Assembly (NCBI GenBank): GCA_963798085.1 | Contig: CAWCRS010000010.1 | Location: forward strand, 32,001 to 96,000 | DNA: 64,000 bases | Source: an uncultured Gemmatimonadales bacterium | GTDB taxonomy: Bacteria; Gemmatimonadota; Gemmatimonadetes; Longimicrobiales; RSA9 | Reading direction: 5' to 3' | In this document: in pieces, positions 1 to 64,000 of the stretch | How positions within the stretch are numbered: the stretch's first letter is position 1 | How the letters are laid out: each line of letters starts with the position of its first letter | Notes under the pieces: model-generated | Told to the model about the DNA's origin: nothing | What the model saw: the letters and a program-made list of their open reading frames with translations, nothing else | The model's database searches: none | Program-made: the position numbers and the translations under genes

Positions 1-2220
1 GGGAAGCCGGCCAGCAGCGCCACCATCAGCACGAGTACCTCGGCCAGATTGCAGCTGAACAGGAAGAACACGAACTTGCGGATGTTGTCGTAGATGACGC
101 GGCCTTCCTCGATGGCCGCGCTCACGGTCTCGAAACGATCATCGGTCAGCACCACGTCGGATGCCTCCCTCGCCACATCGGTGCCGCGCATTCCCATGGC
201 CACGCCGATGTTGGACCGCTTCAGCGCCGCCGCATCATTGACACCATCGCCCAGCATGGCGACGATCTCGCCGCGGCTCATGAGCGCGCCCACAATGCGC
301 AGCTTCTCTTCCGGGCTGACGCGCGCGAAGGCGCCCACCTGACCGGCGACGCGCACCAGCTCGTCATCACCCATGGCGCGCAGCTCGCGGCCGTCCAGCG
401 TGATGTCGCCCGGACGCAGCAGTCCCAGCGTGCGCGCGATCGCTTCCGCGGTGGGACGCTGATCGCCCGTGATCATCACCGTACGGATGCCTGCCTCGTG
501 GAAGCGCGCCACCGTTTCCCGCACGCCAGGCACGGCCGGATCGATCATGCCGGCCAGAGCCACGAAGACGCGGTCCCCCTCAATGCCATCCGCGATCATG
601 GCCTTTTCCGCCTCGCTCATGTCGCGGTCACTGCTCGCCCGCTCGGCGGCTGCGGGCGTGGCCGCTTCGCCTTCCGGGACCAGCCCGAGCGCCAGCACGC
701 GCAGGCCGGCCTCTGCTAACGCGCTGTTGGAAGCCCGCAGGCGCTCGCGTGCGGCCGCATCCATGGGCCGGATGCGTCCGCCCGCGAGCTGGTGCGTGGC
801 GCGCTCGACCGCACGGCCCGGATCACCCTTGAGGAAAAAAACGGAGCCGCCCTCCGGTGTGCGGTGGCGCGTCGCCATGTAGCGCCGTTCGCTCGTGAAC
901 GGCACGGCGCCCTCCTCGGGCCACCGGGCCAGCAGGTCGGCGCGCTCCATACCGGCGCGCCGGCCGGCCACCAGCAGCGCCGCTTCCGTGGGATCGCCGT
1001 GCACCACCCACTCGCCGTTCTCCACATCCAGGCGGGCGCGGTTGGCCAGCACGGCAATGCGCAGCGCGGTCGCGAGTCCATCGTGCGCCAGCGGATCATG
1101 CGCTGGCCGTTCACGCGGAACTCGCCTCCCGGCTCATAGCCGTGACCCAGCACGTCGACTTCGAGGTCGGGCAGCCAGAATCGCGTCACCGCCATCTGAC
1201 CGGCCGTCAGCGTGCCCGTCTTGTCGGTGCAGATGGTGGTCGCGGAGCCCAGCGCTTCCACCGCGGGCAGGCGCCGGATCAGCGCATTGCGCCGGGCCAT
1301 GCGGCGCAGTCCCAAACCCAGTGTTATGGTAGCGACCGCGGGCAGCCCTTCCGGCACCGCGGCAATGGCCAGCGCAATGCCGGCCTCGATCATTTCGAGC
1401 ACGGGAAACCGCGCACCACGCCCAGCAGCACAATCAGACCCGCGATGCCCAGCGTCAGCCAGACCAGGCGCCGGCCCAGTGTGTCCAGGCGTTCTTCCAG
1501 CGGCGTGCGCTCTTCGCCCAGCGCACTCGTGAGCCGGCCAATGCGGCCGACTTCGGTCTCGCCGCCCGTGGCCGTCACCACGGCCTGCGCATGACCCGCC
1601 ACCACGATCGTCGACTTGTAGATCATGCTGCTGCGGTCGGCCACGGCTGCATCGGCATCGGCGACCCGTGATGCGTTCTTTTCGGCCGCAACCGACTCAC
1701 CAGTCAGCGCGGCTTCGTTGACACGCAACTCGTCGCCGCGCAGCAGCCGGGCATCCGCGGGCACAGCCTGGCCCGCTTCCAGTACGATCACATCGCCTGG
1801 CACCAGCTCGCGCGCATCGAGAAACACCGTGCGCCCGTCGCGCAATGCCGTGGCGTGCGGCACTTCCAGACCCAGCAGCGCCTCCATGGCGCGCCGGGCG
1901 CGCAGCTCGACCAGAAAACCGATGAGCGTGTTGATCACCAGCACCGCGACAATGGCGCCGGCCTCGAGGTGATCGCTCATGACGAGTGCCAGCACGGCGG
2001 CCACGAACAGCAGCGCCACCACCACACTGCGCAGCTGCTCCCACAGGATGTACCACGCCGAGGTGGGCGGCGTGGTTTCCAGCACGTTGGGCCCGTGCTG
2101 CTGCAGGCGTGCGGCCGCTTCGCTGCGGCTCAGGCCGTCAGCCGTCGACTGCAGGCGGACCAGCACATCCTGCGCCTCCAGCGCGTGCCAGGCGGGTCGC
2201 GCCGGCTCGGTGTCACTCAC
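1..2220 (-). CDS. Cation-transporting P-type ATPase (P2A/Ca2+-like); 3' end runs off the window; two apparent frameshifts (~1400, ~1098)
   Basis: Motifs LTGES, PEGLP, DKTGTLT, GDPTE, MITGD, LGDGVND and YDNIRKF are spread over three consecutive frames (1390-2220, 716-1402, and an open frame to base 1). Confidence 0.93.
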
Positions 2221-2231
2221 AGGCTTCGTGG

Positions 2232-3710
2232 TCAGGGGGCAGCGCCGATCGCGAAAACGCGCACGGCAATGAAATACAGCGAGAAGTTGATGAGCGCGGC
2301 AAACAGCAGGTTAAGCCATATTCCGGCCTTCGCCATCATGGGAATGGTCAGCCGGCCGGTGCCGAACACCAGTGCATTGGGCGGTGTGCCCGCGGGCAGC
2401 ATGAAGGAAAGGCCGGCAGCCGCCGCCGCCGGAATCGCCAGCAGCAGCGGATCGCGACCCATGCCCACCGCCACCGCTGCAACCAGCGGCAGGAACGTGG
2501 CGGCCGTCGCCGTGTTGCTGGTCAGTTCCGTGAAGAAGATCACCACCAGGGTGACCATCAGCGTGAGGGCCAGCACAGGCCAATGTCCCAGTGCCGCCAT
2601 GCCATGACCGATGGCGTCCGACAGGCCCGTGCTCTGGATGGCGCTGGCGATGGAGAGTCCGCCGCCGAACAGCACCAGCACGGACCAGGGCATACGCTCC
2701 GCGTCGCGCCAGTGCAGTGCGAATTCGCCCCGGCGCCAGTTCACGGGAATGAGAAAGAGCAGCATGCCGCCCGTCATGCCAATGCCTGCATCGGAAACAT
2801 TGGGGAGCACGCGCTCGAGCAGTGGCTGGAGAATCCAGGCCAGCGCGGTGAGGCCGGCCACCGTGGCCACGACCTTCTCGGCGCGTGACATTGGACCCAG
2901 CGCCTCTGCCTGCCGCTCGATCATCTCGCGCGCACCCTCGATCTCGCGCGAGCCGGTGGGGTGTAACACGCGTGTCAGCAGGAGCCACGCCAGCGGCACG
3001 CCCACCAGCACAATGGGCACACCCACCAGCATCCATTGCGCGAAACCCACCTCGCGGTGATACGTCTGGGACATGAAGCCCTTCAGCAGCGCCGTGGGCG
3101 GCGTGCCGATCAGCGTGCCTACGCCGCCAATGCTGGCTGCGTAGGAAAGGCCCAGCAGCAGCGCGATGGAGAAATTGCGATGACGCTGCTTGTCGTCACC
3201 CGCGCTCTGCTCCACCGTGTGAATCACGGATGTGGCCATGGGCAGAAGCATCACGACGGTCGCCGTGTTGCTGACCCACATGCTGATGAACGCGGTGGCG
3301 GCCATGAATCCGCCCACCAGGTTGGCCGGCTTCGTGCCCACCGCGCGAATGATCGCCACCGCCAGCCTGCGATGCAGTCCCGAACTCTCCAGACCTGCAG
3401 CCAGCAGGAACCCGCCCATGAACAGATAGATCACGGGATTCGCGTAGGGCGAAGCCGCCTGTTCGATTTTCGCAATGCCGAGCGGTGGGAAGAGCACGAG
3501 CGGCAGCAGCGCGGTGGCGTAGATGGGCAGTGCTTCGGTGATCCACCAGATCGCCATGAGGCTGCCCGCGGCGGCGGTTCGCCATGCGGCGGGACTCAGC
3601 CCCGCCGGCGGATGCAGGCTCAGCATGACGATCATCACGGCCGCACCGACGAACAGGCCGGCACGCTCGTGCCTCGCCGGCCCCGTCTTCTCCGCGCTCG
3701 TTCCCGTCAC
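2232..3710 (-). CDS. DASS/SLC13 family anion:sodium symporter
   Basis: Multi-TM protein with SMWVSNTAT, IGTPP, TELTSNTAT and GTPPNA. GTG start at 3710 follows GGAGGGAG. Confidence 0.9.
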   Translation of the reverse strand: MTGTSAEKTGPARHERAGLFVGAAVMIVMLSLHPPAGLSPAAWRTAAAGSLMAIWWITEALPIYATALLPLVLFPPLGIAKIEQAASPYANPVIYLFMGGFLLAAGLESSGLHRRLAVAIIRAVGTKPANLVGGFMAATAFISMWVSNTATVVMLLPMATSVIHTVEQSAGDDKQRHRNFSIALLLGLSYAASIGGVGTLIGTPPTALLKGFMSQTYHREVGFAQWMLVGVPIVLVGVPLAWLLLTRVLHPTGSREIEGAREMIERQAEALGPMSRAEKVVATVAGLTALAWILQPLLERVLPNVSDAGIGMTGGMLLFLIPVNWRRGEFALHWRDAERMPWSVLVLFGGGLSIASAIQSTGLSDAIGHGMAALGHWPVLALTLMVTLVVIFFTELTSNTATAATFLPLVAAVAVGMGRDPLLLAIPAAAAAGLSFMLPAGTPPNALVFGTGRLTIPMMAKAGIWLNLLFAALINFSLYFIAVRVFAIGAAP

Positions 3711-3816
3711 GCCGTTTTCGCTCCCTCCGCCCCGGCAACTGTTCGCCGCCTGCCGCAACCGCGGGCTATCTTACGCGCCACCCGCCGTTCGCGGAAAGCC
3801 GGCAGGAGCCAACGAC

Positions 3817-5179
3817 ATGTCGCCCGAGAACACGCCCTGGGTCAGCGACGAGAATGCCGCGCTGCTCACCGACCTGTACGAGCTGACCATGCTGCAGGCC
3901 TACTGGCGCGAGCGCATGCATGAGGAGGCCGTGTTCAGCCTGTACGTCCGGCGCCTGCCGGCGGAACGCAATTACGTGCTGGCCTGCGGGCTGGATGATG
4001 TGCTGCGTTATCTCGAGCGCCTCCATTTCGACGCGCCCGCGCTCGATTACCTCGCCTCGCTCGGCCAGTTCCAGCCGGCGTTCCTCGACTGGCTCGCGCA
4101 TTTCCGCTTCACTGGCGATGTCTGGGCAGTCCCCGAAGGCACGCCTCTGTTCGCCGAAGAACCCGATCCTCGAGATCGTGGCGCCCCTGCCCGAGGCACA
4201 GATCGCCGAGACCTTCGTCATGAACCAGGTCCACTTCCAGACTGTTGCCGCGAGCAAGGCGGCCCGCGTGGTGCACGCCGCGCAGGGCCGCACCGTGATC
4301 GACTTCGGCCTGCGACGCATGCACGCCGCCGATGCCGGCATCAAGGGCGCGCGCGCCTTCTGGATCGCCGGCGTCGCCGGTACCAGCAATGTGCTCGCCG
4401 GCCGCATCTACGACATCCCCGTGGCCGGCACCATGGCGCACAGCTACGTGCAGGCGCATGAGCACGAGGCCGACGCCTTCCGCCAGTTCGCCGCGCTCTA
4501 TCCGCACACCACACTCCTCGTGGACACGTACGACACGCTGGCCGGCGTGCAGCGTGTGGTAGAGCTTGCGCAGGAGCTGGGTGATGCCTTCGCCATCAGC
4601 GCTGTGCGCCTCGATTCCGGTGACCTGGGCGCGCTCGCCATCGCCGCCAGGCGCATCCTGGATGATGCCGGGTTGCAGGCTGTCGAGCTGTTCGCCAGCG
4701 GTGCTCTCGACGAACATGCGATCCGCGCGCTGCTCGCGCGCGGCGCACCCATCAACGGCTTCGGTGTCGGGTCGCTCATGGGCACGTCTGCCGATGTGCC
4801 CCATCTCGACATCGCCTTCAAGCTCTCCAGCTACGCCGGCCGCGGCCGCGTCAAACTCTCTGTTGGCAAACGCATCCTGCCCGGCCGCAAGCAGGTGTTC
4901 CGCAGGGAGAACGACGGTGAGCCGGTGCGGGATGTCATTGCCCTGGCGGATGAGATGCTGGAGGGCCGGCCGCTGCTGGCGCAGGTGATGCGCCAGGGTG
5001 AACGCCTGCCCGCGGGCGTGGTCACGCTCGCCGACTCGCGCGCACTGGCGCAACGCGAGCTGTCGTCACTGCCGGAGCGCGTGCGCGATCTCACGCCCGC
5101 GCAGCCGCCCTACACCGTGATGCTGAGCGAAAAGCTGGAAGCACTCTGGCATGAGGTCTCGCGTCGCGCAGCGGATTGA
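3817..5179 (+). CDS. pncB: Nicotinate phosphoribosyltransferase; frameshift at ~4162
   Basis: LLTDLYELTM, DFGLRR, GTMAHS, LVDTYD and VRLDSGD. An extra C in gaacccgatc splits the ORF. Confidence 0.93.
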
Positions 5180-5221
5180 AGGCGACGCGTGCGCCTCCAC
5201 CTTGTCCTCGCGAATCCGGCA

Positions 5222-5860
5222 TCACACGATTCCCAGTGCTGCCGGCAGTGCGTCCAGTGAGGTTTGCGCGTACTTCGCCTGTGCGCGCACTTCTGCGCTG
5301 GCGAGACCGGCGCGATCGTGCAGGTAGACGTGCATGCCGGCATGGACGGCGCCGCCCACATCGAAAGGCGAGCCCGCTACGAAGAGCGTGCGCCGGGGCG
5401 GCGTGCCCAGCGCCTCGATGCCCGCGCGATACGCGGCCGCGGTCGGCTTGTACCAGCCGCAGCGCTCGGCGGAAACCACCGCGTTGAAAGGGACGCCCAC
5501 ACGCGCGGCCGCGCGCTCTGCCAGCGCCTCGGAGCAGTTCGTGAGCACCGCGATCGGCACATGCGCCGCCACCGCACGCAGCACGGCACCGGCCTCCGCC
5601 CACGGCTGCAGCGCATCCCACCGTGCATCCAGATCGTACGCGAGGCTGGCATCCAGCCCCGCGCGCTGCGCCGCTTCGGCGACCAGCGTCAGATAATCGC
5701 GATACCGGCCCGTGGCGTAGGTACGCTCGAGATAGGCCATTCGCCAGCGCCGCCCGGTTGCGGCATCACCGGCAATGGCGTTCCACAACGACCACGAATC
5801 CAGCAACGCGCTGAGAAGATCGAACAGCACCGCGTCGTAATGGCGAGTGTATATTTCCAC
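5222..5860 (-). CDS. HAD-superfamily hydrolase (haloacid dehalogenase type II-like)
   Basis: VLFDLLSALLD motif I, LTN, YKP and FVAGSPFD. Start uncertain (GTG at 5860). Confidence 0.82.
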   Translation of the reverse strand: MEIYTRHYDAVLFDLLSALLDSWSLWNAIAGDAATGRRWRMAYLERTYATGRYRDYLTLVAEAAQRAGLDASLAYDLDARWDALQPWAEAGAVLRAVAAHVPIAVLTNCSEALAERAAARVGVPFNAVVSAERCGWYKPTAAAYRAGIEALGTPPRRTLFVAGSPFDVGGAVHAGMHVYLHDRAGLASAEVRAQAKYAQTSLDALPAALGIV

Positions 5861-5960
5861 GTGTTGTGGGGACCGCAGGGTGACGCGTCGCGATTCGCGG
5901 CGCATGGATCGAACGACCGCACGGTAACGCGACACGCGTGCAAGCGTCCAGAGGATTCCC

Positions 5961-7007
5961 GTGTACGCAACCTGTCTTTTCTGCAGTCAGCCGCTCGGTG
6001 CCAACGAGGTCATCGAATCGTTCCCCGTCGGCCGGCGCCTTGCCTTCGACGGCGAGAAGGGCCGGCTGTGGGTCGTGTGCCGCAAGTGCGAGCGCTGGAA
6101 CCTCTCGCCCATTGAGGAGCGCTGGGAAGCACTGGAGGAATGCGAGAAGCTGTTCCGCGTGACCCGCACGCGCGTCTCCACCGAACAGATCGGCCTCGCC
6201 CGCCTCGCTGAAGGACTCGAGCTGGTGCGCATCGGTCGGCCCATGCGCCCCGAATTCGCGGCCTGGCGCTACGGCGACCAGTTCGGCCGGCGCCGCAAGC
6301 GCGCCATCCTCTACGGCGCCGGCGCGGCGGTCGTGTTCGGCGGCATTGTCATTGGCGGCGCCTTCACGGGCGCACTCAGCGCCGGCCTGCTCTCGCAGTC
6401 CGGCAACTGGGTCAACATGTGGATCAACGGCCGCGTGCTGGTAAAGCTGCGTACGGAGAGCGGCCGCGTGATCAAGCTGAGGAATCCGGATCTGCAGCAG
6501 ACCCGCATTCTTCCCGGTGACGAAGCGGGCGCACTCACCGTGAGTGTAGGCAAAGGCAAGCATCTCGAAGTGTTCCAGGGCCCGGAAGCCGAACGCGTCG
6601 CCAGCATCGTCGTCCCCAAGCTCAACCGCACAGGCGGCAACTCCGGCATGGTCCGCGACGCCGTGAGCCAGATCGAATTGCACGGCGGGCCGGAAGCCTT
6701 CCTGCACGCCACCGTGCGTCGCAGCCTGGGCAGCGCCATTGCCGGAACGCCCATGGCCGAAGTCGTACGCACCAGCGCAGCCACCCGCCGCGACCGCACC
6801 GGCGTCGTCTCCAGCCTGCCCCGGCCCACCCGCCTCGCCATTGAAATGGCGCTGCACGAGGAACGCGAGCGGCGCGCCCTCGAAGGCGAGCTCACGCTGC
6901 TCGAAGAAGCCTGGCGCGATGCCGAGGAAGTCGCTGCCATCAGTGACGACCTCGTGCTGCCGCCCGGAGCCCGCGACTTCATCGCGAGAGAAAAAGGAGT
7001 TCCCTGA
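5961..7007 (+). CDS. Hypothetical protein with N-terminal CxxC...CxxC (zinc-ribbon-like) and a Gly-rich hydrophobic segment
   Basis: CLFC and CRKC pairs, a GAGG SD before the GTG start, and GC3-rich codon usage. Confidence 0.75.
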   Translation: MYATCLFCSQPLGANEVIESFPVGRRLAFDGEKGRLWVVCRKCERWNLSPIEERWEALEECEKLFRVTRTRVSTEQIGLARLAEGLELVRIGRPMRPEFAAWRYGDQFGRRRKRAILYGAGAAVVFGGIVIGGAFTGALSAGLLSQSGNWVNMWINGRVLVKLRTESGRVIKLRNPDLQQTRILPGDEAGALTVSVGKGKHLEVFQGPEAERVASIVVPKLNRTGGNSGMVRDAVSQIELHGGPEAFLHATVRRSLGSAIAGTPMAEVVRTSAATRRDRTGVVSSLPRPTRLAIEMALHEERERRALEGELTLLEEAWRDAEEVAAISDDLVLPPGARDFIAREKGVP

Positions 7008-7052
7008 GGACAAGCGCGTCACCTTCGCAGCGTTGCGATTCCATGCAAACTC

Positions 7053-7449
7053 CTGACGGATTGTTTTCACACAGGGGCCACAGGGTCATCGGAGGACGGA
7101 TCTGACCCATTACTTCGGCACTCGGTCTTCGGGAGTTCACGGAGGGCGCTGCGGACGGATCAACCAACAGCAGTTTCACACAGCGGCCTCAGAGAACCAG
7201 AGGACCGATCGTGTCTGAACCTTTTTCCTGGCGGCCATGACGCGATCGGAATCGGACAAAAAGATCCACAATGCAGAGCCGGCCTGAAATCGCGGCCGAG
7301 GACGGCGCTCATCCGTGGAATTCAGTACCTGAATCCCCGCCCCTGACAACCCCGCAGCGCTCCTCAGTCCCCACACTTCGCCTCCAGAATCCGTTTCAGC
7401 AATCCGTCCTCAGTACCCCTGTGGCCTCTGTGTGAGAACAATCTGTTAG
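7053..7449. repeat. ~400-bp non-coding element with ~53-bp imperfect terminal inverted repeats (family A, MITE/REP-like)
   Basis: 7053-7105 CTGACGGATTGTTTTCACACAGGGGCCACAGGG..GAGGACGGAT matches the reverse complement of 7396-7449. A third internal copy lies at 7174-7209. Confidence 0.75.
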
Positions 7450-7487
7450 TCGGTTATCCCTTCTCTGCCCCCTCGCGCGGCGGTGCA

Positions 7488-8197
7488 TCAGGCAGGAACC
7501 GCCTCCCGCTCCCGTCCCACCACCGGCGCAGTCCTCGTGTTGAACCGGTAGCCGGCCCAGATGAGCAGCAGCCCGATCAGCTCGGTGACGTACAGCACTT
7601 CGGTGTGGCCCATGCGCGTGGCGGTGCCGCCAATGCCGGGGAGGATGGCGCCGGTCGCGATCAGGGCGTTGCCGATGGCGCGCTGGCGGGTGGCGGGATC
7701 GTGACGGTAGCGCAGTGCGCTGTGGATGGCGCCGCCTATGAGAAAGATCGCCGCATAGGAATTGAGGAAGGGGCTGAACATGCGTACCCAGTGCCACTGG
7801 ATGACATGACCCGTCAGGTGGTACGGCGTAACCAGCGCGTACTCGATGGGCGTCAGCAGCACGCACGTGGCGGCGACCAGGAAGTACAGTGTCACCACGA
7901 TGGTGAGGCTGTGCGCGGTACGGCGGGAGAACAGCAGGTAGACGGTGCCCTGCGCGAGTGGTGCGGCGCCCAGCAGTGCTCCGGAAATGTACCAGGCGCG
8001 GAAGATGGGCTCGTGCCAGCCCAGCAACGTGGTGAGCGCTTCCGTGAGCGTGCCCACGCCGTACACCAGGATGCCCGCCGCCCACCACAGCAGGTGCGGC
8101 CCGGAGCGGCGCACCCGCCAGCGCCGGAAATGCGGAGTGCGAACGGGATCGCGATCAGTGTCGTCAGGATGGGGATGAACGATACCGGGTCGCGCAA
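7488..8197 (-). CDS. Hypothetical multi-pass membrane protein; frameshift at ~8128
   Basis: ORFs 7892-8197 (N-terminus) and 7488-8114 join if one T is added in att(t)tc. About 6-7 hydrophobic segments. Starts 6 nt after the TonB receptor stop. Confidence 0.75.
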
Positions 8198-8202
8198 CGG
8201 TC

Positions 8203-10377
8203 TCAGAACCCCACGTCGAGGCTCAGCGTCAGTCGGCGCCGCGGCTCGGGTCGGAAGAAGCTGGCGTTGGTGAATTCCGCGTACAGCCGGTTGGTCAGAT
8301 TCTCCACCGCGAGGCCGATGCGCTGCGTCGTCCCGCCGCGGTGCAGCGCGAGGCTGGCGCGCACGCTGTGTGTCGTGAACGAAGGCAGCACGTCGCCCAG
8401 CGGGTTGTCCACCAGCACCACGTCCCTGCGCGGCCCGTTGTGCCGCACCTCGTACTCCGCCCAGATGCGGTTGCCGTTATCGTGATAACGCAGTGTTCCA
8501 GTGATCTTGCTGGAGAAGCTGTCACCGATCGGATTGCTGGGATCCAGCTCGTCCTGCGAGTCGATGTACGTGTAGCCGCCCAGCACGGAGAAGCCGCCCG
8601 CCACCAGCGCCTCGCCCGACAGCTCGACGCCGCGGAACAGCAGGCGATCGACGTTCACGTTCTGGTACGCCGGGAATCCCTGAATCGTGTCGCCCGTGGG
8701 CTGGATGCGGATGCCATCACGCATGCGGTTGCGGAAGGCGAAGGCTTCGACCGCGATGCGCCGGTCGCGAAAGCGCACGCCGGCATCGAAATCGAGGCTG
8801 GTCTCCGGGCGCAGATCCGGGCTGCGCACCTGGAAGCCGTTGCCCTCGGGTGTCGGTCCCTCGAAGAACCACTCGATCAGGTTGGGCGCACGGAAGGCCC
8901 GGCCCACGGTTCCCACCAGCGTGATCTGTGAGGTCAGCGCATACATCAGGTTGGCCGAGCCCACCACCGTGTTGCGCGACTTCGAGGTCAGGCCCGCCGG
9001 CACACCCTGCCCTGCCTGCGCGTTGGCATGCACGCCCTGCGCGCGTGCGCCCGCGATCAGTGTCGCGCGGCCCGCGTTCAGCTCGCTCTGCGCGAAACCG
9101 CCCACACTGCTGTATGTGGCGTCCGGGACCTGCGGTGCGGTGCTGATGTCGGTCTGTGTCGGACCGAAGCCGATCACCGACGTCACGCTCGAATCGTTGT
9201 TGGCGGAACGGTCCCGGAAGAAGTCCATGCCGTACGTGAACAGCACACCCTGCGTGGCCAGCTTCCTGGCTTCGATGCGGGTGCCAATGGTCTTGAGGTC
9301 GCTGAAGTTGTACGTGTCGATCTTCACACCCGCGCCGGGCGGCGCCTGCGGGCCGAAGCCCTGGAACAGGTTGAAGGTCAGAGTGCGCGCGTTGTCCTGC
9401 CAGTAGCCCACGACGTCGAGACGATCCACGATGGGCAGGCGCAGGTCGGCCCCGCCATAACCCATGGTTACACGCGTGAAATGCTGGTAAGGATAGCGAA
9501 TGTCGATGAGCGGCTGCTCCGGCGCGTAGGCATTGGGATCCACGAAGCCGAAGCCGGCATCTTCCGAATCGTAGCGCTCGACGCGCGTGTACAGTGAGTG
9601 ACCATCGGCCGGCTGCCAGCCCAGGCGCACGGCCGCGTTCCAGTCACGGATGCCCGTGGCCTGCACCGTGGTGGCGCTGTCGAAACGGATGCTGCCGAAG
9701 GTGCCGGAAGGCGCTCGGTAATTGCCGGCATGGCGGAGTCCGCCCGTGGCGCTGAAGTCGAACGCGCCGGAGCGACCGAAGAGCGCGGCACTGCCCCGCT
9801 GCTGATCCTCTTCCTCGCCGTAGCCGTAGCCGAGTGTGCCGTGGATGCCGTCGCGCACCGGACGGCGCGTGATGATGTTGACCACGCCGCCAATGGCGTC
9901 GGTGCCGTAGAGCACGGAAGCGGGACCGCGCACCACTTCCACACGCTCGACCTGTCCGGGATCCACCAGCGAGGGCACCTCACCGAAATCCTGCTGGCGG
10001 CGCGAATTGTTGAGGCGTACGCCATCCTCCAGCAGCAGGATGCGCTGGCCGCGCTGCCCGCGGATCACCGGCCGGGGCTGCTGTACGCCGACGCCGTTCA
10101 CGTCCAGGCCGGGCAGGTCGCGAAACAGGTCTGTCACGGTGTTAGGCCGCGTGCGCCGCAGTGTCATGCTGTCCACCACCGACACCGGCGCCGGCGTGCG
10201 GAACACCGGCCGCGGTGAGCGCGTGGCTGTCACGACCAGCGGATCTACACGGAAGACAAGCGTGTCCTTGTGGGTGGTGTCCGGCGGATTGACCTGCTGC
10301 GCTCCGCCCGGTGCGGCGCCCACCGCCACGAGCAGGATGGGAAAGGCCAGCAGCGGGCGCAGCTGTGACACTCGCAT
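8203..10377 (-). CDS. TonB-dependent outer-membrane receptor (heme/cobalamin/siderophore-like)
   Basis: Signal peptide, LVVTATR TonB box, plug motif VERVEVVRGPASVLYGTDAIGGVVNIIT, FRAPN, ENLTNRLY and terminal Phe. Confidence 0.93.
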   Translation of the reverse strand: MRVSQLRPLLAFPILLVAVGAAPGGAQQVNPPDTTHKDTLVFRVDPLVVTATRSPRPVFRTPAPVSVVDSMTLRRTRPNTVTDLFRDLPGLDVNGVGVQQPRPVIRGQRGQRILLLEDGVRLNNSRRQQDFGEVPSLVDPGQVERVEVVRGPASVLYGTDAIGGVVNIITRRPVRDGIHGTLGYGYGEEEDQQRGSAALFGRSGAFDFSATGGLRHAGNYRAPSGTFGSIRFDSATTVQATGIRDWNAAVRLGWQPADGHSLYTRVERYDSEDAGFGFVDPNAYAPEQPLIDIRYPYQHFTRVTMGYGGADLRLPIVDRLDVVGYWQDNARTLTFNLFQGFGPQAPPGAGVKIDTYNFSDLKTIGTRIEARKLATQGVLFTYGMDFFRDRSANNDSSVTSVIGFGPTQTDISTAPQVPDATYSSVGGFAQSELNAGRATLIAGARAQGVHANAQAGQGVPAGLTSKSRNTVVGSANLMYALTSQITLVGTVGRAFRAPNLIEWFFEGPTPEGNGFQVRSPDLRPETSLDFDAGVRFRDRRIAVEAFAFRNRMRDGIRIQPTGDTIQGFPAYQNVNVDRLLFRGVELSGEALVAGGFSVLGGYTYIDSQDELDPSNPIGDSFSSKITGTLRYHDNGNRIWAEYEVRHNGPRRDVVLVDNPLGDVLPSFTTHSVRASLALHRGGTTQRIGLAVENLTNRLYAEFTNASFFRPEPRRRLTLSLDVGF

Positions 10378-10437
10378 GGTGTTACCTCGGTGAGCAGTAC
10401 AATGCCACACGCGCGTGCGCGGAGTGACGCGGCCCAA

Positions 10438-10502
10438 ATTATGTGTTGGGAAGCAGCTTCTGCGATTCGGAGGACTACAGATCGAGCGGTCCGGAGGCCT
10501 AC
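10438..10502 (-). promoter_or_regulatory. Putative promoter of the TonB receptor gene with a direct-repeat operator
   Basis: CATAAT -10-like box on the minus strand at 10438-10443. Direct repeat CGGAGG(A/C)CTAC at 10468-10478 and 10492-10502. Confidence 0.35.
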
Positions 10503-10536
10503 GTAGAGGAAAACCTTTCGTGGCCTCAGGGATTGT

Positions 10537-11193
10537 CTAGCTCGTGATGCCCGCCTCCATGGCAAAGCGCGTGAGGCCGGCCACCGTGCGGATGCGCAAT
10601 TTCCGCATGATGCTCTCGCGGTGTGTTTCCACCGTGCGATGGCTGATGCCGAACTCTTCCGCGATTTCGCGACTGGTGCGACCGGCCGCCACGCGCGTCA
10701 GCACTTCGCGTTCGCGTGGCGTCAACTGTTCCAGCCGGTCGCGGCTCGATTCTCTCGCCGCCTCATCGCGCAGCGCCGAGCTGAGCTGCTGCGTGACGCG
10801 GGTGCTGAACGCTTCGCGGCCTTCCGCCACGGCGCGCACCGCGTCCCGCACTTCCGCGGGACCCGCGCTCTTGAGCAGATAGCCATCCGCCCCCGCACGC
10901 ACCGCGCCGAGCACGTACTCCGGATGATCGTGCATGCTGAGGATGAGCACGTTGGTGCGGGCGGGCCGGTCGCGCAGCTTCTGCAGCACATCGATGCCGG
11001 AAAGTCGGGGCATGGTGATGTCGAGGATGGCCACATCCGGATCATGCTCCTCGATCAGCGCCAATGCTTCCTCGCCGTTGGTTGCCTCCGCCACCACGCG
11101 GAATCCCTCCATGGCTTCGAGCACGGTTCGGATACCTTCCCGCACCACGGCATGGTCGTCCGCCACCAGCACGCGAATCATGGTTTCGCTCAT
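10537..11193 (-). CDS. NarL/LuxR-family response regulator
   Basis: VADDH...LDITMP receiver domain, GYLLK, LTPREREVL and TVETHR HTH. Confidence 0.95.
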   Translation of the reverse strand: MSETMIRVLVADDHAVVREGIRTVLEAMEGFRVVAEATNGEEALALIEEHDPDVAILDITMPRLSGIDVLQKLRDRPARTNVLILSMHDHPEYVLGAVRAGADGYLLKSAGPAEVRDAVRAVAEGREAFSTRVTQQLSSALRDEAARESSRDRLEQLTPREREVLTRVAAGRTSREIAEEFGISHRTVETHRESIMRKLRIRTVAGLTRFAMEAGITS

Positions 11194-12969
11194 CGTCCAG
11201 CTCCATTGGCGACGGGAAGTGTGACCGACAGCTCGACGCCGCTGTGGTCGCGACGACGCACGGCAAGCTCGCCGCCGAGCAGCGAAACGCGTTCGCGCAT
11301 GCCTTCGAGACCGGCGCCGCCGGACACCAGATCACCGTGCGGTCCGACGCCGCTGGTGTCAGCCAGGCCCCGGCCATTGTCGCGCACGTGCAGGTGCACG
11401 TGTGCGTCCTGGTGTACCAGCTCCACATCCACGCGGCTCGCGGAAGCGTGCCTCGCCACATTGGACAGCGCTTCCTGCAGGGCGCGGAACAACGCCAGCT
11501 CTGCGTCCTGACTGATGGAAGGCAGCGTTGCCGGCGCCACGAAACGCACATCGAGCGGGTGGCGTTCGACGAATTCGTCGATGAGGCCGCGCAACGCCGC
11601 CAGCAGTCCGAGATCATCCAGCAGTGGCGGCCGCAGTCGATCCGTGACCGCGCGAATGCTCTCGATGCCATCGCCGACGAGCGACAGCGCACGGTCCAGG
11701 CGAGGCACGATGGCGGGACTGGCACTCTCGCGCAGCAGGCCCAGCTGCATGTTGACGGCCGCGAACACCTGCGCGGTTTCATCGTGCAGCTCGCGGGACA
11801 GGCGACGGCGCTCTTCTTCGTGCTGGTGCACCATGCGCGCAGCCAGGTGCTCCAGTTCCGCGGTCCGTGCCTGCAGGCCGCGCTGCAGCTCGGCGTTTTC
11901 GAGCGCTGCGCCGAACTGTCTGCCCAGCGCGACGAGGAAGTCGGTGTCGAGCGCTGCGAACGGGTCTCTCGCCTGCGCCACGAGGACGAGCGCGCCGCGT
12001 ACGCCGGCGCGGCTCAGAATGGGCAGGGCCGCAATGTAGGGATGCTGCACGGAAGAGCGCGCGCCCACCGCATTCGCGCTCCGCACCACGGGCCGGCCGC
12101 TGTGCAGCGCTTCAGAGACGACCTGCGCCGCGTCGTGGTCGGGCGCGCCGCTCTCCCACGCGGCGCAGGCGCCGCGCGCGTGCACGGTAACGGCATCGTC
12201 GCCTTCATTCAGCACGAGCGCACTGCCTTTCACAGCGGGCAGCGCCATGGCCCGTTCGAGCAGCGCGTGCGCCAGGTCTTCCACTCTTCCACCCGCCTGC
12301 ATGTGGCCGGACAGTGCCGAGAGCGCACGGATGCCGCCGTGCAGCTCCTCACCCACAATGAGCATGATGCCGGCGCCCATCGCCAGCTCGAACAGGATGT
12401 CGATGTAGTAGCCGAACGGGTCCCAAATGCCGCGCGCACGCAGGAACGGATAGTCGAGATGGTGCAGCCCCCAGAGCATCAGCGCGATGCCCAGCAGCAG
12501 CGACGCAGCTGAACCGGCGCGGCGCCAGTGACGCAGGAATACCAGTCCCGTCCACAGCGTCGCGATGCTGAGGAATGCGACGGCGGGTGCCGCCGCCAGC
12601 ATGAAGTTTTCCATGCGATAGATCGCGATGTACGACCATGCGACGGGGAACGCGGCGAAGAGGATGAGCCAGGGGCGCCAGCCCACGCCCTGCGAAAAGG
12701 AGAGTGCGGCCCAGAGCAGCGCGAGTGCGGTGAGGCCGGTCACGACCTGGTGCCAGTACAGCCAGATGCGGGCGCCCGTCAGCAGGAAGACAATGATGGC
12801 GCCCAGGCGCAGCGAATAGAGCAGCCACGCGCCGGCCCAGATCGCGAAATACATTCTTGCGGTAGCGCCGGTACAGCAGGAAGCACACACCGGCCAGCGC
12901 CACCGTGATGGTCGTCTGCAGGAATGCCGCCGCCAGCTCCGAGAGCGACGCCGGGATCAACGGTTGCAT
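11190..12969 (-). CDS. Membrane sensor histidine kinase (multi-TM + GAF-like + HisKA_3 + HATPase); frameshift at ~12855
   Basis: EERRRLSRELHDE, QEALSNVARH, DNGRG and GLEGMRER. The N-terminal helix is in ORF 12349-12969. Confidence 0.9.
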
Positions 12970-13118
12970 GCTCTCAAACGAACGGATTGCGGCTGGAACG
13001 GCAACTGCGTTTCGCTCGGGCTGGCGCTGCTCAGTTGACGCGCGGCGTTGCCGGGGCTGGCAGCCCGGAACGAATCAACGGGTGAAGGCTGGACGCGCAA
13101 CGCGCATCCAACACGGCG

Positions 13119-14366
13119 TTACCCGCCGGCGATCTCCCTGACTCCCTCCACCAGCCTTTCGACTTCCTCGGCGCTGCTGTAGCAGGCGCAGCCGGCTCGG
13201 ACCAGGCCTTCATCGCCGAGACCCAGCCGCTCGACGACCGTGGCGGCGTAGAAGTCGCCGTGTGATACGAACACGCCTCGCGCCGCCAGGCGGCTGGCCA
13301 CTTCGGAGGAGGGCACACCCTCCAGGGTGAAAGCCGCGGTTGGTGTGCGCGGCCGGTCGGGCGGCGGGCCGTAGCGTCGCACCCCGCGCACTTCGCCCAG
13401 ACCCTGCCACATGCGCGCGAACAACGACTGCGAGCGCGCGTGCAGCGCGTGGAACGCCGACTCCAGCCTCGCCCTCCGGTCTGCGCCTGTGCCCAGCCCT
13501 GCGAGGAAATCCACGGCGGCGGCGGCACCGGCCATGCCTTCGTGATTCTGTGTGCCGGTCTCGAGCCGTTCGGGACCTTCGTTCGGTGCGGGCTCGAGCT
13601 TCGGCACATCGAGCAGCGGGACCTGTGCGGCGCGCACGGCGAGCACACCCACGTGCGGACCGTAGAACTTGTAGGCCGAGCAGGCCAGCATGTCGCAGTC
13701 GAGCGCGTGGAAGTCGGGAAGCACGTGCGGCGCGGAGTGCACCGCATCCACGAAGCTCAGCGCGCCCACGGAGCGCGCCATCGCGATGATGGCGGGAAGG
13801 TCGTTGACCGTGCCGAGCGCGTTCGATGCGCCGCCAATCGCAACCAGGCGAGTACGCCGGCCAATGCTGCGCTCCAGGTCGGCGCGCTCCAGCTCGCCGG
13901 TGGCCGGGTCGAGGCGCACGTGACGCACCTGCACTCCGCGCTCGCGCTCGAGTGCGGTCCAGGGCGCAATGTTGGCGTGGTGGTCGAGCTGCGTGACGAC
14001 AACCTCGTCGCCCGCACCCCACACCCGGCCCAGCGCTCTCGCCACGTGGAAGGTGAGCGTGGTCATGTTGGGCCCGAAGGCGATCTCGCCCGCGTCGGCG
14101 CCCAGAAAATCCGCCATGGCCGCGCGCGCGTCCGCTATGATCGCATCGGTCTCGGCGCTGGTCGGGTAGTGCCAGTGGGTGTTGGCGTTGTGATGGTAGA
14201 GGTATTCGGCCATTGCATCGACCACGACGCGCGGCGTCTGCGTGCCGCCCGGGCAGTCGAAGTACGCCACCGGCCGGCCATTCTCGCGCCGCTCCAGCGC
14301 GGGAAACTGCGAGCGGATCTGCTCCAGCAATGCCACGCGCGCGGCTGGCGCGTTCACGGTAGCCAT
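13119..14366 (-). CDS. Cysteine desulfurase-like class V PLP aminotransferase
   Basis: FDCPGGTQ, DHHANIAPW, DAVH, SAYKFYGPH (PLP Lys) and ETGT. Confidence 0.9.
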   Translation of the reverse strand: MATVNAPAARVALLEQIRSQFPALERRENGRPVAYFDCPGGTQTPRVVVDAMAEYLYHHNANTHWHYPTSAETDAIIADARAAMADFLGADAGEIAFGPNMTTLTFHVARALGRVWGAGDEVVVTQLDHHANIAPWTALERERGVQVRHVRLDPATGELERADLERSIGRRTRLVAIGGASNALGTVNDLPAIIAMARSVGALSFVDAVHSAPHVLPDFHALDCDMLACSAYKFYGPHVGVLAVRAAQVPLLDVPKLEPAPNEGPERLETGTQNHEGMAGAAAAVDFLAGLGTGADRRARLESAFHALHARSQSLFARMWQGLGEVRGVRRYGPPPDRPRTPTAAFTLEGVPSSEVASRLAARGVFVSHGDFYAATVVERLGLGDEGLVRAGCACYSSAEEVERLVEGVREIAGG

Positions 14367-14488
14367 GATGGCAGAAACCCGGTCCGAGGAAGTGCGTGCG
14401 CCGCCACGGGCGGCGCTGCGCGGCGCATCTTCACGCGTGCGGTGATTCGGGGCAAGGTGGGCCGGGTGCGTGCGAAACTTCGATCCCT

Positions 14489-14523
14489 GAAAAGACGAAA
14501 CGGCCGCAACTGCTGCGACCGTT
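14489..14523 (-). terminator. Intrinsic terminator of sRNA candidate B
   Basis: AACGGUCGCA-GCAGU-UGCGGCCGUU followed by UCGUCUUUU. Confidence 0.7.
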
Positions 14524-14582
14524 CGCCTCGTCCGTAGCGCTCTCCCCGGAGTTCCCGCTCGCTACGGATCAACATCTGTCGC
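14489..14582 (-). ncRNA. Candidate sigma-54-dependent small RNA, copy B
   Basis: Hairpin UCCGUAGCG-AGCGGGAACUCCGGGGAGAG-CGCUACGGA (14531-14568) lies between a -24/-12 promoter and a terminator. Paralog of copy A. Confidence 0.6.
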
Positions 14583-14593
14583 GAATGCTTCAC

Positions 14594-14608
14594 GCACGAT
14601 CTTTGCCA
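14594..14608 (-). promoter_or_regulatory. Sigma-54 (-24/-12) promoter
   Basis: TGGCAAAGATCGTGC, exact GG-N10-GC spacing, 26 nt from the conserved hairpin. Confidence 0.6.
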
Positions 14609-14934
14609 TTCCTCGATTCATTTGTGCATTTCATTCTCTTGCTTCGAGTTGCCGCATCCACCCGAAAAACGCGGCGCGTGCCGCTCCGGAAACTTCTTTC
14701 GTTGCGCACCCCGCCGACGCGCCACCTTCTGCCCTCCCCCATGTCGCAACCGCGCTGTCAACCCCGTGGCGTCATCACGCCCGCCAGCCATGCTCAGTCG
14801 CACCGGACAAACGAGCCGCGACCTGTCCCCAGCCGTTCCCGTCCGCCCCGGAACATGGACCAGCCGCCAGGCGGATCGCCTTCCGCTCCTCCGCGAACTC
14901 ACCGTTCGCCAGACCAGCCGCACAAATGCCGCGC

Positions 14935-14967
14935 AAACAAAAAGAGCGACCACTCGCGTGATCGCCC
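14935..14967 (-). terminator. Intrinsic terminator of sRNA candidate A
   Basis: GGGCGAUCAC-GCGA-GUGGUCGCUC (GNRA loop, G-U pairs) followed by UUUUUGUUU. Confidence 0.8.
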
Positions 14968-15027
14968 TTTTCGTTCCGTAGCGCTCTCCCCGTTGTTCCC
15001 GCTCGCCACGGAAGACCATGTTGTATC
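14935..15027 (-). ncRNA. Candidate sigma-54-dependent small RNA, copy A
   Basis: Hairpin UCCGUGGCG-AGCGGGAACAACGGGGAGAG-CGCUACGGA (14975-15012). The A>G difference from copy B keeps a G-U pair only on the minus strand. Confidence 0.6.
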
Positions 15028-15038
15028 GGCCCGTGGAA

Positions 15039-15053
15039 GCAGCTTTTCTGCCA
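15039..15053 (-). promoter_or_regulatory. Sigma-54 (-24/-12) promoter
   Basis: TGGCAGAAAAGCTGC, exact GG-N10-GC spacing, 27 nt from the conserved hairpin. Confidence 0.6.
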
Positions 15054-15166
15054 GATTCTGCCCGCGCGCGCCAGACTCAACGCCAGCAATGGATTAGCCG
15101 TGTTTTGCGGGGCTCGCCAGCGGGTCGGGAACGCGCAAAGTTTTTCTGCCGTCCGCTCCTTTGTTC

Positions 15167-15958
15167 TCAGCGCGAGCGTGGGCGCCGCTGCTGCGCGGCC
15201 ATTTCCACCAGTCTGCGCAGTTCCTTGATCGGCTCGGGACTGTCATCGACCTGAAGCCGCAATACCACGTCATTGTGCAGCCAAACGCCGGCATCCTTCT
15301 TCACGATCAGCATGGCGGCGGACTCCATGCCGCGTTTGTCGCCGCCGGCCAGCTGACCTGCCTCGAGGGCGGCCAGCAACCGGAACGAGAGATGGCCGGT
15401 CGTCTCTTCGAAGGCCTTGACCATGCCATCCACGACGGCCGGCCCTGCCAGGATGTTGCCCTGCGCCGTGCAGAAGGTGCCCGCCTTCGAGCAGCGCTTG
15501 TCGCCGGCCCACGTCGTGGCCTGCGGTCCTGTGTAGGCGGCGGCAGTGCCCTTCGCGTCCATCACGGCGAACTGGCGGCCGAGCTTGGTCCAGTTCTTGG
15601 GGTCGGGATCGGGATCATTGTCCCAGACCTGCTTGATGATGTCCGCGGGAGCCATTCCCTTGCGCAGGAGCGCGATTGCCTGCGGGCCGTAGCTGACATC
15701 GACGATGGCCTGGGTGGCGACCGCACCCACGCCGGCTTCCGCCCAGAGCACGCCATTGCCCACCGAGAACACGCGCGACTGCACGGCGCCGCCGACCTCG
15801 CCGGTTTCCGGGTCGTAGCCCAGGATCGAGAACGTGGCGACGGGCGGCCACGGCATGCCGGGCTTCATGCCCGGGTGTTCGCGCACGGTGCTGCGGGGTG
15901 CGCCGCAGGCCAGCGTCAGCAGAGTGGCTGCGGTCGCGGAGCGGAGCGTGATCTTCAT
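15167..15958 (-). CDS. DUF1028 family (Ntn-hydrolase-like) exported protein/lipoprotein
   Basis: Lipobox-like TLAC, then ATFSI, VGAVATQA, QGNIL, GGDKRG and LQVDD. Confidence 0.88.
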   Translation of the reverse strand: MKITLRSATAATLLTLACGAPRSTVREHPGMKPGMPWPPVATFSILGYDPETGEVGGAVQSRVFSVGNGVLWAEAGVGAVATQAIVDVSYGPQAIALLRKGMAPADIIKQVWDNDPDPDPKNWTKLGRQFAVMDAKGTAAAYTGPQATTWAGDKRCSKAGTFCTAQGNILAGPAVVDGMVKAFEETTGHLSFRLLAALEAGQLAGGDKRGMESAAMLIVKKDAGVWLHNDVVLRLQVDDSPEPIKELRRLVEMAAQQRRPRSR

Positions 15959-15970
15959 CGTCGCCTCGAT

Positions 15971-16726
15971 TCAGGGCTGTATGGTGGCGTGAATGGTGGA
16001 GTCCAGCCGTGCGAAATTCTGGCGCAGGTACGCGTTGCCGCCCTTCGCCATGCACGTCTGGTCGGGCCCCGCGCCCTGGGGCGGGCCTTCGCCGTACTCG
16101 CTGTTCAAGCTGTTCACGACATCCATGCCCTCGGCAATCCTGCCGATGGGCGAGAAACCCATGCCGTCCAGCTGCGCGTTGTCGGCGAGGTTGATGAAGA
16201 TCTGGGTCGTGCGCGAAGCCGGGCCGGCAGTGGCGAATGTAACAGTGCCGGGCGCATTGCTGTGCGCCACGGAATCGTCCGGCAGCTTCTGGTCATCCCA
16301 TGCCTTTTCGATGGCCGGAACGCCGCTCATGCCGAACTGCACGACGAAGCCGGGCACGACGCGGAAGAAGCGTGTGCCATCGTAGAAGCCGTTGCGCACG
16401 AGGCCGTAGAAGCGGTCCGCGCCACGCGGCGACCACGCCCGGATGACATCGATGGCGAAGGCGCCCTTCGAGGTCTCGAAGCGCGCGCGGAAGCTGTCCG
16501 GCGCGGTCGTGCTGAACGCCGGGCCCGTGGGCTGCAGCAGCGCCTGCTGTTCGGCGCTCGCGGCCGGAGCCGCGATAGCGGGGCAGCCGCTGTTGTCAGC
16601 GACGCTGGCGCCTCCGCCGCTGTCGCCCGCGCATGCCGCCAGGAAATGCAGCAGCGCCAGACAGGACGCCAGAGGGATCGTCCGCTGCGGGATCGTGCCT
16701 GCGACGTTTCGCTTCATGGCTCGCAT
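15971..16726 (-). CDS. Cyclophilin-type peptidyl-prolyl isomerase, probable lipoprotein
   Basis: FFRVVPGFVVQFG, RTTQIFINL, LDGMGFSP and a LAAC lipobox. Confidence 0.92.
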   Translation of the reverse strand: MRAMKRNVAGTIPQRTIPLASCLALLHFLAACAGDSGGGASVADNSGCPAIAAPAASAEQQALLQPTGPAFSTTAPDSFRARFETSKGAFAIDVIRAWSPRGADRFYGLVRNGFYDGTRFFRVVPGFVVQFGMSGVPAIEKAWDDQKLPDDSVAHSNAPGTVTFATAGPASRTTQIFINLADNAQLDGMGFSPIGRIAEGMDVVNSLNSEYGEGPPQGAGPDQTCMAKGGNAYLRQNFARLDSTIHATIQP

Positions 16727-16729
16727 TGC

Positions 16730-17266
16730 CTAACGTGAGAGTTTGGCGTCACTGACCCAGGCCAGAGACGCGATGCGCCAGTGTCCATCGAGGCGTACCA
16801 GGGTGAACGCATCAATGCCGCTCCAGTGCTGCGCCGGTGTGCTGTCGCTGTACTGTGCGTCGTAGTGCGCCCACACGATGGCCAGCTCACTCGTCGCGCG
16901 CACTTCGCTGGACGTCATGTGCTCCTCGAAGATGGTTTTGCGGCCGGCGCCCTGCGGCGCCTGGCGCACGAACTCGGCGACCGGCATGACCAGCACGCGC
17001 GATTCATCCTCGCCCGGCGGCGGCCACACCATTGAGACGGTGGCGCCGGGCCAGAAGTACGACTCGTAGCGTGGCCAGTTGCGTGCATTCAGATCGGCGT
17101 AATACTGCTGCACGAGCGCGAGCACCTGATCGCGCACGGAGTCCGGCGTCGCTGACACGGCCGACGGCGGCGGCGCCGGTTCGCCCGCGGGCTGCGACGG
17201 CCCGCAGGAAAGCGGCGGCACCGTGACGGCCGCCACCACGCCGAGAAGTATGACCGCTATGCGCAT
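16730..17266 (-). CDS. NTF2/SnoaL-like (DUF4440-like) exported protein
   Basis: Signal peptide, LAIVWAHY and GIDAFTLVRLDGHWRI, the typical C-terminus of NTF2-like proteins. Confidence 0.75.
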   Translation of the reverse strand: MRIAVILLGVVAAVTVPPLSCGPSQPAGEPAPPPSAVSATPDSVRDQVLALVQQYYADLNARNWPRYESYFWPGATVSMVWPPPGEDESRVLVMPVAEFVRQAPQGAGRKTIFEEHMTSSEVRATSELAIVWAHYDAQYSDSTPAQHWSGIDAFTLVRLDGHWRIASLAWVSDAKLSR

Positions 17267-17443
17267 GCGCGCGACGATTCCACTGTTGCGGCGGGCCGGG
17301 ACGCGGCGCGCCGATCATTCTGCCTTTGCGGAGGCGCGAACTTAGCGCGACAGCGGCCCGTGTGGAAGAGAGCCTTTCCGTGACGCGCCCGGTGGCCCAC
17401 TTTTCCGCGACTCGCTGTTCCCGATCCTGTTGAAGCGGAATGC

Positions 17444-19040
17444 ATGAGTGAGCCTGACGTGAAGGCCGCGCCGGCAGGCGGGCTCGCGTACAAGTGGAAA
17501 GTCCTGATCTCCGTCGTGTTCGGCGCCTTCATGGTGGTGCTGGATACGACGGCGGTGAACGTCGCGTTCCAGACTCTGCGCCGTGAGTATGCCGCCGGGC
17601 TGAGCGAAGCGCAGTGGACGCTCAGTCTCTACGTGCTGGCGCTGGGCATTGCGACGCCGGTCGCCGGTTTCCTCGCCGATCGTTTCGGCATCAAGCGCAC
17701 GTATATCATCGGGCTGGCCGGTTTCGTTCTCGGCTCGTTCCTCTGCGGCATTGCGCCCAGCCTGTGGCTGCTGGTGGCGGCGCGCGGGCTGCAGGGACTG
17801 AGTGGCGGCATGGCGCTGCCGCTGGGCTCGGCGCTGCTGCTGCGCGCGTTCCCGCCCGGCGAGCAGGGCAAGGCGCTGGGCCTGTTCGGTGTGGCCATGG
17901 TGTTCGCGCCCGCGCTCGGTCCCATTCTGGGCGGCGTGCTGGTGGACGCCGGACTCTGGCGCTGGATCTTCTTCATCAACGTGCCCATTGGCCTGCTGGG
18001 CGTGACGCTCGCATCACGGTTCCTGCGCGAGGAACGCAGTCACCGCGAGCATCACATGGACTGGATCGGACTGCTGTGCGGAGATGATCGGCTTCGGTGC
18101 GGTGCTGTACGCTGCGTCGCTCGCCGAAGTGCGCGGCTGGACGAATCCGGAGGTGGTACGCTGGTTCGCGATCGGTGGCGCGGGTCTCGCCGCGTTCGCG
18201 GTGGTCGAGCTGTTCGTGGCGAAGGATCCGCTGCTCGATCTGCGACTCTTCTCCAATCGCACGTTCATGGTGGCGTGCTTCGTGGGGTGGGTCACCGTGG
18301 TCGCGCTGTTCGGCGCCGAGTTCCTGCTGCCCGTGTACCTGCAGGCGGTACGCGGACGCACCGCGCTGCACGCGGGACTCATTCTGCTGCCCATGGCGGC
18401 AGCGGCCGGCATCGCGACACCGACGGCCGGCCGCCTCTATGACCGCATCGGACCCCGCGCCTTGCTGGTGGGCGGCTTTTCGCTGCTCGTGATCAACACC
18501 TGGCAGTTCTCGCAGCTCGACGGCGCGACACCCATCGCCTGGATCATCCTGCTGCTGATCCTGCGCGGCACAGCGCTGGGCATGAGTGTGCAGACGACAA
18601 TGGTCACCGCACTGTCCGTCGTTACCGGTCCGGCCCTGCCGCGCGGCGCCTCGCTGGTGAATGCGACACGCAACGTCGTGCAATCGATCGGCGTGGCCCT
18701 GCTGGCCACGGTGCTCGCGGCGGGACTGTCACCCACGACGCGGCGAGTGCAGCTGGCCGCGCAGTCGTCCGGGCTGGGCGGCGTGTGCGAATCCGTCGAA
18801 CCTGCCGGCGGCGGCGCGACCCGGCCGGCGAGCCCGCCGCCGTTTCCCGCTGATGTGCTGAGCCGCGCCTGCGACGAAAGCATTGCGGGCTTCAGCAACG
18901 CCTATCGGCTCACCTTCTATGCCGCACTGCTGTCACTCACGCTGGGCGCCCTGCTGCCCGGCTGGCCGGGCGAGTGGGGCGGCCGGAAGAGTGCCGCGCA
19001 CCACGAGCGCGACGCCGACGCCATGCAGCCGGTCGCCTGA
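17444..19040 (+). CDS. DHA2 (EmrB/QacA) MFS efflux permease; frameshift at ~18080
   Basis: LDTTAVNVA, GFLADRFGIKR, PALGPILGG, WRWIFFINVPIG and PLLDLRLF across two frames. Confidence 0.9.
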
Positions 19041-19043
19041 TCC

Positions 19044-21170
19044 ATGATCCGCGTCTGGCCCGGCTCACCGCATCCCCTGGGCGCGACCTGGGACGGCGAA
19101 GGCGTGAACTTCGCCCTGTTCAGCGGCAATGCCACCGCTGTGGACCTCTGTCTGTTCGAGCACACGACCAATGTCGCGGAAATCCAGCGCGTTCGCCTGA
19201 CCGAACGCACGGATCGCGTGTGGCACGCCTATCTGCCCGATGTGCGGCCCGGACAGCTCTATGCCTTCCGCGTGCACGGCCCCTACGCGCCCGGGAGCGG
19301 CGACCGCTTCAACCCGAACAAGCTGTTAATCGACCCCTATGCCCGCGCCATCGCGGGCGGTGTCGTCTGGAGCGATGCGCTGTTCGGGTACCAGGCCGGC
19401 TCGGCCCAGGAGGATCTGTCGTTCGACACGCGCGACAGCGCACCGGGCGTGCCCAGGTGCGTGGTGGTCGACGATTCCTTTCCCTGGGGCGACGATGAGT
19501 CGCCACGCACACCGTGGCACCGCACCATCATCTACGAGTGCCACGTGAAGGGCATGACCATGCTGCACCCGGATGTGCCGGAACACCTGCGCGGCACGTA
19601 TCTGGGCCTGGCCGCGGACCCCATCATCGAGCACCTGCAGTCGCTGCATGTCACCGCGCTCGAGCTGATGCCCGTGCACCACGCGGTCTCGGAGCGCCGC
19701 CTGGTCGAGAACGGACTCACCAACTACTGGGGCTACAACTCCATCGGCTTCTTCGCGCCCGACTCCCGCCTCGCCACTGGTTACCTGGGCCGTCAGGTCA
19801 CGGAATTCAAGTCCATGGTGAAGCGACTGCACCGCGCGGGCATCGAAGTGATTCTGGACGTGGTCTACAATCACACGGCGGAAGGTGGCCGGCTGGGTCC
19901 CACGCTGTCGTTTCGTGGCATCGACAATCCATCCTACTACCGCCTGGATCCGGAGCAGCCGCGCAACTACGTCGATTTCACGGGCACGGGCAACACGCTG
20001 AATGTGCCGCACCCGCGCGCCATGCAGCTGGTGATGGACAGCCTGCGCTACTGGGTGCTCGAGATGCACGTGGACGGATTCCGCTTCGACCTGGCGTCGG
20101 CGCTGGCGAGGGAGCTGTACCAGGTGAACCGGCTGGGACGCTTCTTCGACATTATCCGGCAGGACCCGATCATCTCGCGTGTGAAGCTGATCGCGGAGCC
20201 GTGGGACCTGGGCGATGGCGGCTATCAGGTCGGCAACTTCCCGGTGGGCTGGGCCGAATGGAACGGCAAGTACCGCGACAGTGTGCGCCGGTTCTGGCGA
20301 GGCGATTCCGGGCAGGTGGCGGATCTCGCGTACCGGCTCTCGGGCAGCAGCGACCTGTACAGCAATGCGGAGCGCAGTCCGCACGCGAGCATCAACTACT
20401 CGACCGCGCACGATGGCATGACGCTCGACGACCTGGTCTCGTACGAGCGCAAGCACAACGAGTCCAACCTGGAAGACAACCGGGATGGCACGAACGCCAA
20501 CTGGTCGCGCAACTGGGGCGTCGAGGGGTCGACGCAGGAAGAGGAGATCCTCGAGCTGCGCGCACGCATCAAGCGCAACTTCATGGCCACGCTCGCCTTT
20601 TCGCAGGGCGTGCCCATGCTGTCGCACGGCGATGAGCTGGGACGCACGCAGAGCGGCAACAACAACGCGTACTGCCACGACAGCGAGCTGACCTGGGTGC
20701 GCTGGGACCTGGACACGCGCGAGCGCCGCTTCCTGCATTTCGTGCGGCGGGTATTCGAGGTACGTGCCCGCAACGCCGTGTTAAGACGGCGCACGTTCTT
20801 CCATGGTGAGCCCATTGTGCCGTCGGGCCTGAAGGATCTGGCGTGGCTGCACCCGGACGGGCGAGAGATGACGGAGGCGGACTGGCGTGAGGAGCGGCAG
20901 CATGCGCTGGGCATGCTGATTCACGGCCGGGCCACGGATGAGCGTGATGAGCGGGGCCGCCTGGCCGTCGGAGAGACCGTGCTGTTCGTGCTGAACGGCG
21001 GTGCGCGCGCCAGGCGCTTCGTGCTGCCCGTCCTGGTGGAGCCCGGCCACTGGATCGAGACGGTGAACACCACGCGCTCCGCCGAGCGGCCCATTCGCGC
21101 CAATGCCATCAGCATCGCTGCGTACTCGTGCGTCCTTCTCACGTTCGCGCGTTTCATACCGGCGGGCTGA
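19044..21170 (+). CDS. glgX: Glycogen debranching enzyme (GH13)
   Basis: NYWGY, DVVYNH, DGFRFDLA, IAEPWD, AHDG and GNNNAYC. Confidence 0.96.
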   Translation: MIRVWPGSPHPLGATWDGEGVNFALFSGNATAVDLCLFEHTTNVAEIQRVRLTERTDRVWHAYLPDVRPGQLYAFRVHGPYAPGSGDRFNPNKLLIDPYARAIAGGVVWSDALFGYQAGSAQEDLSFDTRDSAPGVPRCVVVDDSFPWGDDESPRTPWHRTIIYECHVKGMTMLHPDVPEHLRGTYLGLAADPIIEHLQSLHVTALELMPVHHAVSERRLVENGLTNYWGYNSIGFFAPDSRLATGYLGRQVTEFKSMVKRLHRAGIEVILDVVYNHTAEGGRLGPTLSFRGIDNPSYYRLDPEQPRNYVDFTGTGNTLNVPHPRAMQLVMDSLRYWVLEMHVDGFRFDLASALARELYQVNRLGRFFDIIRQDPIISRVKLIAEPWDLGDGGYQVGNFPVGWAEWNGKYRDSVRRFWRGDSGQVADLAYRLSGSSDLYSNAERSPHASINYSTAHDGMTLDDLVSYERKHNESNLEDNRDGTNANWSRNWGVEGSTQEEEILELRARIKRNFMATLAFSQGVPMLSHGDELGRTQSGNNNAYCHDSELTWVRWDLDTRERRFLHFVRRVFEVRARNAVLRRRTFFHGEPIVPSGLKDLAWLHPDGREMTEADWREERQHALGMLIHGRATDERDERGRLAVGETVLFVLNGGARARRFVLPVLVEPGHWIETVNTTRSAERPIRANAISIAAYSCVLLTFARFIPAG

Positions 21171-21197
21171 GCGCCTTCGACAAACGCATTCGGGATC

Positions 21198-23357
21198 GTG
21201 CCAGGCAGGCCTCTACTTCGCGCACTCGCCGACCGCGCCGGGATCAGCCCCGAGTTCACGGACAACCGGGGCAAACTCTGTGTTACGTCGGATGCGACGC
21301 GCGCGCTGCTGCTGGCCGCCATGGGCTGGGATGCGTCCAGCGAGGCGGCCGTCGCGCATGCGCTGGAGGCACTGCGCGAGCGCGCGGATACACCGCGCCT
21401 CGCGCGCGTGGAGCGACCTGCGCCCCTCGAGCTGCGCCTGCCCAATGGTGCAGAACGCAGCATCGAGTGGTCGCTCGAACTGGAAGCGGCAGACGGCGGC
21501 ACGACGCGCGCCGAGGGACGCGCCGGTATCCGGAAGGGGCAGCGTCGCCTGCGCCTGCCCGTGGAATCGCCGCGTGTGGCCGGCTACTACACAATGCGCG
21601 CGACACTGGGCGACGCGCCGGCCGTTACGCAATTCCTGATCGTCTCGCCAGCCACGTGCACTCGCCTCGAAAAGCGCATTGCTGCTCGCCGCTTCGGCAT
21701 TGTCGCCAACCTGTACACGCTGCGCACGCGCACCAACTGGGGCGCGGGCGACTTCACGGATCTGGAAGCGCTGGCGCAGTACAGCGCGCACGTGGGCGGC
21801 GTCTTCGTCGGCCTGAATCCGCTGCACGCCCTGCGCAATCGCGGCATGTGGGTCAGTCCGTACAGTCCCTCGAGCCGGCTCTTTCGCAATGCGCTGTACG
21901 TGGACGTCGCACGCGTGCCGGAGCTGGCGGACTCGCCCGCGACGCAGACACTGCTGGCCTCGCCGGAGTGGCGGGCGGAGCTGGAGCGACTGCGGGCGCT
22001 GCGTGGCGTCGATTACGAAGGTGTGATGCGCCTCAAGCGCGCCGCGCTGGAATCGCTGCACGGCGTGTTCCTCGCCCTGCCCGCGGGCTCACCCCGCCGC
22101 ACCGCGTACGACGCGTTCCAGCTGCGGCACGGCGCAACGCTGCGCGATTTCGCCACGTTTCAGGCGCTGGAAGAGCGATTCGCGCAGACCGGCGAGACGC
22201 GACTCGACTGGCGCACATGGCCGGCGCCGTTCCACGATCCCGCGTCGCCTGCCGTACGCGAATTCCGTGACAATGCGGCGCAGCGCATCGCGTTCCATCT
22301 CTGGGTGCAGTTCGAGCTGGATCGTCAGCTCGCGGAGGTGGCGCAGCGCGCGCAGGAAGCGGGCCTCGCGCTCGGCCTGTATGGCGATCTCGCGATCGGC
22401 TCGTCGCCGGGCGGCGCGGATCACTGGATGTTTCCGGGCCTGTTCGTGGATGGCGCGTACGTGGGCGCGCCACCCAATGCGTTCAGCGAAGTGGGCCAGG
22501 ACTGGGGCCTGCCGCCCGTGCACCCGTTGCGCCTCGCGCAGGACGGGTTCCGTTACTGGCGACTGCTGATCCGCAACGCGCTCGAACATTTCGGCGCATT
22601 GCGCATCGATCACGTCATGGGCCTGTTCCGCCAGTACTGGGTGCCGGCGGGTCACAAGGCGACGGAGGGAGCCTACGTCCGCTTCCCCTCGGCCGCATTG
22701 CTGGCAGTGCTCGCCATCGAGAGTCAGCGGCGAGGTGCCATCATCATTGGTGAAGACCTGGGCACGGTGCCGCGTGGAGTACCGGCCGCACTCGCACGAC
22801 TCGGCATCCTGTCCTCGCGCGTGCTCTACTTCGAGCGCGACAAGCGCGGTGCTTTCAAGCCGGCGAAAGCGTATTCGCGGCGCGCGCTGGTCACGGCTAA
22901 CACGCACGATCACGCGCCGCTGGCAGGCTTCTGGACCGGTCGCGACATCGAGCTGCGGCGCGCCGCCGAGTCGCTGCCGGACGAAGCGTCATGGCGACTT
23001 GCCGTGCAGGAGCGCGCGCGCGACAGAGAAGCTTTGCTGGCCCGCCTCGGCGCGGAGCACATTCTGCCCGCGGGCGCGCACCCTGACACGAGCGAATTCA
23101 CGACTGCCGTGCACCGTTTTCTCGCGCACACGCCCTCGCCGCTGCTGGGCATTGCGCTGGACGACCTGGCGGGCGAGCTGGAACCGGTGAACATCCCGGG
23201 CGTGACGGCGGAGCGCTACCGGAGCTGGACGCGACGCATGCACATCTCGCTCGAAGCACTGGCGGGCAGCGCCAGCGCCATCCGCGCGCTGAGCGGACTG
23301 CGCAGCCGCCTGGCGACGGGTGGGAAGCGCGCAGCGCGGCAGGACCCGCCCGGGTGA
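21198..23357 (+). CDS. malQ: 4-alpha-glucanotransferase (GH77)
   Basis: SPYSPSSR, GQDWG, RIDHVMG, IGEDLG, NTHD and VNIPG. Confidence 0.95.
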   Translation: MPGRPLLRALADRAGISPEFTDNRGKLCVTSDATRALLLAAMGWDASSEAAVAHALEALRERADTPRLARVERPAPLELRLPNGAERSIEWSLELEAADGGTTRAEGRAGIRKGQRRLRLPVESPRVAGYYTMRATLGDAPAVTQFLIVSPATCTRLEKRIAARRFGIVANLYTLRTRTNWGAGDFTDLEALAQYSAHVGGVFVGLNPLHALRNRGMWVSPYSPSSRLFRNALYVDVARVPELADSPATQTLLASPEWRAELERLRALRGVDYEGVMRLKRAALESLHGVFLALPAGSPRRTAYDAFQLRHGATLRDFATFQALEERFAQTGETRLDWRTWPAPFHDPASPAVREFRDNAAQRIAFHLWVQFELDRQLAEVAQRAQEAGLALGLYGDLAIGSSPGGADHWMFPGLFVDGAYVGAPPNAFSEVGQDWGLPPVHPLRLAQDGFRYWRLLIRNALEHFGALRIDHVMGLFRQYWVPAGHKATEGAYVRFPSAALLAVLAIESQRRGAIIIGEDLGTVPRGVPAALARLGILSSRVLYFERDKRGAFKPAKAYSRRALVTANTHDHAPLAGFWTGRDIELRRAAESLPDEASWRLAVQERARDREALLARLGAEHILPAGAHPDTSEFTTAVHRFLAHTPSPLLGIALDDLAGELEPVNIPGVTAERYRSWTRRMHISLEALAGSASAIRALSGLRSRLATGGKRAARQDPPG

Positions 23358-23427
23358 AGAGCGCGACCATTGCCAGCCGCGCGGCCGCGGCCTACCATGC
23401 CCGCGACCTCGACCGGAGACCGCAATC

Positions 23428-25788
23428 ATGGTCCGTCGCCTGCGTGCCATCCCGCTGCTGCTGCTCCTTGCCGCCGCTCCACTCACTGCGCAGAGCGTGC
23501 CCACGCCGCGCGAGCATTTCGGTTTCGACATTGGCGAGAACCGCAAGCTCGCGGACTGGAAACAGCTCACTGCGTACTACGAGAAGGTCGCGAAAGCCAG
23601 CCCGCGGGTGAAACTGGACACGATCGGCACGACCACGAAGGGCCTGCCTTTCGTGATGCTCACGATCACCAGCGAGCAGAATCAGGCGAAGCTGGCCGAG
23701 CTGCGGGACATCCAGCTGCGGCTCGCGGATCCTCGCCGCATCAGCGGACCGCAGGAGCTGGAGCGGCTGCTGCAGCAGGGTCGCAACGTGGTGCTCATCA
23801 CGCACAGCATTCACTCGACGGAAGTGGGCGGCGCGCAGACGGCGGCGCGCGTGATCTACAAGCTGGCGTCGTCGAACGACGCGCAGGTCCGCGAGATCCT
23901 CGACAACGTCATCCTGCTCGATGTCCCCTCGCTCAACCCGGACGGTACGCAGTGGGTGAACGAGTGGTACATGAAGTACGCGGGCACGGATTTCGACGGC
24001 ACCGCGCCACCCTGGCTGTATCACTTCTACACGGGCCACGACAACAATCGCGACTGGTACGCCTTCACGCAGAAGGAAACGCAGGCCACGGTGCTGAAGG
24101 CGCACAATGCGTGGCATCCCGAGATCGTGAACGACATTCACCAGATGGGCGGCACCGGCGCGCGCATGTACATGCCACCCTACATCGACCCGGTGGAGCC
24201 CAACGTCGATCCGGCAATCATCGCGGCAGTCAACGGCCTCGGCACTTCCATGGCGGCGGAGCTGACGGCGGAGGGCAAGGCGGGAGTCGTGATCGATGCC
24301 ATCTACGACGCATGGACGCCGGCGCGCGCGTATCAGCATTACCACGGCGGCGTGCGCATCCTCACGGAAACCGCGTCGGCGCGCATTGCCACGCCCATCA
24401 ATGTGAAGAAGGAATCGATCCGTGGCGGGCGGGAATACGAAGCCAGCGAGAGCAGCTGGAAGTATCCGCTGCCGTGGTGGGGCGGCGAGTGGGGTCTCTC
24501 GAACATCGTCGACTATCAGGAAGCCGGCATCTGGGCGCTGCTCTCGCACGCCGCGAAGAATCGCCGCTACTGGCTGGAAAACTTCTACCACATCAACCAG
24601 CGCGCGGTGGATGGCTGGCCGCAGTGGCCGGCCGCGTGGGTGATTCCGGCGGATCAGGCGAATCGCGCCGGCCTTTCCTTCGCCCTTCGCATCCTGACCA
24701 TGGCCGACGTCGAAGTGCACCGCGCAACCGCGCCCTTCTCCGTCACCATTGATCGTGGTCGCACGCTGCTGCCCGCATGGCCCGACAGCATGAAGCACTC
24801 GTTTCCGGCCGGCTCGTACGTGATTCCCATGAAGCAGCCGTACGCGTCCTTCGCGGAGACCATGCTCGAGGTGCAGCACTATCCCGATCTGCGCGAGTTC
24901 CCCGGCGGACCGCCGAAGCAGCCGTACAATGTGACCGCGCACACACTGCCGCTGCTCATGAATTTCCTGGCGGTACCCGTGCAGCAGTTCGACGGGCAGG
25001 CGCCGCCGCTCTCGGATGCGATTCCGCTGCAGGAGTGGCAGTTCGAGGCGCCGGCCGCGCTGCGCGGCCGCAATGCGCCCCGCATCGGGCTCTACAAGTC
25101 GTGGCAGGAGTCGCAGGAGAGCGGCTGGACCCGCTGGATGTTCGACGTGAACCAGCTGGGGTACGACACGATCAAGGACACGCGCATGCGCGCCGGGAAT
25201 CTGCGCAAGGACTATGACGTGATCCTGCTGCAGTCGCAGTCACCCGGCTCGATCCGCAACGGCAACGAGGAAGGCTCGCTGCCTGCCGAATACACGGGCG
25301 GCATCGGCGACGAGGGGACGGAAGCGCTCAAGCAGTTCGTGCAGCAGGGCGGCCGCCTGGTCGCCATCGAGGACGCCACGGAGTTCGCCATCGACCTGTT
25401 CGGCATCAACGTATCCAGCGCCGTGGCCGGGTTGCGACCGCAGGACTTCTACGTACCCGGCTCCATCGTCAGGATGACCATGGATACGACGCGCGCGCTG
25501 GCCGCGGGTGTTGCCGACACCGTGTACGCCTGGTACTGGGACGCCAGCCGCTCCTTCAATGTGCGCGACCCCGATGTTCATGTAATCGCGCGTTATGGAC
25601 CGGACAACCCGGTCGTTTCCGGGTGGATCCTCGGCCCTGAACGGCTGGCCAATCGTCCGGCATTGCTGGAGAAGACCGTGGGCCAGGGTTCGGTGGTGCT
25701 GTTCGGCTTCCAGCCCAATTATCGCGGCCACAGCGTCTCGACCTGGCCCCTGTTGTGGAATGCGCTGACCGTACCGCGAAAACGGTGA
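23428..25788 (+). CDS. Secreted M14 zinc carboxypeptidase with a C-terminal glutamine-amidotransferase-like domain
   Basis: Signal peptide, HSTE (HxxE), NPDG, DNNRD, DIHQM and LTETAS. Confidence 0.88.
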   Translation: MVRRLRAIPLLLLLAAAPLTAQSVPTPREHFGFDIGENRKLADWKQLTAYYEKVAKASPRVKLDTIGTTTKGLPFVMLTITSEQNQAKLAELRDIQLRLADPRRISGPQELERLLQQGRNVVLITHSIHSTEVGGAQTAARVIYKLASSNDAQVREILDNVILLDVPSLNPDGTQWVNEWYMKYAGTDFDGTAPPWLYHFYTGHDNNRDWYAFTQKETQATVLKAHNAWHPEIVNDIHQMGGTGARMYMPPYIDPVEPNVDPAIIAAVNGLGTSMAAELTAEGKAGVVIDAIYDAWTPARAYQHYHGGVRILTETASARIATPINVKKESIRGGREYEASESSWKYPLPWWGGEWGLSNIVDYQEAGIWALLSHAAKNRRYWLENFYHINQRAVDGWPQWPAAWVIPADQANRAGLSFALRILTMADVEVHRATAPFSVTIDRGRTLLPAWPDSMKHSFPAGSYVIPMKQPYASFAETMLEVQHYPDLREFPGGPPKQPYNVTAHTLPLLMNFLAVPVQQFDGQAPPLSDAIPLQEWQFEAPAALRGRNAPRIGLYKSWQESQESGWTRWMFDVNQLGYDTIKDTRMRAGNLRKDYDVILLQSQSPGSIRNGNEEGSLPAEYTGGIGDEGTEALKQFVQQGGRLVAIEDATEFAIDLFGINVSSAVAGLRPQDFYVPGSIVRMTMDTTRALAAGVADTVYAWYWDASRSFNVRDPDVHVIARYGPDNPVVSGWILGPERLANRPALLEKTVGQGSVVLFGFQPNYRGHSVSTWPLLWNALTVPRKR

Positions 25789-25792
25789 TGCC

Positions 25793-26269
25793 ATGATCGA
25801 TGCACTGAAGCGCATGAACGGCCACATCGCCTGGGCCGACAACCGCATTCTGGAGGCGCTGCGGCACGCCGGCGACGCCTCGCCGCGTGCCCTGGAAATC
25901 TTCGCGCACGTGCTGGGCTCGGAGCACGTGTGGCTCACGCGCATGCTGGGCACGAGCGCGCGCGTGGCCGTGTGGCCCGCATACGACGTCGACCAGTGCG
26001 CCGAGCTGGCGGCCGCGAATCACGAGGCCGCCGCCGCGTTCCTCGACTCGCTGGATGACGAATCCGTCGAGCGCTCCGTGCACTACCGCAACAGCGCGGG
26101 CGCCGCGTTCGACTCGAAGCTCTCGGACATCCTCATGCATATGGCGCTGCACGGCGCGTATCACCGCGGCCAGGTGAACCTGCTGCTGCGCGGTGCGGGC
26201 GCCGAGCCCATGCCCACGGACTACATCGCGCTCTCCCGCGGCGCGCCCGCGGCCACGCGCACACCGTAG
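25793..26269 (+). CDS. DinB/YfiT family protein
   Basis: WADNRIL, His triad (AHV...HGAYHRGQ) and PTDY. Confidence 0.88.
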   Translation: MIDALKRMNGHIAWADNRILEALRHAGDASPRALEIFAHVLGSEHVWLTRMLGTSARVAVWPAYDVDQCAELAAANHEAAAAFLDSLDDESVERSVHYRNSAGAAFDSKLSDILMHMALHGAYHRGQVNLLLRGAGAEPMPTDYIALSRGAPAATRTP

Positions 26270-26301
26270 CGCTCAGGCTCGGGCATGCAGGAGCCGCTGG
26301 C

Positions 26302-27210
26302 ATGAGCGACAAAGTGCAGCTCGGGATTCGCTCGGCGCGGCTCGGACTCATCGTTAATGCCGCACTGGTGAGCATCAAGGTTACCGCCGGACTGCTCGGC
26401 AACTCCTACGCGCTGGTTGCCGACGGCGTCGAGTCCGGCACGGATGTGTTCTCCTCGCTCATCGTCTGGCGAGGCATCTCGATATCGGCACGCTCGGCCA
26501 ATGAGCAGTTCCATTTCGGCTACGGCAAGGCGGAAACGCTCTCGGCCGCCGCCGTTTCGCTCATGCTGCTGGCGGCCGCCGCCGGCATTGCCATCGAAGC
26601 CGTACGCGAGATCGCCTCACCGCATCACGGGCCCGCTGCCTTCACGCTGATCGTTCTGGTCGCGGTGATTGCCACCAAGGAGCTGCTGTTCCGCAAGGTG
26701 CGCGCGGTCAGCGGCGACCTGAGCAGCCGCGCCCTCGAAGCCAATGCCTGGCACCATCGCTCCAATGCCATCACATCGACAGCCGCATTCGTGGGCATCA
26801 GTCTGGCCCTGATCGGTGGCCCCGCATGGGCACCCGCCGACGATTGGGCCGCACTCTTCGCATCCTTCGTGATCGCGTTCAACGGCGCCCGCCTGCTGCG
26901 CCCCGCCGTGATCGACCTGATGGACCGCGCGCCCGACGCACCCGTGCTCGACCTGGTACGGCGCCTGGCCGGCGGCGTGCCCGGCGTGCTTGCCGTCGAG
27001 AAGATCCAGGCAAGGCGAGGCGGCATGGGCTACCTCGTCGTCATCCACGTGCAAGCCGACCCCCACCTGCCCCTGCGCGATGCCCACAGGCTCGGTGGCC
27101 GCGTACGCAGCGCCCTCCGCCAGGACGACACCATTATCGACGCCTTCGTCCACATGGAGCCCTACGAGTCACTCACCGCAGAGGGCGCTGTGGACGCAGA
27201 GGAAACGTAG
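26302..27210 (+). CDS. Cation diffusion facilitator (FieF-like)
   Basis: SYALVADGVES, FGYGKAE, AWHHRS(N) and a C-terminal HMEP. Confidence 0.9.
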   Translation: MSDKVQLGIRSARLGLIVNAALVSIKVTAGLLGNSYALVADGVESGTDVFSSLIVWRGISISARSANEQFHFGYGKAETLSAAAVSLMLLAAAAGIAIEAVREIASPHHGPAAFTLIVLVAVIATKELLFRKVRAVSGDLSSRALEANAWHHRSNAITSTAAFVGISLALIGGPAWAPADDWAALFASFVIAFNGARLLRPAVIDLMDRAPDAPVLDLVRRLAGGVPGVLAVEKIQARRGGMGYLVVIHVQADPHLPLRDAHRLGGRVRSALRQDDTIIDAFVHMEPYESLTAEGAVDAEET

Positions 27211-27268
27211 GGAGATTCTCGCAGTGGTGCCTCGACCCTCCGCGTTCTCACGCGCTCTGCGCGGTGGA
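27173..27268. repeat. Imperfect hairpin (family A-related) spanning the 3' ends of the convergent CDF and tal genes
   Basis: CACCGCAGAGGGCGCTGTGGACGCAGAGG ... CCTCCGCGTTCTCACGCGCTCTGCGCGGTG. GAGGGCGCTG(C/T)GGACG also occurs at ~7142. Confidence 0.5.
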
Positions 27269-28363
27269 GGTAGTCAGGAGTTGTGAGCGTTTGGATTCGA
27301 GGGACTGCATCAGCTGGTCGAACGATTCGGCGAACTTCCTGACGCCGTCCCGCTGCAGCTCCTCGGTGACGTCGTGCATGTCGATGCCCAGGCTGGCGAG
27401 CTGCACCAGGCTGTGGCGGGCTCCATCCACAGCTTCGGTCAGCGTCACGCGGGCGGTGCCGTGGTCGAGGAACGCGTCGATGGTCTCCGGTGGTACGGTG
27501 TTGACCGTCTCGGGACCGATCAGGCCGTCGACGTACTTGGTGTCAGGGTAGTCCGGATTCTTGGTGCTGGTGCTGCCGAAGAGCACACGCTGCGCACGCG
27601 CGCCGCGCGCGGCCAGCGCGCTGAAGGCCGGGCCGTGGAAGACCTGGAGGAAACTCTGGTACGCCAACTTCGCGTTAGCAATGGCGGCAACACCGCGCAG
27701 GGCACGCGCTGCGGGTGTGCCCATGGCCTCCAGTTTCCTGTCGATCAGCGTGTCCACGCGGCTGACGAAGAAGGAGGCGACCGACGCGATACGGCGGGGG
27801 TCCGCGGTGCGGCGCAGGCCGCGCAGATACGCATCGGCGACGGCATTGTAGTGCGCCAGCGAGAACATGAGCGTGGCGTTGACGTTGATGCCGGCCGCGA
27901 AGAGTTCCTCCATGGCGGGCACGCCTTCGGGCGTGGCCGGGATCTTGATCATGACGTTGGGCCGGTTCGTCTCGGCCCACAGGCGCTTCGCCTCCTGCAC
28001 ACTGCCGGCCGTGTCGTGGGCAAGGTGCGGCGAGACTTCCAGGCTCACATAGCCGTCATCGCCGCCTGATTCGTCCCACACCGGCCGCAGCACATCGGCG
28101 GCCTCCTGGATGTCCGTGATGGCAAGCTGCTCGAACAGCGCGGCCACCGGCGTCTCCGCATCCGCATGGATCGCCGCGCGCAGGTCGGCGTCGTATTCCG
28201 TACCGCCGCTGATCGCCTTCTCGAAGATCAATGGATTGCTGGTCACGCCGCGCAGGCCGCCATCGACGAGCTGCTTCAGCTCGCCTTTGCGCACCAGATT
28301 GCGGCGAATGAAATCGAGCCACACAGACTGACCGAGTGCGTGCAGGTCCTTCATGCTCGGCAT
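27248..28363 (-). CDS. tal: Transaldolase (long type)
   Basis: GQSVWLD, GVTSNP, VSLEVSP, MIKIPAT (Schiff-base Lys) and ASFFVSRVD. Confidence 0.95.
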   Translation of the reverse strand: MPSMKDLHALGQSVWLDFIRRNLVRKGELKQLVDGGLRGVTSNPLIFEKAISGGTEYDADLRAAIHADAETPVAALFEQLAITDIQEAADVLRPVWDESGGDDGYVSLEVSPHLAHDTAGSVQEAKRLWAETNRPNVMIKIPATPEGVPAMEELFAAGINVNATLMFSLAHYNAVADAYLRGLRRTADPRRIASVASFFVSRVDTLIDRKLEAMGTPAARALRGVAAIANAKLAYQSFLQVFHGPAFSALAARGARAQRVLFGSTSTKNPDYPDTKYVDGLIGPETVNTVPPETIDAFLDHGTARVTLTEAVDGARHSLVQLASLGIDMHDVTEELQRDGVRKFAESFDQLMQSLESKRSQLLTTSTAQSA

Positions 28364-28566
28364 TTGATCGCTCCTGGTCGGGAGAATCCGATCCCGCGTC
28401 CGTACCTTCGGTGGGCGCCGCCCTGCGGCATCCCCCCGGCGGTCATCTGACTATACCCCTTCCCCCCGCACGGTGTCCACCGCCCCAGCACCCAGCGCAG
28501 CTCGGCGAAGGTCAATGTGTGCCCGACCGAGCCCGCCGCAGGTCGTTGTCACCCAGCCCGCGCGGT

Positions 28567-28602
28567 AATCCGTCCTCAGTCCCGCTGCGGCCACTGCGTG
28601 AG
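28567..28602. repeat. Dispersed solo copy of a family A repeat arm
   Basis: AATCCGTCCTCAGTCCCGCTGCGGCCACTGCGTGAG closely matches 7401-7436. Confidence 0.6.
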
Positions 28603-28785
28603 CCATCCGTTCTCCGCGCCCTCGCCTGCCGCCCCTCGAGCAGCCTCTAACAGCGAGCTAGTAGCATGAAATGGGCTGCGACGGAGAGGCACACGGGGTG
28701 TGCGCGGTGGCCTGGCGTCAGGATGAGAGAAGGCCCGGTGCCAGCAACCGGCACCGGGCCCCCCGACGCAGCTCCTTGTGCAGCC

Positions 28786-29463
28786 TCAGGAAGCGCGGCG
28801 ACCCTCGTGGCTGGCGGCAGGCGATGCGGGTGCCGCCTCGTCGTCGGCCGCGCTCTCGTCCACCATGTCCTCTTCCTCGACCGGCATTTCGTAGAGGCGT
28901 TCCAGCAGACCGTGGTAGAGCGGCTCGTACAGGCCCTCGCGCAGCGCCAGCTCGCGGACGTACGTGCGCGCCAGCTCGGCCGGGCCGGTCTGCGGGTCCG
29001 CAGATTCGCAGAGACCCAGCAGGTTTTCGACGTGAATGCGCAGCAGCTTGCTCTCCACGTGCCCGCCATGCAGCTCCACCCACTCGCGGAAGGCGTAGTT
29101 GCGCCGGCCGCTGAGGCGCTTGCGGATGCGCTCCACCAGCGATGCCGTGATGTCCCACTCGACGGCCCCGTCGATTGCTACGAACGTGTTAGGCAGCTGC
29201 GTCACGTCCGTATTGGAGACCTGGCCGAGGTACACCAGCACGCGATTGCGCAGCGCCTGCAGGTCGATCTCCGACAGGTAGTGCAGACGCGCGTAGATCA
29301 CGAGCAGCTGCGGCGCCGCCACTTCGCCCTGGCCGCGCCGGATCAGCTCCAGCACGAACCGGAAATGGGCATCGCCCAGCCGCTGTCGCGCCACCGCCAG
29401 CGCCACGTTCAGATTGGTCGCCTGCGCCTGTGCGGCGCTCGCGGACCGCTGCTTCCGGCTCAT
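28786..29463 (-). CDS. Hypothetical helical protein with an internal duplication and acidic tail
   Basis: GC3-rich codon usage and two H-x23-Y units. ATG at 29463. Confidence 0.7.
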   Translation of the reverse strand: MSRKQRSASAAQAQATNLNVALAVARQRLGDAHFRFVLELIRRGQGEVAAPQLLVIYARLHYLSEIDLQALRNRVLVYLGQVSNTDVTQLPNTFVAIDGAVEWDITASLVERIRKRLSGRRNYAFREWVELHGGHVESKLLRIHVENLLGLCESADPQTGPAELARTYVRELALREGLYEPLYHGLLERLYEMPVEEEDMVDESAADDEAAPASPAASHEGRRAS

Positions 29464-29600
29464 AGACCCCTGGGGGTGCACTTCGGGTGGGAACAACGAG
29501 GTGCATACCAGCTTGGCAAGCCACATGCCCGGCCACTGTGCCGCGTGGTCGGCTTCCTGCTCGTTCCCGGGCCAGGCTGTGTTCTAGCCATGCAAGGTAT

Positions 29601-29626
29601 TACGCCCCAAATGAATACGGGTTTCA
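29601..29626 (-). promoter_or_regulatory. ECF sigma (SigW-like) promoter
   Basis: TGAAAC-N16-CGTA in an AT-rich patch ~140 nt upstream of the 29463 ATG. Confidence 0.5.
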
Positions 29627-29897
29627 GACGACGGCCTTTCCTCGTCTTTGCCGGCGCTTCTCCGCCCGGACCAGCCCACCGCCGGCCGTAGTCCCCGGGC
29701 ACCGGAAGTGTTGGCCCGGCGCAACCGTCAACCCACTGCTCGCCTTCGCGATGCGGTGATGCTGTCCCTCGGTATCGGCAGGTCGCGCACCAGCCTGCAG
29801 GCGAAGCGCAGGCAGAGGTGGCGGTTCCGGGCGGGCGCGGGCGGGGTCGGACGAGCACGGAGACGGCCGACCGGCATCATCACACGCCCCAGCGACG

Positions 29898-30596
29898 CTA
29901 CAGGGCGAGCATTTGCCTTCCCACGAGGTATTTCGAGTTGCGGTCCTGGCGGTAAGGCAGGCCGGCGGTCACCGAGCGCGCGGCCATGTCGTGTTCGGCG
30001 GCGTACTTGACCTCGACGATGGCCACACCGGGCACGACCGAGCGCGAGAGCAACGAGGTCCAGCCGGAGCGTACGCGATAGAACTCGATGTCCGTGTCGA
30101 CGGTGATGCGGAAGCGGCCGCAGGCGGAGAGGTAGTAGCGGCGGCGGTAATGGTTGAGCAGTGTCGGTGCGAACAGCCGGATTATCGCGGTCGCCTCTTC
30201 TGCATCGGCCGAGCGGGCCAGCCAGGCGCGCGTGCGATCCGGCTCGAGCAGCTCGTCGAAGCAGGCATCGGCCAGGGCATGGCGCGCTTTCCGGCCCAGC
30301 GTATTGGTCTTCACCTTCAACTCGAGCCAGGGCTGGCTCACGGGGTCCTGCAGCGGACCGTACCAGCGCAGGCGCACTTTCGTGCGGTCGCCCATGCCGG
30401 CCTCGCTCTCGGCGTACAGGCGATGGTCCGGCGTGTCGAAGTAGAGGCTGTTGACCCAGCGCTCGTAGTAGACCTCGGAGAAGAGCGCCGGGTGCAGCCG
30501 CAGCACCAGGGCGATGGCCTGCTGGTTCGCGCCCGGCCCGCTGACCACGAACTTGCGCTCGTAGCGCAGGCTCTCCGGATTCTCTTCGCGGATCAT
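29898..30596 (-). CDS. VTC-domain (CYTH/triphosphate-tunnel, polyphosphate polymerase-like) protein
   Basis: RYERKF, SLYFDT, KVRLRWY, LELKVK, RITVD, VEVKY and NSKY. Its ATG overlaps the CotH stop (ATGA). Confidence 0.9.
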   Translation of the reverse strand: MIREENPESLRYERKFVVSGPGANQQAIALVLRLHPALFSEVYYERWVNSLYFDTPDHRLYAESEAGMGDRTKVRLRWYGPLQDPVSQPWLELKVKTNTLGRKARHALADACFDELLEPDRTRAWLARSADAEEATAIIRLFAPTLLNHYRRRYYLSACGRFRITVDTDIEFYRVRSGWTSLLSRSVVPGVAIVEVKYAAEHDMAARSVTAGLPYRQDRNSKYLVGRQMLAL

Positions 30597-33203
30597 GAGC
30601 CGGGATCGACGCGCTTCAGCACATCCGTGGATGCAGTGCCCACGGGTGTGCCGCTCACCATGATCTCGGACTCGCGATCGCGCAGGTACAGCGTCTGGAT
30701 GTTGCGCAGGATCGCGCGCACGGACTGCAGGTGGCCACCGCCGAACTCGGGCTTCTTGCGGTACGCGGCGAAACCATACCGTGAGTCCGTGACGGTGACG
30801 TTCTCCAGCGTCGCCACGGACAGGTCCTTGGCGGCCACACCCACATTGACGTGATGGAACTCGGAACGCGCGATCATGGCGCGCGAGTTCTCGCCCACAC
30901 TGACGCCCTTGTCACCGGCACTGTCCACGCGCACGCCGGTAACGTGCACCACGGTGCCCGACACGTCAATGGCGTCATTGCCGATGTGCATGAAGTGCGT
31001 GTCCGTGACCGTGCCCTCGCCGAAGTCGACGTCGAAGGCGTCACTCGTGGTGCGTGCGAACGTGGAGCGCTCGATGTGGAACGGGCTGCGCACGGCATTG
31101 AGCGCGTCTTCCGAGCGATTGCCTTCGAAGGTGCTGGCGTGGACCTCCAGCGGCGACTGATAGAACGTGACCGCGCCCGAGAGCGTCCAGCCCTGCTCGG
31201 ATGGATTGCTCAGGTTGCGGAAGACGACGTGCTCGAGCAGCGAGCGGTCGCCTGCATTGAGCACCACGACACCCCGGCCGCTGGAGTCGGGCGCGTCAAT
31301 CAGCACGGGATCGTTTTCCTCGCCCGTGAAATCGAGCGGCGACCAGGAGATGATGCTGGCGCCATGCGTGAGATGCAGGTGTACGCCGGGTCCGGCATGA
31401 ATGCGGTAGCCGGCGGGAAAGATCAGGTCCTCGTGCAGCGTCCAGTTGCCCGGCTCGAGCGCCATGACGTGCTGCTTCTCATCCACGTGCACGAACGGGA
31501 AGCTGGCCGCATTCGGCGGAGCGCGCGGCGGATCCATTACCATGGCCGCGGCGCCCGTGGGTCGTGGCTCGGTGAATACGCTGTCCTCCAGCTCCGCGTG
31601 CGTGCCCACGACCACAGTGGCAACGTGGATGCTCTGCGCGACCGTGTCCGACCAGTGCACGCCGGCGGGCAGTGGCACGCGCAGACGGACGTACTGCACC
31701 AGTGACGAATCGGAGCGACCACTGAGCGGCAGCGGGTGATCCAGGCTGACAGTCTGTTGGGCAATGCGCACACCGGTCACCTGGACGGGCAGCGCCTGGA
31801 TGTTGCCCACATCGAGAATGCACCGTGTCGCCGTGCTCGCCCGTCACGTATGCGTGCACACGCTTCACCGGGAACAGCATGCGGTGGAGGTAGTCTGCGT
31901 TGTTGAGCAGCACGCTGCGGCTGAAGTCGACTTCCGGGTTGCTGCGCCGGATTATTTCCAGGCGCCGATCAATGTCGGGAGCGAGCGAGTCCAGCAGGCT
32001 CGCCATCCAGGCGCGCTTCGAGACGCGCTCAATGGAGGTGAGATAGGAGCGTTGCACGGCAGTGTCGCTGAACAGCAGCTCCCAGAAGCGCGCGTCGTAC
32101 CAGGACGCCTGCGGATCGAGGCGTGCGTTCTGCGCCAGCGTCAGGGCAATGCGCGTCAGGCGGTCGCCGCCATCCGCATCGAAGCCGATGGGCTCGAGGC
32201 GGGTGGTGATGGGATTGTAGTAGAACCGGATGTTGCGCCAGTTGGCGCCGTGCTCGCTGCCCATCAGCTCGTTGATGGCGACGAAGCGACCCAGCGCATC
32301 CACATCGAAGGTCTGCGTGGCGTTGAGGCGACCGTCGCGGAAACCCTCCAGCAGGTTCACGGCCTTCAGGTACAGCGGCAGGAATGTCGAGTCCTCGAGG
32401 TAGCGTCCGGTCTCGAAGGCATCGACGTCGCTCGACAGGAACGAGCCGGAGCCCGCGCGCTGCTCGACGCCCGCCATGCTGACATCGTGATGGTGCAGCA
32501 GCTCGGCCCAGGAAAGGTCCTCGTTGAAGCGGACAATGGGCCCTTCCCGCCGGCGATTGCCTTCGACCAGTCGCTTCTCGAAGTGCTCCTCGATGGCGTA
32601 TGTCCCCAGGTCGCGGCCGTTCACGGTCACGTCAATGAAATCGTAGCGCAGGCCGATCAGGCCCTCCCGCCGGAGCGTCTGGTGGTAGATCCACTCGTAC
32701 AGGTAGTTGCGCGTCTTGGGATGCTGCAGCGAAAACTGCTTCATGCCGAACAGCGTCTGCTCGCCGCGCACCACCACGCGCAGCGACCAGCGGTCCGTGT
32801 TCCAGTGATCGCTGAGATCGCCCTTGAGCCGCAGCTTCACCTTCAGGATCTGGTCGCCGTGGCGGATGGTGGCGGGCACGAAGTCGGCATCCGAGGAGAT
32901 CAGCACGCCGGCGGCCAGAGCTTCCTGCCGCCGCGCCGCGATCTTCAGGTAATCCTCGTGCTTGATGTCAATGGTGATATGGTCGGGCTCGACCATGTGC
33001 GCGCGTATGGAGCGCGTCGTGTAGCGCAGCCGATCGTGGGCCCAGCGCACGCCGTTCTGCAGGAGGTGCGAGCGGTACACCAGTGCGCCCGCCACGAGCA
33101 ACAACAGCGTGTAAGCCAGAACGGAGGCCAGGCGCCGGTCAGAGAGGACGCGCTGCCCCGCGCTGCGCAGCCGCGGAATCGGATCGGGTGACTTGATCTC
33201 CAT
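30593..33203 (-). CDS. CotH-family kinase fused to a C-terminal right-handed beta-helix; frameshift at ~31818
   Basis: N-terminal TM anchor, KLRLKGD, YAIEEHF and H..NWRNIRFYYNP...EPIGFD, then beta-helix repeats EDALN, SDAFDVDF, NDAIDVSG and DKGVSVGE. Confidence 0.85.
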
Positions 33204-33886
33204 CAGATCTGCGTCGAGCTGTCGAGGAACGAAAGGCGCATGCGTCCGTTCAGCTGCTGCAGCTCGGCGCGGCTTTCTTCCACCGCCTGATAGCGGGGGA
33301 ACTCGACCTGGAACGTGGCTTCCACCATGTCGGGTGTGCTGTCGAAGCGCGCCAGATTGAGCGATGTCGCGTGCCGCTCGAGCACCTGCACAATGCGGCT
33401 CAGGTCGCCGCCATCGGGCTGACCGCTGGCCACCGTGAGCCAGAGATTGGCGCGTCGCTCACGGCCCAGGTAATAACGCGAGATTACCAGGACCAGCGTG
33501 ATCAGCAGGATGGCCACCACCGTGATGGCGCGCTGCCCGGCGCCGCAGCCCAGACCAATGGCAATGGTGAGGAACAGGTAGGCCAGCTCTTCCGGATCCT
33601 TGATCGCCGTGCGGAAGCGCACAATGGAGAGCGCGCCCACCAGACCCAGTGACAGGGCCAGTGACGACTTCACCACGGTGATCACCAGCGTGGTGGTCAG
33701 CGCGATGAACAGGAAGTTGCGTGCGAATACCCGCCGGTTCGATACCGAGGTGCCGAAGCGGACGTAGACGGCGGCCACGATGAGCGCCAGCGTCGCCGCC
33801 AGTCCGAGATTGATCAGAAAGTCGAGGATGGCCACCTCGGCGTTCTGCGTGGTGAGCAGCGTCTGGATATTCTGGCCCTGAATCAT
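33203..33886 (-). CDS. DUF4956 (MgtC/SapB-like) membrane protein
   Basis: SLALSLGLVGALSIVRFRTAIKDPEELAYLF. Its stop overlaps the CotH ATG (TGATG). Confidence 0.9.
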   Translation of the reverse strand: MIQGQNIQTLLTTQNAEVAILDFLINLGLAATLALIVAAVYVRFGTSVSNRRVFARNFLFIALTTTLVITVVKSSLALSLGLVGALSIVRFRTAIKDPEELAYLFLTIAIGLGCGAGQRAITVVAILLITLVLVISRYYLGRERRANLWLTVASGQPDGGDLSRIVQVLERHATSLNLARFDSTPDMVEATFQVEFPRYQAVEESRAELQQLNGRMRLSFLDSSTQI

Positions 33887-33904
33887 GAGCACCTCGGTTC
33901 GAAT

Positions 33905-35131
33905 TCAGACATCCCGGGAAGCGCGCGCGAATCGGGCGCCGCCCGCTACGCCGGCAGCGAAACAGAGCACCGCGATGAGCGCGATGCCGAAGAGCCGCCG
34001 CCGCCCGCCCGCCACTGCGAGCAGGCGTGTCAGCGAGCCCGTCCGCTGGTTCCGGCTCGCGCTGTCCGGTGTGGTCACCCGACGGAAAGTCTCGGGCAGA
34101 AACTCGTTGGAAGTGAGCGCGGCCACGGTGCGCACATCGTAGTCCACGTGCGTGCCGCTCACACGCACCAGCAGGAACGTGGGGAATTCCGCATAGCGAT
34201 GCCCGTTCTCGCGCCGCTCGCGCAGCTCGGATGCCGTGTGCGGATACTCGAAGTTCGACTGCAAATACTCAATGCCGTCGCGCGTCGTGTGCGAGAACGT
34301 GCCGATCGGGCCGCGATCGCCAGCAAACACCGCACGTACGTTGTGTCCCACGAGCAGCGGGTGCTCCGTGCGCCACCAGGGCGCATTCGCCTTCCACCAC
34401 AGCTGATGGTGCATCAGCACGAACACATTGCGCGGAGCGGGCGCGCGCGTCACTTCCTGGCGCAGGAACTCGATCTCCGCGGGGTCATCAATACTGTCAC
34501 GAACCGCGATCGCCGAACGCCGCGGCGGCATGGGCGCATTGCCCTGCGGCACGAACACGGTGCTGAGCAGGAGGAAGCGCGTACCGCGGAAGTCGATCGA
34601 CTGCGGCAGCCGGCCGTAGCGCTCGAACCGAATGTCGCGGGTGACGGGATCGTGCAGGTCGTGATTGCCGGGAACGCGATAGATGGGCGCGCCCACAGTG
34701 GCGAGTGCGCTGTCCAGTGCGGCCCAGTCGTGCCGGATGATGGCGGGATCCGCCATCGAATCGATCTGGTTGCCGGCAATCAGATCGCCGCCCAGGAAGA
34801 TCAGGTCGGGCCGGATCTCGCGCAGCCGCGCAACCAACTCCGTGAGGCGGGGATTGAGCGCACCATCCTCGGCGCCACGCACGTGCCCGATGACCACGAA
34901 CGAGAACACACTGTCATTGCGCTGCGCGTGAAGCGGAGAGGACAGCACGGCGGCGAGAAACAGAGTGGACAAAGCCGCGGCGAACGTGCCGTGAAATGCG
35001 CGAGGACCGGCGCGGGTCCGATCGGGCGCGCGCCGCGAGCGCTGGACTCCGGATCGGCGGAGCGAGCGACCGGCGCTGCTGTCTACAGCATTGTTTGGCA
35101 AATGCAGAGCACCATCCTTCGTGGCCGACAC
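33905..35131 (-). CDS. Exported, membrane-anchored calcineurin-like metallophosphoesterase (variant motifs); start uncertain
   Basis: GGDL, GNHD and MHH, with GH and AGD in place of DxH and GHxH. Signal-like segment ending LHAQ and a C-terminal TM helix. Confidence 0.75.
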   Translation of the reverse strand: MSATKDGALHLPNNAVDSSAGRSLRRSGVQRSRRAPDRTRAGPRAFHGTFAAALSTLFLAAVLSSPLHAQRNDSVFSFVVIGHVRGAEDGALNPRLTELVARLREIRPDLIFLGGDLIAGNQIDSMADPAIIRHDWAALDSALATVGAPIYRVPGNHDLHDPVTRDIRFERYGRLPQSIDFRGTRFLLLSTVFVPQGNAPMPPRRSAIAVRDSIDDPAEIEFLRQEVTRAPAPRNVFVLMHHQLWWKANAPWWRTEHPLLVGHNVRAVFAGDRGPIGTFSHTTRDGIEYLQSNFEYPHTASELRERRENGHRYAEFPTFLLVRVSGTHVDYDVRTVAALTSNEFLPETFRRVTTPDSASRNQRTGSLTRLLAVAGGRRRLFGIALIAVLCFAAGVAGGARFARASRDV

Positions 35132-35455
35132 CGGCACAACCTCTACCGGTGGATTTCTCCCGGCCTTACCCCAGCCCGCTGTTCGCGCAGCGGCGTGGCC
35201 CGGCAGCGGGCCGCAGCGCCCGTCAGGGCAAGCAGCGTGCCCTGCGCAGATCCGGAAAACCGCAGGGACATGCCGGATTCCGCGCACAACCGCGCCTGCA
35301 CTGCTCGTGACTTGTTGCCGGGGGATGCCGTCAGTGTAACGTGGTTGCCACGTACGGGGCGAGTATCCCGTTGCGAAACCGCAACACCGCCAGAGCCAAC
35401 GAGATTCGCGCGCAGGCAGTCAGGCCGCGATGGGGCGCGGCCCGGCGCATTGCGG

Positions 35456-36748
35456 TCAGTGCGCGCTTCCGGCCGCTTCCGCGACCTGCACGTTCACGCC
35501 CTGCAGCTCCAGCTCGCTCATGGGCTGCCACAGCTGGAAGATCGGGAAGCGACGCACGAACCAGCTGATGGACGCGACGAGCAATCCGCCGAACAGCAGC
35601 AGCGGTCCCAGCTCCGGCCAGCCGAGCGGCAGGTCCGCCGCGCCCATGTGGAGCGACGGATAGACCAGCATGTAGCGCTCGAACCAGAGGCCGGTGAGGA
35701 TGATGCCGCCGAACATCGTGAGGACGCGCGGCGTGCGCTTCGGTGTGGCGCCCAGCAGCCCGAAGAACGGCACCACGAAGATCAATGTGAACACCAGCTT
35801 CGCGATGATGCCGAACGGGGCGAGGAAGCGGTGGATCACGAAGCTCTGCTCGCCGGGCAGCAGACCGTACCAGATGACAATGTACTGCGAGAAGAAGAGG
35901 TAACCCCAGAAGATCACGAAACCGAACGTGAGCTTCCCCAGGTCGTGATACTGCGATATCGACACCGCATCGGGCATCCCCAGCTTGCGCGTGATCAGCA
36001 GTGTGGCAATGCCGGTCGCAGCCAGGCCACCCAGCAGGCCGGCCATGAAGTAGTACGGACCGATCAGGGTGCTGAACCAGTGCGCTTCGAGGGACATGAC
36101 GAAGTCCCACGCCACGATACTGAAGGCCGCGGCCCACACCAGTGCAATGGCGGGCGCCAGCTTTGCCAGGCGACGATGCGCCAGAGCCTCTTCCGCTTCC
36201 TGTCCTCGCCAGCCGCGTGTCATGGATTCGTAGACGGCGGCCAGCCTGCCGCTCACCTGATTGCGCACCAGCCCGATGTCCGGGCGCAGCGCCCACCACG
36301 CGAACAGCAGTGACATCTGACAGAGCACGGCCAGCAGCACCACGTTGCGCACCACGAGGAACGGCAGATTGAGATACGCCTTCGGGCTCGCGTTGGGATC
36401 GCCCAGCCAGGGGAATATGTGCGAAGCGCCGAAGAACAGCGGAATCACGCCCAGGAACGCGAAAGGCAGGAATGCCGAGAAGCTGAGCGCGATGCGGCGC
36501 AGACGGCGCGACCACGCGCCGCGCGTGATCGTCACCATCACCGCCACCATCATCGCGCCCTGCGAGATGCTCAGGAAGTAGAGCCAGTTGAACAGGTACG
36601 CGTGCCAGGCGCGGTCCGTGTCCGTGAAGAGGGCGGCCACGAAGAGGCCGAGACCGATGAGGATCAGCGCAATCGCCGTGGCGTTGGCCTTCGGCGTGGC
36701 GTCGAAGCGCGCGATGGGCGTGTCGTTCTCGTGGGCTGCGTGCGCCAT
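35456..36748 (-). CDS. actF: Alternative complex III subunit F (NrfD-like membrane protein)
   Basis: DFVMSLEAHWFST, HDLGKL and YLFFSQYIVIWY. Last gene of the act operon. Confidence 0.88.
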   Translation of the reverse strand: MAHAAHENDTPIARFDATPKANATAIALILIGLGLFVAALFTDTDRAWHAYLFNWLYFLSISQGAMMVAVMVTITRGAWSRRLRRIALSFSAFLPFAFLGVIPLFFGASHIFPWLGDPNASPKAYLNLPFLVVRNVVLLAVLCQMSLLFAWWALRPDIGLVRNQVSGRLAAVYESMTRGWRGQEAEEALAHRRLAKLAPAIALVWAAAFSIVAWDFVMSLEAHWFSTLIGPYYFMAGLLGGLAATGIATLLITRKLGMPDAVSISQYHDLGKLTFGFVIFWGYLFFSQYIVIWYGLLPGEQSFVIHRFLAPFGIIAKLVFTLIFVVPFFGLLGATPKRTPRVLTMFGGIILTGLWFERYMLVYPSLHMGAADLPLGWPELGPLLLFGGLLVASISWFVRRFPIFQLWQPMSELELQGVNVQVAEAAGSAH

Positions 36749-36751
36749 GCC

Positions 36752-37351
36752 TCAGTTCCCTCCGGTCCTGCCGGTCGCGGCCGGCGCGACGCCCTGCAGT
36801 GTGCGCAGATAACTGACGATTGCCCAGCGCTCGCGGAACGTGGTGCGCGGGCCATACGGCGGCATGATGCCGCTGCGCGCCACGGTGATCATGCCGTACA
36901 GATAGCCGTCGGGTCGCTCCACGGTCAGCGGCAGCGTCAGGTTGGCCGCGACGGGCGGATACTTCAGCTCCTTGGGGTCCTTCTGCACGATGGGGCCATC
37001 GCCGTGGCCGGTCACGCCGTGGCAGGGCAGACAGTTGCGCTCGTACATCTTGCGACCGAGAGCGAGAAAGCTGGAATCCACCGTGAACGGGTTGCGCCCG
37101 TGCGGGCCCGTGGCGAAAGCACGCAGGCCGGCATCCAATGGCTCGATCGCGGGCATCACGCTGCCGGCCGGCGACTCGTAGGGCACTGCGCCCGGCGGCG
37201 CCGGCCGCGTGGCCTCGTAGGGATCGAACGAGGGCGCGCTCTGCATGTACGACAGGAACGGGATCTTGCGCAGCGCATACTCAATGCGCGTACAGCTGCT
37301 GCCCGCCACGGCGAGCAGCGCGACCGCGATCAGCCTCGCCTCACGACGCAC
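36752..37351 (-). CDS. actE: Alternative complex III subunit E, monoheme cytochrome c lipoprotein
   Basis: Lipobox-like GSSC, CLPCH, IMPPYG and RWAIVSY. Confidence 0.88.
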
Positions 37352-37871
37352 CGGCCACCTCCCGGCTCTGCTCGCGGATCTCAATGGCGCCCGCATCACG
37401 CAGGATGCTGCGCACTTCCGCGGCGCGCGCCGCGGGCGGCTCGACGTAGATCCCGTAGTGGTCGGAGGAGAAGCTGGCGTCGTAGACCACCAGCGGCTTG
37501 CGATAGGGCCAGTGGTTCAGGATGAACAGGCCCAGCACGGTGGACAGCGCGCCGAACAGCACGGTCAGCTCGAACGCAATGATCACCCACGCCGGCAGCG
37601 AGATGGTGGGCTTGCCACCTGTTATCAGCGGCCAGTCCAGCGAAGTCCACGTGGGCAGCGCGAAACCGGTGGCAGTGCCGGTCAGGCCGCCCACGAGCGT
37701 GAAAACGCGAACCGAGCTGTTAGGCTGGTGCAGCGCGTGCTCGAGATTGTGATCCGGCGCCGGCGAATAGACCGTCAGCCGCTTGTGACCCGCCTCGCGC
37801 AGACTGTCGATGGCGTCCACGGTCGCGTCCGCCGCATCGAAGACGGCCAGCATGCCCCCGGGTGTGTTCAT
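37341..37871 (-). CDS. actD: Alternative complex III subunit D (DUF3341)
   Basis: [13 protein letters not shown] and [12 protein letters not shown] at 37871 overlaps the actC stop. Confidence 0.88.
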
Positions 37872-39257
37872 TGCGCGGGCTCCTTCAGCGCGGCGGTCTT
37901 CCTGCGCCCCAGCCGCAACGGCGCGGGCAGCACTTCCTTCAGCTCCGCCACCGACACCGCCGGCAGCACCCGCAGGAACAGCAGGAACCACATGAAGAAC
38001 CAGGCGAAGCTCGCGGCCAGCACCGACATCTCGACCCATGTGGGCCGGTACGTGCGCCACTGCCATGGCTCGTATTCGTGCGACAGGCTGGTCACAATGA
38101 TCACGAAGCGCTCGAACCACATGCCAATGTTGATGAACAGCGTGATCACGAAGAGCGCGGGAATGCTGGTGCGCACCTTCTTCGACCAGAGCAGCAGGGG
38201 CACCACCATGTTGCAGAAGAGCATGATGCCGGTGGCCCACCAGTAGTTGAAGCGAATGGCGCCCGTGATGTACTGACCCTCCCAGTGCGCCGGCTCGCCG
38301 CTGTACCAGGTCAGGAATACCTCGGCGAGGTAGGCGTATCCCACGATCAGGCCCGTGAGCAGGATCATCTTGGCCATGGCATCGAAGTGCTTGGCCGTGA
38401 AGTACTGCTCGAGGCCGAAGATCTTGCGCAGCGGAATCACGATGGTGATGACCATCGCCAGACCGCTGAAGATGGCGCCGGCCACGAAGTACGGTGCGAA
38501 GATCGTGGAGTGCCAGCCGGGCACGATCGGAGACGGCGAAGTCCCAGGACACGACGGAGTGCACCGACAGCACCAGCGGTGTGGCGAACGCAGCGAGGTA
38601 GAGGTAGGCCTTGTTGAAGTGGCGCCACTCGTTGTTGGTGCCTCGCCAGCCGAAGGACAACACGCGGTAGAGCTTCTTGCGCCAGGGTACCGTGGTCGCG
38701 TCGCGGGCGGCCGCGACATCCGGGATCATGCCGATGAAGAAGAACGTGGCGCTGACGGTGAAGTATGTGCCCACCGCGAACACGTCCCAGAGCAGCGGCC
38801 CGCGGAAGTTGGGCCAGATGTAGCGCTGGTTCGGGTACGGCAGGAGGAAATAGAAGACCCAGGGGCGGCCCAGGTGGATGATGGGGAAGAGGCCCGCCGT
38901 CATCACGGCGAACACGGTCATGGCCTCGGCCACCCGGTAGATGGACTGCCTCCAGCGCGCGCGGAACAGGTAGAGGATCGCCGAGATCAGCGTGCCCGAG
39001 TGTGCAATGCCCACCCAGAACACGAAGCTGGTGATGTCGACGCCCCAGCCCTCCGGGTTCGTGAGTCCCCAGACACCGATGCCGACGACGACTTCGAGCA
39101 GGAACGCGAAGATGCCCCATGCCAGCACCGTCAGCACGCAGGCCAGCAGTATGAAGTACCCGCGGCCCGGCTTGCTCAGGAGCTTGAGCACATCGCGATT
39201 GACTTCGCCGTACTTCTCGATCCCCGGGTGTGTCTCGGAACGCAGCACAGTCGCCAT
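37868..39257 (-). CDS. actC: Alternative complex III subunit C (NrfD/PsrC quinol-binding); frameshift at ~38531
   Basis: [44 protein letters not shown] and GMWFERF. Confidence 0.92.
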
Positions 39258-39262
39258 ATCGA

Positions 39263-42200
39263 TCAGGCCTCCGAGCCCACGATCTTGCGCAGGTACGTGA
39301 CGGCCGATTGCGTGTTCAGGTCCTCGAAGACGCGATAGCCGCGGCCGGAATTGGCGGCGTGCGCGACGCGCGAGTTGCGGTCGCGAATGTTGCCGAACAC
39401 GATGGCGTCACCGGGACAGGTCTGGGCGCACGCCGGCACGATCTCGCCGTCGCTGACACCGCGGTTATCGAGGCGGGCCTGGTTCTCGGCATCGCGGATG
39501 CGCTGCACGCAGAACGTGCACTTCTCCATTACGCCCTTCTCGCGCACCGTGACATCGGGATTCAGCTGCCAGTTGAGCGGCTCCGGCCAGGAATAGGTGA
39601 ACCAGTTGAAGTAGCGCACCTTGTACGGGCAGTTGTTGGCGCAGTAGCGCGTGCCCACGCAGCGGTTGTAGACCTGCGCGTTGAGCCCGTCCGGCGTGTG
39701 ATACGAGGCGAACACCGGACACACGGGCTCGCACGGAGCGTTGCCGCACTGCTGGCACAGCATGGGCAGGAAGTGCGTGCGCAGGACGCCGTCCTCGGTC
39801 TCCATGTAGCGTTCCAGACGGATCCACTGCAGCGCGCGGCCCTTGGCCACCATCTCCGGACCCACCATGCCGATGTTGTTCTCGGCATAACACGCTGTTA
39901 CACAGGCACTGCAGCCGGTGCAGCGCTCCAGGTCGATGACCATGGCCCAGCGCGGGCGGTCCTTCGAGTATTCGCCATAGAACGTGCCGGGCGGCGGATA
40001 GCCGGCCGGCGATGCATCCATTTCCGCGGGGCGGAAGCCGCCCGCGTCCTGCAGCTCGGTGACCCGTGCATCCAGCGGGTGCACGTTCTCTTCGCCGCCC
40101 GCCGGCGCTGCGGCTGCAGGCGGGCGCTCGGCAACGCCGGCACCGGTGATGACGGCGAGTCCGCGCTTCGTGTCCTCGGCGCGCGCTTCCGTGATGGACC
40201 AGGCGCGGGCCACTTCGCGGCCGGCCTGATCCTCCTGCACGTTGGTCTTGATGGGGCGCTCGTATTCGCCCGTGGCGCGCACCGCGACGCGCGATTGCTG
40301 CCAGACCAGCGCGCCGGACACGCCCTCCACCGTGGCGTCCAGCAGGCGCACCGCGTTGACGCCGCGGCCCGTTGCGTAGGCGCCGAAGCCTTCGTGCCCC
40401 TGCCCCAGCTGGATCGCGATGATGTCCTGGCGCATGGCGGGATTGCGCCACGCGGGCGCGCGCACGCTGCCAGCGCTGGTCGTGACTTCCAGGATGTGGC
40501 CGGTGTCCACGCCCATCGTGTCGGCGACATCAGGATGGACCTCGATCCACGACGACCAGCAGAACTTGCTGATGGGATCGGCCAGCTCCTGCAGCCACGG
40601 CCGGTTGGCCATGCGCCCGTCGAAGTACTTGTAGGACGGGTAGACGAGCAGGTACGGATTGCTGTTGTCGCCGGTGTAGGAAGCGGCCGCGAAGTTGATC
40701 TGCGCGAGTCCGCCCGCAGCTCAACGGCGGAGTCGACGACGCGGCTGCAGGTGCGGTCACGAACCCGACCTGCAGCGTCGCCATCCACCATTCCTCGAAC
40801 GGCTGACCGCCACCTGCGGACGGGTACACCTCGCGCTGCCAGAGCGCGCGCAGGTAGTCGTAGAAGGTCGCCGCCTGTGTGGACAGCGTGGCGCCTGCGC
40901 GCTTCGCGGTGGCGAGCAGCACATCACCGATCTGCTTGCTGTTGAACGCGGGTGTCATCACCGGCTGCACCAGCGACAGTCACGCCCGTGCGCGGCACCA
41001 CATCGCCCCATGACTCGAGGAAGTGGTGGTCGGGCAGCAGCAGGTGCGCGTGCTCGCTGGTGTCGTCCGGATAGGGCGAGAAGCTGGCAATGAACGGCAC
41101 CTTGCCCAGCGCGGCGGCAACGTTGTCGGCAGTGGGCAGCGCGTACAGCGGATTCGGCCCGTACACGAGCAGTGCGCCCACCTGCCCCGCATTCATGCGG
41201 GCCAGCAGCGCCTTCATGTCGGCGTAGGAGCCGGTGGTGGTGCCCCATCGTTCGCGGCGATCCAGGCGCACGGTACGGCCAATGTTGCCGGCCACGCTGT
41301 TGAGCACGGCCACGCTGGCCGCGACCGCAGTGGCGGCGCCGTGCATGGAGGCGATGCCCGGACCGACAGCAAGGGACTGGCCGCCATTGGCGAACTCACG
41401 GGCCAGCGCGCGCAGCCGGTCCGACGAAATGCCGGCCGCCTGCGCATTGGCCTCGACATCGACAGTGCCCAGCAACTGCGCGGCGCCACCCGCACTCGCG
41501 CCGCCATCCACGATCAGGCGGGCCATGGCCAGCGCGACGAGGTGCTCGGTCCCGGGGCGCACGGCCAGCCACTCGTCGGCGTTCATGTCGGTGAGCGACT
41601 GGTGCGGCGATATCGAGACCAGCCGGCCGCGCGTGCCACGGTCGTAGGCGTGGCTCTGCACGAAGCCGTGCATGTAATCGACGGGCGAGAGCCAGGTCTC
41701 GAGGAAGTCGGCCCCGAACGTCAGCACCACATTCGCGTGCTGGAAGTCGTGCACCGGATACGCATCGATGCCGAAGAGCAGACGGTACGCGGTGCGCACG
41801 GGCTCGAGCGCAAACGGTTCGAAGCGCACGCGGTCCACACCCAGCGCCTTGCACCAGTCGTCGATCAGCGCGTCCAGCGAGCCGTTCATGCCTTCCGTGA
41901 GGAAGACCGCCTTGCCGCGATTCTGGGCCAGGGCCTCGGTAAGCCGCTGTTCGGCGGCGTCCCAGGTCAGCGCTTCCAGTCCGTTCGCGCCGCGCGCCAG
42001 CGCCTGCGGCACTCGGTCCGGGTTGTACAGCCCGTGCAGCGACGCCTGGCCGCGCGCGCACAGTTTGCCGTGGGAAACGGGCGAGAGCGGGTTGCCCTCC
42101 GCCTTGATGGCGCGACCTTCGCGGGTGCGAACGTCCATGCCGCACCCGGCGGGGCACTCGCGGCAGGTGGTGCGGTACCACGTCGAGATTCCCGGGACGA

Positions 42201-42330
42201 TCTGGTCATCGGGGATCACATACGGAATCAGCTTCTCGGCCGAGCCCCTGGCGCAGCCGGCGAGGCTGGCGCCGGCGCCGGTTACGCCGAGAACCTTGAG
42301 GAACTGTCGTCGCTCGAGAGCGTTGGCCAT
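39263..42330 (-). CDS. actB: Alternative complex III subunit B (molybdopterin-oxidoreductase-like + Fe-S domain); frameshifts at ~40978 and ~40730
   Basis: Tat signal [14 protein letters not shown]...[28 protein letters not shown] and EKCTFC. Confidence 0.9.
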
Positions 42331-42346
42331 GAATTCGCTCCGGCCC

Positions 42347-42874
42347 TCAGTAATGGCAGACGGCGCAATCCGTCCGTACCTGCTTCTGGCGATGGCACTG
42401 CACGCACCATCCCATCCACAGGTTCTGATTGAGGCGGATCGTGCGCATGGTTTCGACGGGGCCGTGACACTGCTGGCAGGTCAGCCCCGCGTTCAGGTGA
42501 CGCATGTGCGGAAAGTGGGCGTGATCGGGCAGCTTGTAGATGCGCACCCAGGGAATGGGCTGCTTCTGGTTCCAGTAGGCAACCAGCTGCCTGATGCCCG
42601 TGCTGTCGCGGCGGAACAACGGCTGGCCCGCGGCGATATGGCAACCGGCACACACCTGCACGGCGGGCATTCCGGCGTCCACGGAACGGTCCGCCGAGTA
42701 ATGGCAGTACTCACAGGGGATCTGGTTCAGACCCGCGTGCAAGTCGTGCGGAAAGGCGATCGGCTGCTGCGCGGGAGGGCTGCCGAACGGGGCGAGGGAT
42801 GCCGCGATGACTCCGGTGCCCGCGAGAGCTACGGCCCCGGCCAGGCCGTACGCGGCCCATCTCATATTGACCAT
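42347..42874 (-). CDS. actA: Alternative complex III subunit A, pentaheme cytochrome c
   Basis: Five CxxCH motifs (CEYCH, CAGCH, CQQCH, CVQCH, CAVCH), QPIAFPH, MGWC and an N-terminal TM. Confidence 0.9.
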   Translation of the reverse strand: MVNMRWAAYGLAGAVALAGTGVIAASLAPFGSPPAQQPIAFPHDLHAGLNQIPCEYCHYSADRSVDAGMPAVQVCAGCHIAAGQPLFRRDSTGIRQLVAYWNQKQPIPWVRIYKLPDHAHFPHMRHLNAGLTCQQCHGPVETMRTIRLNQNLWMGWCVQCHRQKQVRTDCAVCHY

Positions 42875-43240
42875 CGCGTATCCGGTTGTCTTGTCGGATC
42901 CATCGTACCCGGGGACCAGCGCTGCGCGAGGCGCGCGCCCGCCCCGTCTCGCGGGCGGCAGGATATCGCGTGCCTCCGGCCCGCGCAAGGCGACGCCGGG
43001 TATAGTGCAGGACACCGCCGCGTGCCGGGGGCCGCTGCCTTCGAGATCGCCGGTCGCGGTTGTCCCGGCGTTGCCCCGGCCGCAAGTTCAGGCCGGTAAC
43101 TTCCAGCATCAGTTGTGCAGGGCAGATGCGTCCATGACAAGCGACGACGCGCGTTGCGCTGTGTGTGCACGATATGAGCATGAGTGTGCCGGCACAGGCG
43201 GCGCATTTTCCGGGATTTGCTACAGGACAGGAAGCCGCGC

Positions 43241-43816
43241 ATGATCGGAACAAGAACATGGCTGCTCGCGCTCATCGCTGTTGCCGTCGCGGCGTGTGCG
43301 ACGCTGCACGGCGGCGGGGACAGCGGAGAGAGTCGTCTGCAGCAGGGTCTCAGCGCGCTGGCGCGCCGCGACTATGCGGCGGCCGCTGCGCCGCTGGATG
43401 TGGCCAGCCGCTCATCGAAGCCCGAGATCGCGCGCTCTGCGCTGCTGCTGCTCGCCATCATGCAGATGGATCCGGCGAACCCGGACCGGCAGCCCGATGC
43501 CGCGCTCGAGGGCGTGGCCCGCCTGCGCGCCAGTGGCATTCCCGCCGATCACGAACAGGTGATCGGCGATGCACTGGAGCGCGTGCTGCGGCAGACGCGC
43601 GATCTGCAGAGCGGCCTGGCCGCGGCTCAGGCGCAGCGCGATACGGCGTTCGCACGCATCGATTCACTGCAGCTGCAGCTGGGAAGCATGACCGCCGCGC
43701 GCGATGCGGCCACCCGGCGCGCATCACAGCTGGAGCAGACGGGCGCCGATTGCGACAAGGAGCTGCAGAAGAAGACGCAGGAGCTGGAGCGCATCAAGCG
43801 CGCGATTCGCGGATGA
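43241..43816 (+). CDS. Helical/coiled-coil lipoprotein
   Basis: VAAC lipobox, TPR-like helices and a long C-terminal coiled coil ending ELERIKRAIRG. Confidence 0.75.
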   Translation: MIGTRTWLLALIAVAVAACATLHGGGDSGESRLQQGLSALARRDYAAAAAPLDVASRSSKPEIARSALLLLAIMQMDPANPDRQPDAALEGVARLRASGIPADHEQVIGDALERVLRQTRDLQSGLAAAQAQRDTAFARIDSLQLQLGSMTAARDAATRRASQLEQTGADCDKELQKKTQELERIKRAIRG

Positions 43817-43829
43817 GAGAAAACGGGTC

Positions 43830-45302
43830 ATGACGCTACGTCGTCGCCTCAGCCTCACCATTGCCGGCATCGTCGTGCTGCTGGTGCTGCCGTCGCTGTA
43901 CGGCGTCAGCCAGCTGCGCACACTGCGCGACCTGGCGCGGCTGCAGCGGCAGAACTACGGCAACGCGCACATCGCCCTGGGCGCCGTACAGTCCAACCTG
44001 CTCGAGCTGGCCCGCTCGGCCACGCAATACAATGTCGAACCGGACGCGGACCGTCTGGCTGCCATGCTGAAGGCGCTGGATGTGGCGCGCGGTGAGATCA
44101 CGAAGCTCAAGTCCGGCTACCCGGTGGCGGCACAGCGGACCGACACGCACATCGACAGCATTGGTGTGGCCGTGCGCCGGCTGCAGCTGCTGATGGATGC
44201 GGATCGCAAGGATGACGCGACCGGGTACCTGGACACGCTGAAGGCGCTGGTCACCGGCACCGACCCGATCCTGCGCGATGTCTCGACGGAAATCGACCAG
44301 CGCAGCCAGCAGAACCTGGACGAAGCCGGCGCCATCAGCACGCGCGCCGCCGTCAGCTCACTGATCGCGTTGTTCATCTGTCTTGCCGTGGCCGCTGCGC
44401 TGGGCGCCTGGACCACCCGCGCCCTGACGCAGCCTGTCATTCGCCTGCGCAATGCCGTGGCCGTGGTGGCCGACGGCGATTTCACGGTGCCGCGCGACCT
44501 TGCCTACAGCCGCGCCGACGAGATCGGTTCGCTCTCGCGCTCCTTCCGCGCGATGACGCACCGGCTGAGCGATCTCGATCGCCTGAAAGCCGAGTTCCTG
44601 AGCTTCGCCACACACGAGCTGCGCACGCCTCTTAACGTCGTGTCAGGGTACGCCGATCTGTTGCGCGACGGCACCTACGGCGACCTCTCGCCGTCGCAGA
44701 CAGAGGCGCTCGAGGCGATTCGCGATCAGACGCGCGTCATTGCACAGCTGGTCAACCAGCTGCTGGACATCGGCCGGCTGGAGGCGGGCGGCCTGCGGCT
44801 GCATGTGCGCGAGGTCGCCTCCGCCGAGCTGTTCCAGCGCATCGAGCGCGCTTTCTCGCCGCTGGCGCAAAAGAAGGAAATCACGCTGAGCGTGTACATC
44901 GACGAGACAGTGCCGGCAACGCTCGATGTGGACGCGGACCGCCTGAGCGATCAGGTGCTGGGCAACCTGCTGTCGAACGCGCTCAAGTTCACACCGGAGC
45001 ATGGCGATGTGCGCGTACTGGTGCACCGTGACGAGCAGGACCTGACCATCGAAGTGTCGGACACCGGTCCCGGCATTCCCGAGGACAAGCTGCCGCACAT
45101 TTTCGAGAAGTACTATCAGGTGAGCGACGAGGCGAGGCGGCGAGGCGCCGGGCTCGGCCTCTCCATTGCGCGCGATGTGGTGCGGGCGCATGGCGGCACC
45201 ATCGAGGCGGAAAGCACGCCGGGCCAGGGCACGACATTCCGCGTGCGACTGCGCGTCGGCGCGGGCAGCAGGCACGAAGCGTTCGTCGCCAGCTCCGCCT
45301 GA
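43830..45302 (+). CDS. Sensor histidine kinase (TM-periplasmic-TM-HAMP-HisKA-HATPase)
   Basis: DEIGSL HAMP, THELRTPL, NLLSNALKFT, DTGPGI and GAGLGL. Confidence 0.94.
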   Translation: MTLRRRLSLTIAGIVVLLVLPSLYGVSQLRTLRDLARLQRQNYGNAHIALGAVQSNLLELARSATQYNVEPDADRLAAMLKALDVARGEITKLKSGYPVAAQRTDTHIDSIGVAVRRLQLLMDADRKDDATGYLDTLKALVTGTDPILRDVSTEIDQRSQQNLDEAGAISTRAAVSSLIALFICLAVAAALGAWTTRALTQPVIRLRNAVAVVADGDFTVPRDLAYSRADEIGSLSRSFRAMTHRLSDLDRLKAEFLSFATHELRTPLNVVSGYADLLRDGTYGDLSPSQTEALEAIRDQTRVIAQLVNQLLDIGRLEAGGLRLHVREVASAELFQRIERAFSPLAQKKEITLSVYIDETVPATLDVDADRLSDQVLGNLLSNALKFTPEHGDVRVLVHRDEQDLTIEVSDTGPGIPEDKLPHIFEKYYQVSDEARRRGAGLGLSIARDVVRAHGGTIEAESTPGQGTTFRVRLRVGAGSRHEAFVASSA

Positions 45303-45456
45303 TCCATCACATTCCCGAAAACCACTGCGCAGTCTCGCCTCCGTTGACGGCGGGGACTGACAATTGCGCGGCTGGCCACAACTGCCGCCGCCTGATCCTT
45401 CACTCCGATACTGGTGTAGGAGTGCAACTTCGCCGGGCGCGCACAGCACGCGATTC

Positions 45457-45528
45457 TGGGGTGTAGCTCAATGGCAGAGCGGCCGGCTGTTAACCGGCAG
45501 GTTGCAGGTTCGAGTCCTGCCGCCCCAG
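45457..45528 (+). tRNA. tRNA-Asn (GTT); CCA not encoded
   Basis: TGGGGTG/CGCCCCA acceptor stem, TAGCTCAATGGCAGAGC D arm, CCGG-CTGTTAA-CCGG anticodon arm and GGTTCGAGTCC T loop. Confidence 0.96.
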
Positions 45529-45649
45529 CTCCAGTTCCGTCAGCGGTGCAGCCCGCGCGCTGGCGCGCCCGCGAATCCGGGTTATCCTTCCCGTCATACG
45601 CAACGGAAGCTGCACACCCCCGAACCCTGGCAACCGTCGCGCGCTCCCC

Positions 45650-46270
45650 ATGATTGCGCTGGTCATCGCCGATGATCAAACGCTCCTGCGCGAAGGCGTG
45701 CGCAGGATAGTGGCGGAGCACGCCGATATCGAGGTGGTGGGCGAAGCGACGAGCGCGGACGCGCTGCTGGCGTTGCTGGGCACCACGCAGGCCAATGTGC
45801 TGCTCCTCGATGTGAATCTGCCCGGCCCCGGCGTGCGGCGACTGATGCTCGACCTGCGGCAGCGGCGGCGCCGGCCCCGCGTGCTCGCGCTGAGCGGCAA
45901 TCCCGACCGACGTCACGCACTCGCCGTACTGCGCGCGGGCGCGGCCGGTTACCTCACCACATACCACTCTGGCGCGCGTCTCATCGAAGCGATCCGCCTG
46001 GTAGCCGCGGGCCGGCGCGTCCATCTGGAATCACCCGAGCGCTTCGAGGGCTCACGCGCACGCGACTGGCCCGAAGGCCTCTCCGACCGCGAGCGCGAAG
46101 TGCTGCGCCTGCTGAGCGGCGGCCAGACCGGCCGCGAGGTGGCCCAGCAGCTGGGTCTCAGCCCCAAGACCGTCAGCACCTACCGCACCCGCATCATGGA
46201 GAAGCTGCGCCTGCACAGCACCGCGGACCTCGTGCGGTACGCCCTCGAGAAGGGACTGGGCGAGGACTGA
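45650..46270 (+). CDS. NarL/LuxR-family response regulator
   Basis: IADD, LLDVNLP, LSDREREVL and LSPKTVSTYRTRIMEKL. Confidence 0.92.
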   Translation: MIALVIADDQTLLREGVRRIVAEHADIEVVGEATSADALLALLGTTQANVLLLDVNLPGPGVRRLMLDLRQRRRRPRVLALSGNPDRRHALAVLRAGAAGYLTTYHSGARLIEAIRLVAAGRRVHLESPERFEGSRARDWPEGLSDREREVLRLLSGGQTGREVAQQLGLSPKTVSTYRTRIMEKLRLHSTADLVRYALEKGLGED

Positions 46271-46312
46271 GCTGCGTTCTCCCCGCCATGTCGCGCTCGG
46301 TCGTGTGTGGGT

Positions 46313-46759
46313 TCAGGGCACGATGGCGGTGGCTTCGATCTCGAGCAGCGCGCCTGCCTCGAGCAGCCCTGCCACCTGCACCAGCGATGTCGCCGGATAA
46401 TGCCCCGCGAAGCGCTCGCGGAACGCGGCGCCCAGCGCGGCGCGCGCGGCGGTGTAGTCAGCGAGACTGGTCACGTACCACGTCAGCCGCACCACGTGTC
46501 GCGCCTCGCCGCCGCCCGCGCGCACCACCGCCAGCACGTTGTCCAGCGCCTGCGCCGCCTGGCGCGCGAAATCCTGTGTTGCGAACATGTGTGTCAGCGG
46601 ATCCCAGCCCACCTGTCCGGCCACGTGCAGCGCGGTGCCGCGCGCGGCCACGCCTTCCGAGTAGCCGGACGGACGCGGCCAGCCTTCGGGACGGAGCACA
46701 ACGGACGCAGGCGACGACGGGTCGTCCGCCTCTCTGCGCGCGCCGGGCCGCCCGCTCAC
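46313..46759 (-). CDS. RidA/YjgF family protein (abm-cluster type)
   Basis: PEGWPRPSGYS, AGQVGWD, HYPA and EIEATA. Confidence 0.9.
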   Translation of the reverse strand: MSGRPGARREADDPSSPASVVLRPEGWPRPSGYSEGVAARGTALHVAGQVGWDPLTHMFATQDFARQAAQALDNVLAVVRAGGGEARHVVRLTWYVTSLADYTAARAALGAAFRERFAGHYPATSLVQVAGLLEAGALLEIEATAIVP

Positions 46760-48393
46760 GCCGTCTCTTCGCGCAGGCGGAAGCGCTGCAGCTTGCCCGT
46801 CTGCGTACGGGGCAGTGAGGCCCGGAACACGACTCGCCTGGGATACTTGTAGGGCGCGATGCCGGCCTTCACATGGTCCTGCAGCTGTTTCGCCAGGGCC
46901 TCATCCGGATTCCAGCCCGGCCGCAGCACGACGAACGCCGTCACCACCTGTCCGCGCTGCTCGTCGGGCAGCCCCACCACCGCGCACTCCTGCACGCAGG
47001 CGTGCTCTAACAGCACGTTTTCGATTTCCGGCCCGGCAATGTTGTAGCCTGCGGAAATGATCAGATCGTCGGTCCTCGCCTGGTACCAGAAGTAGCCGTC
47101 GTCGTCCATGATGTAGGCGTCACCCGTGAGGTTCCAGCCAGCCTGCACGTAGGCGCGCTGCCGCTCTTCATCGGCGAGGTAGCGGCAGCCGGTGGGCCCG
47201 CGCACGGCGAGTCGGCCCACGGCGCCGGGCGGCAGCGGCTGCCCCTCTTCATCGATGATCCTCGCCTGATAGCCGGGCACCACGCGGCCCGTGCTGCCCG
47301 GTCGGATCTCGTCTTCACGCGCACTGATGAAGATATGCAGGAGCTCGGTGGAGCCAATGCCATCGATGATGGGCAGGCCGGTGGCGTTCTGCCACAGCTC
47401 GAACGTGGCACGCGGCAGGGTCTCGCCCGCGGACGCGCACTTGCGGAGACGGCTGAGGTCATGGCTCGCCACATTGGGCGCCATGGCACGATACGCGGTG
47501 GGCGCCGTGAAGCACACCGTCGCGCCGTGCTGCGCCATGCCCGCCAGCAGGCTGGGTGGCGAACCATCCTCGAGCAGCAGTGTGGACGCGCCAATGCGCA
47601 GCGGGAACAGCAGCAGTCCGCCCAGGCCGTACGTGAACGCCAGTGATGGCGAGCCGCAGAAAATATCGTCGGGTGTGGGCCGCAGCGTGTGCCTGGGCCA
47701 GCAGTCGCAGGCAGCCAGGATGTCGCGATGGAAATGCATGGTGCCCTTGGGCACACCCGTCGTCCCCGAGGTGAACGCCAGCATGGCCACATCGTCCGCG
47801 GCCGTGTCCACGCTGGCGAAATGCGCGGGCTTGCCGCGCATGCGGGCCTCGAGGCCGTCACCATCCGTCGTATTGCAGGCGACGATGCGTCGCAGCGTTT
47901 CCGCCGTGGCCGCGGCCTTTTCGATTTCGTCCAGCAGCCGGGCATCGCACAAGGCGAGCGAGATGCACGCCCGGTCCGCGATCACCGCCAGCTCGCGCGC
48001 GCGCAGCAGCGGCATGGTGGCGACGCAGATGCCGCCTGCCTTGAGCACCGCCAGCCAGCACGCTGCTAACATTTCGTTATTGGGCAGGCGCAGCAGCACG
48101 CGGTTGCCCGGCACCAGACCCAGGTCTTCGACCAGAACGTGCGCGATGCGATTGGCCTGCGCGAGCAGCTCGCGGTAGGTCAGGACGCCAGCGCCGGAGC
48201 GTACCGCGACGCGCTCGCCGCGGCCCTCCGCCACGTGCCGGTCGAGCAGCTCCGCGGCCGCATTGATGCGTTCGGGATACCGCAGGTCGGGCAGGCCCGA
48301 GAAGTCGAGCACCGGCCACAATGCGCGCGGCGGCAGGTGATCCGCGGCAAACGTGTCGACGTGCGCGCTGGCAGTCGCGCGCGACTGGTTCAT
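46756..48393 (-). CDS. Aryl-CoA ligase, 2-aminobenzoate-CoA ligase (AbmG)-like
   Basis: SAHVDTFA, FTSGTTGVPKG, SAGETL, DGIGSTE and TGKLQR. Confidence 0.88.
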   Translation of the reverse strand: MNQSRATASAHVDTFAADHLPPRALWPVLDFSGLPDLRYPERINAAAELLDRHVAEGRGERVAVRSGAGVLTYRELLAQANRIAHVLVEDLGLVPGNRVLLRLPNNEMLAACWLAVLKAGGICVATMPLLRARELAVIADRACISLALCDARLLDEIEKAAATAETLRRIVACNTTDGDGLEARMRGKPAHFASVDTAADDVAMLAFTSGTTGVPKGTMHFHRDILAACDCWPRHTLRPTPDDIFCGSPSLAFTYGLGGLLLFPLRIGASTLLLEDGSPPSLLAGMAQHGATVCFTAPTAYRAMAPNVASHDLSRLRKCASAGETLPRATFELWQNATGLPIIDGIGSTELLHIFISAREDEIRPGSTGRVVPGYQARIIDEEGQPLPPGAVGRLAVRGPTGCRYLADEERQRAYVQAGWNLTGDAYIMDDDGYFWYQARTDDLIISAGYNIAGPEIENVLLEHACVQECAVVGLPDEQRGQVVTAFVVLRPGWNPDEALAKQLQDHVKAGIAPYKYPRRVVFRASLPRTQTGKLQRFRLREETA

Positions 48394-48406
48394 CCCTTCC
48401 TCCGCA

Positions 48407-49578
48407 TCAGGTGGCGGCCTTCAGCACCTGTCCCGCGATCACCAGCTTCTGGATTTCGCTGGTGCCCTCGTAATGCGCAGCGCGCGCACTTCGCGATAGA
48501 GCCGCTCCACTACTTCGCCCCGTACCACACCTCGCCCGCCCAGGAGCTGCACCGCGGCATCGACCACGCGCTGCGCCGCTTCCGTCGCCTGCAGCTTGGC
48601 CATGGCGGCCTCACGCGAGGCACGGCCCTCGCCCTGGTCCTGCGCCCACGCCGCACGGTAGACGAGCAGCGCACTGGCATCAATGTCCAGCGCCATGTCC
48701 GCGACGCGCGCGGCCGTGAGCTGGTGCTCGGCCAGCACCCGCCCGAAGGCGCGACGGCTCAGCACCCACGCGAGCGCTTCCGACAGTGCACGCCGGGCAA
48801 AGCCCAGCGCGGCCGCGCCCACGGTCGGACGGAACACATTCAGCGTGCCCAGTGCGATGCGCATGCCATCACCGGGCGCACCGATCATGTGGGAGGCGGG
48901 CACCACACACTCGTGGAGCGCCAGCGAACCCAGCACGTGCGGCGCTGCCGCCTCGATGCGCGCCGTGACTTCGAGCCCGGGATTGTCGGCGTCGACCATG
49001 AATGCGACGAAGGGCCGGTCGGTCTGGCCCTCCATGCGACAGAATACCACGTAATGGTGCGCGATACCGGCATTCGAGATCCACGTTTTCGCGCCGTTGA
49101 TCACCCAATGATCCCCTTGATGTTTCGCCGCCGTCTGCATGGCCGCAACGTCCGACCCCGCCGACGCCTCCGACAGCGCGAACGCCCCAATGCGCTCCCC
49201 CGCCAGCACCGGCGGCAGATACGCGCGTCGCAACGCGTCCGAGCCGAACAGCGTGACCGGCCCCGTGCCCAGCCCCTGCATGGCGAACGCGAAATCGGCG
49301 AGGCCCAATGCGGCCGCGAGCGCCTCGCGAATCAGGCAGAGCGAGCGCACATCGAGCCGTTCGCGCAGCCCGCCCCAGGCTGCGGGCACCACGTAGCGCA
49401 GCCACCCATCCCGGCCCAGCTGCCCGACGAAACGCCGGCACACCGCATCCACATCGTCGCCTGCATCGTTTTCGTCCCCGACTTCCGCCGCCGCCCACGC
49501 CGCCACCTCCCGCGCCAGCTTCGCATGCGCCGCGTCGAAGAACGGCCACATAAGGTAGCTCTCGTCACCGATCATCAT
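48407..49578 (-). CDS. Acyl-CoA dehydrogenase; frameshift at ~48472
   Basis: [17 protein letters not shown] and QLLGG. Adding one T restores [11 protein letters not shown] and a stop at 48407. Confidence 0.9.
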
Positions 49579-49619
49579 GCTTTTCGGCCTCGTGGCTGTC
49601 CCTTAACAGACTGTCAGGG

Positions 49620-49910
49620 AACGCCATTGCCGGGGCTGGTTGCGCCATGACGGACGGCGTTGCTGGCGCTGGTTGCTGGGGCTGGTTGCTCGGGAACGGA
49701 TGAACAACCGCTCGGCGCGGCACGAGGCACTGCAGCGGTTTCAAATGAGCCGTGCGCCATTCCATTCCGTTCCCCCGCAACCTGCCCAGGCAGGTTCCTG
49801 CCCGCATCCCCAGCCACGCAGTCGATCTCCGTCCCCCGGGCCAGCCCCGCGACGCTCTACAATCCGTTCCGAGCACCAGCCCCCGGCAACCAGCCCCCGC
49901 AACGCCGTGA
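49620..49910. repeat. Family B fold-back repeat element 1
   Basis: Left-arm units (C)GTTGC(C/T)GGGGCTGGTTGC..GGAACGG and a right arm of reverse-complement units CCGTTCC..GCAACCAGCCCC.GCAACGCC. Confidence 0.75.
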
Positions 49911-49917
49911 GTAACAA

Positions 49918-50739
49918 TCAGTTTCCCTCGAAAACGGGCTTCCGCTTCTCGACGAACGCGTGGTACGCGCGCACGAAGTCCTCGCTCTGCATGCAGATGG
50001 CCTGGGCTTCTGCTTCCGCGTCGATGGCGCGGTCCACGCTCATGTCCCACTCCTGGTGCAGGCAGCGCTTGGTGATGCCGTGCGCGAACGTGGGCCCCTT
50101 CGCGAGGTCGCGCGCCAGGGCATTCGCTGCATCCTGCAGTGCGTCGGGCGCGACGAGCCGGTTGTAGAAGCCCCAGCGCTCGGCTTCTTCGCCGCTCAGC
50201 GAGCGGCCCGTGTAGAGCAGCTCGCTGGCGCGGCCCTGGCCGATGATGCGCGGCAGCAGCGCACACGCACCCATGTCCGCGCCCGAAAGACCCACGCGTG
50301 TGAACAGGAACGCAACCTTGCTCCTGGCCGTGCCGATACGGAGGTCGCTGGCCATGGCCAGGATGGCGCCCGCGCCGACGCACGTGCCATCGATCGCGGC
50401 GATGATGGGCTGCGGGCAGGTGCGCATGGCCTTCACCACATCGCCGGTCATGCGCGTGAATGCCAGCAGCTCGTCGATCGCGCCCCGGCCGCGCATCTCG
50501 ACGAGCGGCCCGATGATGTCGTGCACGTCGCCGCCGGAGCAGAAATTGTCGCCATCGCCGGTGATAACAACGATGTTGACATCGTCGAAATCGCGCAGCT
50601 GGCGGAAGGTGTCGCGCAGCTCCGCGTAGGATGCGAACGTCAGCGGGTTCCTGCGCTCGGGCCGGCTCAGTGTGACCGTGGCAATGCCGCCGTCCACGGC
50701 CCAGCGGAAGCTGTGCGGAGCGATGTCGGTGCCGCGCAT
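49918..50739 (-). CDS. Enoyl-CoA hydratase/crotonase family protein
   Basis: [21 protein letters not shown] and GADMGA. Confidence 0.92.
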
Positions 50740-50745
50740 GAGCGC

Positions 50746-51525
50746 TCAGGCGGGCGTGAGGGCGAGTACGCGCAGCGGACTGCCGCTGCCGTTGACGATC
50801 TTGAGCGGCGCGGCAATGACGATGGCGCCGCGGGCGGGCAGCTGATCGAGGTTGCAGAGACTGGCCAGCCCGAACTTGCCGTTACCGTGCATGAAGGTGT
50901 GGTTGGGGAATGGCGGGTCGAAGGTGCCGGCCTGGCCGGCATCGGTGCCGATGGTCTCCACGCCCACGCCCAGGATGTCGCGCTCTGTGGCGAGCAGCAG
51001 CGTCGCTTCCTTCGAGAAGCCGGGACTGTGCGGCCCCTTGTCGTCGGCATTGAGGAACGAATTCGCATCCCGCCGCTTGCTCCAGTCCGTGCGCAGCAGC
51101 ACCCACGCGCCGCCGCCGATTCTGCCGTGCTGCTGCTCCCACTGCGCGATGCGCTCGGGCGTCACCAGGAAATCCGGGTTGGCCTTCGATTCCGCGGCAA
51201 TGTCGATCACGCAGGCGGGTCCAATGAAGCGGCGTGCCGGAATCGTGTCGCACGTGTTATCCGGCAGCTCGCGGCCGGTGACCCAGTGCACGGGCGCGTC
51301 GAAGTGCGTGCCCGTGTGCTCGCCCAGCTCGAGTGTGTTCCAGTACCACCCGGGACCGCGACTGTCGTACCGCGAGATCTCGGTGATCGTGAGGCCGGGC
51401 GATGGCGCGAAGATGGGCGGCAGTCCGATGACGGGCGTGTCGGGCCCGAGCGGCTGCGTGAGATCCACAATCCTGAGCGCGCCACTGGCCAGGGCATCGA
51501 CGAGCTGCTCGAGCAACGCGGGCAT
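50746..51525 (-). CDS. Cyclase family amidohydrolase (isatin hydrolase/kynurenine formamidase-like)
   Basis: GEHTGTHFDAPVH (HxGTHxDxPxH), GPGWYWN and GSGSPLR. Confidence 0.88.
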   Translation of the reverse strand: MPALLEQLVDALASGALRIVDLTQPLGPDTPVIGLPPIFAPSPGLTITEISRYDSRGPGWYWNTLELGEHTGTHFDAPVHWVTGRELPDNTCDTIPARRFIGPACVIDIAAESKANPDFLVTPERIAQWEQQHGRIGGGAWVLLRTDWSKRRDANSFLNADDKGPHSPGFSKEATLLLATERDILGVGVETIGTDAGQAGTFDPPFPNHTFMHGNGKFGLASLCNLDQLPARGAIVIAAPLKIVNGSGSPLRVLALTPA

Positions 51526-51793
51526 GAGTTCCGTCCGTGTGAGTGAGCGGATGAGGTGCGGCAGCCGATCGCGGCGAATCTAGACGACGTCACGCGCTCG
51601 TGTCCAATGGTCGGGCCGCCGTCCGCATGCGGGACATGCCGTCCCGCGTCCGGGGTGTGAGGGCGGCCCGCACCAACTCGCCGTACGGCGGCAGTGTGTT
51701 GCGCCGGCAGGAGTTGCGAGACACGCACGGCATGGCTCGCTTCTTCCGCTGAGAGGTGGGTTCCCCACAATGGCTCTCCACCGCCCCGGAGGC

Positions 51794-54244
51794 ATGATGC
51801 GCCTGCACCTCCTGTACGACCTGCGTCTCTCTGTGCGCAGTCTGCGAAAGAGCCCCGGCTTCGCTGCGGTGGCGGTGCTCACGTTCGCGCTGGGCATTGG
51901 GCTCAACAGCGTGATCTTCAGCATGATCAATCCGTTCGTGATCCGGCCGCTGCCCGTACCCGCCGCCGCGCAGCTCGTGGTGGTGGGCCAGCAGGATGAG
52001 CAGCTGTCGTTCCCTGTCGAGGTCGATTATCAGGACTATCTCGCGCTGCGTGATGGCGACGACGCGTTCGCCAGTCTCACCGCGCACATCACCTACGCGG
52101 CGGACCTCAGTGGCGATGGTCCCGCCGAGCGCATCTGGGTGCAGGAAACCAGTGCCAACCTCTTCGAGACGCTGGGGCTGCGCGCCGCCATCGGCCGCAC
52201 CTTCGTCACGGGCGATGATGCGGCGCCCCAGAGCCGGCCGCTGCTGGTCCTGACCGATGCGTTCTGGCGTCGTCGCTTCGCCGCCGATCCAGCGGTCATT
52301 GGCCGCACGCTGCGTTTCAACGGCAGCCCGGTGACCATTGCGGGAGTGCTGCCACCCGGCTTCATCGGTCTGCGCAGCGGCATGCGGATGGATGCGTTCG
52401 TGCCGCTGAACCAGGTCGCGCCCGGCTGGGGCCGCGCGATATCGGAGCGCGGCGCTGCATCCGTGGAGGTGCTGGGCCGTCTGCGCGACGGGCACTCGCT
52501 GGCGCAGGCGAAGCAGCAGGCCGCCGTGATCGGACAGCGTCTCGGGGCCACGTTTCCGCAGACGAATCGCGGCCGCTCCTTCGTGCTGGTGCCCGAGACG
52601 CGCGCGCGCCCCGCACTCGCCGTGGCTGCCACTACCCAGCGCGCAGCCGGCATCTTCCTCGGTCTCGTCGGCATGGTGCTGCTGATCGCGTGCGTGAATG
52701 TCGCCAATCTGATGCTGGCGAAGGCGACGACGCGGCAGCGGGATCTCGCGCTGCGCGCCGCGCTCGGTGCGGGCCGCCTGCGTCTGGTGCGACAGGCGCT
52801 GGCCGAGAGCCTGCTGCTGGCCGCACTCGGCGGCGGCGGCGCGATCCTGCTCGCCAGCTGGGCCGCGTCCGCACTGGGCCGCCTGCACGTGGCGATCGAT
52901 GCGCCCCTGGCATTCGCGGTACCCATTGACTGGCGTGTGTTCGCGTTCACACTCGCCGCGACGCTCGGCGCAGGCCTCATCGCCGCGCTGCTGCCCGCGC
53001 TGCAGGTGGCGCGCACGTCGCCGGCCGAGGCCATGCGGCACGGACAGCGCAGCGTGCTGTCGGGCGCGGGCGGCAGGACGCGCGCGTTCCTCGTCTCCGC
53101 ACAGGTCGCGACCTCCGTGGTCGTGCTCATCTCCGCACTGCTGGTGCAGCGCAGTGTGCGCGGCGCGGCGAGGCTGGATCTGGGCTTCCAGCCGGATCAC
53201 GTGCTGCTGCTGTCCGTGGATCCGTCCAATCGCGGTTATTCCTTCGCGCAGTCCACGCAGTTCTTTAACGAACTGTTAAGGAAGGCACGCGCCACACCCG
53301 GTGTGCAGGCCGCCGCGGTGGGTCGCAACATCCCGTTCGGCTACAGCAACAGCAACGCCAATGTCTACGCGGACGGTGCCCCCGTCACACCCGAGTCACG
53401 GCGCCTGATCTTCTACAGTACGGTGAGCGGCAGCTTCTTCCAGACACTGCGGCTGCCGCTGCGGGAGGGCCGGGACTTCAGTGCCGGCGACGACTCCACT
53501 GCGGCGCGGGTCGCCATCGTCAATCAGCGCATGGCGACGCTGCTCTGGCCGGGGAACAGCGCCCTGGGCCGGCGTTTCCGCGCCAGCGTCAGCGGCCCGC
53601 TGTACGAGGTGGTGGGCGTGGCAGGCGACTGGAAATACAACTGGCTGAAGGAAACGGCGCAGCCGTTCTTCTTCCTGCCCGCGGCGCAGAACGGTCTCGG
53701 GTACGCGATCCTCTACGTGCGCACGACTGGCGACCCGCTGGCGCTGGCACCGGCACTGCGCGCCATCATCAGCGGCCTGGATCCGGGTCTGCCGGTGTTC
53801 GACGTGCGCAGCATGGAGCAGCATCTGCGCGACGGCCGCGCGCTCGGACTCCTGCGCCTGGGCGGGCTCTTTGCCGCCCTCTTCGGCAGCCTCGCCCTCG
53901 CCATTGCCAGCATTGGCGTGTACGGCGTGGTGTCCTTCGCCACCAGCCGGCGTACGCGCGAGATCGCACTGCGCATGGCGCTGGGTGCGGCGGCCGGCGA
54001 CATCCGCCAGCTCGTGGTACGCCAGACACTGCTCATGTGCGGCGCCGGCATCGGCGCCGGTGGACTGCTGACACTGCTGTTCGCGAGACTGCTGTCCACG
54101 CTGCTGTTTGGTGTGGGACCCGCCGACCCGCTCAGCTACGGTTCGGTCTGCGCGCTGCTGCTGGCGATCGCCCTGCTGGCCAGCTGGCTGCCCGCGCGGC
54201 GCGCGCAGCGCGTTCAGCCGGTTACAGCGCTGCAGGAGGAATAG
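51794..54244 (+). CDS. Duplicated MacB/FtsX-type ABC permease (ADOP-like, orphan)
   Basis: RSLRKSPGF..LGIG, LLIACVNVANL, RTREIALRMALGA and PARRA..V.P..AL. No adjacent ATPase. Confidence 0.9.
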   Translation: MMRLHLLYDLRLSVRSLRKSPGFAAVAVLTFALGIGLNSVIFSMINPFVIRPLPVPAAAQLVVVGQQDEQLSFPVEVDYQDYLALRDGDDAFASLTAHITYAADLSGDGPAERIWVQETSANLFETLGLRAAIGRTFVTGDDAAPQSRPLLVLTDAFWRRRFAADPAVIGRTLRFNGSPVTIAGVLPPGFIGLRSGMRMDAFVPLNQVAPGWGRAISERGAASVEVLGRLRDGHSLAQAKQQAAVIGQRLGATFPQTNRGRSFVLVPETRARPALAVAATTQRAAGIFLGLVGMVLLIACVNVANLMLAKATTRQRDLALRAALGAGRLRLVRQALAESLLLAALGGGGAILLASWAASALGRLHVAIDAPLAFAVPIDWRVFAFTLAATLGAGLIAALLPALQVARTSPAEAMRHGQRSVLSGAGGRTRAFLVSAQVATSVVVLISALLVQRSVRGAARLDLGFQPDHVLLLSVDPSNRGYSFAQSTQFFNELLRKARATPGVQAAAVGRNIPFGYSNSNANVYADGAPVTPESRRLIFYSTVSGSFFQTLRLPLREGRDFSAGDDSTAARVAIVNQRMATLLWPGNSALGRRFRASVSGPLYEVVGVAGDWKYNWLKETAQPFFFLPAAQNGLGYAILYVRTTGDPLALAPALRAIISGLDPGLPVFDVRSMEQHLRDGRALGLLRLGGLFAALFGSLALAIASIGVYGVVSFATSRRTREIALRMALGAAAGDIRQLVVRQTLLMCGAGIGAGGLLTLLFARLLSTLLFGVGPADPLSYGSVCALLLAIALLASWLPARRAQRVQPVTALQEE

Positions 54245-54357
54245 CCGACACGTTCCACTCCTCACCGGAGAACATGCCGACCGCCTGGTTGCGCGAAGAC
54301 GCGGGCGGAGGGCGTCCCTTCACGGATCGTGAACAGCCGGCGTCCGCGGCGCGGCGC

Positions 54358-54948
54358 TCAGCGTTGCGACCGCAGCCCGCTCAGATGGCGCGCGAACTGG
54401 AAACGATTCTCCAGCAGGGTGAGGTCGGTGACGAAGCCGGCCGTGCCCGTGGGCGGCGTGTACTGCGCTTCGACCTTGGCGACGATGCTCGTCAGCGCCT
54501 GCGCGGCGCTGGCGGCCTCGACCGCTGCCGCCAGCTCCTCGGGTGTGCTCACCCTCGCCGTGTGCGGTACGCCCGCGCCCGCCGCCATGGCGGCAATGTC
54601 GCTGCCCGTCGAGGTGGCCGTGGGGAACCCACCGACGCTCAGCAGGCTCTCGTTGTCGAACACGATGTGCAGCAGATTGCGCGGGCGGTAGCGCGCCAGC
54701 GTGGTGAGCCCGCCGAGGTTCATGAGCACACTCCCATCGCCATCCAGCACGATGACCGGCAGCTCCGGCCGGCACAACGCGATCCCCAGCCCCAGCGACA
54801 ATGCCAACCCCATCGCGTGCTGCAGGTAGAAGAAATTCGGCCGATGCCCCAGCGACTGCAGCTCCGCCGCCACCGCTCCCATGATGGTGACCACAATGCT
54901 GCGTTCCAGCCGGGGATAGATGGCTTGTAGCCCTTCCAGGCGTTTCAT
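54358..54948 (-). CDS. TPP-binding 2-oxoacid decarboxylase beta subunit (ComE/sulfopyruvate decarboxylase-like)
   Basis: AMGLA and the DGDGSVLMN...DN TPP motif, then GGFPT. Confidence 0.85.
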   Translation of the reverse strand: MKRLEGLQAIYPRLERSIVVTIMGAVAAELQSLGHRPNFFYLQHAMGLALSLGLGIALCRPELPVIVLDGDGSVLMNLGGLTTLARYRPRNLLHIVFDNESLLSVGGFPTATSTGSDIAAMAAGAGVPHTARVSTPEELAAAVEAASAAQALTSIVAKVEAQYTPPTGTAGFVTDLTLLENRFQFARHLSGLRSQR

Positions 54949-54984
54949 CGGGGTTTCAGCACGGTTGGTGTCGAGCAGGGTCCG

Positions 54985-55410
54985 GACGGCGTAGCTGGGG
55001 CTCGGGCTGGTTGCTCGGGAACGGATGGATCGGATGGCGTTGCCGGGGCTGAACGCCGGGGCTGGTTGCTGGTACAACGGGCAACGGACGACAGGCGTTG
55101 CCGGGGCTGGTCGCTGGCGCTGGTTGCCCGGGAACCGACCTGGCAAGTGCGAGTGACGTGATTCTCCATCGCCAACCCTGGCCGCCCGCTGCCGCACCCG
55201 GCTGGTAACCAGGCGTTAGAAAAGCTCATGGCCCTCACTCCCATTGGCCGATCCCCCTCCGCAAGCAACGCCGACCGTTCGCTCATCTGTTCCCCAGCCC
55301 ACCCGGAAACGCCTTCCAATCCCCTGCGCTGTCCCCAGCAACCAGCCCCAGCAACGCATTCGATCTGTTGCCCGCCCGAGCCCGAACCCGAGCCCCAGCC
55401 ACAGCCCCAG
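54985..55410. repeat. Family B fold-back repeat element 2, between the ComD-like and ComE-like genes
   Basis: Several GGGCTGGTTGC/CGTTGCCGGGGCTG units at 54995-55136 and the inverse CCCCAGCAACCAGCCCCAGCAACGC at 55333-55357. Confidence 0.75.
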
Positions 55411-55416
55411 AATCCG

Positions 55417-55929
55417 TTAGTCCTCCCACATGAGATCGCGGCAGAGCAACAGCGCGACGGGGCGCAGTGCGGCGTACGCGAGCGTGATGCCCTTGCGGAT
55501 GCGGTGCTCGACGTGGTCGCGGTTGTCCAGGAGTGAATACGGGATGCGCAGGGCTTCGAGCACATGCTCGGTAACACCGCCGCCTTCCGTCTGCCACGGG
55601 TCGCGCTCGCCGAATTCGCCGCGATGGCTGATCAGCAGGAGCAGCGGGATGCGATAGAGCTGCGCGCCCGACACGATGCCGTTCACCGAGGCGAGGAAGC
55701 CGTGGTTCTGCATGAGCATGGCGGAGCGCACACCCGCCAGGTGCGCGCCCATCGAGATGCCAACGCCTTCCTCTTCCTTCGCCAGGCGCACGAGGATCAT
55801 GTCCGGATCCTCTTCCGCCATGCGGATGAGATGCACCAGCCAGGTCTCCGGCAGTGCGGACGTCAACCGCACACCGCAGGCCTTCAGCGCGTCATACACG
55901 ATGCGTGAGCTGTCGACGGAGACCGGCAT
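55417..55929 (-). CDS. TPP-dependent decarboxylase alpha subunit (ComD-like)
   Basis: LPETWL, KEEEGVGI..G, MLMQNHG and SHRG..GE. Confidence 0.85.
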   Translation of the reverse strand: MPVSVDSSRIVYDALKACGVRLTSALPETWLVHLIRMAEEDPDMILVRLAKEEEGVGISMGAHLAGVRSAMLMQNHGFLASVNGIVSGAQLYRIPLLLLISHRGEFGERDPWQTEGGGVTEHVLEALRIPYSLLDNRDHVEHRIRKGITLAYAALRPVALLLCRDLMWED

Positions 55930-56010
55930 CTCTTTATGGCGCCTTTCTGCGAATGCGAGCATCCTAGCGTCGCGGCGCCTGGAAGTGCAACCGCGGGGCA
56001 GATCGGACTG

Positions 56011-56523
56011 CGTTGCCGGGGCTGGTTGCTGGGGCTCGTTGCTGGGGAACGGCATCAACGGATCTGAACTGCGTTGCCGGGGCTGGTTGCTCGGGCTGGT
56101 TGCTGGGGAACGGCCGGCACGGATTGGCACTGCGCCTACTTGGGCTGGTTGCTGGAAACCGCAGAAACGGAATGAACGGCGGTTGCTTGCGCTGGTTGCT
56201 GGAAACGGCAGAAACGGAATGAGCGGCGTTGCTTGCGCTGGTTGCCGGGAATGGCAAACAAGGAGTGAATCGCGCTTGCCGCGCGGCCCGTGCCCGGAGC
56301 GTCGGACAAGGGACTTGAACAGGCTGTTAGCGATGCAGTGTGCGCCGGCATCGTTGTCGTTTGCACGTGCGCCGTTCCCCGGCAACCAGCCCGAGCCCCA
56401 GCCCCGGCAACGTCGTTCAATTCCGTTCCGGCCGTTCCCCAGCAACCAGTCCGAGCAACCAGCCCCAGCAACGCAGTTCAGATCCGTTGATGCCGTTCCC
56501 CAGCAACCAGCCCCGGCAACGCC
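56011..56523. repeat. Family B fold-back repeat element 3 with ~100-bp near-perfect inverted arms
   Basis: 56038-56122 is the near-exact reverse complement of ~56422-56507, including GGCATCAACGGATCTGAACTGCGTTGC. Built from ~13-bp GGGGCTGGTTGCT units. Confidence 0.85.
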
Positions 56524-56601
56524 GTATCAACCCCCTTTCCGGCGCGACCTGAATCCGTCAAGCTGAAGCCTTCCATCGGCGCACTGGAGAAAAGAGGGGA
56601 C

Positions 56602-59034
56602 TTGAGAGTTGCGATCATCGGCGGTGGGCCGGCGGGGCTCTACCTGGCGCTGCTGCTGAAGCAGGCAGACGCGGCGCACGAGATCACCGTGCTGGAGCGG
56701 AATCGCGCGGATGACACGTTCGGCTGGGGCGTCGTCTTCTCGGACCAGACGCTGGACAACCTGCGGCGAGCCGATGCGGAGACCTATCGCGAGATAACCC
56801 GACATTTCGCGCACTGGGACGACATCGACATCCACGTGCGCGGCCGCACCATCACGTCCAGCGGCCACGGCTTCAGCGGCATCGCCCGCAAGCGGCTGCT
56901 GCACATCCTGCAGGAGCGCGCGCGTGCGCTGGGCGTGCGCCTGCGCTTCCGGTGCGACGTGGGGGACGAATCGCAGCTCGCGGAACTGGGCATCGTCGCC
57001 CCCGACCTGATCGTGGCCGCGGACGGCGCCAACAGCCAGGTGCGCCGCCGGCACGCCGCGCAATTCCAGACCACGGTCGACGTGCGCACGCAGGCGCACT
57101 ACGTCTGGCTGGGCACGCGGCTGCGCTTCGATGCCTTCACCTTCATCTTCGTCGAAAACGAGCATGGCGTGTTCCAGATGCATGGCTACCGCTTCGACGA
57201 CGACTGGTCCACGTTCATTGTCGAGTGTGACGATGCGTCCTGGCGCGCCGCCGGCTTCGATCGCATGGACGCGCACCAGACCGTGGGCGCCTGTGAAGTC
57301 CTGTTCGCGCGCTGGCTGCACGGCCATCCGCTGGAGAGCAACGCGACCCACCAGTCCGCCTCGCCCTGGCTGAGCTTTCCGCGCGTCACGAACGAGCACT
57401 GGTTCCATGGGCGCAACGTGCTCGTGGGCGATGCCGCGCACACCGCGCACTTCTCCATTGGTTCCGGCACCAAGCTCGCGCTCGAGGACGCCATTGTTCT
57501 CGCCCGCGAGCTGCAGGGCGTCAACGATGCGCGCGATAATGGCGCCGTGCAGGCCGCATTGCAGCGCTATCAGGACCAGCGCCGCACGGAGGCCCTGCGC
57601 CTGCAGAATGCCGCGCGCAATTCCATGGAGTGGTTCGAGAATGTGAAGCGCTACATCAACCTCGATCCCGAGCAGTTCGCCTATTCCCTGCTCACGCGCT
57701 CACAGCGCGTGAGCCACGAGAATCTCCGCCTGCGCGACCGGGAATACCTCGAAGGCGTGGAGCGCTGGTTCGCCAGCCAGGCCACCCGCCAGGCAAACGC
57801 CGCGTTAGAAGCGACTTCTGCATCCCGTCTGCATGCAGGCGATGCAGCCGACACGTCGGGGCACACCCCCGTCCCCAGCCCCAGCCCTCCCCCTCCCATG
57901 TTCACGCCGTTCCGCCTGCGCGGGCTCCTGCTGGACAACCGCGTCGTCGTTTCGCCGATGGATATGTACAGCGCGGAAGACGGCATGCCCAACGATTTCC
58001 ACCTCGTGCACCTGGGCAGCCTCGCGCTGGGCGGCGCGGCACTGCTGTTCACCGAGATGACGTGCGTCTCGCGCGAAGGTCGTATTTCACCGGGCTGCAC
58101 GGGCATGTACCTGCCGCAGCACGCAGGCGAGTGGACGCGCATCGTCGACTTCGTGCATCGCTGGTCGCCTGCGAAGCTCGCATTGCAGCTGGGACACTCC
58201 GGACGCAAAGGCTCGACGCAGCTGATGTGGGAAGCGATGGATGAGCCGCTGCCTGACGGCAACTGGGAGACCCTCGCCCCCTCGCCCATTCCCTGGACCG
58301 AGCGCAACGCCATCCCGCGCGTCATGCACCGCGCCGACATGGAACGCGTAACAGCGGAGTTCGTGCGCGCCGCGGAAATGGGCGCCGGCTGCGGCTTCGA
58401 CATGCTCGAGTTGCACTGCGCGCACGGCTACCTGCTTTCCAGCTTCCTCACGCCAGTGAGCAACCAGCGCACTGATGCGTACGGCGGCTCGCTGGAAAAC
58501 CGGCTGCGCTACCCGCTCGAGGTGCTGCGCGCACTGCGCGCGAGCTGGCCTGCCAGCCTGCCGATCTCCGTGCGCATCTCGGCCACGGACTGGCTGGACG
58601 GCGGCATCACCGGCGATGATGCGGTAGCCATGGCCAGGGCGTTCGGGCGGGCGGGCGCGGACATCATTCACGTGTCGACGGGCCAGACATCGCCTTTGTC
58701 GCGACCGGTGTACGGGCGCATGTTCCAGACGCCGTACAGCGATCGCATCCGCAACGAGACGGGCCTGCCGACCATTGCGGTGGGCAACATCACGGAGCCG
58801 GACCAGATCAATGCGATCGTGGCGGCGGGACGTGCCGACCTGTGCGCCCTGGCGCGGCCGCATCTGGCCGACCCGCACTGGACGCAACGCGCGGCGGCGG
58901 AGCTGGGCTGGACCGGGCAGTGGTGGCCATCGCCGTATCTGACCGGCAAGCGGCAGCTCGAGCGGCTGATTGCGCGCCGCCGGGAAATGGAGCAGGCCGA
59001 GCGCAGCGCCGCCGGCGAGGAGGAACGGGAATGA
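56602..59034 (+). CDS. Bifunctional flavoprotein monooxygenase/OYE reductase (2-aminobenzoyl-CoA monooxygenase/reductase, salicylyl-CoA 5-hydroxylase family)
   Basis: [17 protein letters not shown] and [16 protein letters not shown], then the OYE domain [13 protein letters not shown] and RISATDW. Confidence 0.92.
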
Positions 59035-59849
59035 ACACGGTGTTAGAGGGAAGCGGCGCCGGGCTGCCCGCTGGCCGCTTTCTCCTGGGCCGGCACGCGC
59101 TGGTCACGGGCGGCGGTCGCGGCATCGGCGCCGCCATTGCGCACGCGCTCGCGCGCGCCGGTGCGGACATCAGTCTGCTGGGCCGGAGCGAGCCCGACCT
59201 GCAGGCGGAGGCGTCCCGCCTGGCGGCGCAGCACGGCGTGAACACGGCGGCACTGCGCGCCGATGTGACTGCAGACGACAATGTCCGGTCCGCGTTCGCG
59301 GCCGCCGCGCAGCGTTTCGGCCCCGTCCAGGTTCTGGTGAACAACGCGGGTCAGGCGGAGGGCGCCCCGCTGACGCAGACGACGCGCGAGCTTTGGGACC
59401 GCATGCTGGCTGTCAATCTCACGGCCGCGTTCACGTGCGCGAAGCTGGTTCTGCCGGGCATGCTGGCGGCGGGTAGCGGCCGCATCGTGAATGTCGGCTC
59501 GACGGCGGGATTGCGCGGCGTGGCGCGCATTGCGGCGTACTCGGCCGCCAAGCACGGGCTGGTAGGCTTGACGCGCTCGCTGGCGCTGGAAGTGGCCAAA
59601 CAGGGCGTTACGGTGAACGTGGTGTGTCCGGGCTACGTGGACACCGCCATGGCGCAGCGCGCGGTGAACGCGGTAATGACCGGAACCGGCCGTTCCGCGG
59701 AGGAAGCGACGCAGCTCGTCACGCGGCCCAGCGCATTCAACCGGCTGCTCGCGCCGGAAGAGGTGGCGGGCGTCGTCGCCTGGCTCTGTTCCCCCAATGC
59801 GGCGACCGTGACCGGACAGGCCATCGTCATTGGTGGCGACGTGGTCTGA
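59031..59849 (+). CDS. Short-chain dehydrogenase/reductase
   Basis: [12 protein letters not shown] and YSAAKH. ATG overlaps the upstream stop. Confidence 0.93.
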
Positions 59850-61391
59850 TCAGCGGCCCGCCGGCTCCTCATCGAAAGCCGCATCGAACTCGTCCACCCA
59901 GGCCGTGGCGGTGCCGCCCGGCAGGCGGGGCTTCCCCTTCAGCTCCGAGTCGAAGCTGGCCAGTGCGCGCCGCGAATCCTCTGCCGCCGTGTCGCCGGTA
60001 TCATAGACAATGGCGCCCACCTGCTGCTGCTCGAGACGCAGTCTGGCGCGCATCTCATCCGCTGCCGCGAGCGCGGCGCGCAGCTGGGGAAAGCGATAAC
60101 GCAGCGTACCATCGTCCTCCGCCTCGACGCCGGCATCGAACTCCACGGCCAGCCGCTGCAGCTCCTCATTAACTGTCTGTTCCGTGAGGTTCGGATCTTC
60201 CAGCGCCTTGCGCGCCCATGCGGTGGCGCCCGCCACACTGGTGGCATGGCCTTCGATGCCCGCTTCCGAGATCACGCCCAGCAGCACCTTGCGCAGGTTC
60301 TCGCGCGAACGCGCGGCATTGGCGCGGCGCAGTGCGGCCCGCCGGAACAGTGGAACGGCGAAGAAGATGGCGCTGAACGTGAGCGGCACCCACACGAGGA
60401 ATCCCCATGCCAGCGGACCCTCCAGGCCCAGCCGCGGGAAGATGAACAACGGCGAGGTCGCCGCGGCGACGAGATTGAAGCCGTTCAGCCCGGCTATGAG
60501 CGCATCGGTTGCCGCCTTGTTGCCGGTGGCGGCCCGGGCACGCTCGAGTCGACGCCAGGCAGGCTCTGCCGGACGCGCGTGCACGCGCCCGTGCGCGCTC
60601 AGCAGCAGTTCCGGGAACACATAGGCCAGCTCGCCCTTCTCCGAGACGCGCACATCCCCATTGAACGCGCTCACCAGCCTGGCCATTTCTTCCGCGGCCT
60701 GTGCGCTGGTCATGCCCGTGTGCTGCACCAGCTCCGTCGTGGTGATCACGCCGCGGCGGCTGCGAATCATCTCGACCAGCGCGCGGTCGCGCGCCGCCGG
60801 TGTGACGTGCGGCTCATCCGGACCGAACACGAAGGCAAACACCTTCTTGTAGAACGGCACTTTCGTGCCTCGCCGCTGCTCGTGGCGGTATCCGTAGTAG
60901 GGCCGCCCATAGCGCCAGTCGCGTGTCCAGAACAGATACCAGATCCAGAACGTGGGAATGCGCATGCCGCGGCTGCTGCGCCGGTTGCCGCCGCCCTGGC
61001 GGTTGCCGTTGCCGGAGAGCACGGCCATCATGGCAGCGACGAGCAGCGCCACGAAGACCACGAAGTAGACGACGAGCATCACGACGATCCACGCCTTGAA
61101 CGCGCCCGTGAGGAATCGCTTCGCGCCTCGCTTGAAGCGCGACCACCACGATTCCCGGTCGCGCCGCATCAGCTTCGGTTCGAATTCGTAGACCAGGTCG
61201 CCCTTGTCGCTTACTGCGAGGTGGCCGCGGTAAGTGCCCAGCAGCTCGCGCAACGTCTGCTCGGTCTGCTCGCGCGGCAGACCCGTTTCGGCGACGACAT
61301 CGCCCACGGTCGCGCGTCCGCGCAGATTGCGCAGCGCACGCAGCACCGGTGTCTCTTCCAGGACGTCGGGTCGTTCGACTACGGTTTCCAT
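59850..61391 (-). CDS. Hypothetical membrane protein resembling the plant/cyanobacterial At5g03900-like family
   Basis: ATVGDV..TGL...GHLAVSDKGDLVYEF, VFAFVFGPD and repeated G-x-V-S-x-x-G-x-L-x-Y-x-F. Family assignment is from recall, not a search. Confidence 0.7.
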   Translation of the reverse strand: METVVERPDVLEETPVLRALRNLRGRATVGDVVAETGLPREQTEQTLRELLGTYRGHLAVSDKGDLVYEFEPKLMRRDRESWWSRFKRGAKRFLTGAFKAWIVVMLVVYFVVFVALLVAAMMAVLSGNGNRQGGGNRRSSRGMRIPTFWIWYLFWTRDWRYGRPYYGYRHEQRRGTKVPFYKKVFAFVFGPDEPHVTPAARDRALVEMIRSRRGVITTTELVQHTGMTSAQAAEEMARLVSAFNGDVRVSEKGELAYVFPELLLSAHGRVHARPAEPAWRRLERARAATGNKAATDALIAGLNGFNLVAAATSPLFIFPRLGLEGPLAWGFLVWVPLTFSAIFFAVPLFRRAALRRANAARSRENLRKVLLGVISEAGIEGHATSVAGATAWARKALEDPNLTEQTVNEELQRLAVEFDAGVEAEDDGTLRYRFPQLRAALAAADEMRARLRLEQQQVGAIVYDTGDTAAEDSRRALASFDSELKGKPRLPGGTATAWVDEFDAAFDEEPAGR

Positions 61392-61657
61392 CCGCTCACT
61401 CCGTGCTCCTCGAGTGCAGTGTCGTACCGCGTGCTTTTTTCTCTGGCGGCCGAGCGACACAGCCCTGTTCCATACGTCCGGATACCCCGAATGGTTCGCG
61501 CGGCGCGTGAATCCGGGCGGATTCGATCACGGTTCCGCGACGCTGCAGCCCCCGCGACTTGACCCCGGCCCCGGCTTGCGGCACTCTGCACGCCTCTCGC
61601 GCGCCGCGTCGGGGAGAGCGCCCCGCCCGGTGCACCACCGTCCGGAGATAACGCGTC

Positions 61658-62552
61658 ATGAGCCTGGAACTCCGCATCGAGGGCCTTTCCAAGACATACC
61701 CCGGTGGCGCGCGTGCGCTCACCGATGTCTCGCTGGAAGTGCCCACCGGCATGTTCGGCCTGCTCGGCCCCAATGGCGCCGGCAAGTCCACGCTCATGCG
61801 CACCATTGCCACATTGCAGGAGCCCGATGCGGGGCGCATCACACTCGACGGCCTCGACGTGCTGCGGCAGAAGGATGAGGTGCGTCGCATGCTCGGCTAC
61901 CTGCCGCAGGAGTTCGGTGTCTACCCGCGTGTTTCCGGCGAGGAGATGCTCGACCACATCGCGGTGCTCAAGGGTCTGGCCGACCGGCGGCAGCGCCGCG
62001 ACGTCGTGCAGCACCTGCTGCGCCAGACGAACCTCTGGGAGGCGAGGCGCAAGAAGCTGGGCACGTACTCGGGCGGCATGAAGCAGCGTTTCGGCATCGC
62101 GCAGGCGCTCCTGGGCGATCCCCGGCTGATCATCGCCGACGAGCCCACCGCCGGCCTCGATCCCGCGGAACGCAATCGCTTCCTCAATCTTCTGAGCGAG
62201 ATCGGTGAGAACATCATTGTCATTCTTTCCACCCACATTGTGGCCAATGTGACGGACCTGTGCAGCCGCATGGCGATTCTCTCGCACGGGCGGGTGCTGC
62301 TCAGCGGCAGTCCGACGGATGCGATCGAATGCGCTGCGCGGGCGAGTGTGGCAACGGGTGGTGCCGCGCGAGCAGCTGGCCCGGTATCAGGCGGAGCTCG
62401 ACGTCATCTCGACACACCTGCTGGCGGGCCGACAGGTGATTCACGTGCTCGCCGACGCACAGCCGGATGATGGCTTCGAGCCGGTCACGCCGGATCTCGA
62501 GGATGTGTACTTCTCCACCCTGGGCGCCGCCGACCGGCGCCTGGCGGCGTGA
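61658..62552 (+). CDS. ABC transporter ATP-binding protein; frameshift at ~62327
   Basis: GPNGAGKST, YSGGMKQR, DEPTAGLD and STH. The C-terminal PDLEDVYF is in the next frame. Confidence 0.93.
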
Positions 62553-62559
62553 GGCCGTC

Positions 62560-64000
62560 GTGTTCCGCAACATCTTCGGCTTCGAGCTGCGCTACCACAC
62601 GCGCTCCGCACTGTTCTGGCTGGGCTCGCTGCTCTTCTTCCTCATCATCTTCGGTGCCGTAACCAGCGATTTCGTGCAGGTGGGCGGGGCCATTGGCAAC
62701 GTCAACCGCAACTCGCCCTACGTGATCCTGCTGTTCATGGCGTTCGCCAGTGTGGCCAGCGTATTCGTGACCACAGCCTTCGTGGCCGGCGCGGTACTGC
62801 GCGACGAGGAGTTCCGCACGCAGGAGATCCTGTACGCCACGCGTGTCACCCGCATCGCCTACGTGTTCGGGCGATTCACGGGCGCCTACAGCGCGGCGCT
62901 GCTCATGGCCGCCGCGGTGATTCCCGCGATCGTGATCGGCAGTCTGATGCCGTGGCTCGAGCCGGAGCGCGTGGGCCCGTTCCTGTGGCAGCCCTACGTC
63001 TGGGGCATGCTGGTGATGGTCGTGCCTAACATGCTGCTCATGAGCGCGCTGTTCTTCGGCCTGGCCACGCTCACGCGCAGCCTGATGTACACGTACGTGG
63101 GGCTGGTGGGCCTCTTCGTCGGCTACGGCCTGGCCGGCAGCTTCGTGCGCAACCTCGACAAGCAGGGCATCGCCACACTGCTGGACCCGTTCGGCGGTGC
63201 ATCGCTCGGCCTGGTCACCAAGTACTGGACCACGGTCGAGCGCAACACGCTGGTGCCGCCCCTGTCCGGCGCCATCCTGTATAACCGGCTGCTCTGGCTG
63301 GGCGTGTCGCTCGCCATCCTGGCGCTCACGTACAACCGCTTCTCGTTCTCGGTGTCCCGCGCGCGGCACAGCAGGCGGTCGCCCGAAGCCGCCGGGCAGG
63401 CGGTGCTGCCCATTGTCGCACCGGTGCGGCCGGCGGCGGCGCCGGCCACGGCAGCGAGGTCCTTCGCCGGCGCTGCGCGCCGGCGCGCATTCCTGCATCT
63501 CACGCTCATGGAGACCCGGCGCGTCGTGCGCAGCCTGCCGTTCCTGATCATCCTCGCCTTCGGCGTGCTCAACGTGCTGGGCTCGGCATCAGCGCTGGAT
63601 GAGCAGCGCGGTACGCCCATCTATCCGGTGACGCACGTAATGCTCGACGCGAACGCCTCTGCTTTCCTGTTTTTTGTATTCATCATCCTCGTGCTCTATG
63701 CGGGCGAGCTGGTCTGGCGCGATCGCGGCAGCAACACCGCCGATGTGATCGATGCCCTGCCCATCTCGAACCTGCTGTTATGGAGCTCCAGGCTGGTCGC
63801 CCTGCTGAGCGTCGTCGTGCTGGTGCTCTGCATCGGCATTGCGGCGGGCATCGGCTTCCAGGCCTGGCATGGCTATACCCACTTCGAGCTGCCACTGTAC
63901 TTCAAGGGCATGTTCCTGGTGAACGGCATCCCGTTCCTGCAGCTCGCCGTCCTCGCCTTCTTCATCCAGGTGGTGACCGGCAACAAATACATGGGCTTCC
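62560..64000 (+). CDS. ABC-2 type permease, likely the N-terminus of a permease/M1-aminopeptidase fusion; runs off the window
   Basis: FRNIFGFELRY, NVNRNSPY, LLDPFG, WT..ERN, NRLLW and YAGELVWRDR. The peptidase part is not visible. Confidence 0.8.
   Translation, partial: MFRNIFGFELRYHTRSALFWLGSLLFFLIIFGAVTSDFVQVGGAIGNVNRNSPYVILLFMAFASVASVFVTTAFVAGAVLRDEEFRTQEILYATRVTRIAYVFGRFTGAYSAALLMAAAVIPAIVIGSLMPWLEPERVGPFLWQPYVWGMLVMVVPNMLLMSALFFGLATLTRSLMYTYVGLVGLFVGYGLAGSFVRNLDKQGIATLLDPFGGASLGLVTKYWTTVERNTLVPPLSGAILYNRLLWLGVSLAILALTYNRFSFSVSRARHSRRSPEAAGQAVLPIVAPVRPAAAPATAARSFAGAARRRAFLHLTLMETRRVVRSLPFLIILAFGVLNVLGSASALDEQRGTPIYPVTHVMLDANASAFLFFVFIILVLYAGELVWRDRGSNTADVIDALPISNLLLWSSRLVALLSVVVLVLCIGIAAGIGFQAWHGYTHFELPLYFKGMFLVNGIPFLQLAVLAFFIQVVTGNKYMGF

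Follow-up and report, generated by a model that had tools for sequence, protein, structure and literature searches.

A spaced, degenerate TAAC palindrome written into the genes of a Gemmatimonadota genome, and a candidate helix-turn-helix reader

Described systems of dispersed motifs and how the present motif compares

In cyanobacteria, HIP1 (GCGATCGC) and the alternative HIPs are palindromes in excess within genes that spread by substitution without indels; they are contiguous, mostly GC-rich 5-8-mers linked to methylases, reach 1000-2000 per Mb and have no detected binding protein, and a role in chromosome structure has been proposed. The uptake sequences of Pasteurellaceae and Neisseria (USS/DUS) lie in thousands of copies in coding frames, skew the encoded peptides and are few in islands, and they are non-palindromic, often closely paired and found preferentially in common-codon frames. 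Helix-turn-helix dimers read CAAC-N5-GTTG (PraR, which is XRE-type) and ATAAC-N5-GTTAT (PcaQ) at promoter operators. The simple sites of integron attC and attI have AAC/GTT arms with canonical spacers of 5-6 bp. Finally, MatP/matS, Noc/NBS and SlmA/SBS are dimeric proteins with dispersed palindromes and a chromosome-level role, their sites numbering in the tens and being terminus-biased.

The motif of genome G000 works like HIP1 and the uptake sequences yet belongs to neither, and a literature search did not find a description of it. Compared with the HIPs, it is AT-rich, spaced (5 or 6 bp), graded and promoter-avoiding, is found in one species of its genus only and comes with a candidate reader, whereas in contrast to USS/DUS it is palindromic and strand-unbiased, avoids pairs and forces rare codons. 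It shares the AAC-N5-GTT geometry of the PraR and PcaQ operators, but its sites number in the thousands, are mostly intragenic and avoid promoters. The arms and spacing are also those of integron simple sites, and the G000 attC ends match; unlike attC, however, the genome-wide sites are single and unpaired, with close pairs depleted, have no hairpin signature and are independent of integrase presence. Dispersed palindromes are held in common with matS, NBS and SBS, from which the motif differs by its thousands of sites and its lack of terminus bias.

A genome-wide site spread by point substitution

We found 322 copies of TAAC-N5-GTTA in the 6.2 Mb of G000, the genome of a soil bacterium, whereas the other spacers from 0 to 20 yield 1-5, save N6 with 83. 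In the either-arm form the counts are 1509 at N5, 345 at N6 and 39-97 at other spacers, and with degenerate arms counted the excess reaches ~4,100 sites, or ~650 per Mb. Called genes hold 1139 of the 1509 N5 sites against 98-112 in five synonymous-codon shuffles; the N5 peak therefore remains over the codon-shuffled null, which supports the proposal of the first-pass annotation that the motif is selected or driven genome-wide. The half-site consensus is (Y)(Y)C-TAAC(A), with a spacer of 5 and less often 6, the Y-Y-C before TAAC being a leaning of intergenic flanks. Enrichment is graded by the partner arm of TAAC (TAAC 184x, TAAT 80x, AAAC 39x, CAAC 18x, TGAC 12x, GAAC 10x). Repeats of any kind contain 308 of 3263 sites, many of these repeats being paralogous permease genes, and sites are scarce in the low-GC islands. 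We observed no coding-strand or replication-strand bias of sites in G000 and no complementarity or covariation in their spacers. An RNA or single-strand hairpin reading was rejected, since wobble-compatible variants occur equally often in either orientation and spacers do not covary. The motif is a genuine site in double-stranded DNA, both symmetric and degenerate.

The window, that is, the whole 64-kb stretch analysed, holds 29 strand matches, compared with 0.55 (maximum 3) in 100 dinucleotide shuffles, and five full palindromes, compared with 0.03. The 24 sites and five full palindromes reported by the first-pass annotation all lie where it placed them, and its rare-codon examples hold for ITLGL (P-type ATPase), for CVTACY (ActB-like gene) and for glgX, which has two TTA codons. 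In the P-type ATPase, TAAC/GTTG at 717..729 lies at ASNSALA in the C-terminal piece and AAAC/GTTA at 1314..1326 at ITLGL in the middle piece, and the site at 2301..2313 falls at WLNLLFA in gene 2232-3710(-). A TonB-dependent receptor gene contains the site at 8486..8498 and the full palindrome at 9458..9470, and the site at 13109..13121 overlaps the end of a cysteine desulfurase-like gene. In glgX, the sites at 19316..19328 and 20771..20783 write leucine as TTA where the orthologue of the congener G001 has CTG and CTT, respectively; further sites lie in a malQ-like gene (21273..21285) and in gene 27248-28354(-) (27665..27677). The full palindrome at 39888..39900 spells CVTACY in an ActB/QrcC-like Fe-S gene, where G001 has CITACY and no site. 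A benzoate-CoA ligase family gene carries the site at 47008..47020 and the full palindrome at 48067..48079, gene 50746-51525(-) the site at 50872..50884, and an ADOP permease gene the full palindrome at 53266..53278. Further along the window, we find a site with leucine written TTA in a salicylyl-CoA 5-hydroxylase gene (57795..57807), one where two overlapping genes meet (59033..59045), one in an SDR oxidoreductase gene (59598..59610), one in gene 59850-61391(-) (60170..60182) and one outside the gene calls made here (63768..63780).

Sites also accompany repeats. The inverted-arm elements of family B at 55004..55347 and 56019..56512 hold an intergenic full palindrome (55206..55218, in a unique centre) and an intergenic site (56317..56329, in the centre); the first-pass annotation had noted central sites in two family B elements, and 21 of 32 inverted elements carry one. 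Another site, at 49912..49924, overlaps a gene end immediately outside a family B arm. The suggested association with the end of family A was observed at one window site, the intergenic 7436..7448, which adjoins repeat copy 7401-7436 (D12). Additionally, the window contains five N6 sites, at 16731..16744, 37709..37722, 45491..45504, 50565..50578 (in gene 49918-50739(-)) and 58349..58362; the N6 form, the graded tolerance of the arms and the spatial rules were missed by the first-pass annotation.

The sites are fixed through point substitutions wherever coding permits, with frames kept and rare codons forced. Upon comparing 74 sites with orthologues in G001, from which the motif is absent, we observed 1-6 substitutions of all types per site, a gap nearby in four of the 74 and no integrase insertion scars, and amino-acid identity is 66% for arm codons and 69% for the flank. 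Leucine is written TTA in 38.8% of 335 cases in the T-AAC-N5-G context vs 0.58% overall, and the log-odds for TTA over CTG are ~6, decaying over ~200 bp. The peptides are skewed as well, with 6229 occurrences of N-x-x-[LF] vs 5009-5588. No close relative was found in which site conservation could be followed: the relatives' loci, 11 from GTDB and 80 from metagenomes (907 kb), reach at most 60% identity and contain 11 N5 sites. Runs X2 and X3 share almost none of the words and are uninformative on the sites.

Spacing, promoters and replication

Site pair density is 0.17 at less than 40 bp and ~1 beyond 500-700 bp, with flat controls, and TTR is the choice in one of 59 cases where another site lies within 50 bp and in 102 of 253 where it lies at 1-1.5 kb, the mutual repulsion reaching ~200-500 bp. 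Helical phasing between neighbouring sites was not detected. Upon partitioning the genome, we observed 2.31 sites per kb in convergent gaps, 1.02 in tandem gaps, 0.49 in CDS and 0.24 in divergent gaps. With composition fixed, genes headed by a promoter score 73 of 292 over their first 400 bp, lower than both gene interiors (201 of 480, p 2e-6) and genes internal to operons (74 of 198, p 0.004). Density is even over the contigs and near the dif-like site; mapped relative to ori and ter, as the first-pass annotation had suggested, it shows no bias (the 50-kb stretches around the dif-like site hold 27, 21 and 14 sites, other full bins 11-39). A site is strongly favoured, its advantage fades with another site within a few hundred bases, and it is disfavoured near promoters.

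Depletion near promoters extends over hundreds of bases with composition fixed, implying binding inside the cell. The repulsion and promoter thinning, together with the lack of ori/ter, strand or hairpin bias, fit a homodimer that binds double-stranded DNA within the cell and whose benefit saturates locally. The motif probably anchors an abundant homodimer acting over a few hundred bases; by coating, silencing or locally compacting the DNA, this protein would help in gene bodies and between convergent genes and do damage at promoters. Three options had been put forward at the outset, and the chromosome-organising protein site fits best in view of the graded arms, the avoidance of promoters, the repulsion between sites and the existence of a candidate homodimeric helix-turn-helix protein, whereas the methylation-coupled HIP1-like word is disfavoured and an uptake or recombination signal leaves promoter avoidance unexplained.

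A candidate reader and the rival explanations

A basic-tailed member of a small XRE-like helix-turn-helix family may be the protein behind the motif, a proposal that we regard as evenly balanced. The candidate lies at G000:C5:764186-764500, with paralogues at C2:243771-244088 and C2:275765-276088. It was picked out by screening 87 small basic proteins of the gene calls made here, rather than by a full DNA-binding census, so its link to the motif is post hoc. Upstream of their own start, at ~50 bp, short homologues carry 6-N6-6 palindromes that vary with the recognition helix, the helix SYGL[VI]RQ pairing with C-TGAC-N6-GTTA-G (locus L154) and C-TAGC-N6-GTTA-G (L220). Two operator-like palindromes of short members match the genome motif, although the spacer is N6 in these palindromes and mostly N5 genome-wide. 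The C5 gene has TAAC-N5-GTTT at -51, and a clear upstream site is found in one of the three grouped tailed paralogues of G000.

The AlphaFold model (pLDDT 88.6) has four helices and a loose tail. The predicted homodimer scores 0.79 vs 0.00 for the best control, with inter-run contact agreement of at least 98% and partner pLDDT of 81-82; 20 of 30 solved homodimers reach the mark used, as does one of 23 monomers. The best Foldseek rows are XRE proteins, weak at E 0.3-0.6, with phage 186 CII at E 0.04, and the Atlas row is HTH_3 43% at 0.89. The candidate has no Pfam match, its VIA-align matches are generic helical ones (Z at most 5.7) and its PHROGs matches are weak. In a tree, eight tailed rows cluster with one short G000 paralogue (91/98). 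The candidate's head would read the palindrome, and its Lys/Arg/Ala/Pro tail would grip flanking DNA, as histone-H1-like tails do.

Among 401 order-level genomes, the motif is shown by G000 and G449 only and the tailed form is found in three, G000, G449 and G023. In G449 a related N5 motif, TA[A/C][C/T], occurs 110 times, with other spacers giving 6-18, and 38 bp upstream of the tailed gene lies a site that has C where the G449 consensus favours a purine; repulsion and promoter avoidance were undetected there at small counts (239 sites in 709 kb). G023 encodes two tailed homologues, yet enrichment is absent both genome-wide (25 vs control 192) and in 400 kb, with AAC-N5-GTT at 65 vs 39-64, which counts against the candidate. 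Furthermore, G028 and G032 have short members with a matching operator, yet no enrichment. G026, at 93 vs control 38, was rejected as a motif genome, having no family member and no N5 peak in 302 kb of contigs partly selected for known sites (17 vs 7-19).

A different dimeric protein might read the same type of site in the same nucleoid role, which we consider unlikely. The spatial evidence does not depend on the candidate at all, the candidate-motif link fails in G023, and same-shaped sites belong to other families, among them that of PcaQ (LysR) as well as PraR; with another reader, however, the co-occurrence with the tailed family and the sites at its own promoters would become chance. A LysR box (T-N11-A) was rejected, as no HTH_1 was found in the 90% complete G000 and divergent gaps have the lowest site density. 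ParB is a single copy with canonical parS, HU/IHF proteins are as numerous in G000 as in relatives, the AT-hook protein is present in 27 of 41 relatives, and the Y1 transposase and Pfam HTH_3 proteins are not specific to G000; none was retained as reader.

Molecular drive by DNA uptake or recombination, as for USS/DUS or HIP1, in which site-bearing fragments enter or recombine more without benefit to the cell, is rather improbable. It would account for the similar density, the origin by point substitution, the frame bias, the peptide skew, the scarcity in low-GC islands and the diminishing returns, and G000 encodes ComEC and HIP1 increases transformation; but ComEC is present in all five genomes tested, four of them without the motif, and promoter depletion at fixed composition implies intracellular binding. 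The range of 200-500 bp is also short compared with the multi-kb recombination tracts reported for H. influenzae, in which 23% of USS have another within 100 bp.

It is very unlikely that we are dealing with integron-integrase simple sites, AAC...GTT with a spacer of 5-6 bp, to which the IntI of G000 or its I2-less recombinase binds. The integron core is the AAC/GTT triplet, intergenic flanks tend to Y-Y-C before TAAC, the single canonical attC of G000 ends in TAAC-N5-GTTG and GAAC-N6-GTTA, and ~43 attC-like repeats terminate in a matching site. Against this, IntI is above cut-off in eight of 41 genomes with the motif in G000 alone, leaving seven IntI relatives without it; G010 and G013 have I2-less integrases and arrays but no motif; G449 has the motif, yet its SAM_4 matches are weak and Xer-level; insertion scars are missing; and genomic attG sites require GWT only.

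A methylation- or repair-driven ratchet generating the sites, as proposed for HIP1, has if anything a slighter chance. HIP1 likewise spreads by substitution and deviates at its outer bases, but here the arms are graded with no precise precursor depleted, substitutions of every type occur, and the methylases found in G000 by a search of two families, PF01555 and PF02384, comprise a Type III Mod and a split Type I HsdM, both from site-poor low-GC islands; the graded arms and these island-borne methylases are why a methylation-coupled word is disfavoured.

A basecalling or assembly artefact, which the first-pass annotation had raised, is hardly credible: the assembly has frameshifts (the split ATPase in the window) and the congener G001 lacks the motif, but none of 100 stop-overlapping sites looks premature, compared with 148 of the 4394 control stops (a comparison used instead of the absence of in-frame stops from sites inside genes, which is built into the gene caller), both arms show coordinated changes that are synonymous or conservative, the run X1 contig 53003-53427 covers palindrome 53266 with one other letter in 425 and no gap (X1 may be the source sample), and a related motif occurs in G449. 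The artefact checks were thus negative.

Returning to the sequence-directed homodimer, the short family members look like repressors of integrative elements, and the tailed form looks domesticated. We tentatively suggest, at slightly under even chances, that an integrative-element repressor was domesticated, gained a histone-H1-like tail and became a sequence-directed chromatin protein that rewrote roughly one in three TTA codons of the genome and biased its proteins, imposing an evenly spaced, promoter-sparing code that changed between lineages along with the recognition helix (TAAC in G000, TA[A/C][C/T] in G449). The intragenic pile-up of HIP1-like words is a thirty-year question for which no HIP1-binding protein has been found, and the present case offers a small, easily expressed, predicted-dimeric candidate with a predicted operator, together with a second genome in which motif and helix are shifted and another that serves as negative control. 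If true, a bacterial protein would have driven the turnover of a motif genome-wide inside one genus, codon usage could be shaped by nucleoid proteins, and mobile-element repressors would be recruitable as chromatin.

Genome-wide excess and anatomy of the palindrome

We recovered all 24 sites that the first-pass annotation had noted by eye in the window, C10:32001-96000 of the source genome (29 strand matches versus 0.55 in shuffles) and its five full palindromes (5 versus 0.03), and the motif proves to be genome-wide as it had proposed. Across the source genome (6.23 Mb, 12 contigs, 67% GC, 90% complete), TAAC-N5-GTTA occurs 322 times versus 1-5 times at other spacers, with a second spacer peak at N6 (83 copies). 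Stratified by mismatches per arm, N5 counts are 322 versus 2 in the control (0/0), 2040 versus 158 (0/1) and 3387 versus 2442 (1/1). Relative to control distances in the same frame, ~3,150 N5 and ~940 N6 copies are in excess; the 0/2 classes, contaminated by shifted registers, are omitted. Furthermore, 1139 of 1509 N5 sites are intragenic versus 98-112 in five codon shuffles, with genes as predicted by our own hexamer-based caller (5110 in all; coding share 80%).

The use of rare codons, also remarked on in that annotation, is strong. In the T-AAC-N5-G context, leucine is written TTA in 38.8% of cases versus 0.58% overall and TTG in 37.3% versus 3.6% (n=335), a log-odds shift of TTA over CTG of ~6 by our arithmetic, and the effect is gone one codon further off. 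Sites hold 344 of the 1054 TTA codons in the genome, and in the congener G001 TTA appears in 0 of 62 similar contexts. The sites originate by substitution: 74 of them differ from G001 orthologues by 1-6 substitutions of all types (229 orthologue pairs; 690 kb fetched out of about 5 Mb), a gap lies nearby in 4 of the 74, and arm codons show 66% amino-acid identity versus 69% in flanks. G001 is too distant to serve as ancestor, since third positions are only 52% identical. Separately, two loci that are each contiguous in G001 (C35, C23, C148) are interleaved at 44300-61400 of the window.

A basecalling or assembly artefact is contradicted by the stop codons, as a coding-like open frame follows 0 of 100 site-overlapping stops versus 148 of 4394 others, and by a contig of sequencing run X1, possibly the source sample, which spans the palindrome at 53266 with a single differing letter in 425 bases.

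Upon examining the site itself, we observe graded arms, as in a protein-binding matrix, with an inner A/T preference; in non-repeat intergenic sites, C at -1 reaches 0.50 versus 0.26 for unpaired TAAC, and T is preferred at -2 and -3. Wobble-compatible variants are equally frequent in both orientations, on coding and leading strand alike, and no pairing of the spacer ends was found; the signal therefore resides in double-stranded DNA.

Spacing and position of the sites

Using a stricter set of 3263 sites, we find local saturation: pairs <40 bp apart occur at 0.17 of the random density, those 40-150 bp apart at 0.3-0.4 and those 150-400 bp apart at 0.6-0.8, with ~1 reached past 500-700 bp, while two control words (several hundred to 900 copies, pairs sufficient) show no close-range hole. 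Codon choice, with context fixed, follows the same course: the share of TTR rises from 1/59 where another site is <50 bp away, through 29/145 for distances of 200-300 bp, to 102/253 at 1-1.5 kb, and the fitted decay is about 200 bp. Two short tandem arrays (C9:280495-280762, C3:432340-432535; 3-4 sites each, 60-100 bp spacing) are exceptions to the repulsion rule.

Site density is highest in convergent gaps (2.31 per kb), followed by tandem gaps (1.02), genes (0.49) and divergent gaps (0.24). Promoters are avoided: relative to operon-internal density, divergent-promoter-headed genes reach 0.59 at 100-600 bp (p 1e-4) and gene ends before a tandem promoter gap 0.54 (p 3e-5), and codon choice concurs (73/292 in the first 400 bp of promoter-headed genes versus 201/480 in interiors and 74/198 in operon-internal genes). 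A peak directly 3' of stop codons would be consistent with stops providing half an arm, and the 25 sites found within 6.4 kb in the centres of the inverted-arm family B elements match the pattern of unconstrained DNA lying between genes' ends. The ribosomal-protein cluster holds 12 sites (12.6 expected), low-GC islands are poor in sites, and no density bias was detected at C7:1667617, which we take from the dif pattern to be dif-like.

Among other loci, a Type III restriction-modification island that includes a Fic gene (C8:328243-337430) and a fragmented Type I system (C3:931k-939k) are both low in GC with few sites. Depleted words in the genome include GCA-N7-TGC (5064 versus 6386) and GAA-N3-TTC (1888 versus 2592). 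Additionally, we report a CRISPR array of 75 repeats, presumably type I-G-like (C7:200640-208346), a 2394-residue gene, adjoining a tyrosine recombinase, whose start by eye resembles that of an SpvB/Tc-type protein (C5:865569-872753), and a P-type ATPase at 716-2220 of the window that is broken across three reading frames, probably by assembly frameshifts.

Distribution across genomes and alternative explanations

The motif is restricted in lineage. TAAC-N5-GTTA occurs at most 5 times per genome in 40 relatives (once in G001) and at most 31 times in 400 class genomes (control 61); across all 73 family genomes, the source genome has 322, G449 46 and the others at most 13. For the broader TAMY-N5-RKTA, we read from the table 3 of 401 order genomes in which the count is above that of the reversed control, namely the source genome, G449 and G026, the last without a spacer peak; everything stated here on G449 and G026 draws on unpublished genomes. 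The related G449 motif, R-TA[A/C][C/T]-N5-[G/A][T/G]TA-Y, occurs in 709 kb 110 times at N5 versus 6-18 with other spacers, a wider set places 201 of 239 sites within genes, and GTA encodes valine in 25 of 37 contexts versus 7% overall; neither site repulsion nor promoter avoidance was detected there. The motif is real and strong, and apparently undescribed: a search of mostly non-subscription literature (which included PMC4618277, 10.1101/2022.02.06.479319 and PMC7232146) did not find it as a genome-wide coding signal, though the supplementary motif table of PMC5217627 may list a similar case.

An accumulation of sites by DNA-uptake drive fits much of the evidence but not the promoter avoidance, and we consider it unlikely (compared with parts of the USS/DUS and H. 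influenzae literature, PMC2817400, PMC7811141). The likeness to integrons is striking, as the genome carries a true IntI (409.6 bits, cut-off 265), the ends of its one canonical attC match the motif, and an I2-less recombinase (219.7 bits) adjoins about 43 attC-like repeats. Integron boxes take the form RYYYAAC/GTTRRRY with their spacers. Nevertheless, simple sites of an integron integrase fail on the distribution across genomes and are a very improbable source of the motif (parts of 10.1101/2022.09.11.507474, PMC4792948 and PMC4889954 were compared). Also very improbable is a methylation ratchet creating the sites, with no precise word, no depleted precursor word detected in the source genome and no core methylase among two families searched (HIP literature compared: PMC4390886, PMC13756078, PMC5861425).

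The canonical IntI and attC lie amid toxin-antitoxin-like small genes (C1:447332-453099). The attC-like repeats (136-147 bp, with a spacer of 9 on the left and 6 on the right) are at C2:361k-445k, C12:1-9030, C3:1095k-1100k and C1:476k-482k, and arrays of the same kind, with spacers 8/7, occur in G010 (three loci) and G013.

A candidate reader and a possible mechanism

Known nucleoid-protein sites include matS, NBS and SBS, parS and KOPS have sequence patterns of their own, and the LysR box is T-N11-A. The operators of PcaQ and PraR share the motif geometry, as described in sections of PMC3572157 and PMC5527310. A LysR reader was rejected, as the 90% complete genome has no LysR HTH. Among 87 small basic proteins that we listed were paralogues with a helix-turn-helix pattern, and these led to a family that is only weakly XRE-like as modelled, with six members in the source genome by profile search, four of them with basic tails. 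The family comprises 666 representatives at 50% identity and is present in 57 of 401 order genomes; its Atlas taxa agree with the Gemmatimonadota/Longimicrobiales labels of the source genome, and no description of it was found in mostly non-subscription papers.

The majority of 43 loci examined encode 73-95 residues without a basic tail, and many of these short members have a 6-N6-6 palindrome ~45-65 bp upstream of their own start. Its arms track the recognition helix: SHGLLRQ with GTTTAC-N6-GTAAAC, SIQTIRQ or SVQSIRQ with GTCTAT-N6-ATAGAC, SVNSIER with GTCAGT-N6-CCTGAC, and SYGL[VI]RQ with GCTGAC or GCTAGC-N6-GTTAGC, pairs partly read by eye, the script's top palindrome sometimes being a different one. 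The SYGL[VI]RQ palindrome equals the N6 consensus of the source genome, including its C/G flanks. Because integrase-like genes adjoin three short members by eye (L157, L160, L161), we read them as putative repressors of integrative elements. Loci L154-L173 and L216-L235 represent a putative ~75-residue repressor family in which the helix-to-operator code is visible and the divergent leader conserved; with up to 12 copies in G032, the short homologues are a natural set for studying specificity change.

Tailed members were identified in the source genome, G449 (1) and G023 (2). In the scan of the order genomes, matches continued past residue 90 uninterrupted by a stop in these three only, and in three more they reached residue 82-88. 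The grouped tailed helices of the source genome (THGFLRL, SHGVLRL, SPGVLAL) resemble the xHG/xYG group, and a tree of 79 columns, with many forks open and one mis-extended row excluded, places eight tailed rows with the short C8 paralogue (91/98). TAAC-N5-GTTT lies at -51 of the tailed C5 gene (C5:764186-764500) and a site at -38 of the G449 gene. Both motif-bearing genomes are among three tailed of 73 (rough chance 0.001 by our arithmetic, post hoc and with kin not independent). The C5 protein is modelled as four helices (3-11, 16-23, 27-33, 49-81) plus a loose tail, and modelling supports a homodimer (score 0.79 versus 0.00 in the control). Counting against this candidate, the motif is absent from G023 despite its tailed copies, a clear upstream site is missing in two of the three grouped paralogues of the source genome, and the short members' palindromes are N6 whereas the motif is mainly N5.

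Tailed genes L167 (source genome) and L169 (from the unpublished G449) share a feature of their neighbourhood, a similar cold-shock protein gene. A possible lineage-wide nucleoid protein is encoded at C5:37463-37951 and C5:149536: 162 residues long, it combines an AT-hook-like RGRP with a basic linker, is present in 27 of 41 relatives and has no Pfam match above cut-off.

Overall, the motif belongs to the class of iterated words in genes, here with a testable protein hypothesis. An abundant dimer would be anchored at the sites, its basic tail, like H1-like tails of histones, acting on a few hundred flanking bases, so that a second nearby site would bring little gain and a site near a promoter would cost transcription. 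The benefit to the organism could be compaction, silencing of stray intragenic transcription or supercoil handling.

Follow-up and report, generated by a model that had tools for sequence, protein, structure and literature searches.

Two tandem copies of a predicted small-RNA gene, apparently undescribed, that has a sigma-54-type promoter and is conserved in a family of the Longimicrobiales

Two minus-strand cassettes between a DUF1028 gene and a cysteine desulfurase-like gene

In the window, that is the whole stretch of 64,000 nucleotides analysed here, the sequence separating a DUF1028 gene from a cysteine desulfurase-like gene was found on inspection to hold two cassettes on the minus strand. 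Each is composed of a GG-N10-GC box followed by a 38-nt hairpin and a U-tailed stem. The features of the locus, listed along the minus strand, are:

15167..15958, minus strand: upstream neighbour, DUF1028 protein (PF06267; context)
15137..15173, minus strand: enhancer-like site(s) of copy A, type GAAnnnGCGCAAAAAGT (family positions about -123 and -143)
15072..15096, minus strand: IHF-like AT element of copy A (family pattern match)
15039..15053, minus strand: putative sigma-54 -24/-12 box of copy A, TGGCAGAAAAGCTGC (GG-N10-GC; family conservation)
14939..15027, minus strand: predicted RNA of copy A, 89 nt (folding and covariance model; start placed by sigma-54 spacing)
15012-14975, minus strand: P1 hairpin of copy A, with the invariant CGGGGAGA at 14992-14985
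14973-14939, minus strand: terminator of copy A (folding)
14690..14707, minus strand: enhancer-like site of copy B, at -125 (motif matrix)
14627..14651, minus strand: degenerate IHF-like region of copy B (matrix score 5.8; strict pattern unmatched)
14594..14608, minus strand: putative sigma-54 -24/-12 box of copy B, TGGCAAAGATCGTGC (GG-N10-GC; top combined score of the host genome)
14490..14582, minus strand: predicted RNA of copy B, 93 nt (folding, covariance model and terminator scan)
14568-14531, minus strand: P1 hairpin of copy B, with the invariant CGGGGAGA at 14548-14541
14529-14490, minus strand: terminator of copy B (terminator scan and folding)
13119..14366, minus strand: downstream neighbour, cysteine desulfurase-like protein (TIGR01976; context)

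The tandem arrangement had been described in a first-pass annotation of the window and was borne out by inspection, including the exact GG-N10-GC spacing of both boxes (15053-15039 and 14608-14594) and the identity of 35 out of 38 positions between the hairpins of copy A (15012-14975) and copy B (14568-14531). A repeat scan returned a single direct repeat of 45 nt (87%, spacing 444 nt). The two RNAs align at 64 of 95 positions as opposed to just 45 of 103 for the 100-nt flanks, in agreement with the earlier statement that the flanks are otherwise unrelated. Both terminators are U-tailed and differ in sequence, as had also been proposed, and that of copy A (14973-14939) has a GCGA tetraloop. 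The copy B terminator was the only one detected by a simple terminator scan; that of copy A is based on folding. Both predicted RNAs begin with a 5' leader ahead of the P1 hairpin. Folding z-scores were -5.5 and -2.8 on the minus strand versus -1.3 and -1.8 on the plus strand, so that the suggested preference of the structure for the minus strand held.

The core has exactly two exact occurrences in the 6.2-Mb host genome, and a covariance model found, after the two copies, a next match with an E-value of 0.51. With two copies only, each carrying a promoter, the cassettes are not REP-like. A 133-codon open reading frame overlapping copy A is without a Pfam match. Elsewhere in the window (17444-19040), an MFS transporter gene is split over overlapping open reading frames at 17444-18442 and 18084-19040, which is likely to represent a frameshift.

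Distribution, structure and promoter of the RNA family

Rfam yielded no known family for the window's RNA, and 27 locus scans covering related copies were equally negative; the best overlap with Rfam 15 was mir-703 on terminator A with 18.8 bits against a cut-off of 88. Relatives were first found by a core pattern in the host family, an uncultured family of the Longimicrobiales (Gemmatimonadota), and a first covariance model of the RNA alone was built from 20 copies of 16 genomes. It gave matches in 48 of 50 genomes of the host family, in none of 50 genomes of a second family and in two of 50 genomes of a third family of the order. On inspection, one host-family match (genome G154, devoid of core and promoter) and both third-family matches proved to be bare terminators, leaving true copies in 47 of the 50 sampled host-family genomes. 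Twelve of these 47 genomes had supplied training sequences while the other 35 had given none to the model. Copies number one to three per genome.

A second covariance model with 66 rows found no true copy in 146 genomes of the class and 149 genomes of the phylum outside the host family, in searches where few candidates were scored per genome and weak matches were lost. Four weak matches among the class genomes, in other families, were rejected as they had neither core nor promoter. The single true copy in another family (locus L128 of genome G232, one of 31 genomes of that family) may reflect transfer or a binning error. It was also the one true copy among 14 inspected candidates of a loose promoter-plus-G-run pattern, which yielded mostly chance matches in 301 genomes of the class. 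When named genome contigs were scanned with a pattern, 13 of the 80 loci listed, out of at least 119, scored above 50 bits. By their titles, twelve of them belong to Gemmatimonadota groups, five of these being Longimicrobiales, and the thirteenth is an uncultured bacterium; the remaining 67 were attributed to chance. A corresponding scan of metagenomes gave two true copies among 80 loci listed out of at least 118, both with the -24 TGG that the search pattern had not required, and no divergent form among those 80. Three pattern matches in viral contigs fell in one near-identical, protein-coding-looking stretch (15-16 bits, no promoter) and were rejected.

The predicted RNA consists of two stems. 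In an alignment of 65 distinct rows, pairing held in 97.8% of cells and two-sided changes occurred at 23 of 25 pairs, with both stems covarying; none of 500 shuffles was as high and slid controls reached 33-68%, a significance that is overstated because the rows had been aligned to the model itself and come from genomes that share ancestry. G-U intermediates are common in both stems. Every one of the 69 copies carries GGG and CGGGGAGA, with a spacer between them whose length varies; this count is biased because copies were chosen by a core-containing model and patterns. The closing pair G27-C56 never varies, and the 3' end is T-rich in 58 of the 69 copies. As a refinement of the first-pass annotation, the 20-nt loop more likely folds as a mini-stem of 2-3 bp with a variable loop, accompanied by an asymmetric bulge, GGGAGAG. 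Ensemble folding favours the mini-stem and leaves GGGAGAG (G48-G54) with a predicted unpaired probability of 0.76-0.98. The same 9-mer as in the RNA core, CCGGGGAGA, was seen on the sense strand of a 23S rRNA region (G000:C7:1585720), and its occurrence in the rRNA operon is probably due to chance.

Promoters were compared for 66 copies (73 listed matches minus four false ones, two duplicates and two without upstream DNA, plus L128). The promoter lay outside the covariance model. All 66 copies have GG-N10-GC with T at -14 and 64 have YGG-N9-TGC; as a control, the promoter pattern was found in 165 of 12,200 random 12-position windows (1.4%). The distance from box to loop is 49-54 nt in 56 of 66 copies, and in 88% of copies transcription would start on a G. 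Further upstream, an AA-N4-TT type element is present at -68..-45 in 57 of 66 copies versus 103 of 5000 control windows. The element, which also precedes other sigma-54-like boxes in the host genome, resembles the IHF consensus. A motif of the GAAnnnGCGCAAAAAGT type was allowed to fall anywhere from -156 to -109; its best position lies within -128..-121 for 58 copies and within -146..-142 for the other eight, that is, in two narrow windows 20 nt apart regardless of the upstream gene. Copy A matches the motif best at -146 and less well near -125. Of the 416 sigma-54-like boxes that precede called genes in the host genome, none has a higher-scoring site than copy B, with a motif matrix whose training set included copy B. 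No other promoter of the host genome clearly pairs a sigma-54 box with the -123 motif.

The host genome was found to encode rpoN and about 15 strong-scoring loci for sigma-54 activators. Judged from sequence, box, IHF-like element and enhancer-like site together have the layout of an activator-dependent sigma-54 promoter, to which an activator would bind. Family conservation and covariation, with the -24/-12 box conserved along with the stems, uphold the earlier proposal of selection on promoter, core and structure and support a new family of RNA genes of ~90 nt with a sigma-54 promoter and a predicted transcript. The unit is apparently a conserved, undescribed gene for a predicted regulatory RNA of ~90 bases that occurs nearly family-wide. 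Two sigma-54 activator genes of the host genome (G000:C7:343572-345112 and C3:770435-771416) look split into several frames, which may be due to sequencing error or decay.

Genomic context and relation to known small RNAs

The neighbours were surveyed in ~1.5 kb around 68 copies. Upstream lie nfo (31 copies), metK (6) or a cyclophilin and/or DUF1028 gene (8), and downstream a lipoprotein-like gene (22), a queD-like gene (18), a desulfurase gene (4), a histidine kinase gene (3) or hemE (2), at distances from the RNA of about 10 to more than 1000 nt. Most copies are co-oriented with the next gene, and in one genome (locus L044) the entire unit has been flipped relative to nfo as well as queD. 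With neighbours that differ between copies and one unit turned round on the spot, we read the unit as a free-standing RNA gene and not as an attenuator, in keeping with the earlier view that a cis-attenuator role was the less likely alternative. Given the same observations, the ancestral site is likely to have been nfo-RNA-(lipoprotein)-6S-like RNA-queD and the unit would move as a block. On contig C2 of the host genome the downstream gene order is kept without the RNA. A sigma-54 activator gene was not recognised in the ~1.5-kb flanks examined. In a tree based on a short alignment, two clusters with strong supports of 99/88 and 100/91 comprise, respectively, the A copies (4 rows) and the B copies (5 rows) of three genera, and on such evidence the tandem pair is old. 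A 95-nt unit is repeated in tandem at least eight times in the genome of a relative (G027:C5:623617-624321).

Another conserved non-coding RNA lies ahead of the queD-like gene and gave a weak 6S RNA score (21-30 bits versus a cut-off of 46.4). It was located by BLAST downstream of about 25 copies and is likely the divergent 6S RNA of the family, falling below Rfam's cut-off. Examples are:

L078:1693-1849: 6S-like RNA (weak 6S RNA score)
L050:2464-2626: 6S-like RNA (weak 6S RNA score)
G000:C2:146711-146866 (L464:212-367), minus strand: 6S-like RNA of the host genome (weak 6S RNA score)

By general kind, the unit falls among predicted genes for sigma-54-dependent, trans-encoded small RNAs: the box stands at a fixed distance, rpoN and activators are present in the host genome, and the unit has its own terminator, a conserved structure and no conserved reading frame and is independent of its neighbours. 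Qrr1-5 and CrcY/CrcZ are encoded by sigma-54- and activator-dependent sRNA genes that are often paralogous, and IHF is involved at sigma-54 sRNA promoters. GlmY/GlmZ are likewise sigma-54- and activator-dependent in the portions of the sources consulted. None of these, however, matches the RNA in sequence or structure, and among the protein partners of the Qrr/GlmY type Hfq was not found in the host genome (90% complete) nor RapZ in any of five genomes searched, where ProQ was not found either.

Pxr of Myxococcus and other Cystobacterineae has three stem-loops and adjoins the regulator genes pxrR/pxrK (PMC5684412, PMC5568312). In the sections of these papers drawn on here, it is, like our RNA, a lineage-restricted sRNA with a predicted sigma-54 promoter and an upstream enhancer region, it occurs as tandem paralogues with a promoter each, and its functional first stem-loop was counted as a further likeness. 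In contrast, the RNA described here has two stems instead of three, its neighbours are nfo, metK, DUF1028 and others and not pxrR/pxrK, and it has no Rfam match of any kind. Membership in the Pxr family was rejected since structure and neighbours differ. RsaI of Staphylococcus carries a G-rich region that resembles the RosA type. RosA of Bacillus subtilis binds C-rich sRNAs via G-rich regions; it is ~229 nt long, sigma-A driven and processed, and has RoxS and FsrA as proven partners (PMC8216469). As far as that description was consulted, RosA provides the closest model of mechanism, our RNA having two single-stranded G-rich regions predicted to be able to bind C-rich RNA, but the latter is ~90 nt long and sigma-54 driven.

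In Rfam and the parts of the Gemmatimonadota literature consulted, no described small-RNA family was found, and the phylum is unmentioned in the main texts of two GC-IGR surveys. We regard the predicted transcript as representing a well-supported, previously undescribed sRNA family within the known sigma-54 kind. By analogy with Pxr, Qrr and GlmY, the RNA looks like the main output of a two-component signal. Conserved sRNAs of Hfq-free bacteria mostly present C-rich anti-Shine-Dalgarno loops, and the invariant G-rich, Shine-Dalgarno-like display seen here is the rarer mirror case. Its 8-nt seed, its enhancer and its two old paralogues offer a handle on post-transcriptional control in a phylum with almost none known.

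Possible partners of the invariant G-rich core

That the locus holds two paralogous copies of a conserved, free-standing sRNA gene, the transcript being predicted, is in our judgement highly probable. As to its action, we tentatively favour, while holding it somewhat short of probable, that the invariant and exposed G-rich stretch of the ~90-nt sRNA pairs with C-rich RNA, a role that the first-pass annotation had also raised. A sigma-54 activator would bind near -123/-143, IHF would bend the promoter DNA and a G-started transcript would end at the intrinsic terminator. P1 would show GGGAGAG as a single-stranded bulge next to the mini-stem of 2-3 bp and its variable loop, and the Shine-Dalgarno-like stretch together with the second G-run might bind UCUCCCCG/UCCC-type motifs without Hfq. 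The outcome could be that an anti-Shine-Dalgarno sRNA is soaked up in a RosA-like manner, or that ribosome-binding sites are freed from C-rich leader strands. Pairing is preferred because an invariant, contiguous and open run of 7-8 nt on a covarying scaffold resembles a seed. However, an invariant, purine-rich, asymmetric internal loop with an invariant G-C closing pair suits protein binding equally well.

Among candidate targets, none of which proved conserved, the full site stands before a sugar-nucleotidyltransferase gene in one of 25 orthologues and before HU in one of 30, in both cases in the host genome only, while the site of the REC-ANTAR gene recurs in four of 30 orthologous regions and that of recA in neither of the two orthologues seen. 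Candidate sites also precede a cheW-like gene, mutL and a gene for a PrsR-like activator. In a survey of 495 orthologous 5' regions (292 genes), which covered a small part of the proteome with mostly single comparisons and rough gene calls, the seed complement was present in 25 regions versus 14 for the reversed control, and none of the 292 genes held it consistently. Weakly in favour of pairing, seed complements reach 1.4-2 times the intergenic expectation in host-genome leaders, but the background contains uncalled genes that confound this enrichment, and antisense words are equally frequent. A seed-SD-AUG pattern gave 21 matches in 16 of 31 genomes with a downstream gene common to at most two of them, and further target listings contained nothing recurrent by eye. 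Raw duplex ranking of targets was discarded as swamped by GC content. In a crude search of one genome for a C-rich partner sRNA, an orphan intergenic element (L357; G000:C3:266257-266382, plus strand) in which a hairpin with a UCCCC loop is accompanied by CCUCC and by a stem resembling a terminator was considered and rejected, having no match in 59 relatives.

It is possible, if rather doubtful, that the same sigma-54 RNA gene titrates an RNA-binding protein other than CsrA, for which the purine-rich 2x7 internal loop would be the binding surface. The constancy of the closing pair G27-C56 and of both G-runs around a variable loop is consistent with this, the extra copies in several lineages would fit dose-based titration, and an RNA partner was not found among the candidates tested. 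An RNA-binding regulator of the REC-ANTAR type is present in 45 of 46 family genomes. Against titration, no candidate protein could be tied to the RNA; RapZ and ProQ were missing from the results for all five genomes searched, the ANTAR dual-hexaloop motif lacks covariation support, and a k-turn was rejected since its standard register, judged by eye with the usual rules, misfits the covarying stem.

We consider it unlikely that the sigma-54 output RNA acts as a Shine-Dalgarno decoy that captures anti-Shine-Dalgarno strands (C-rich sRNAs, leader locks or the 16S tail) cell-wide without Hfq, ProQ or CsrA. If true, the RNA would be a family-wide global translation switch and not a single-target regulator.

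A cis-acting attenuator, whose terminator would be read through on a signal, for example when an ANTAR regulator binds a mini-hairpin in the terminator 5' arm, is decidedly unlikely. The co-orientation of most copies with the next gene would suit it. ANTAR targets, in the parts of the reports consulted, comprise two small hairpins with A1/G4 hexaloops, one of them in the 5' arm of the terminator (PMC3369931, PMC8164766), and a hairpin of 3 bp bearing a hexaloop of the RRCGGU type could arise in 43 of 69 copies at the position of ANTAR P2 hairpins (PMC3369931). However, pairing in this alternative hairpin does not exceed the expectation for independent columns (48/48/56 observed versus 52/47/56 expected) and copy A is without it; many ordinary terminators here (40 of 190) likewise contain CGGYCG; and the downstream genes and their distances differ, with one copy inverted. 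Identity as an ANTAR target RNA was rejected, the dual-hairpin arrangement being possible in 12 of 69 copies, the single hairpin lacking covariation and its arms being common in ordinary terminators.

That the exposed GGGAG is a decoy ribosome-binding site for the 16S anti-Shine-Dalgarno tail of free 30S subunits is scarcely to be expected. The 5-mers GGAGG, AGGAG and GGGAG rank with the most frequent ones ahead of start codons in the host genome, its 16S tail is the usual CCUCCUU, and the bulge is predicted to be open. Nevertheless, an AUG follows the G-run at Shine-Dalgarno distance in just 7 of 69 copies, the flanking GC-rich stems must fit the mRNA channel, and the stronger mimic GGAGG has not been selected.

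The titration of a CsrA-like protein suggested in the first-pass annotation fails, since csrA is present in 14 of 51 host-family genomes while the RNA is near universal (47 of 50). CsrB/RsmY/RsmZ are sponges with GGA triplets in a small RNA, and CsrA recognises ANGGA in hairpin loops. GGA triplets are shared by our RNA (2-4 in most copies), but they are few, ANGGA is absent from 51 of 69 copies, and csrA does not co-occur; it was not found in the near-complete RNA-bearing genomes G032, G013, G033, G036 and G108. A CsrA/RsmA sponge, largely refuted by this distribution, is thus very improbable even though the host genome has fliW and two csrA genes, assigned to their surroundings by eye:

G000:C7:653433 and C3:740565: csrA genes of the host genome, of which one belongs to the flagellar cluster and one adjoins a sigma-28-like gene

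Two csrA copies were seen in three family genomes. The view that the cassettes are a repeat, a mobile element or the remnant of a coding sequence, with no function as RNA, deserves next to no weight: tandem occurrence, movement of the unit between loci and the reading frame over copy A might suggest it, but there are two copies per 6.2 Mb and one to three per relative, covariation is rich in G-U pairs, the promoter is present in 66 of 66 copies, the frame is without a Pfam match, and the 69 copies have no conserved reading frame, loop lengths varying out of frame.

The leader of the REC-ANTAR gene (G000:C7:1788046-1788250, minus strand) often contains an RGGYC..GCGCC element, without an Rfam match, that runs into a U-tailed hairpin. 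It was located at:

L396, L397, L400-L406, L408 and L409: leader element upstream of the REC-ANTAR gene

This element looks like an attenuator and is possibly autoregulatory.
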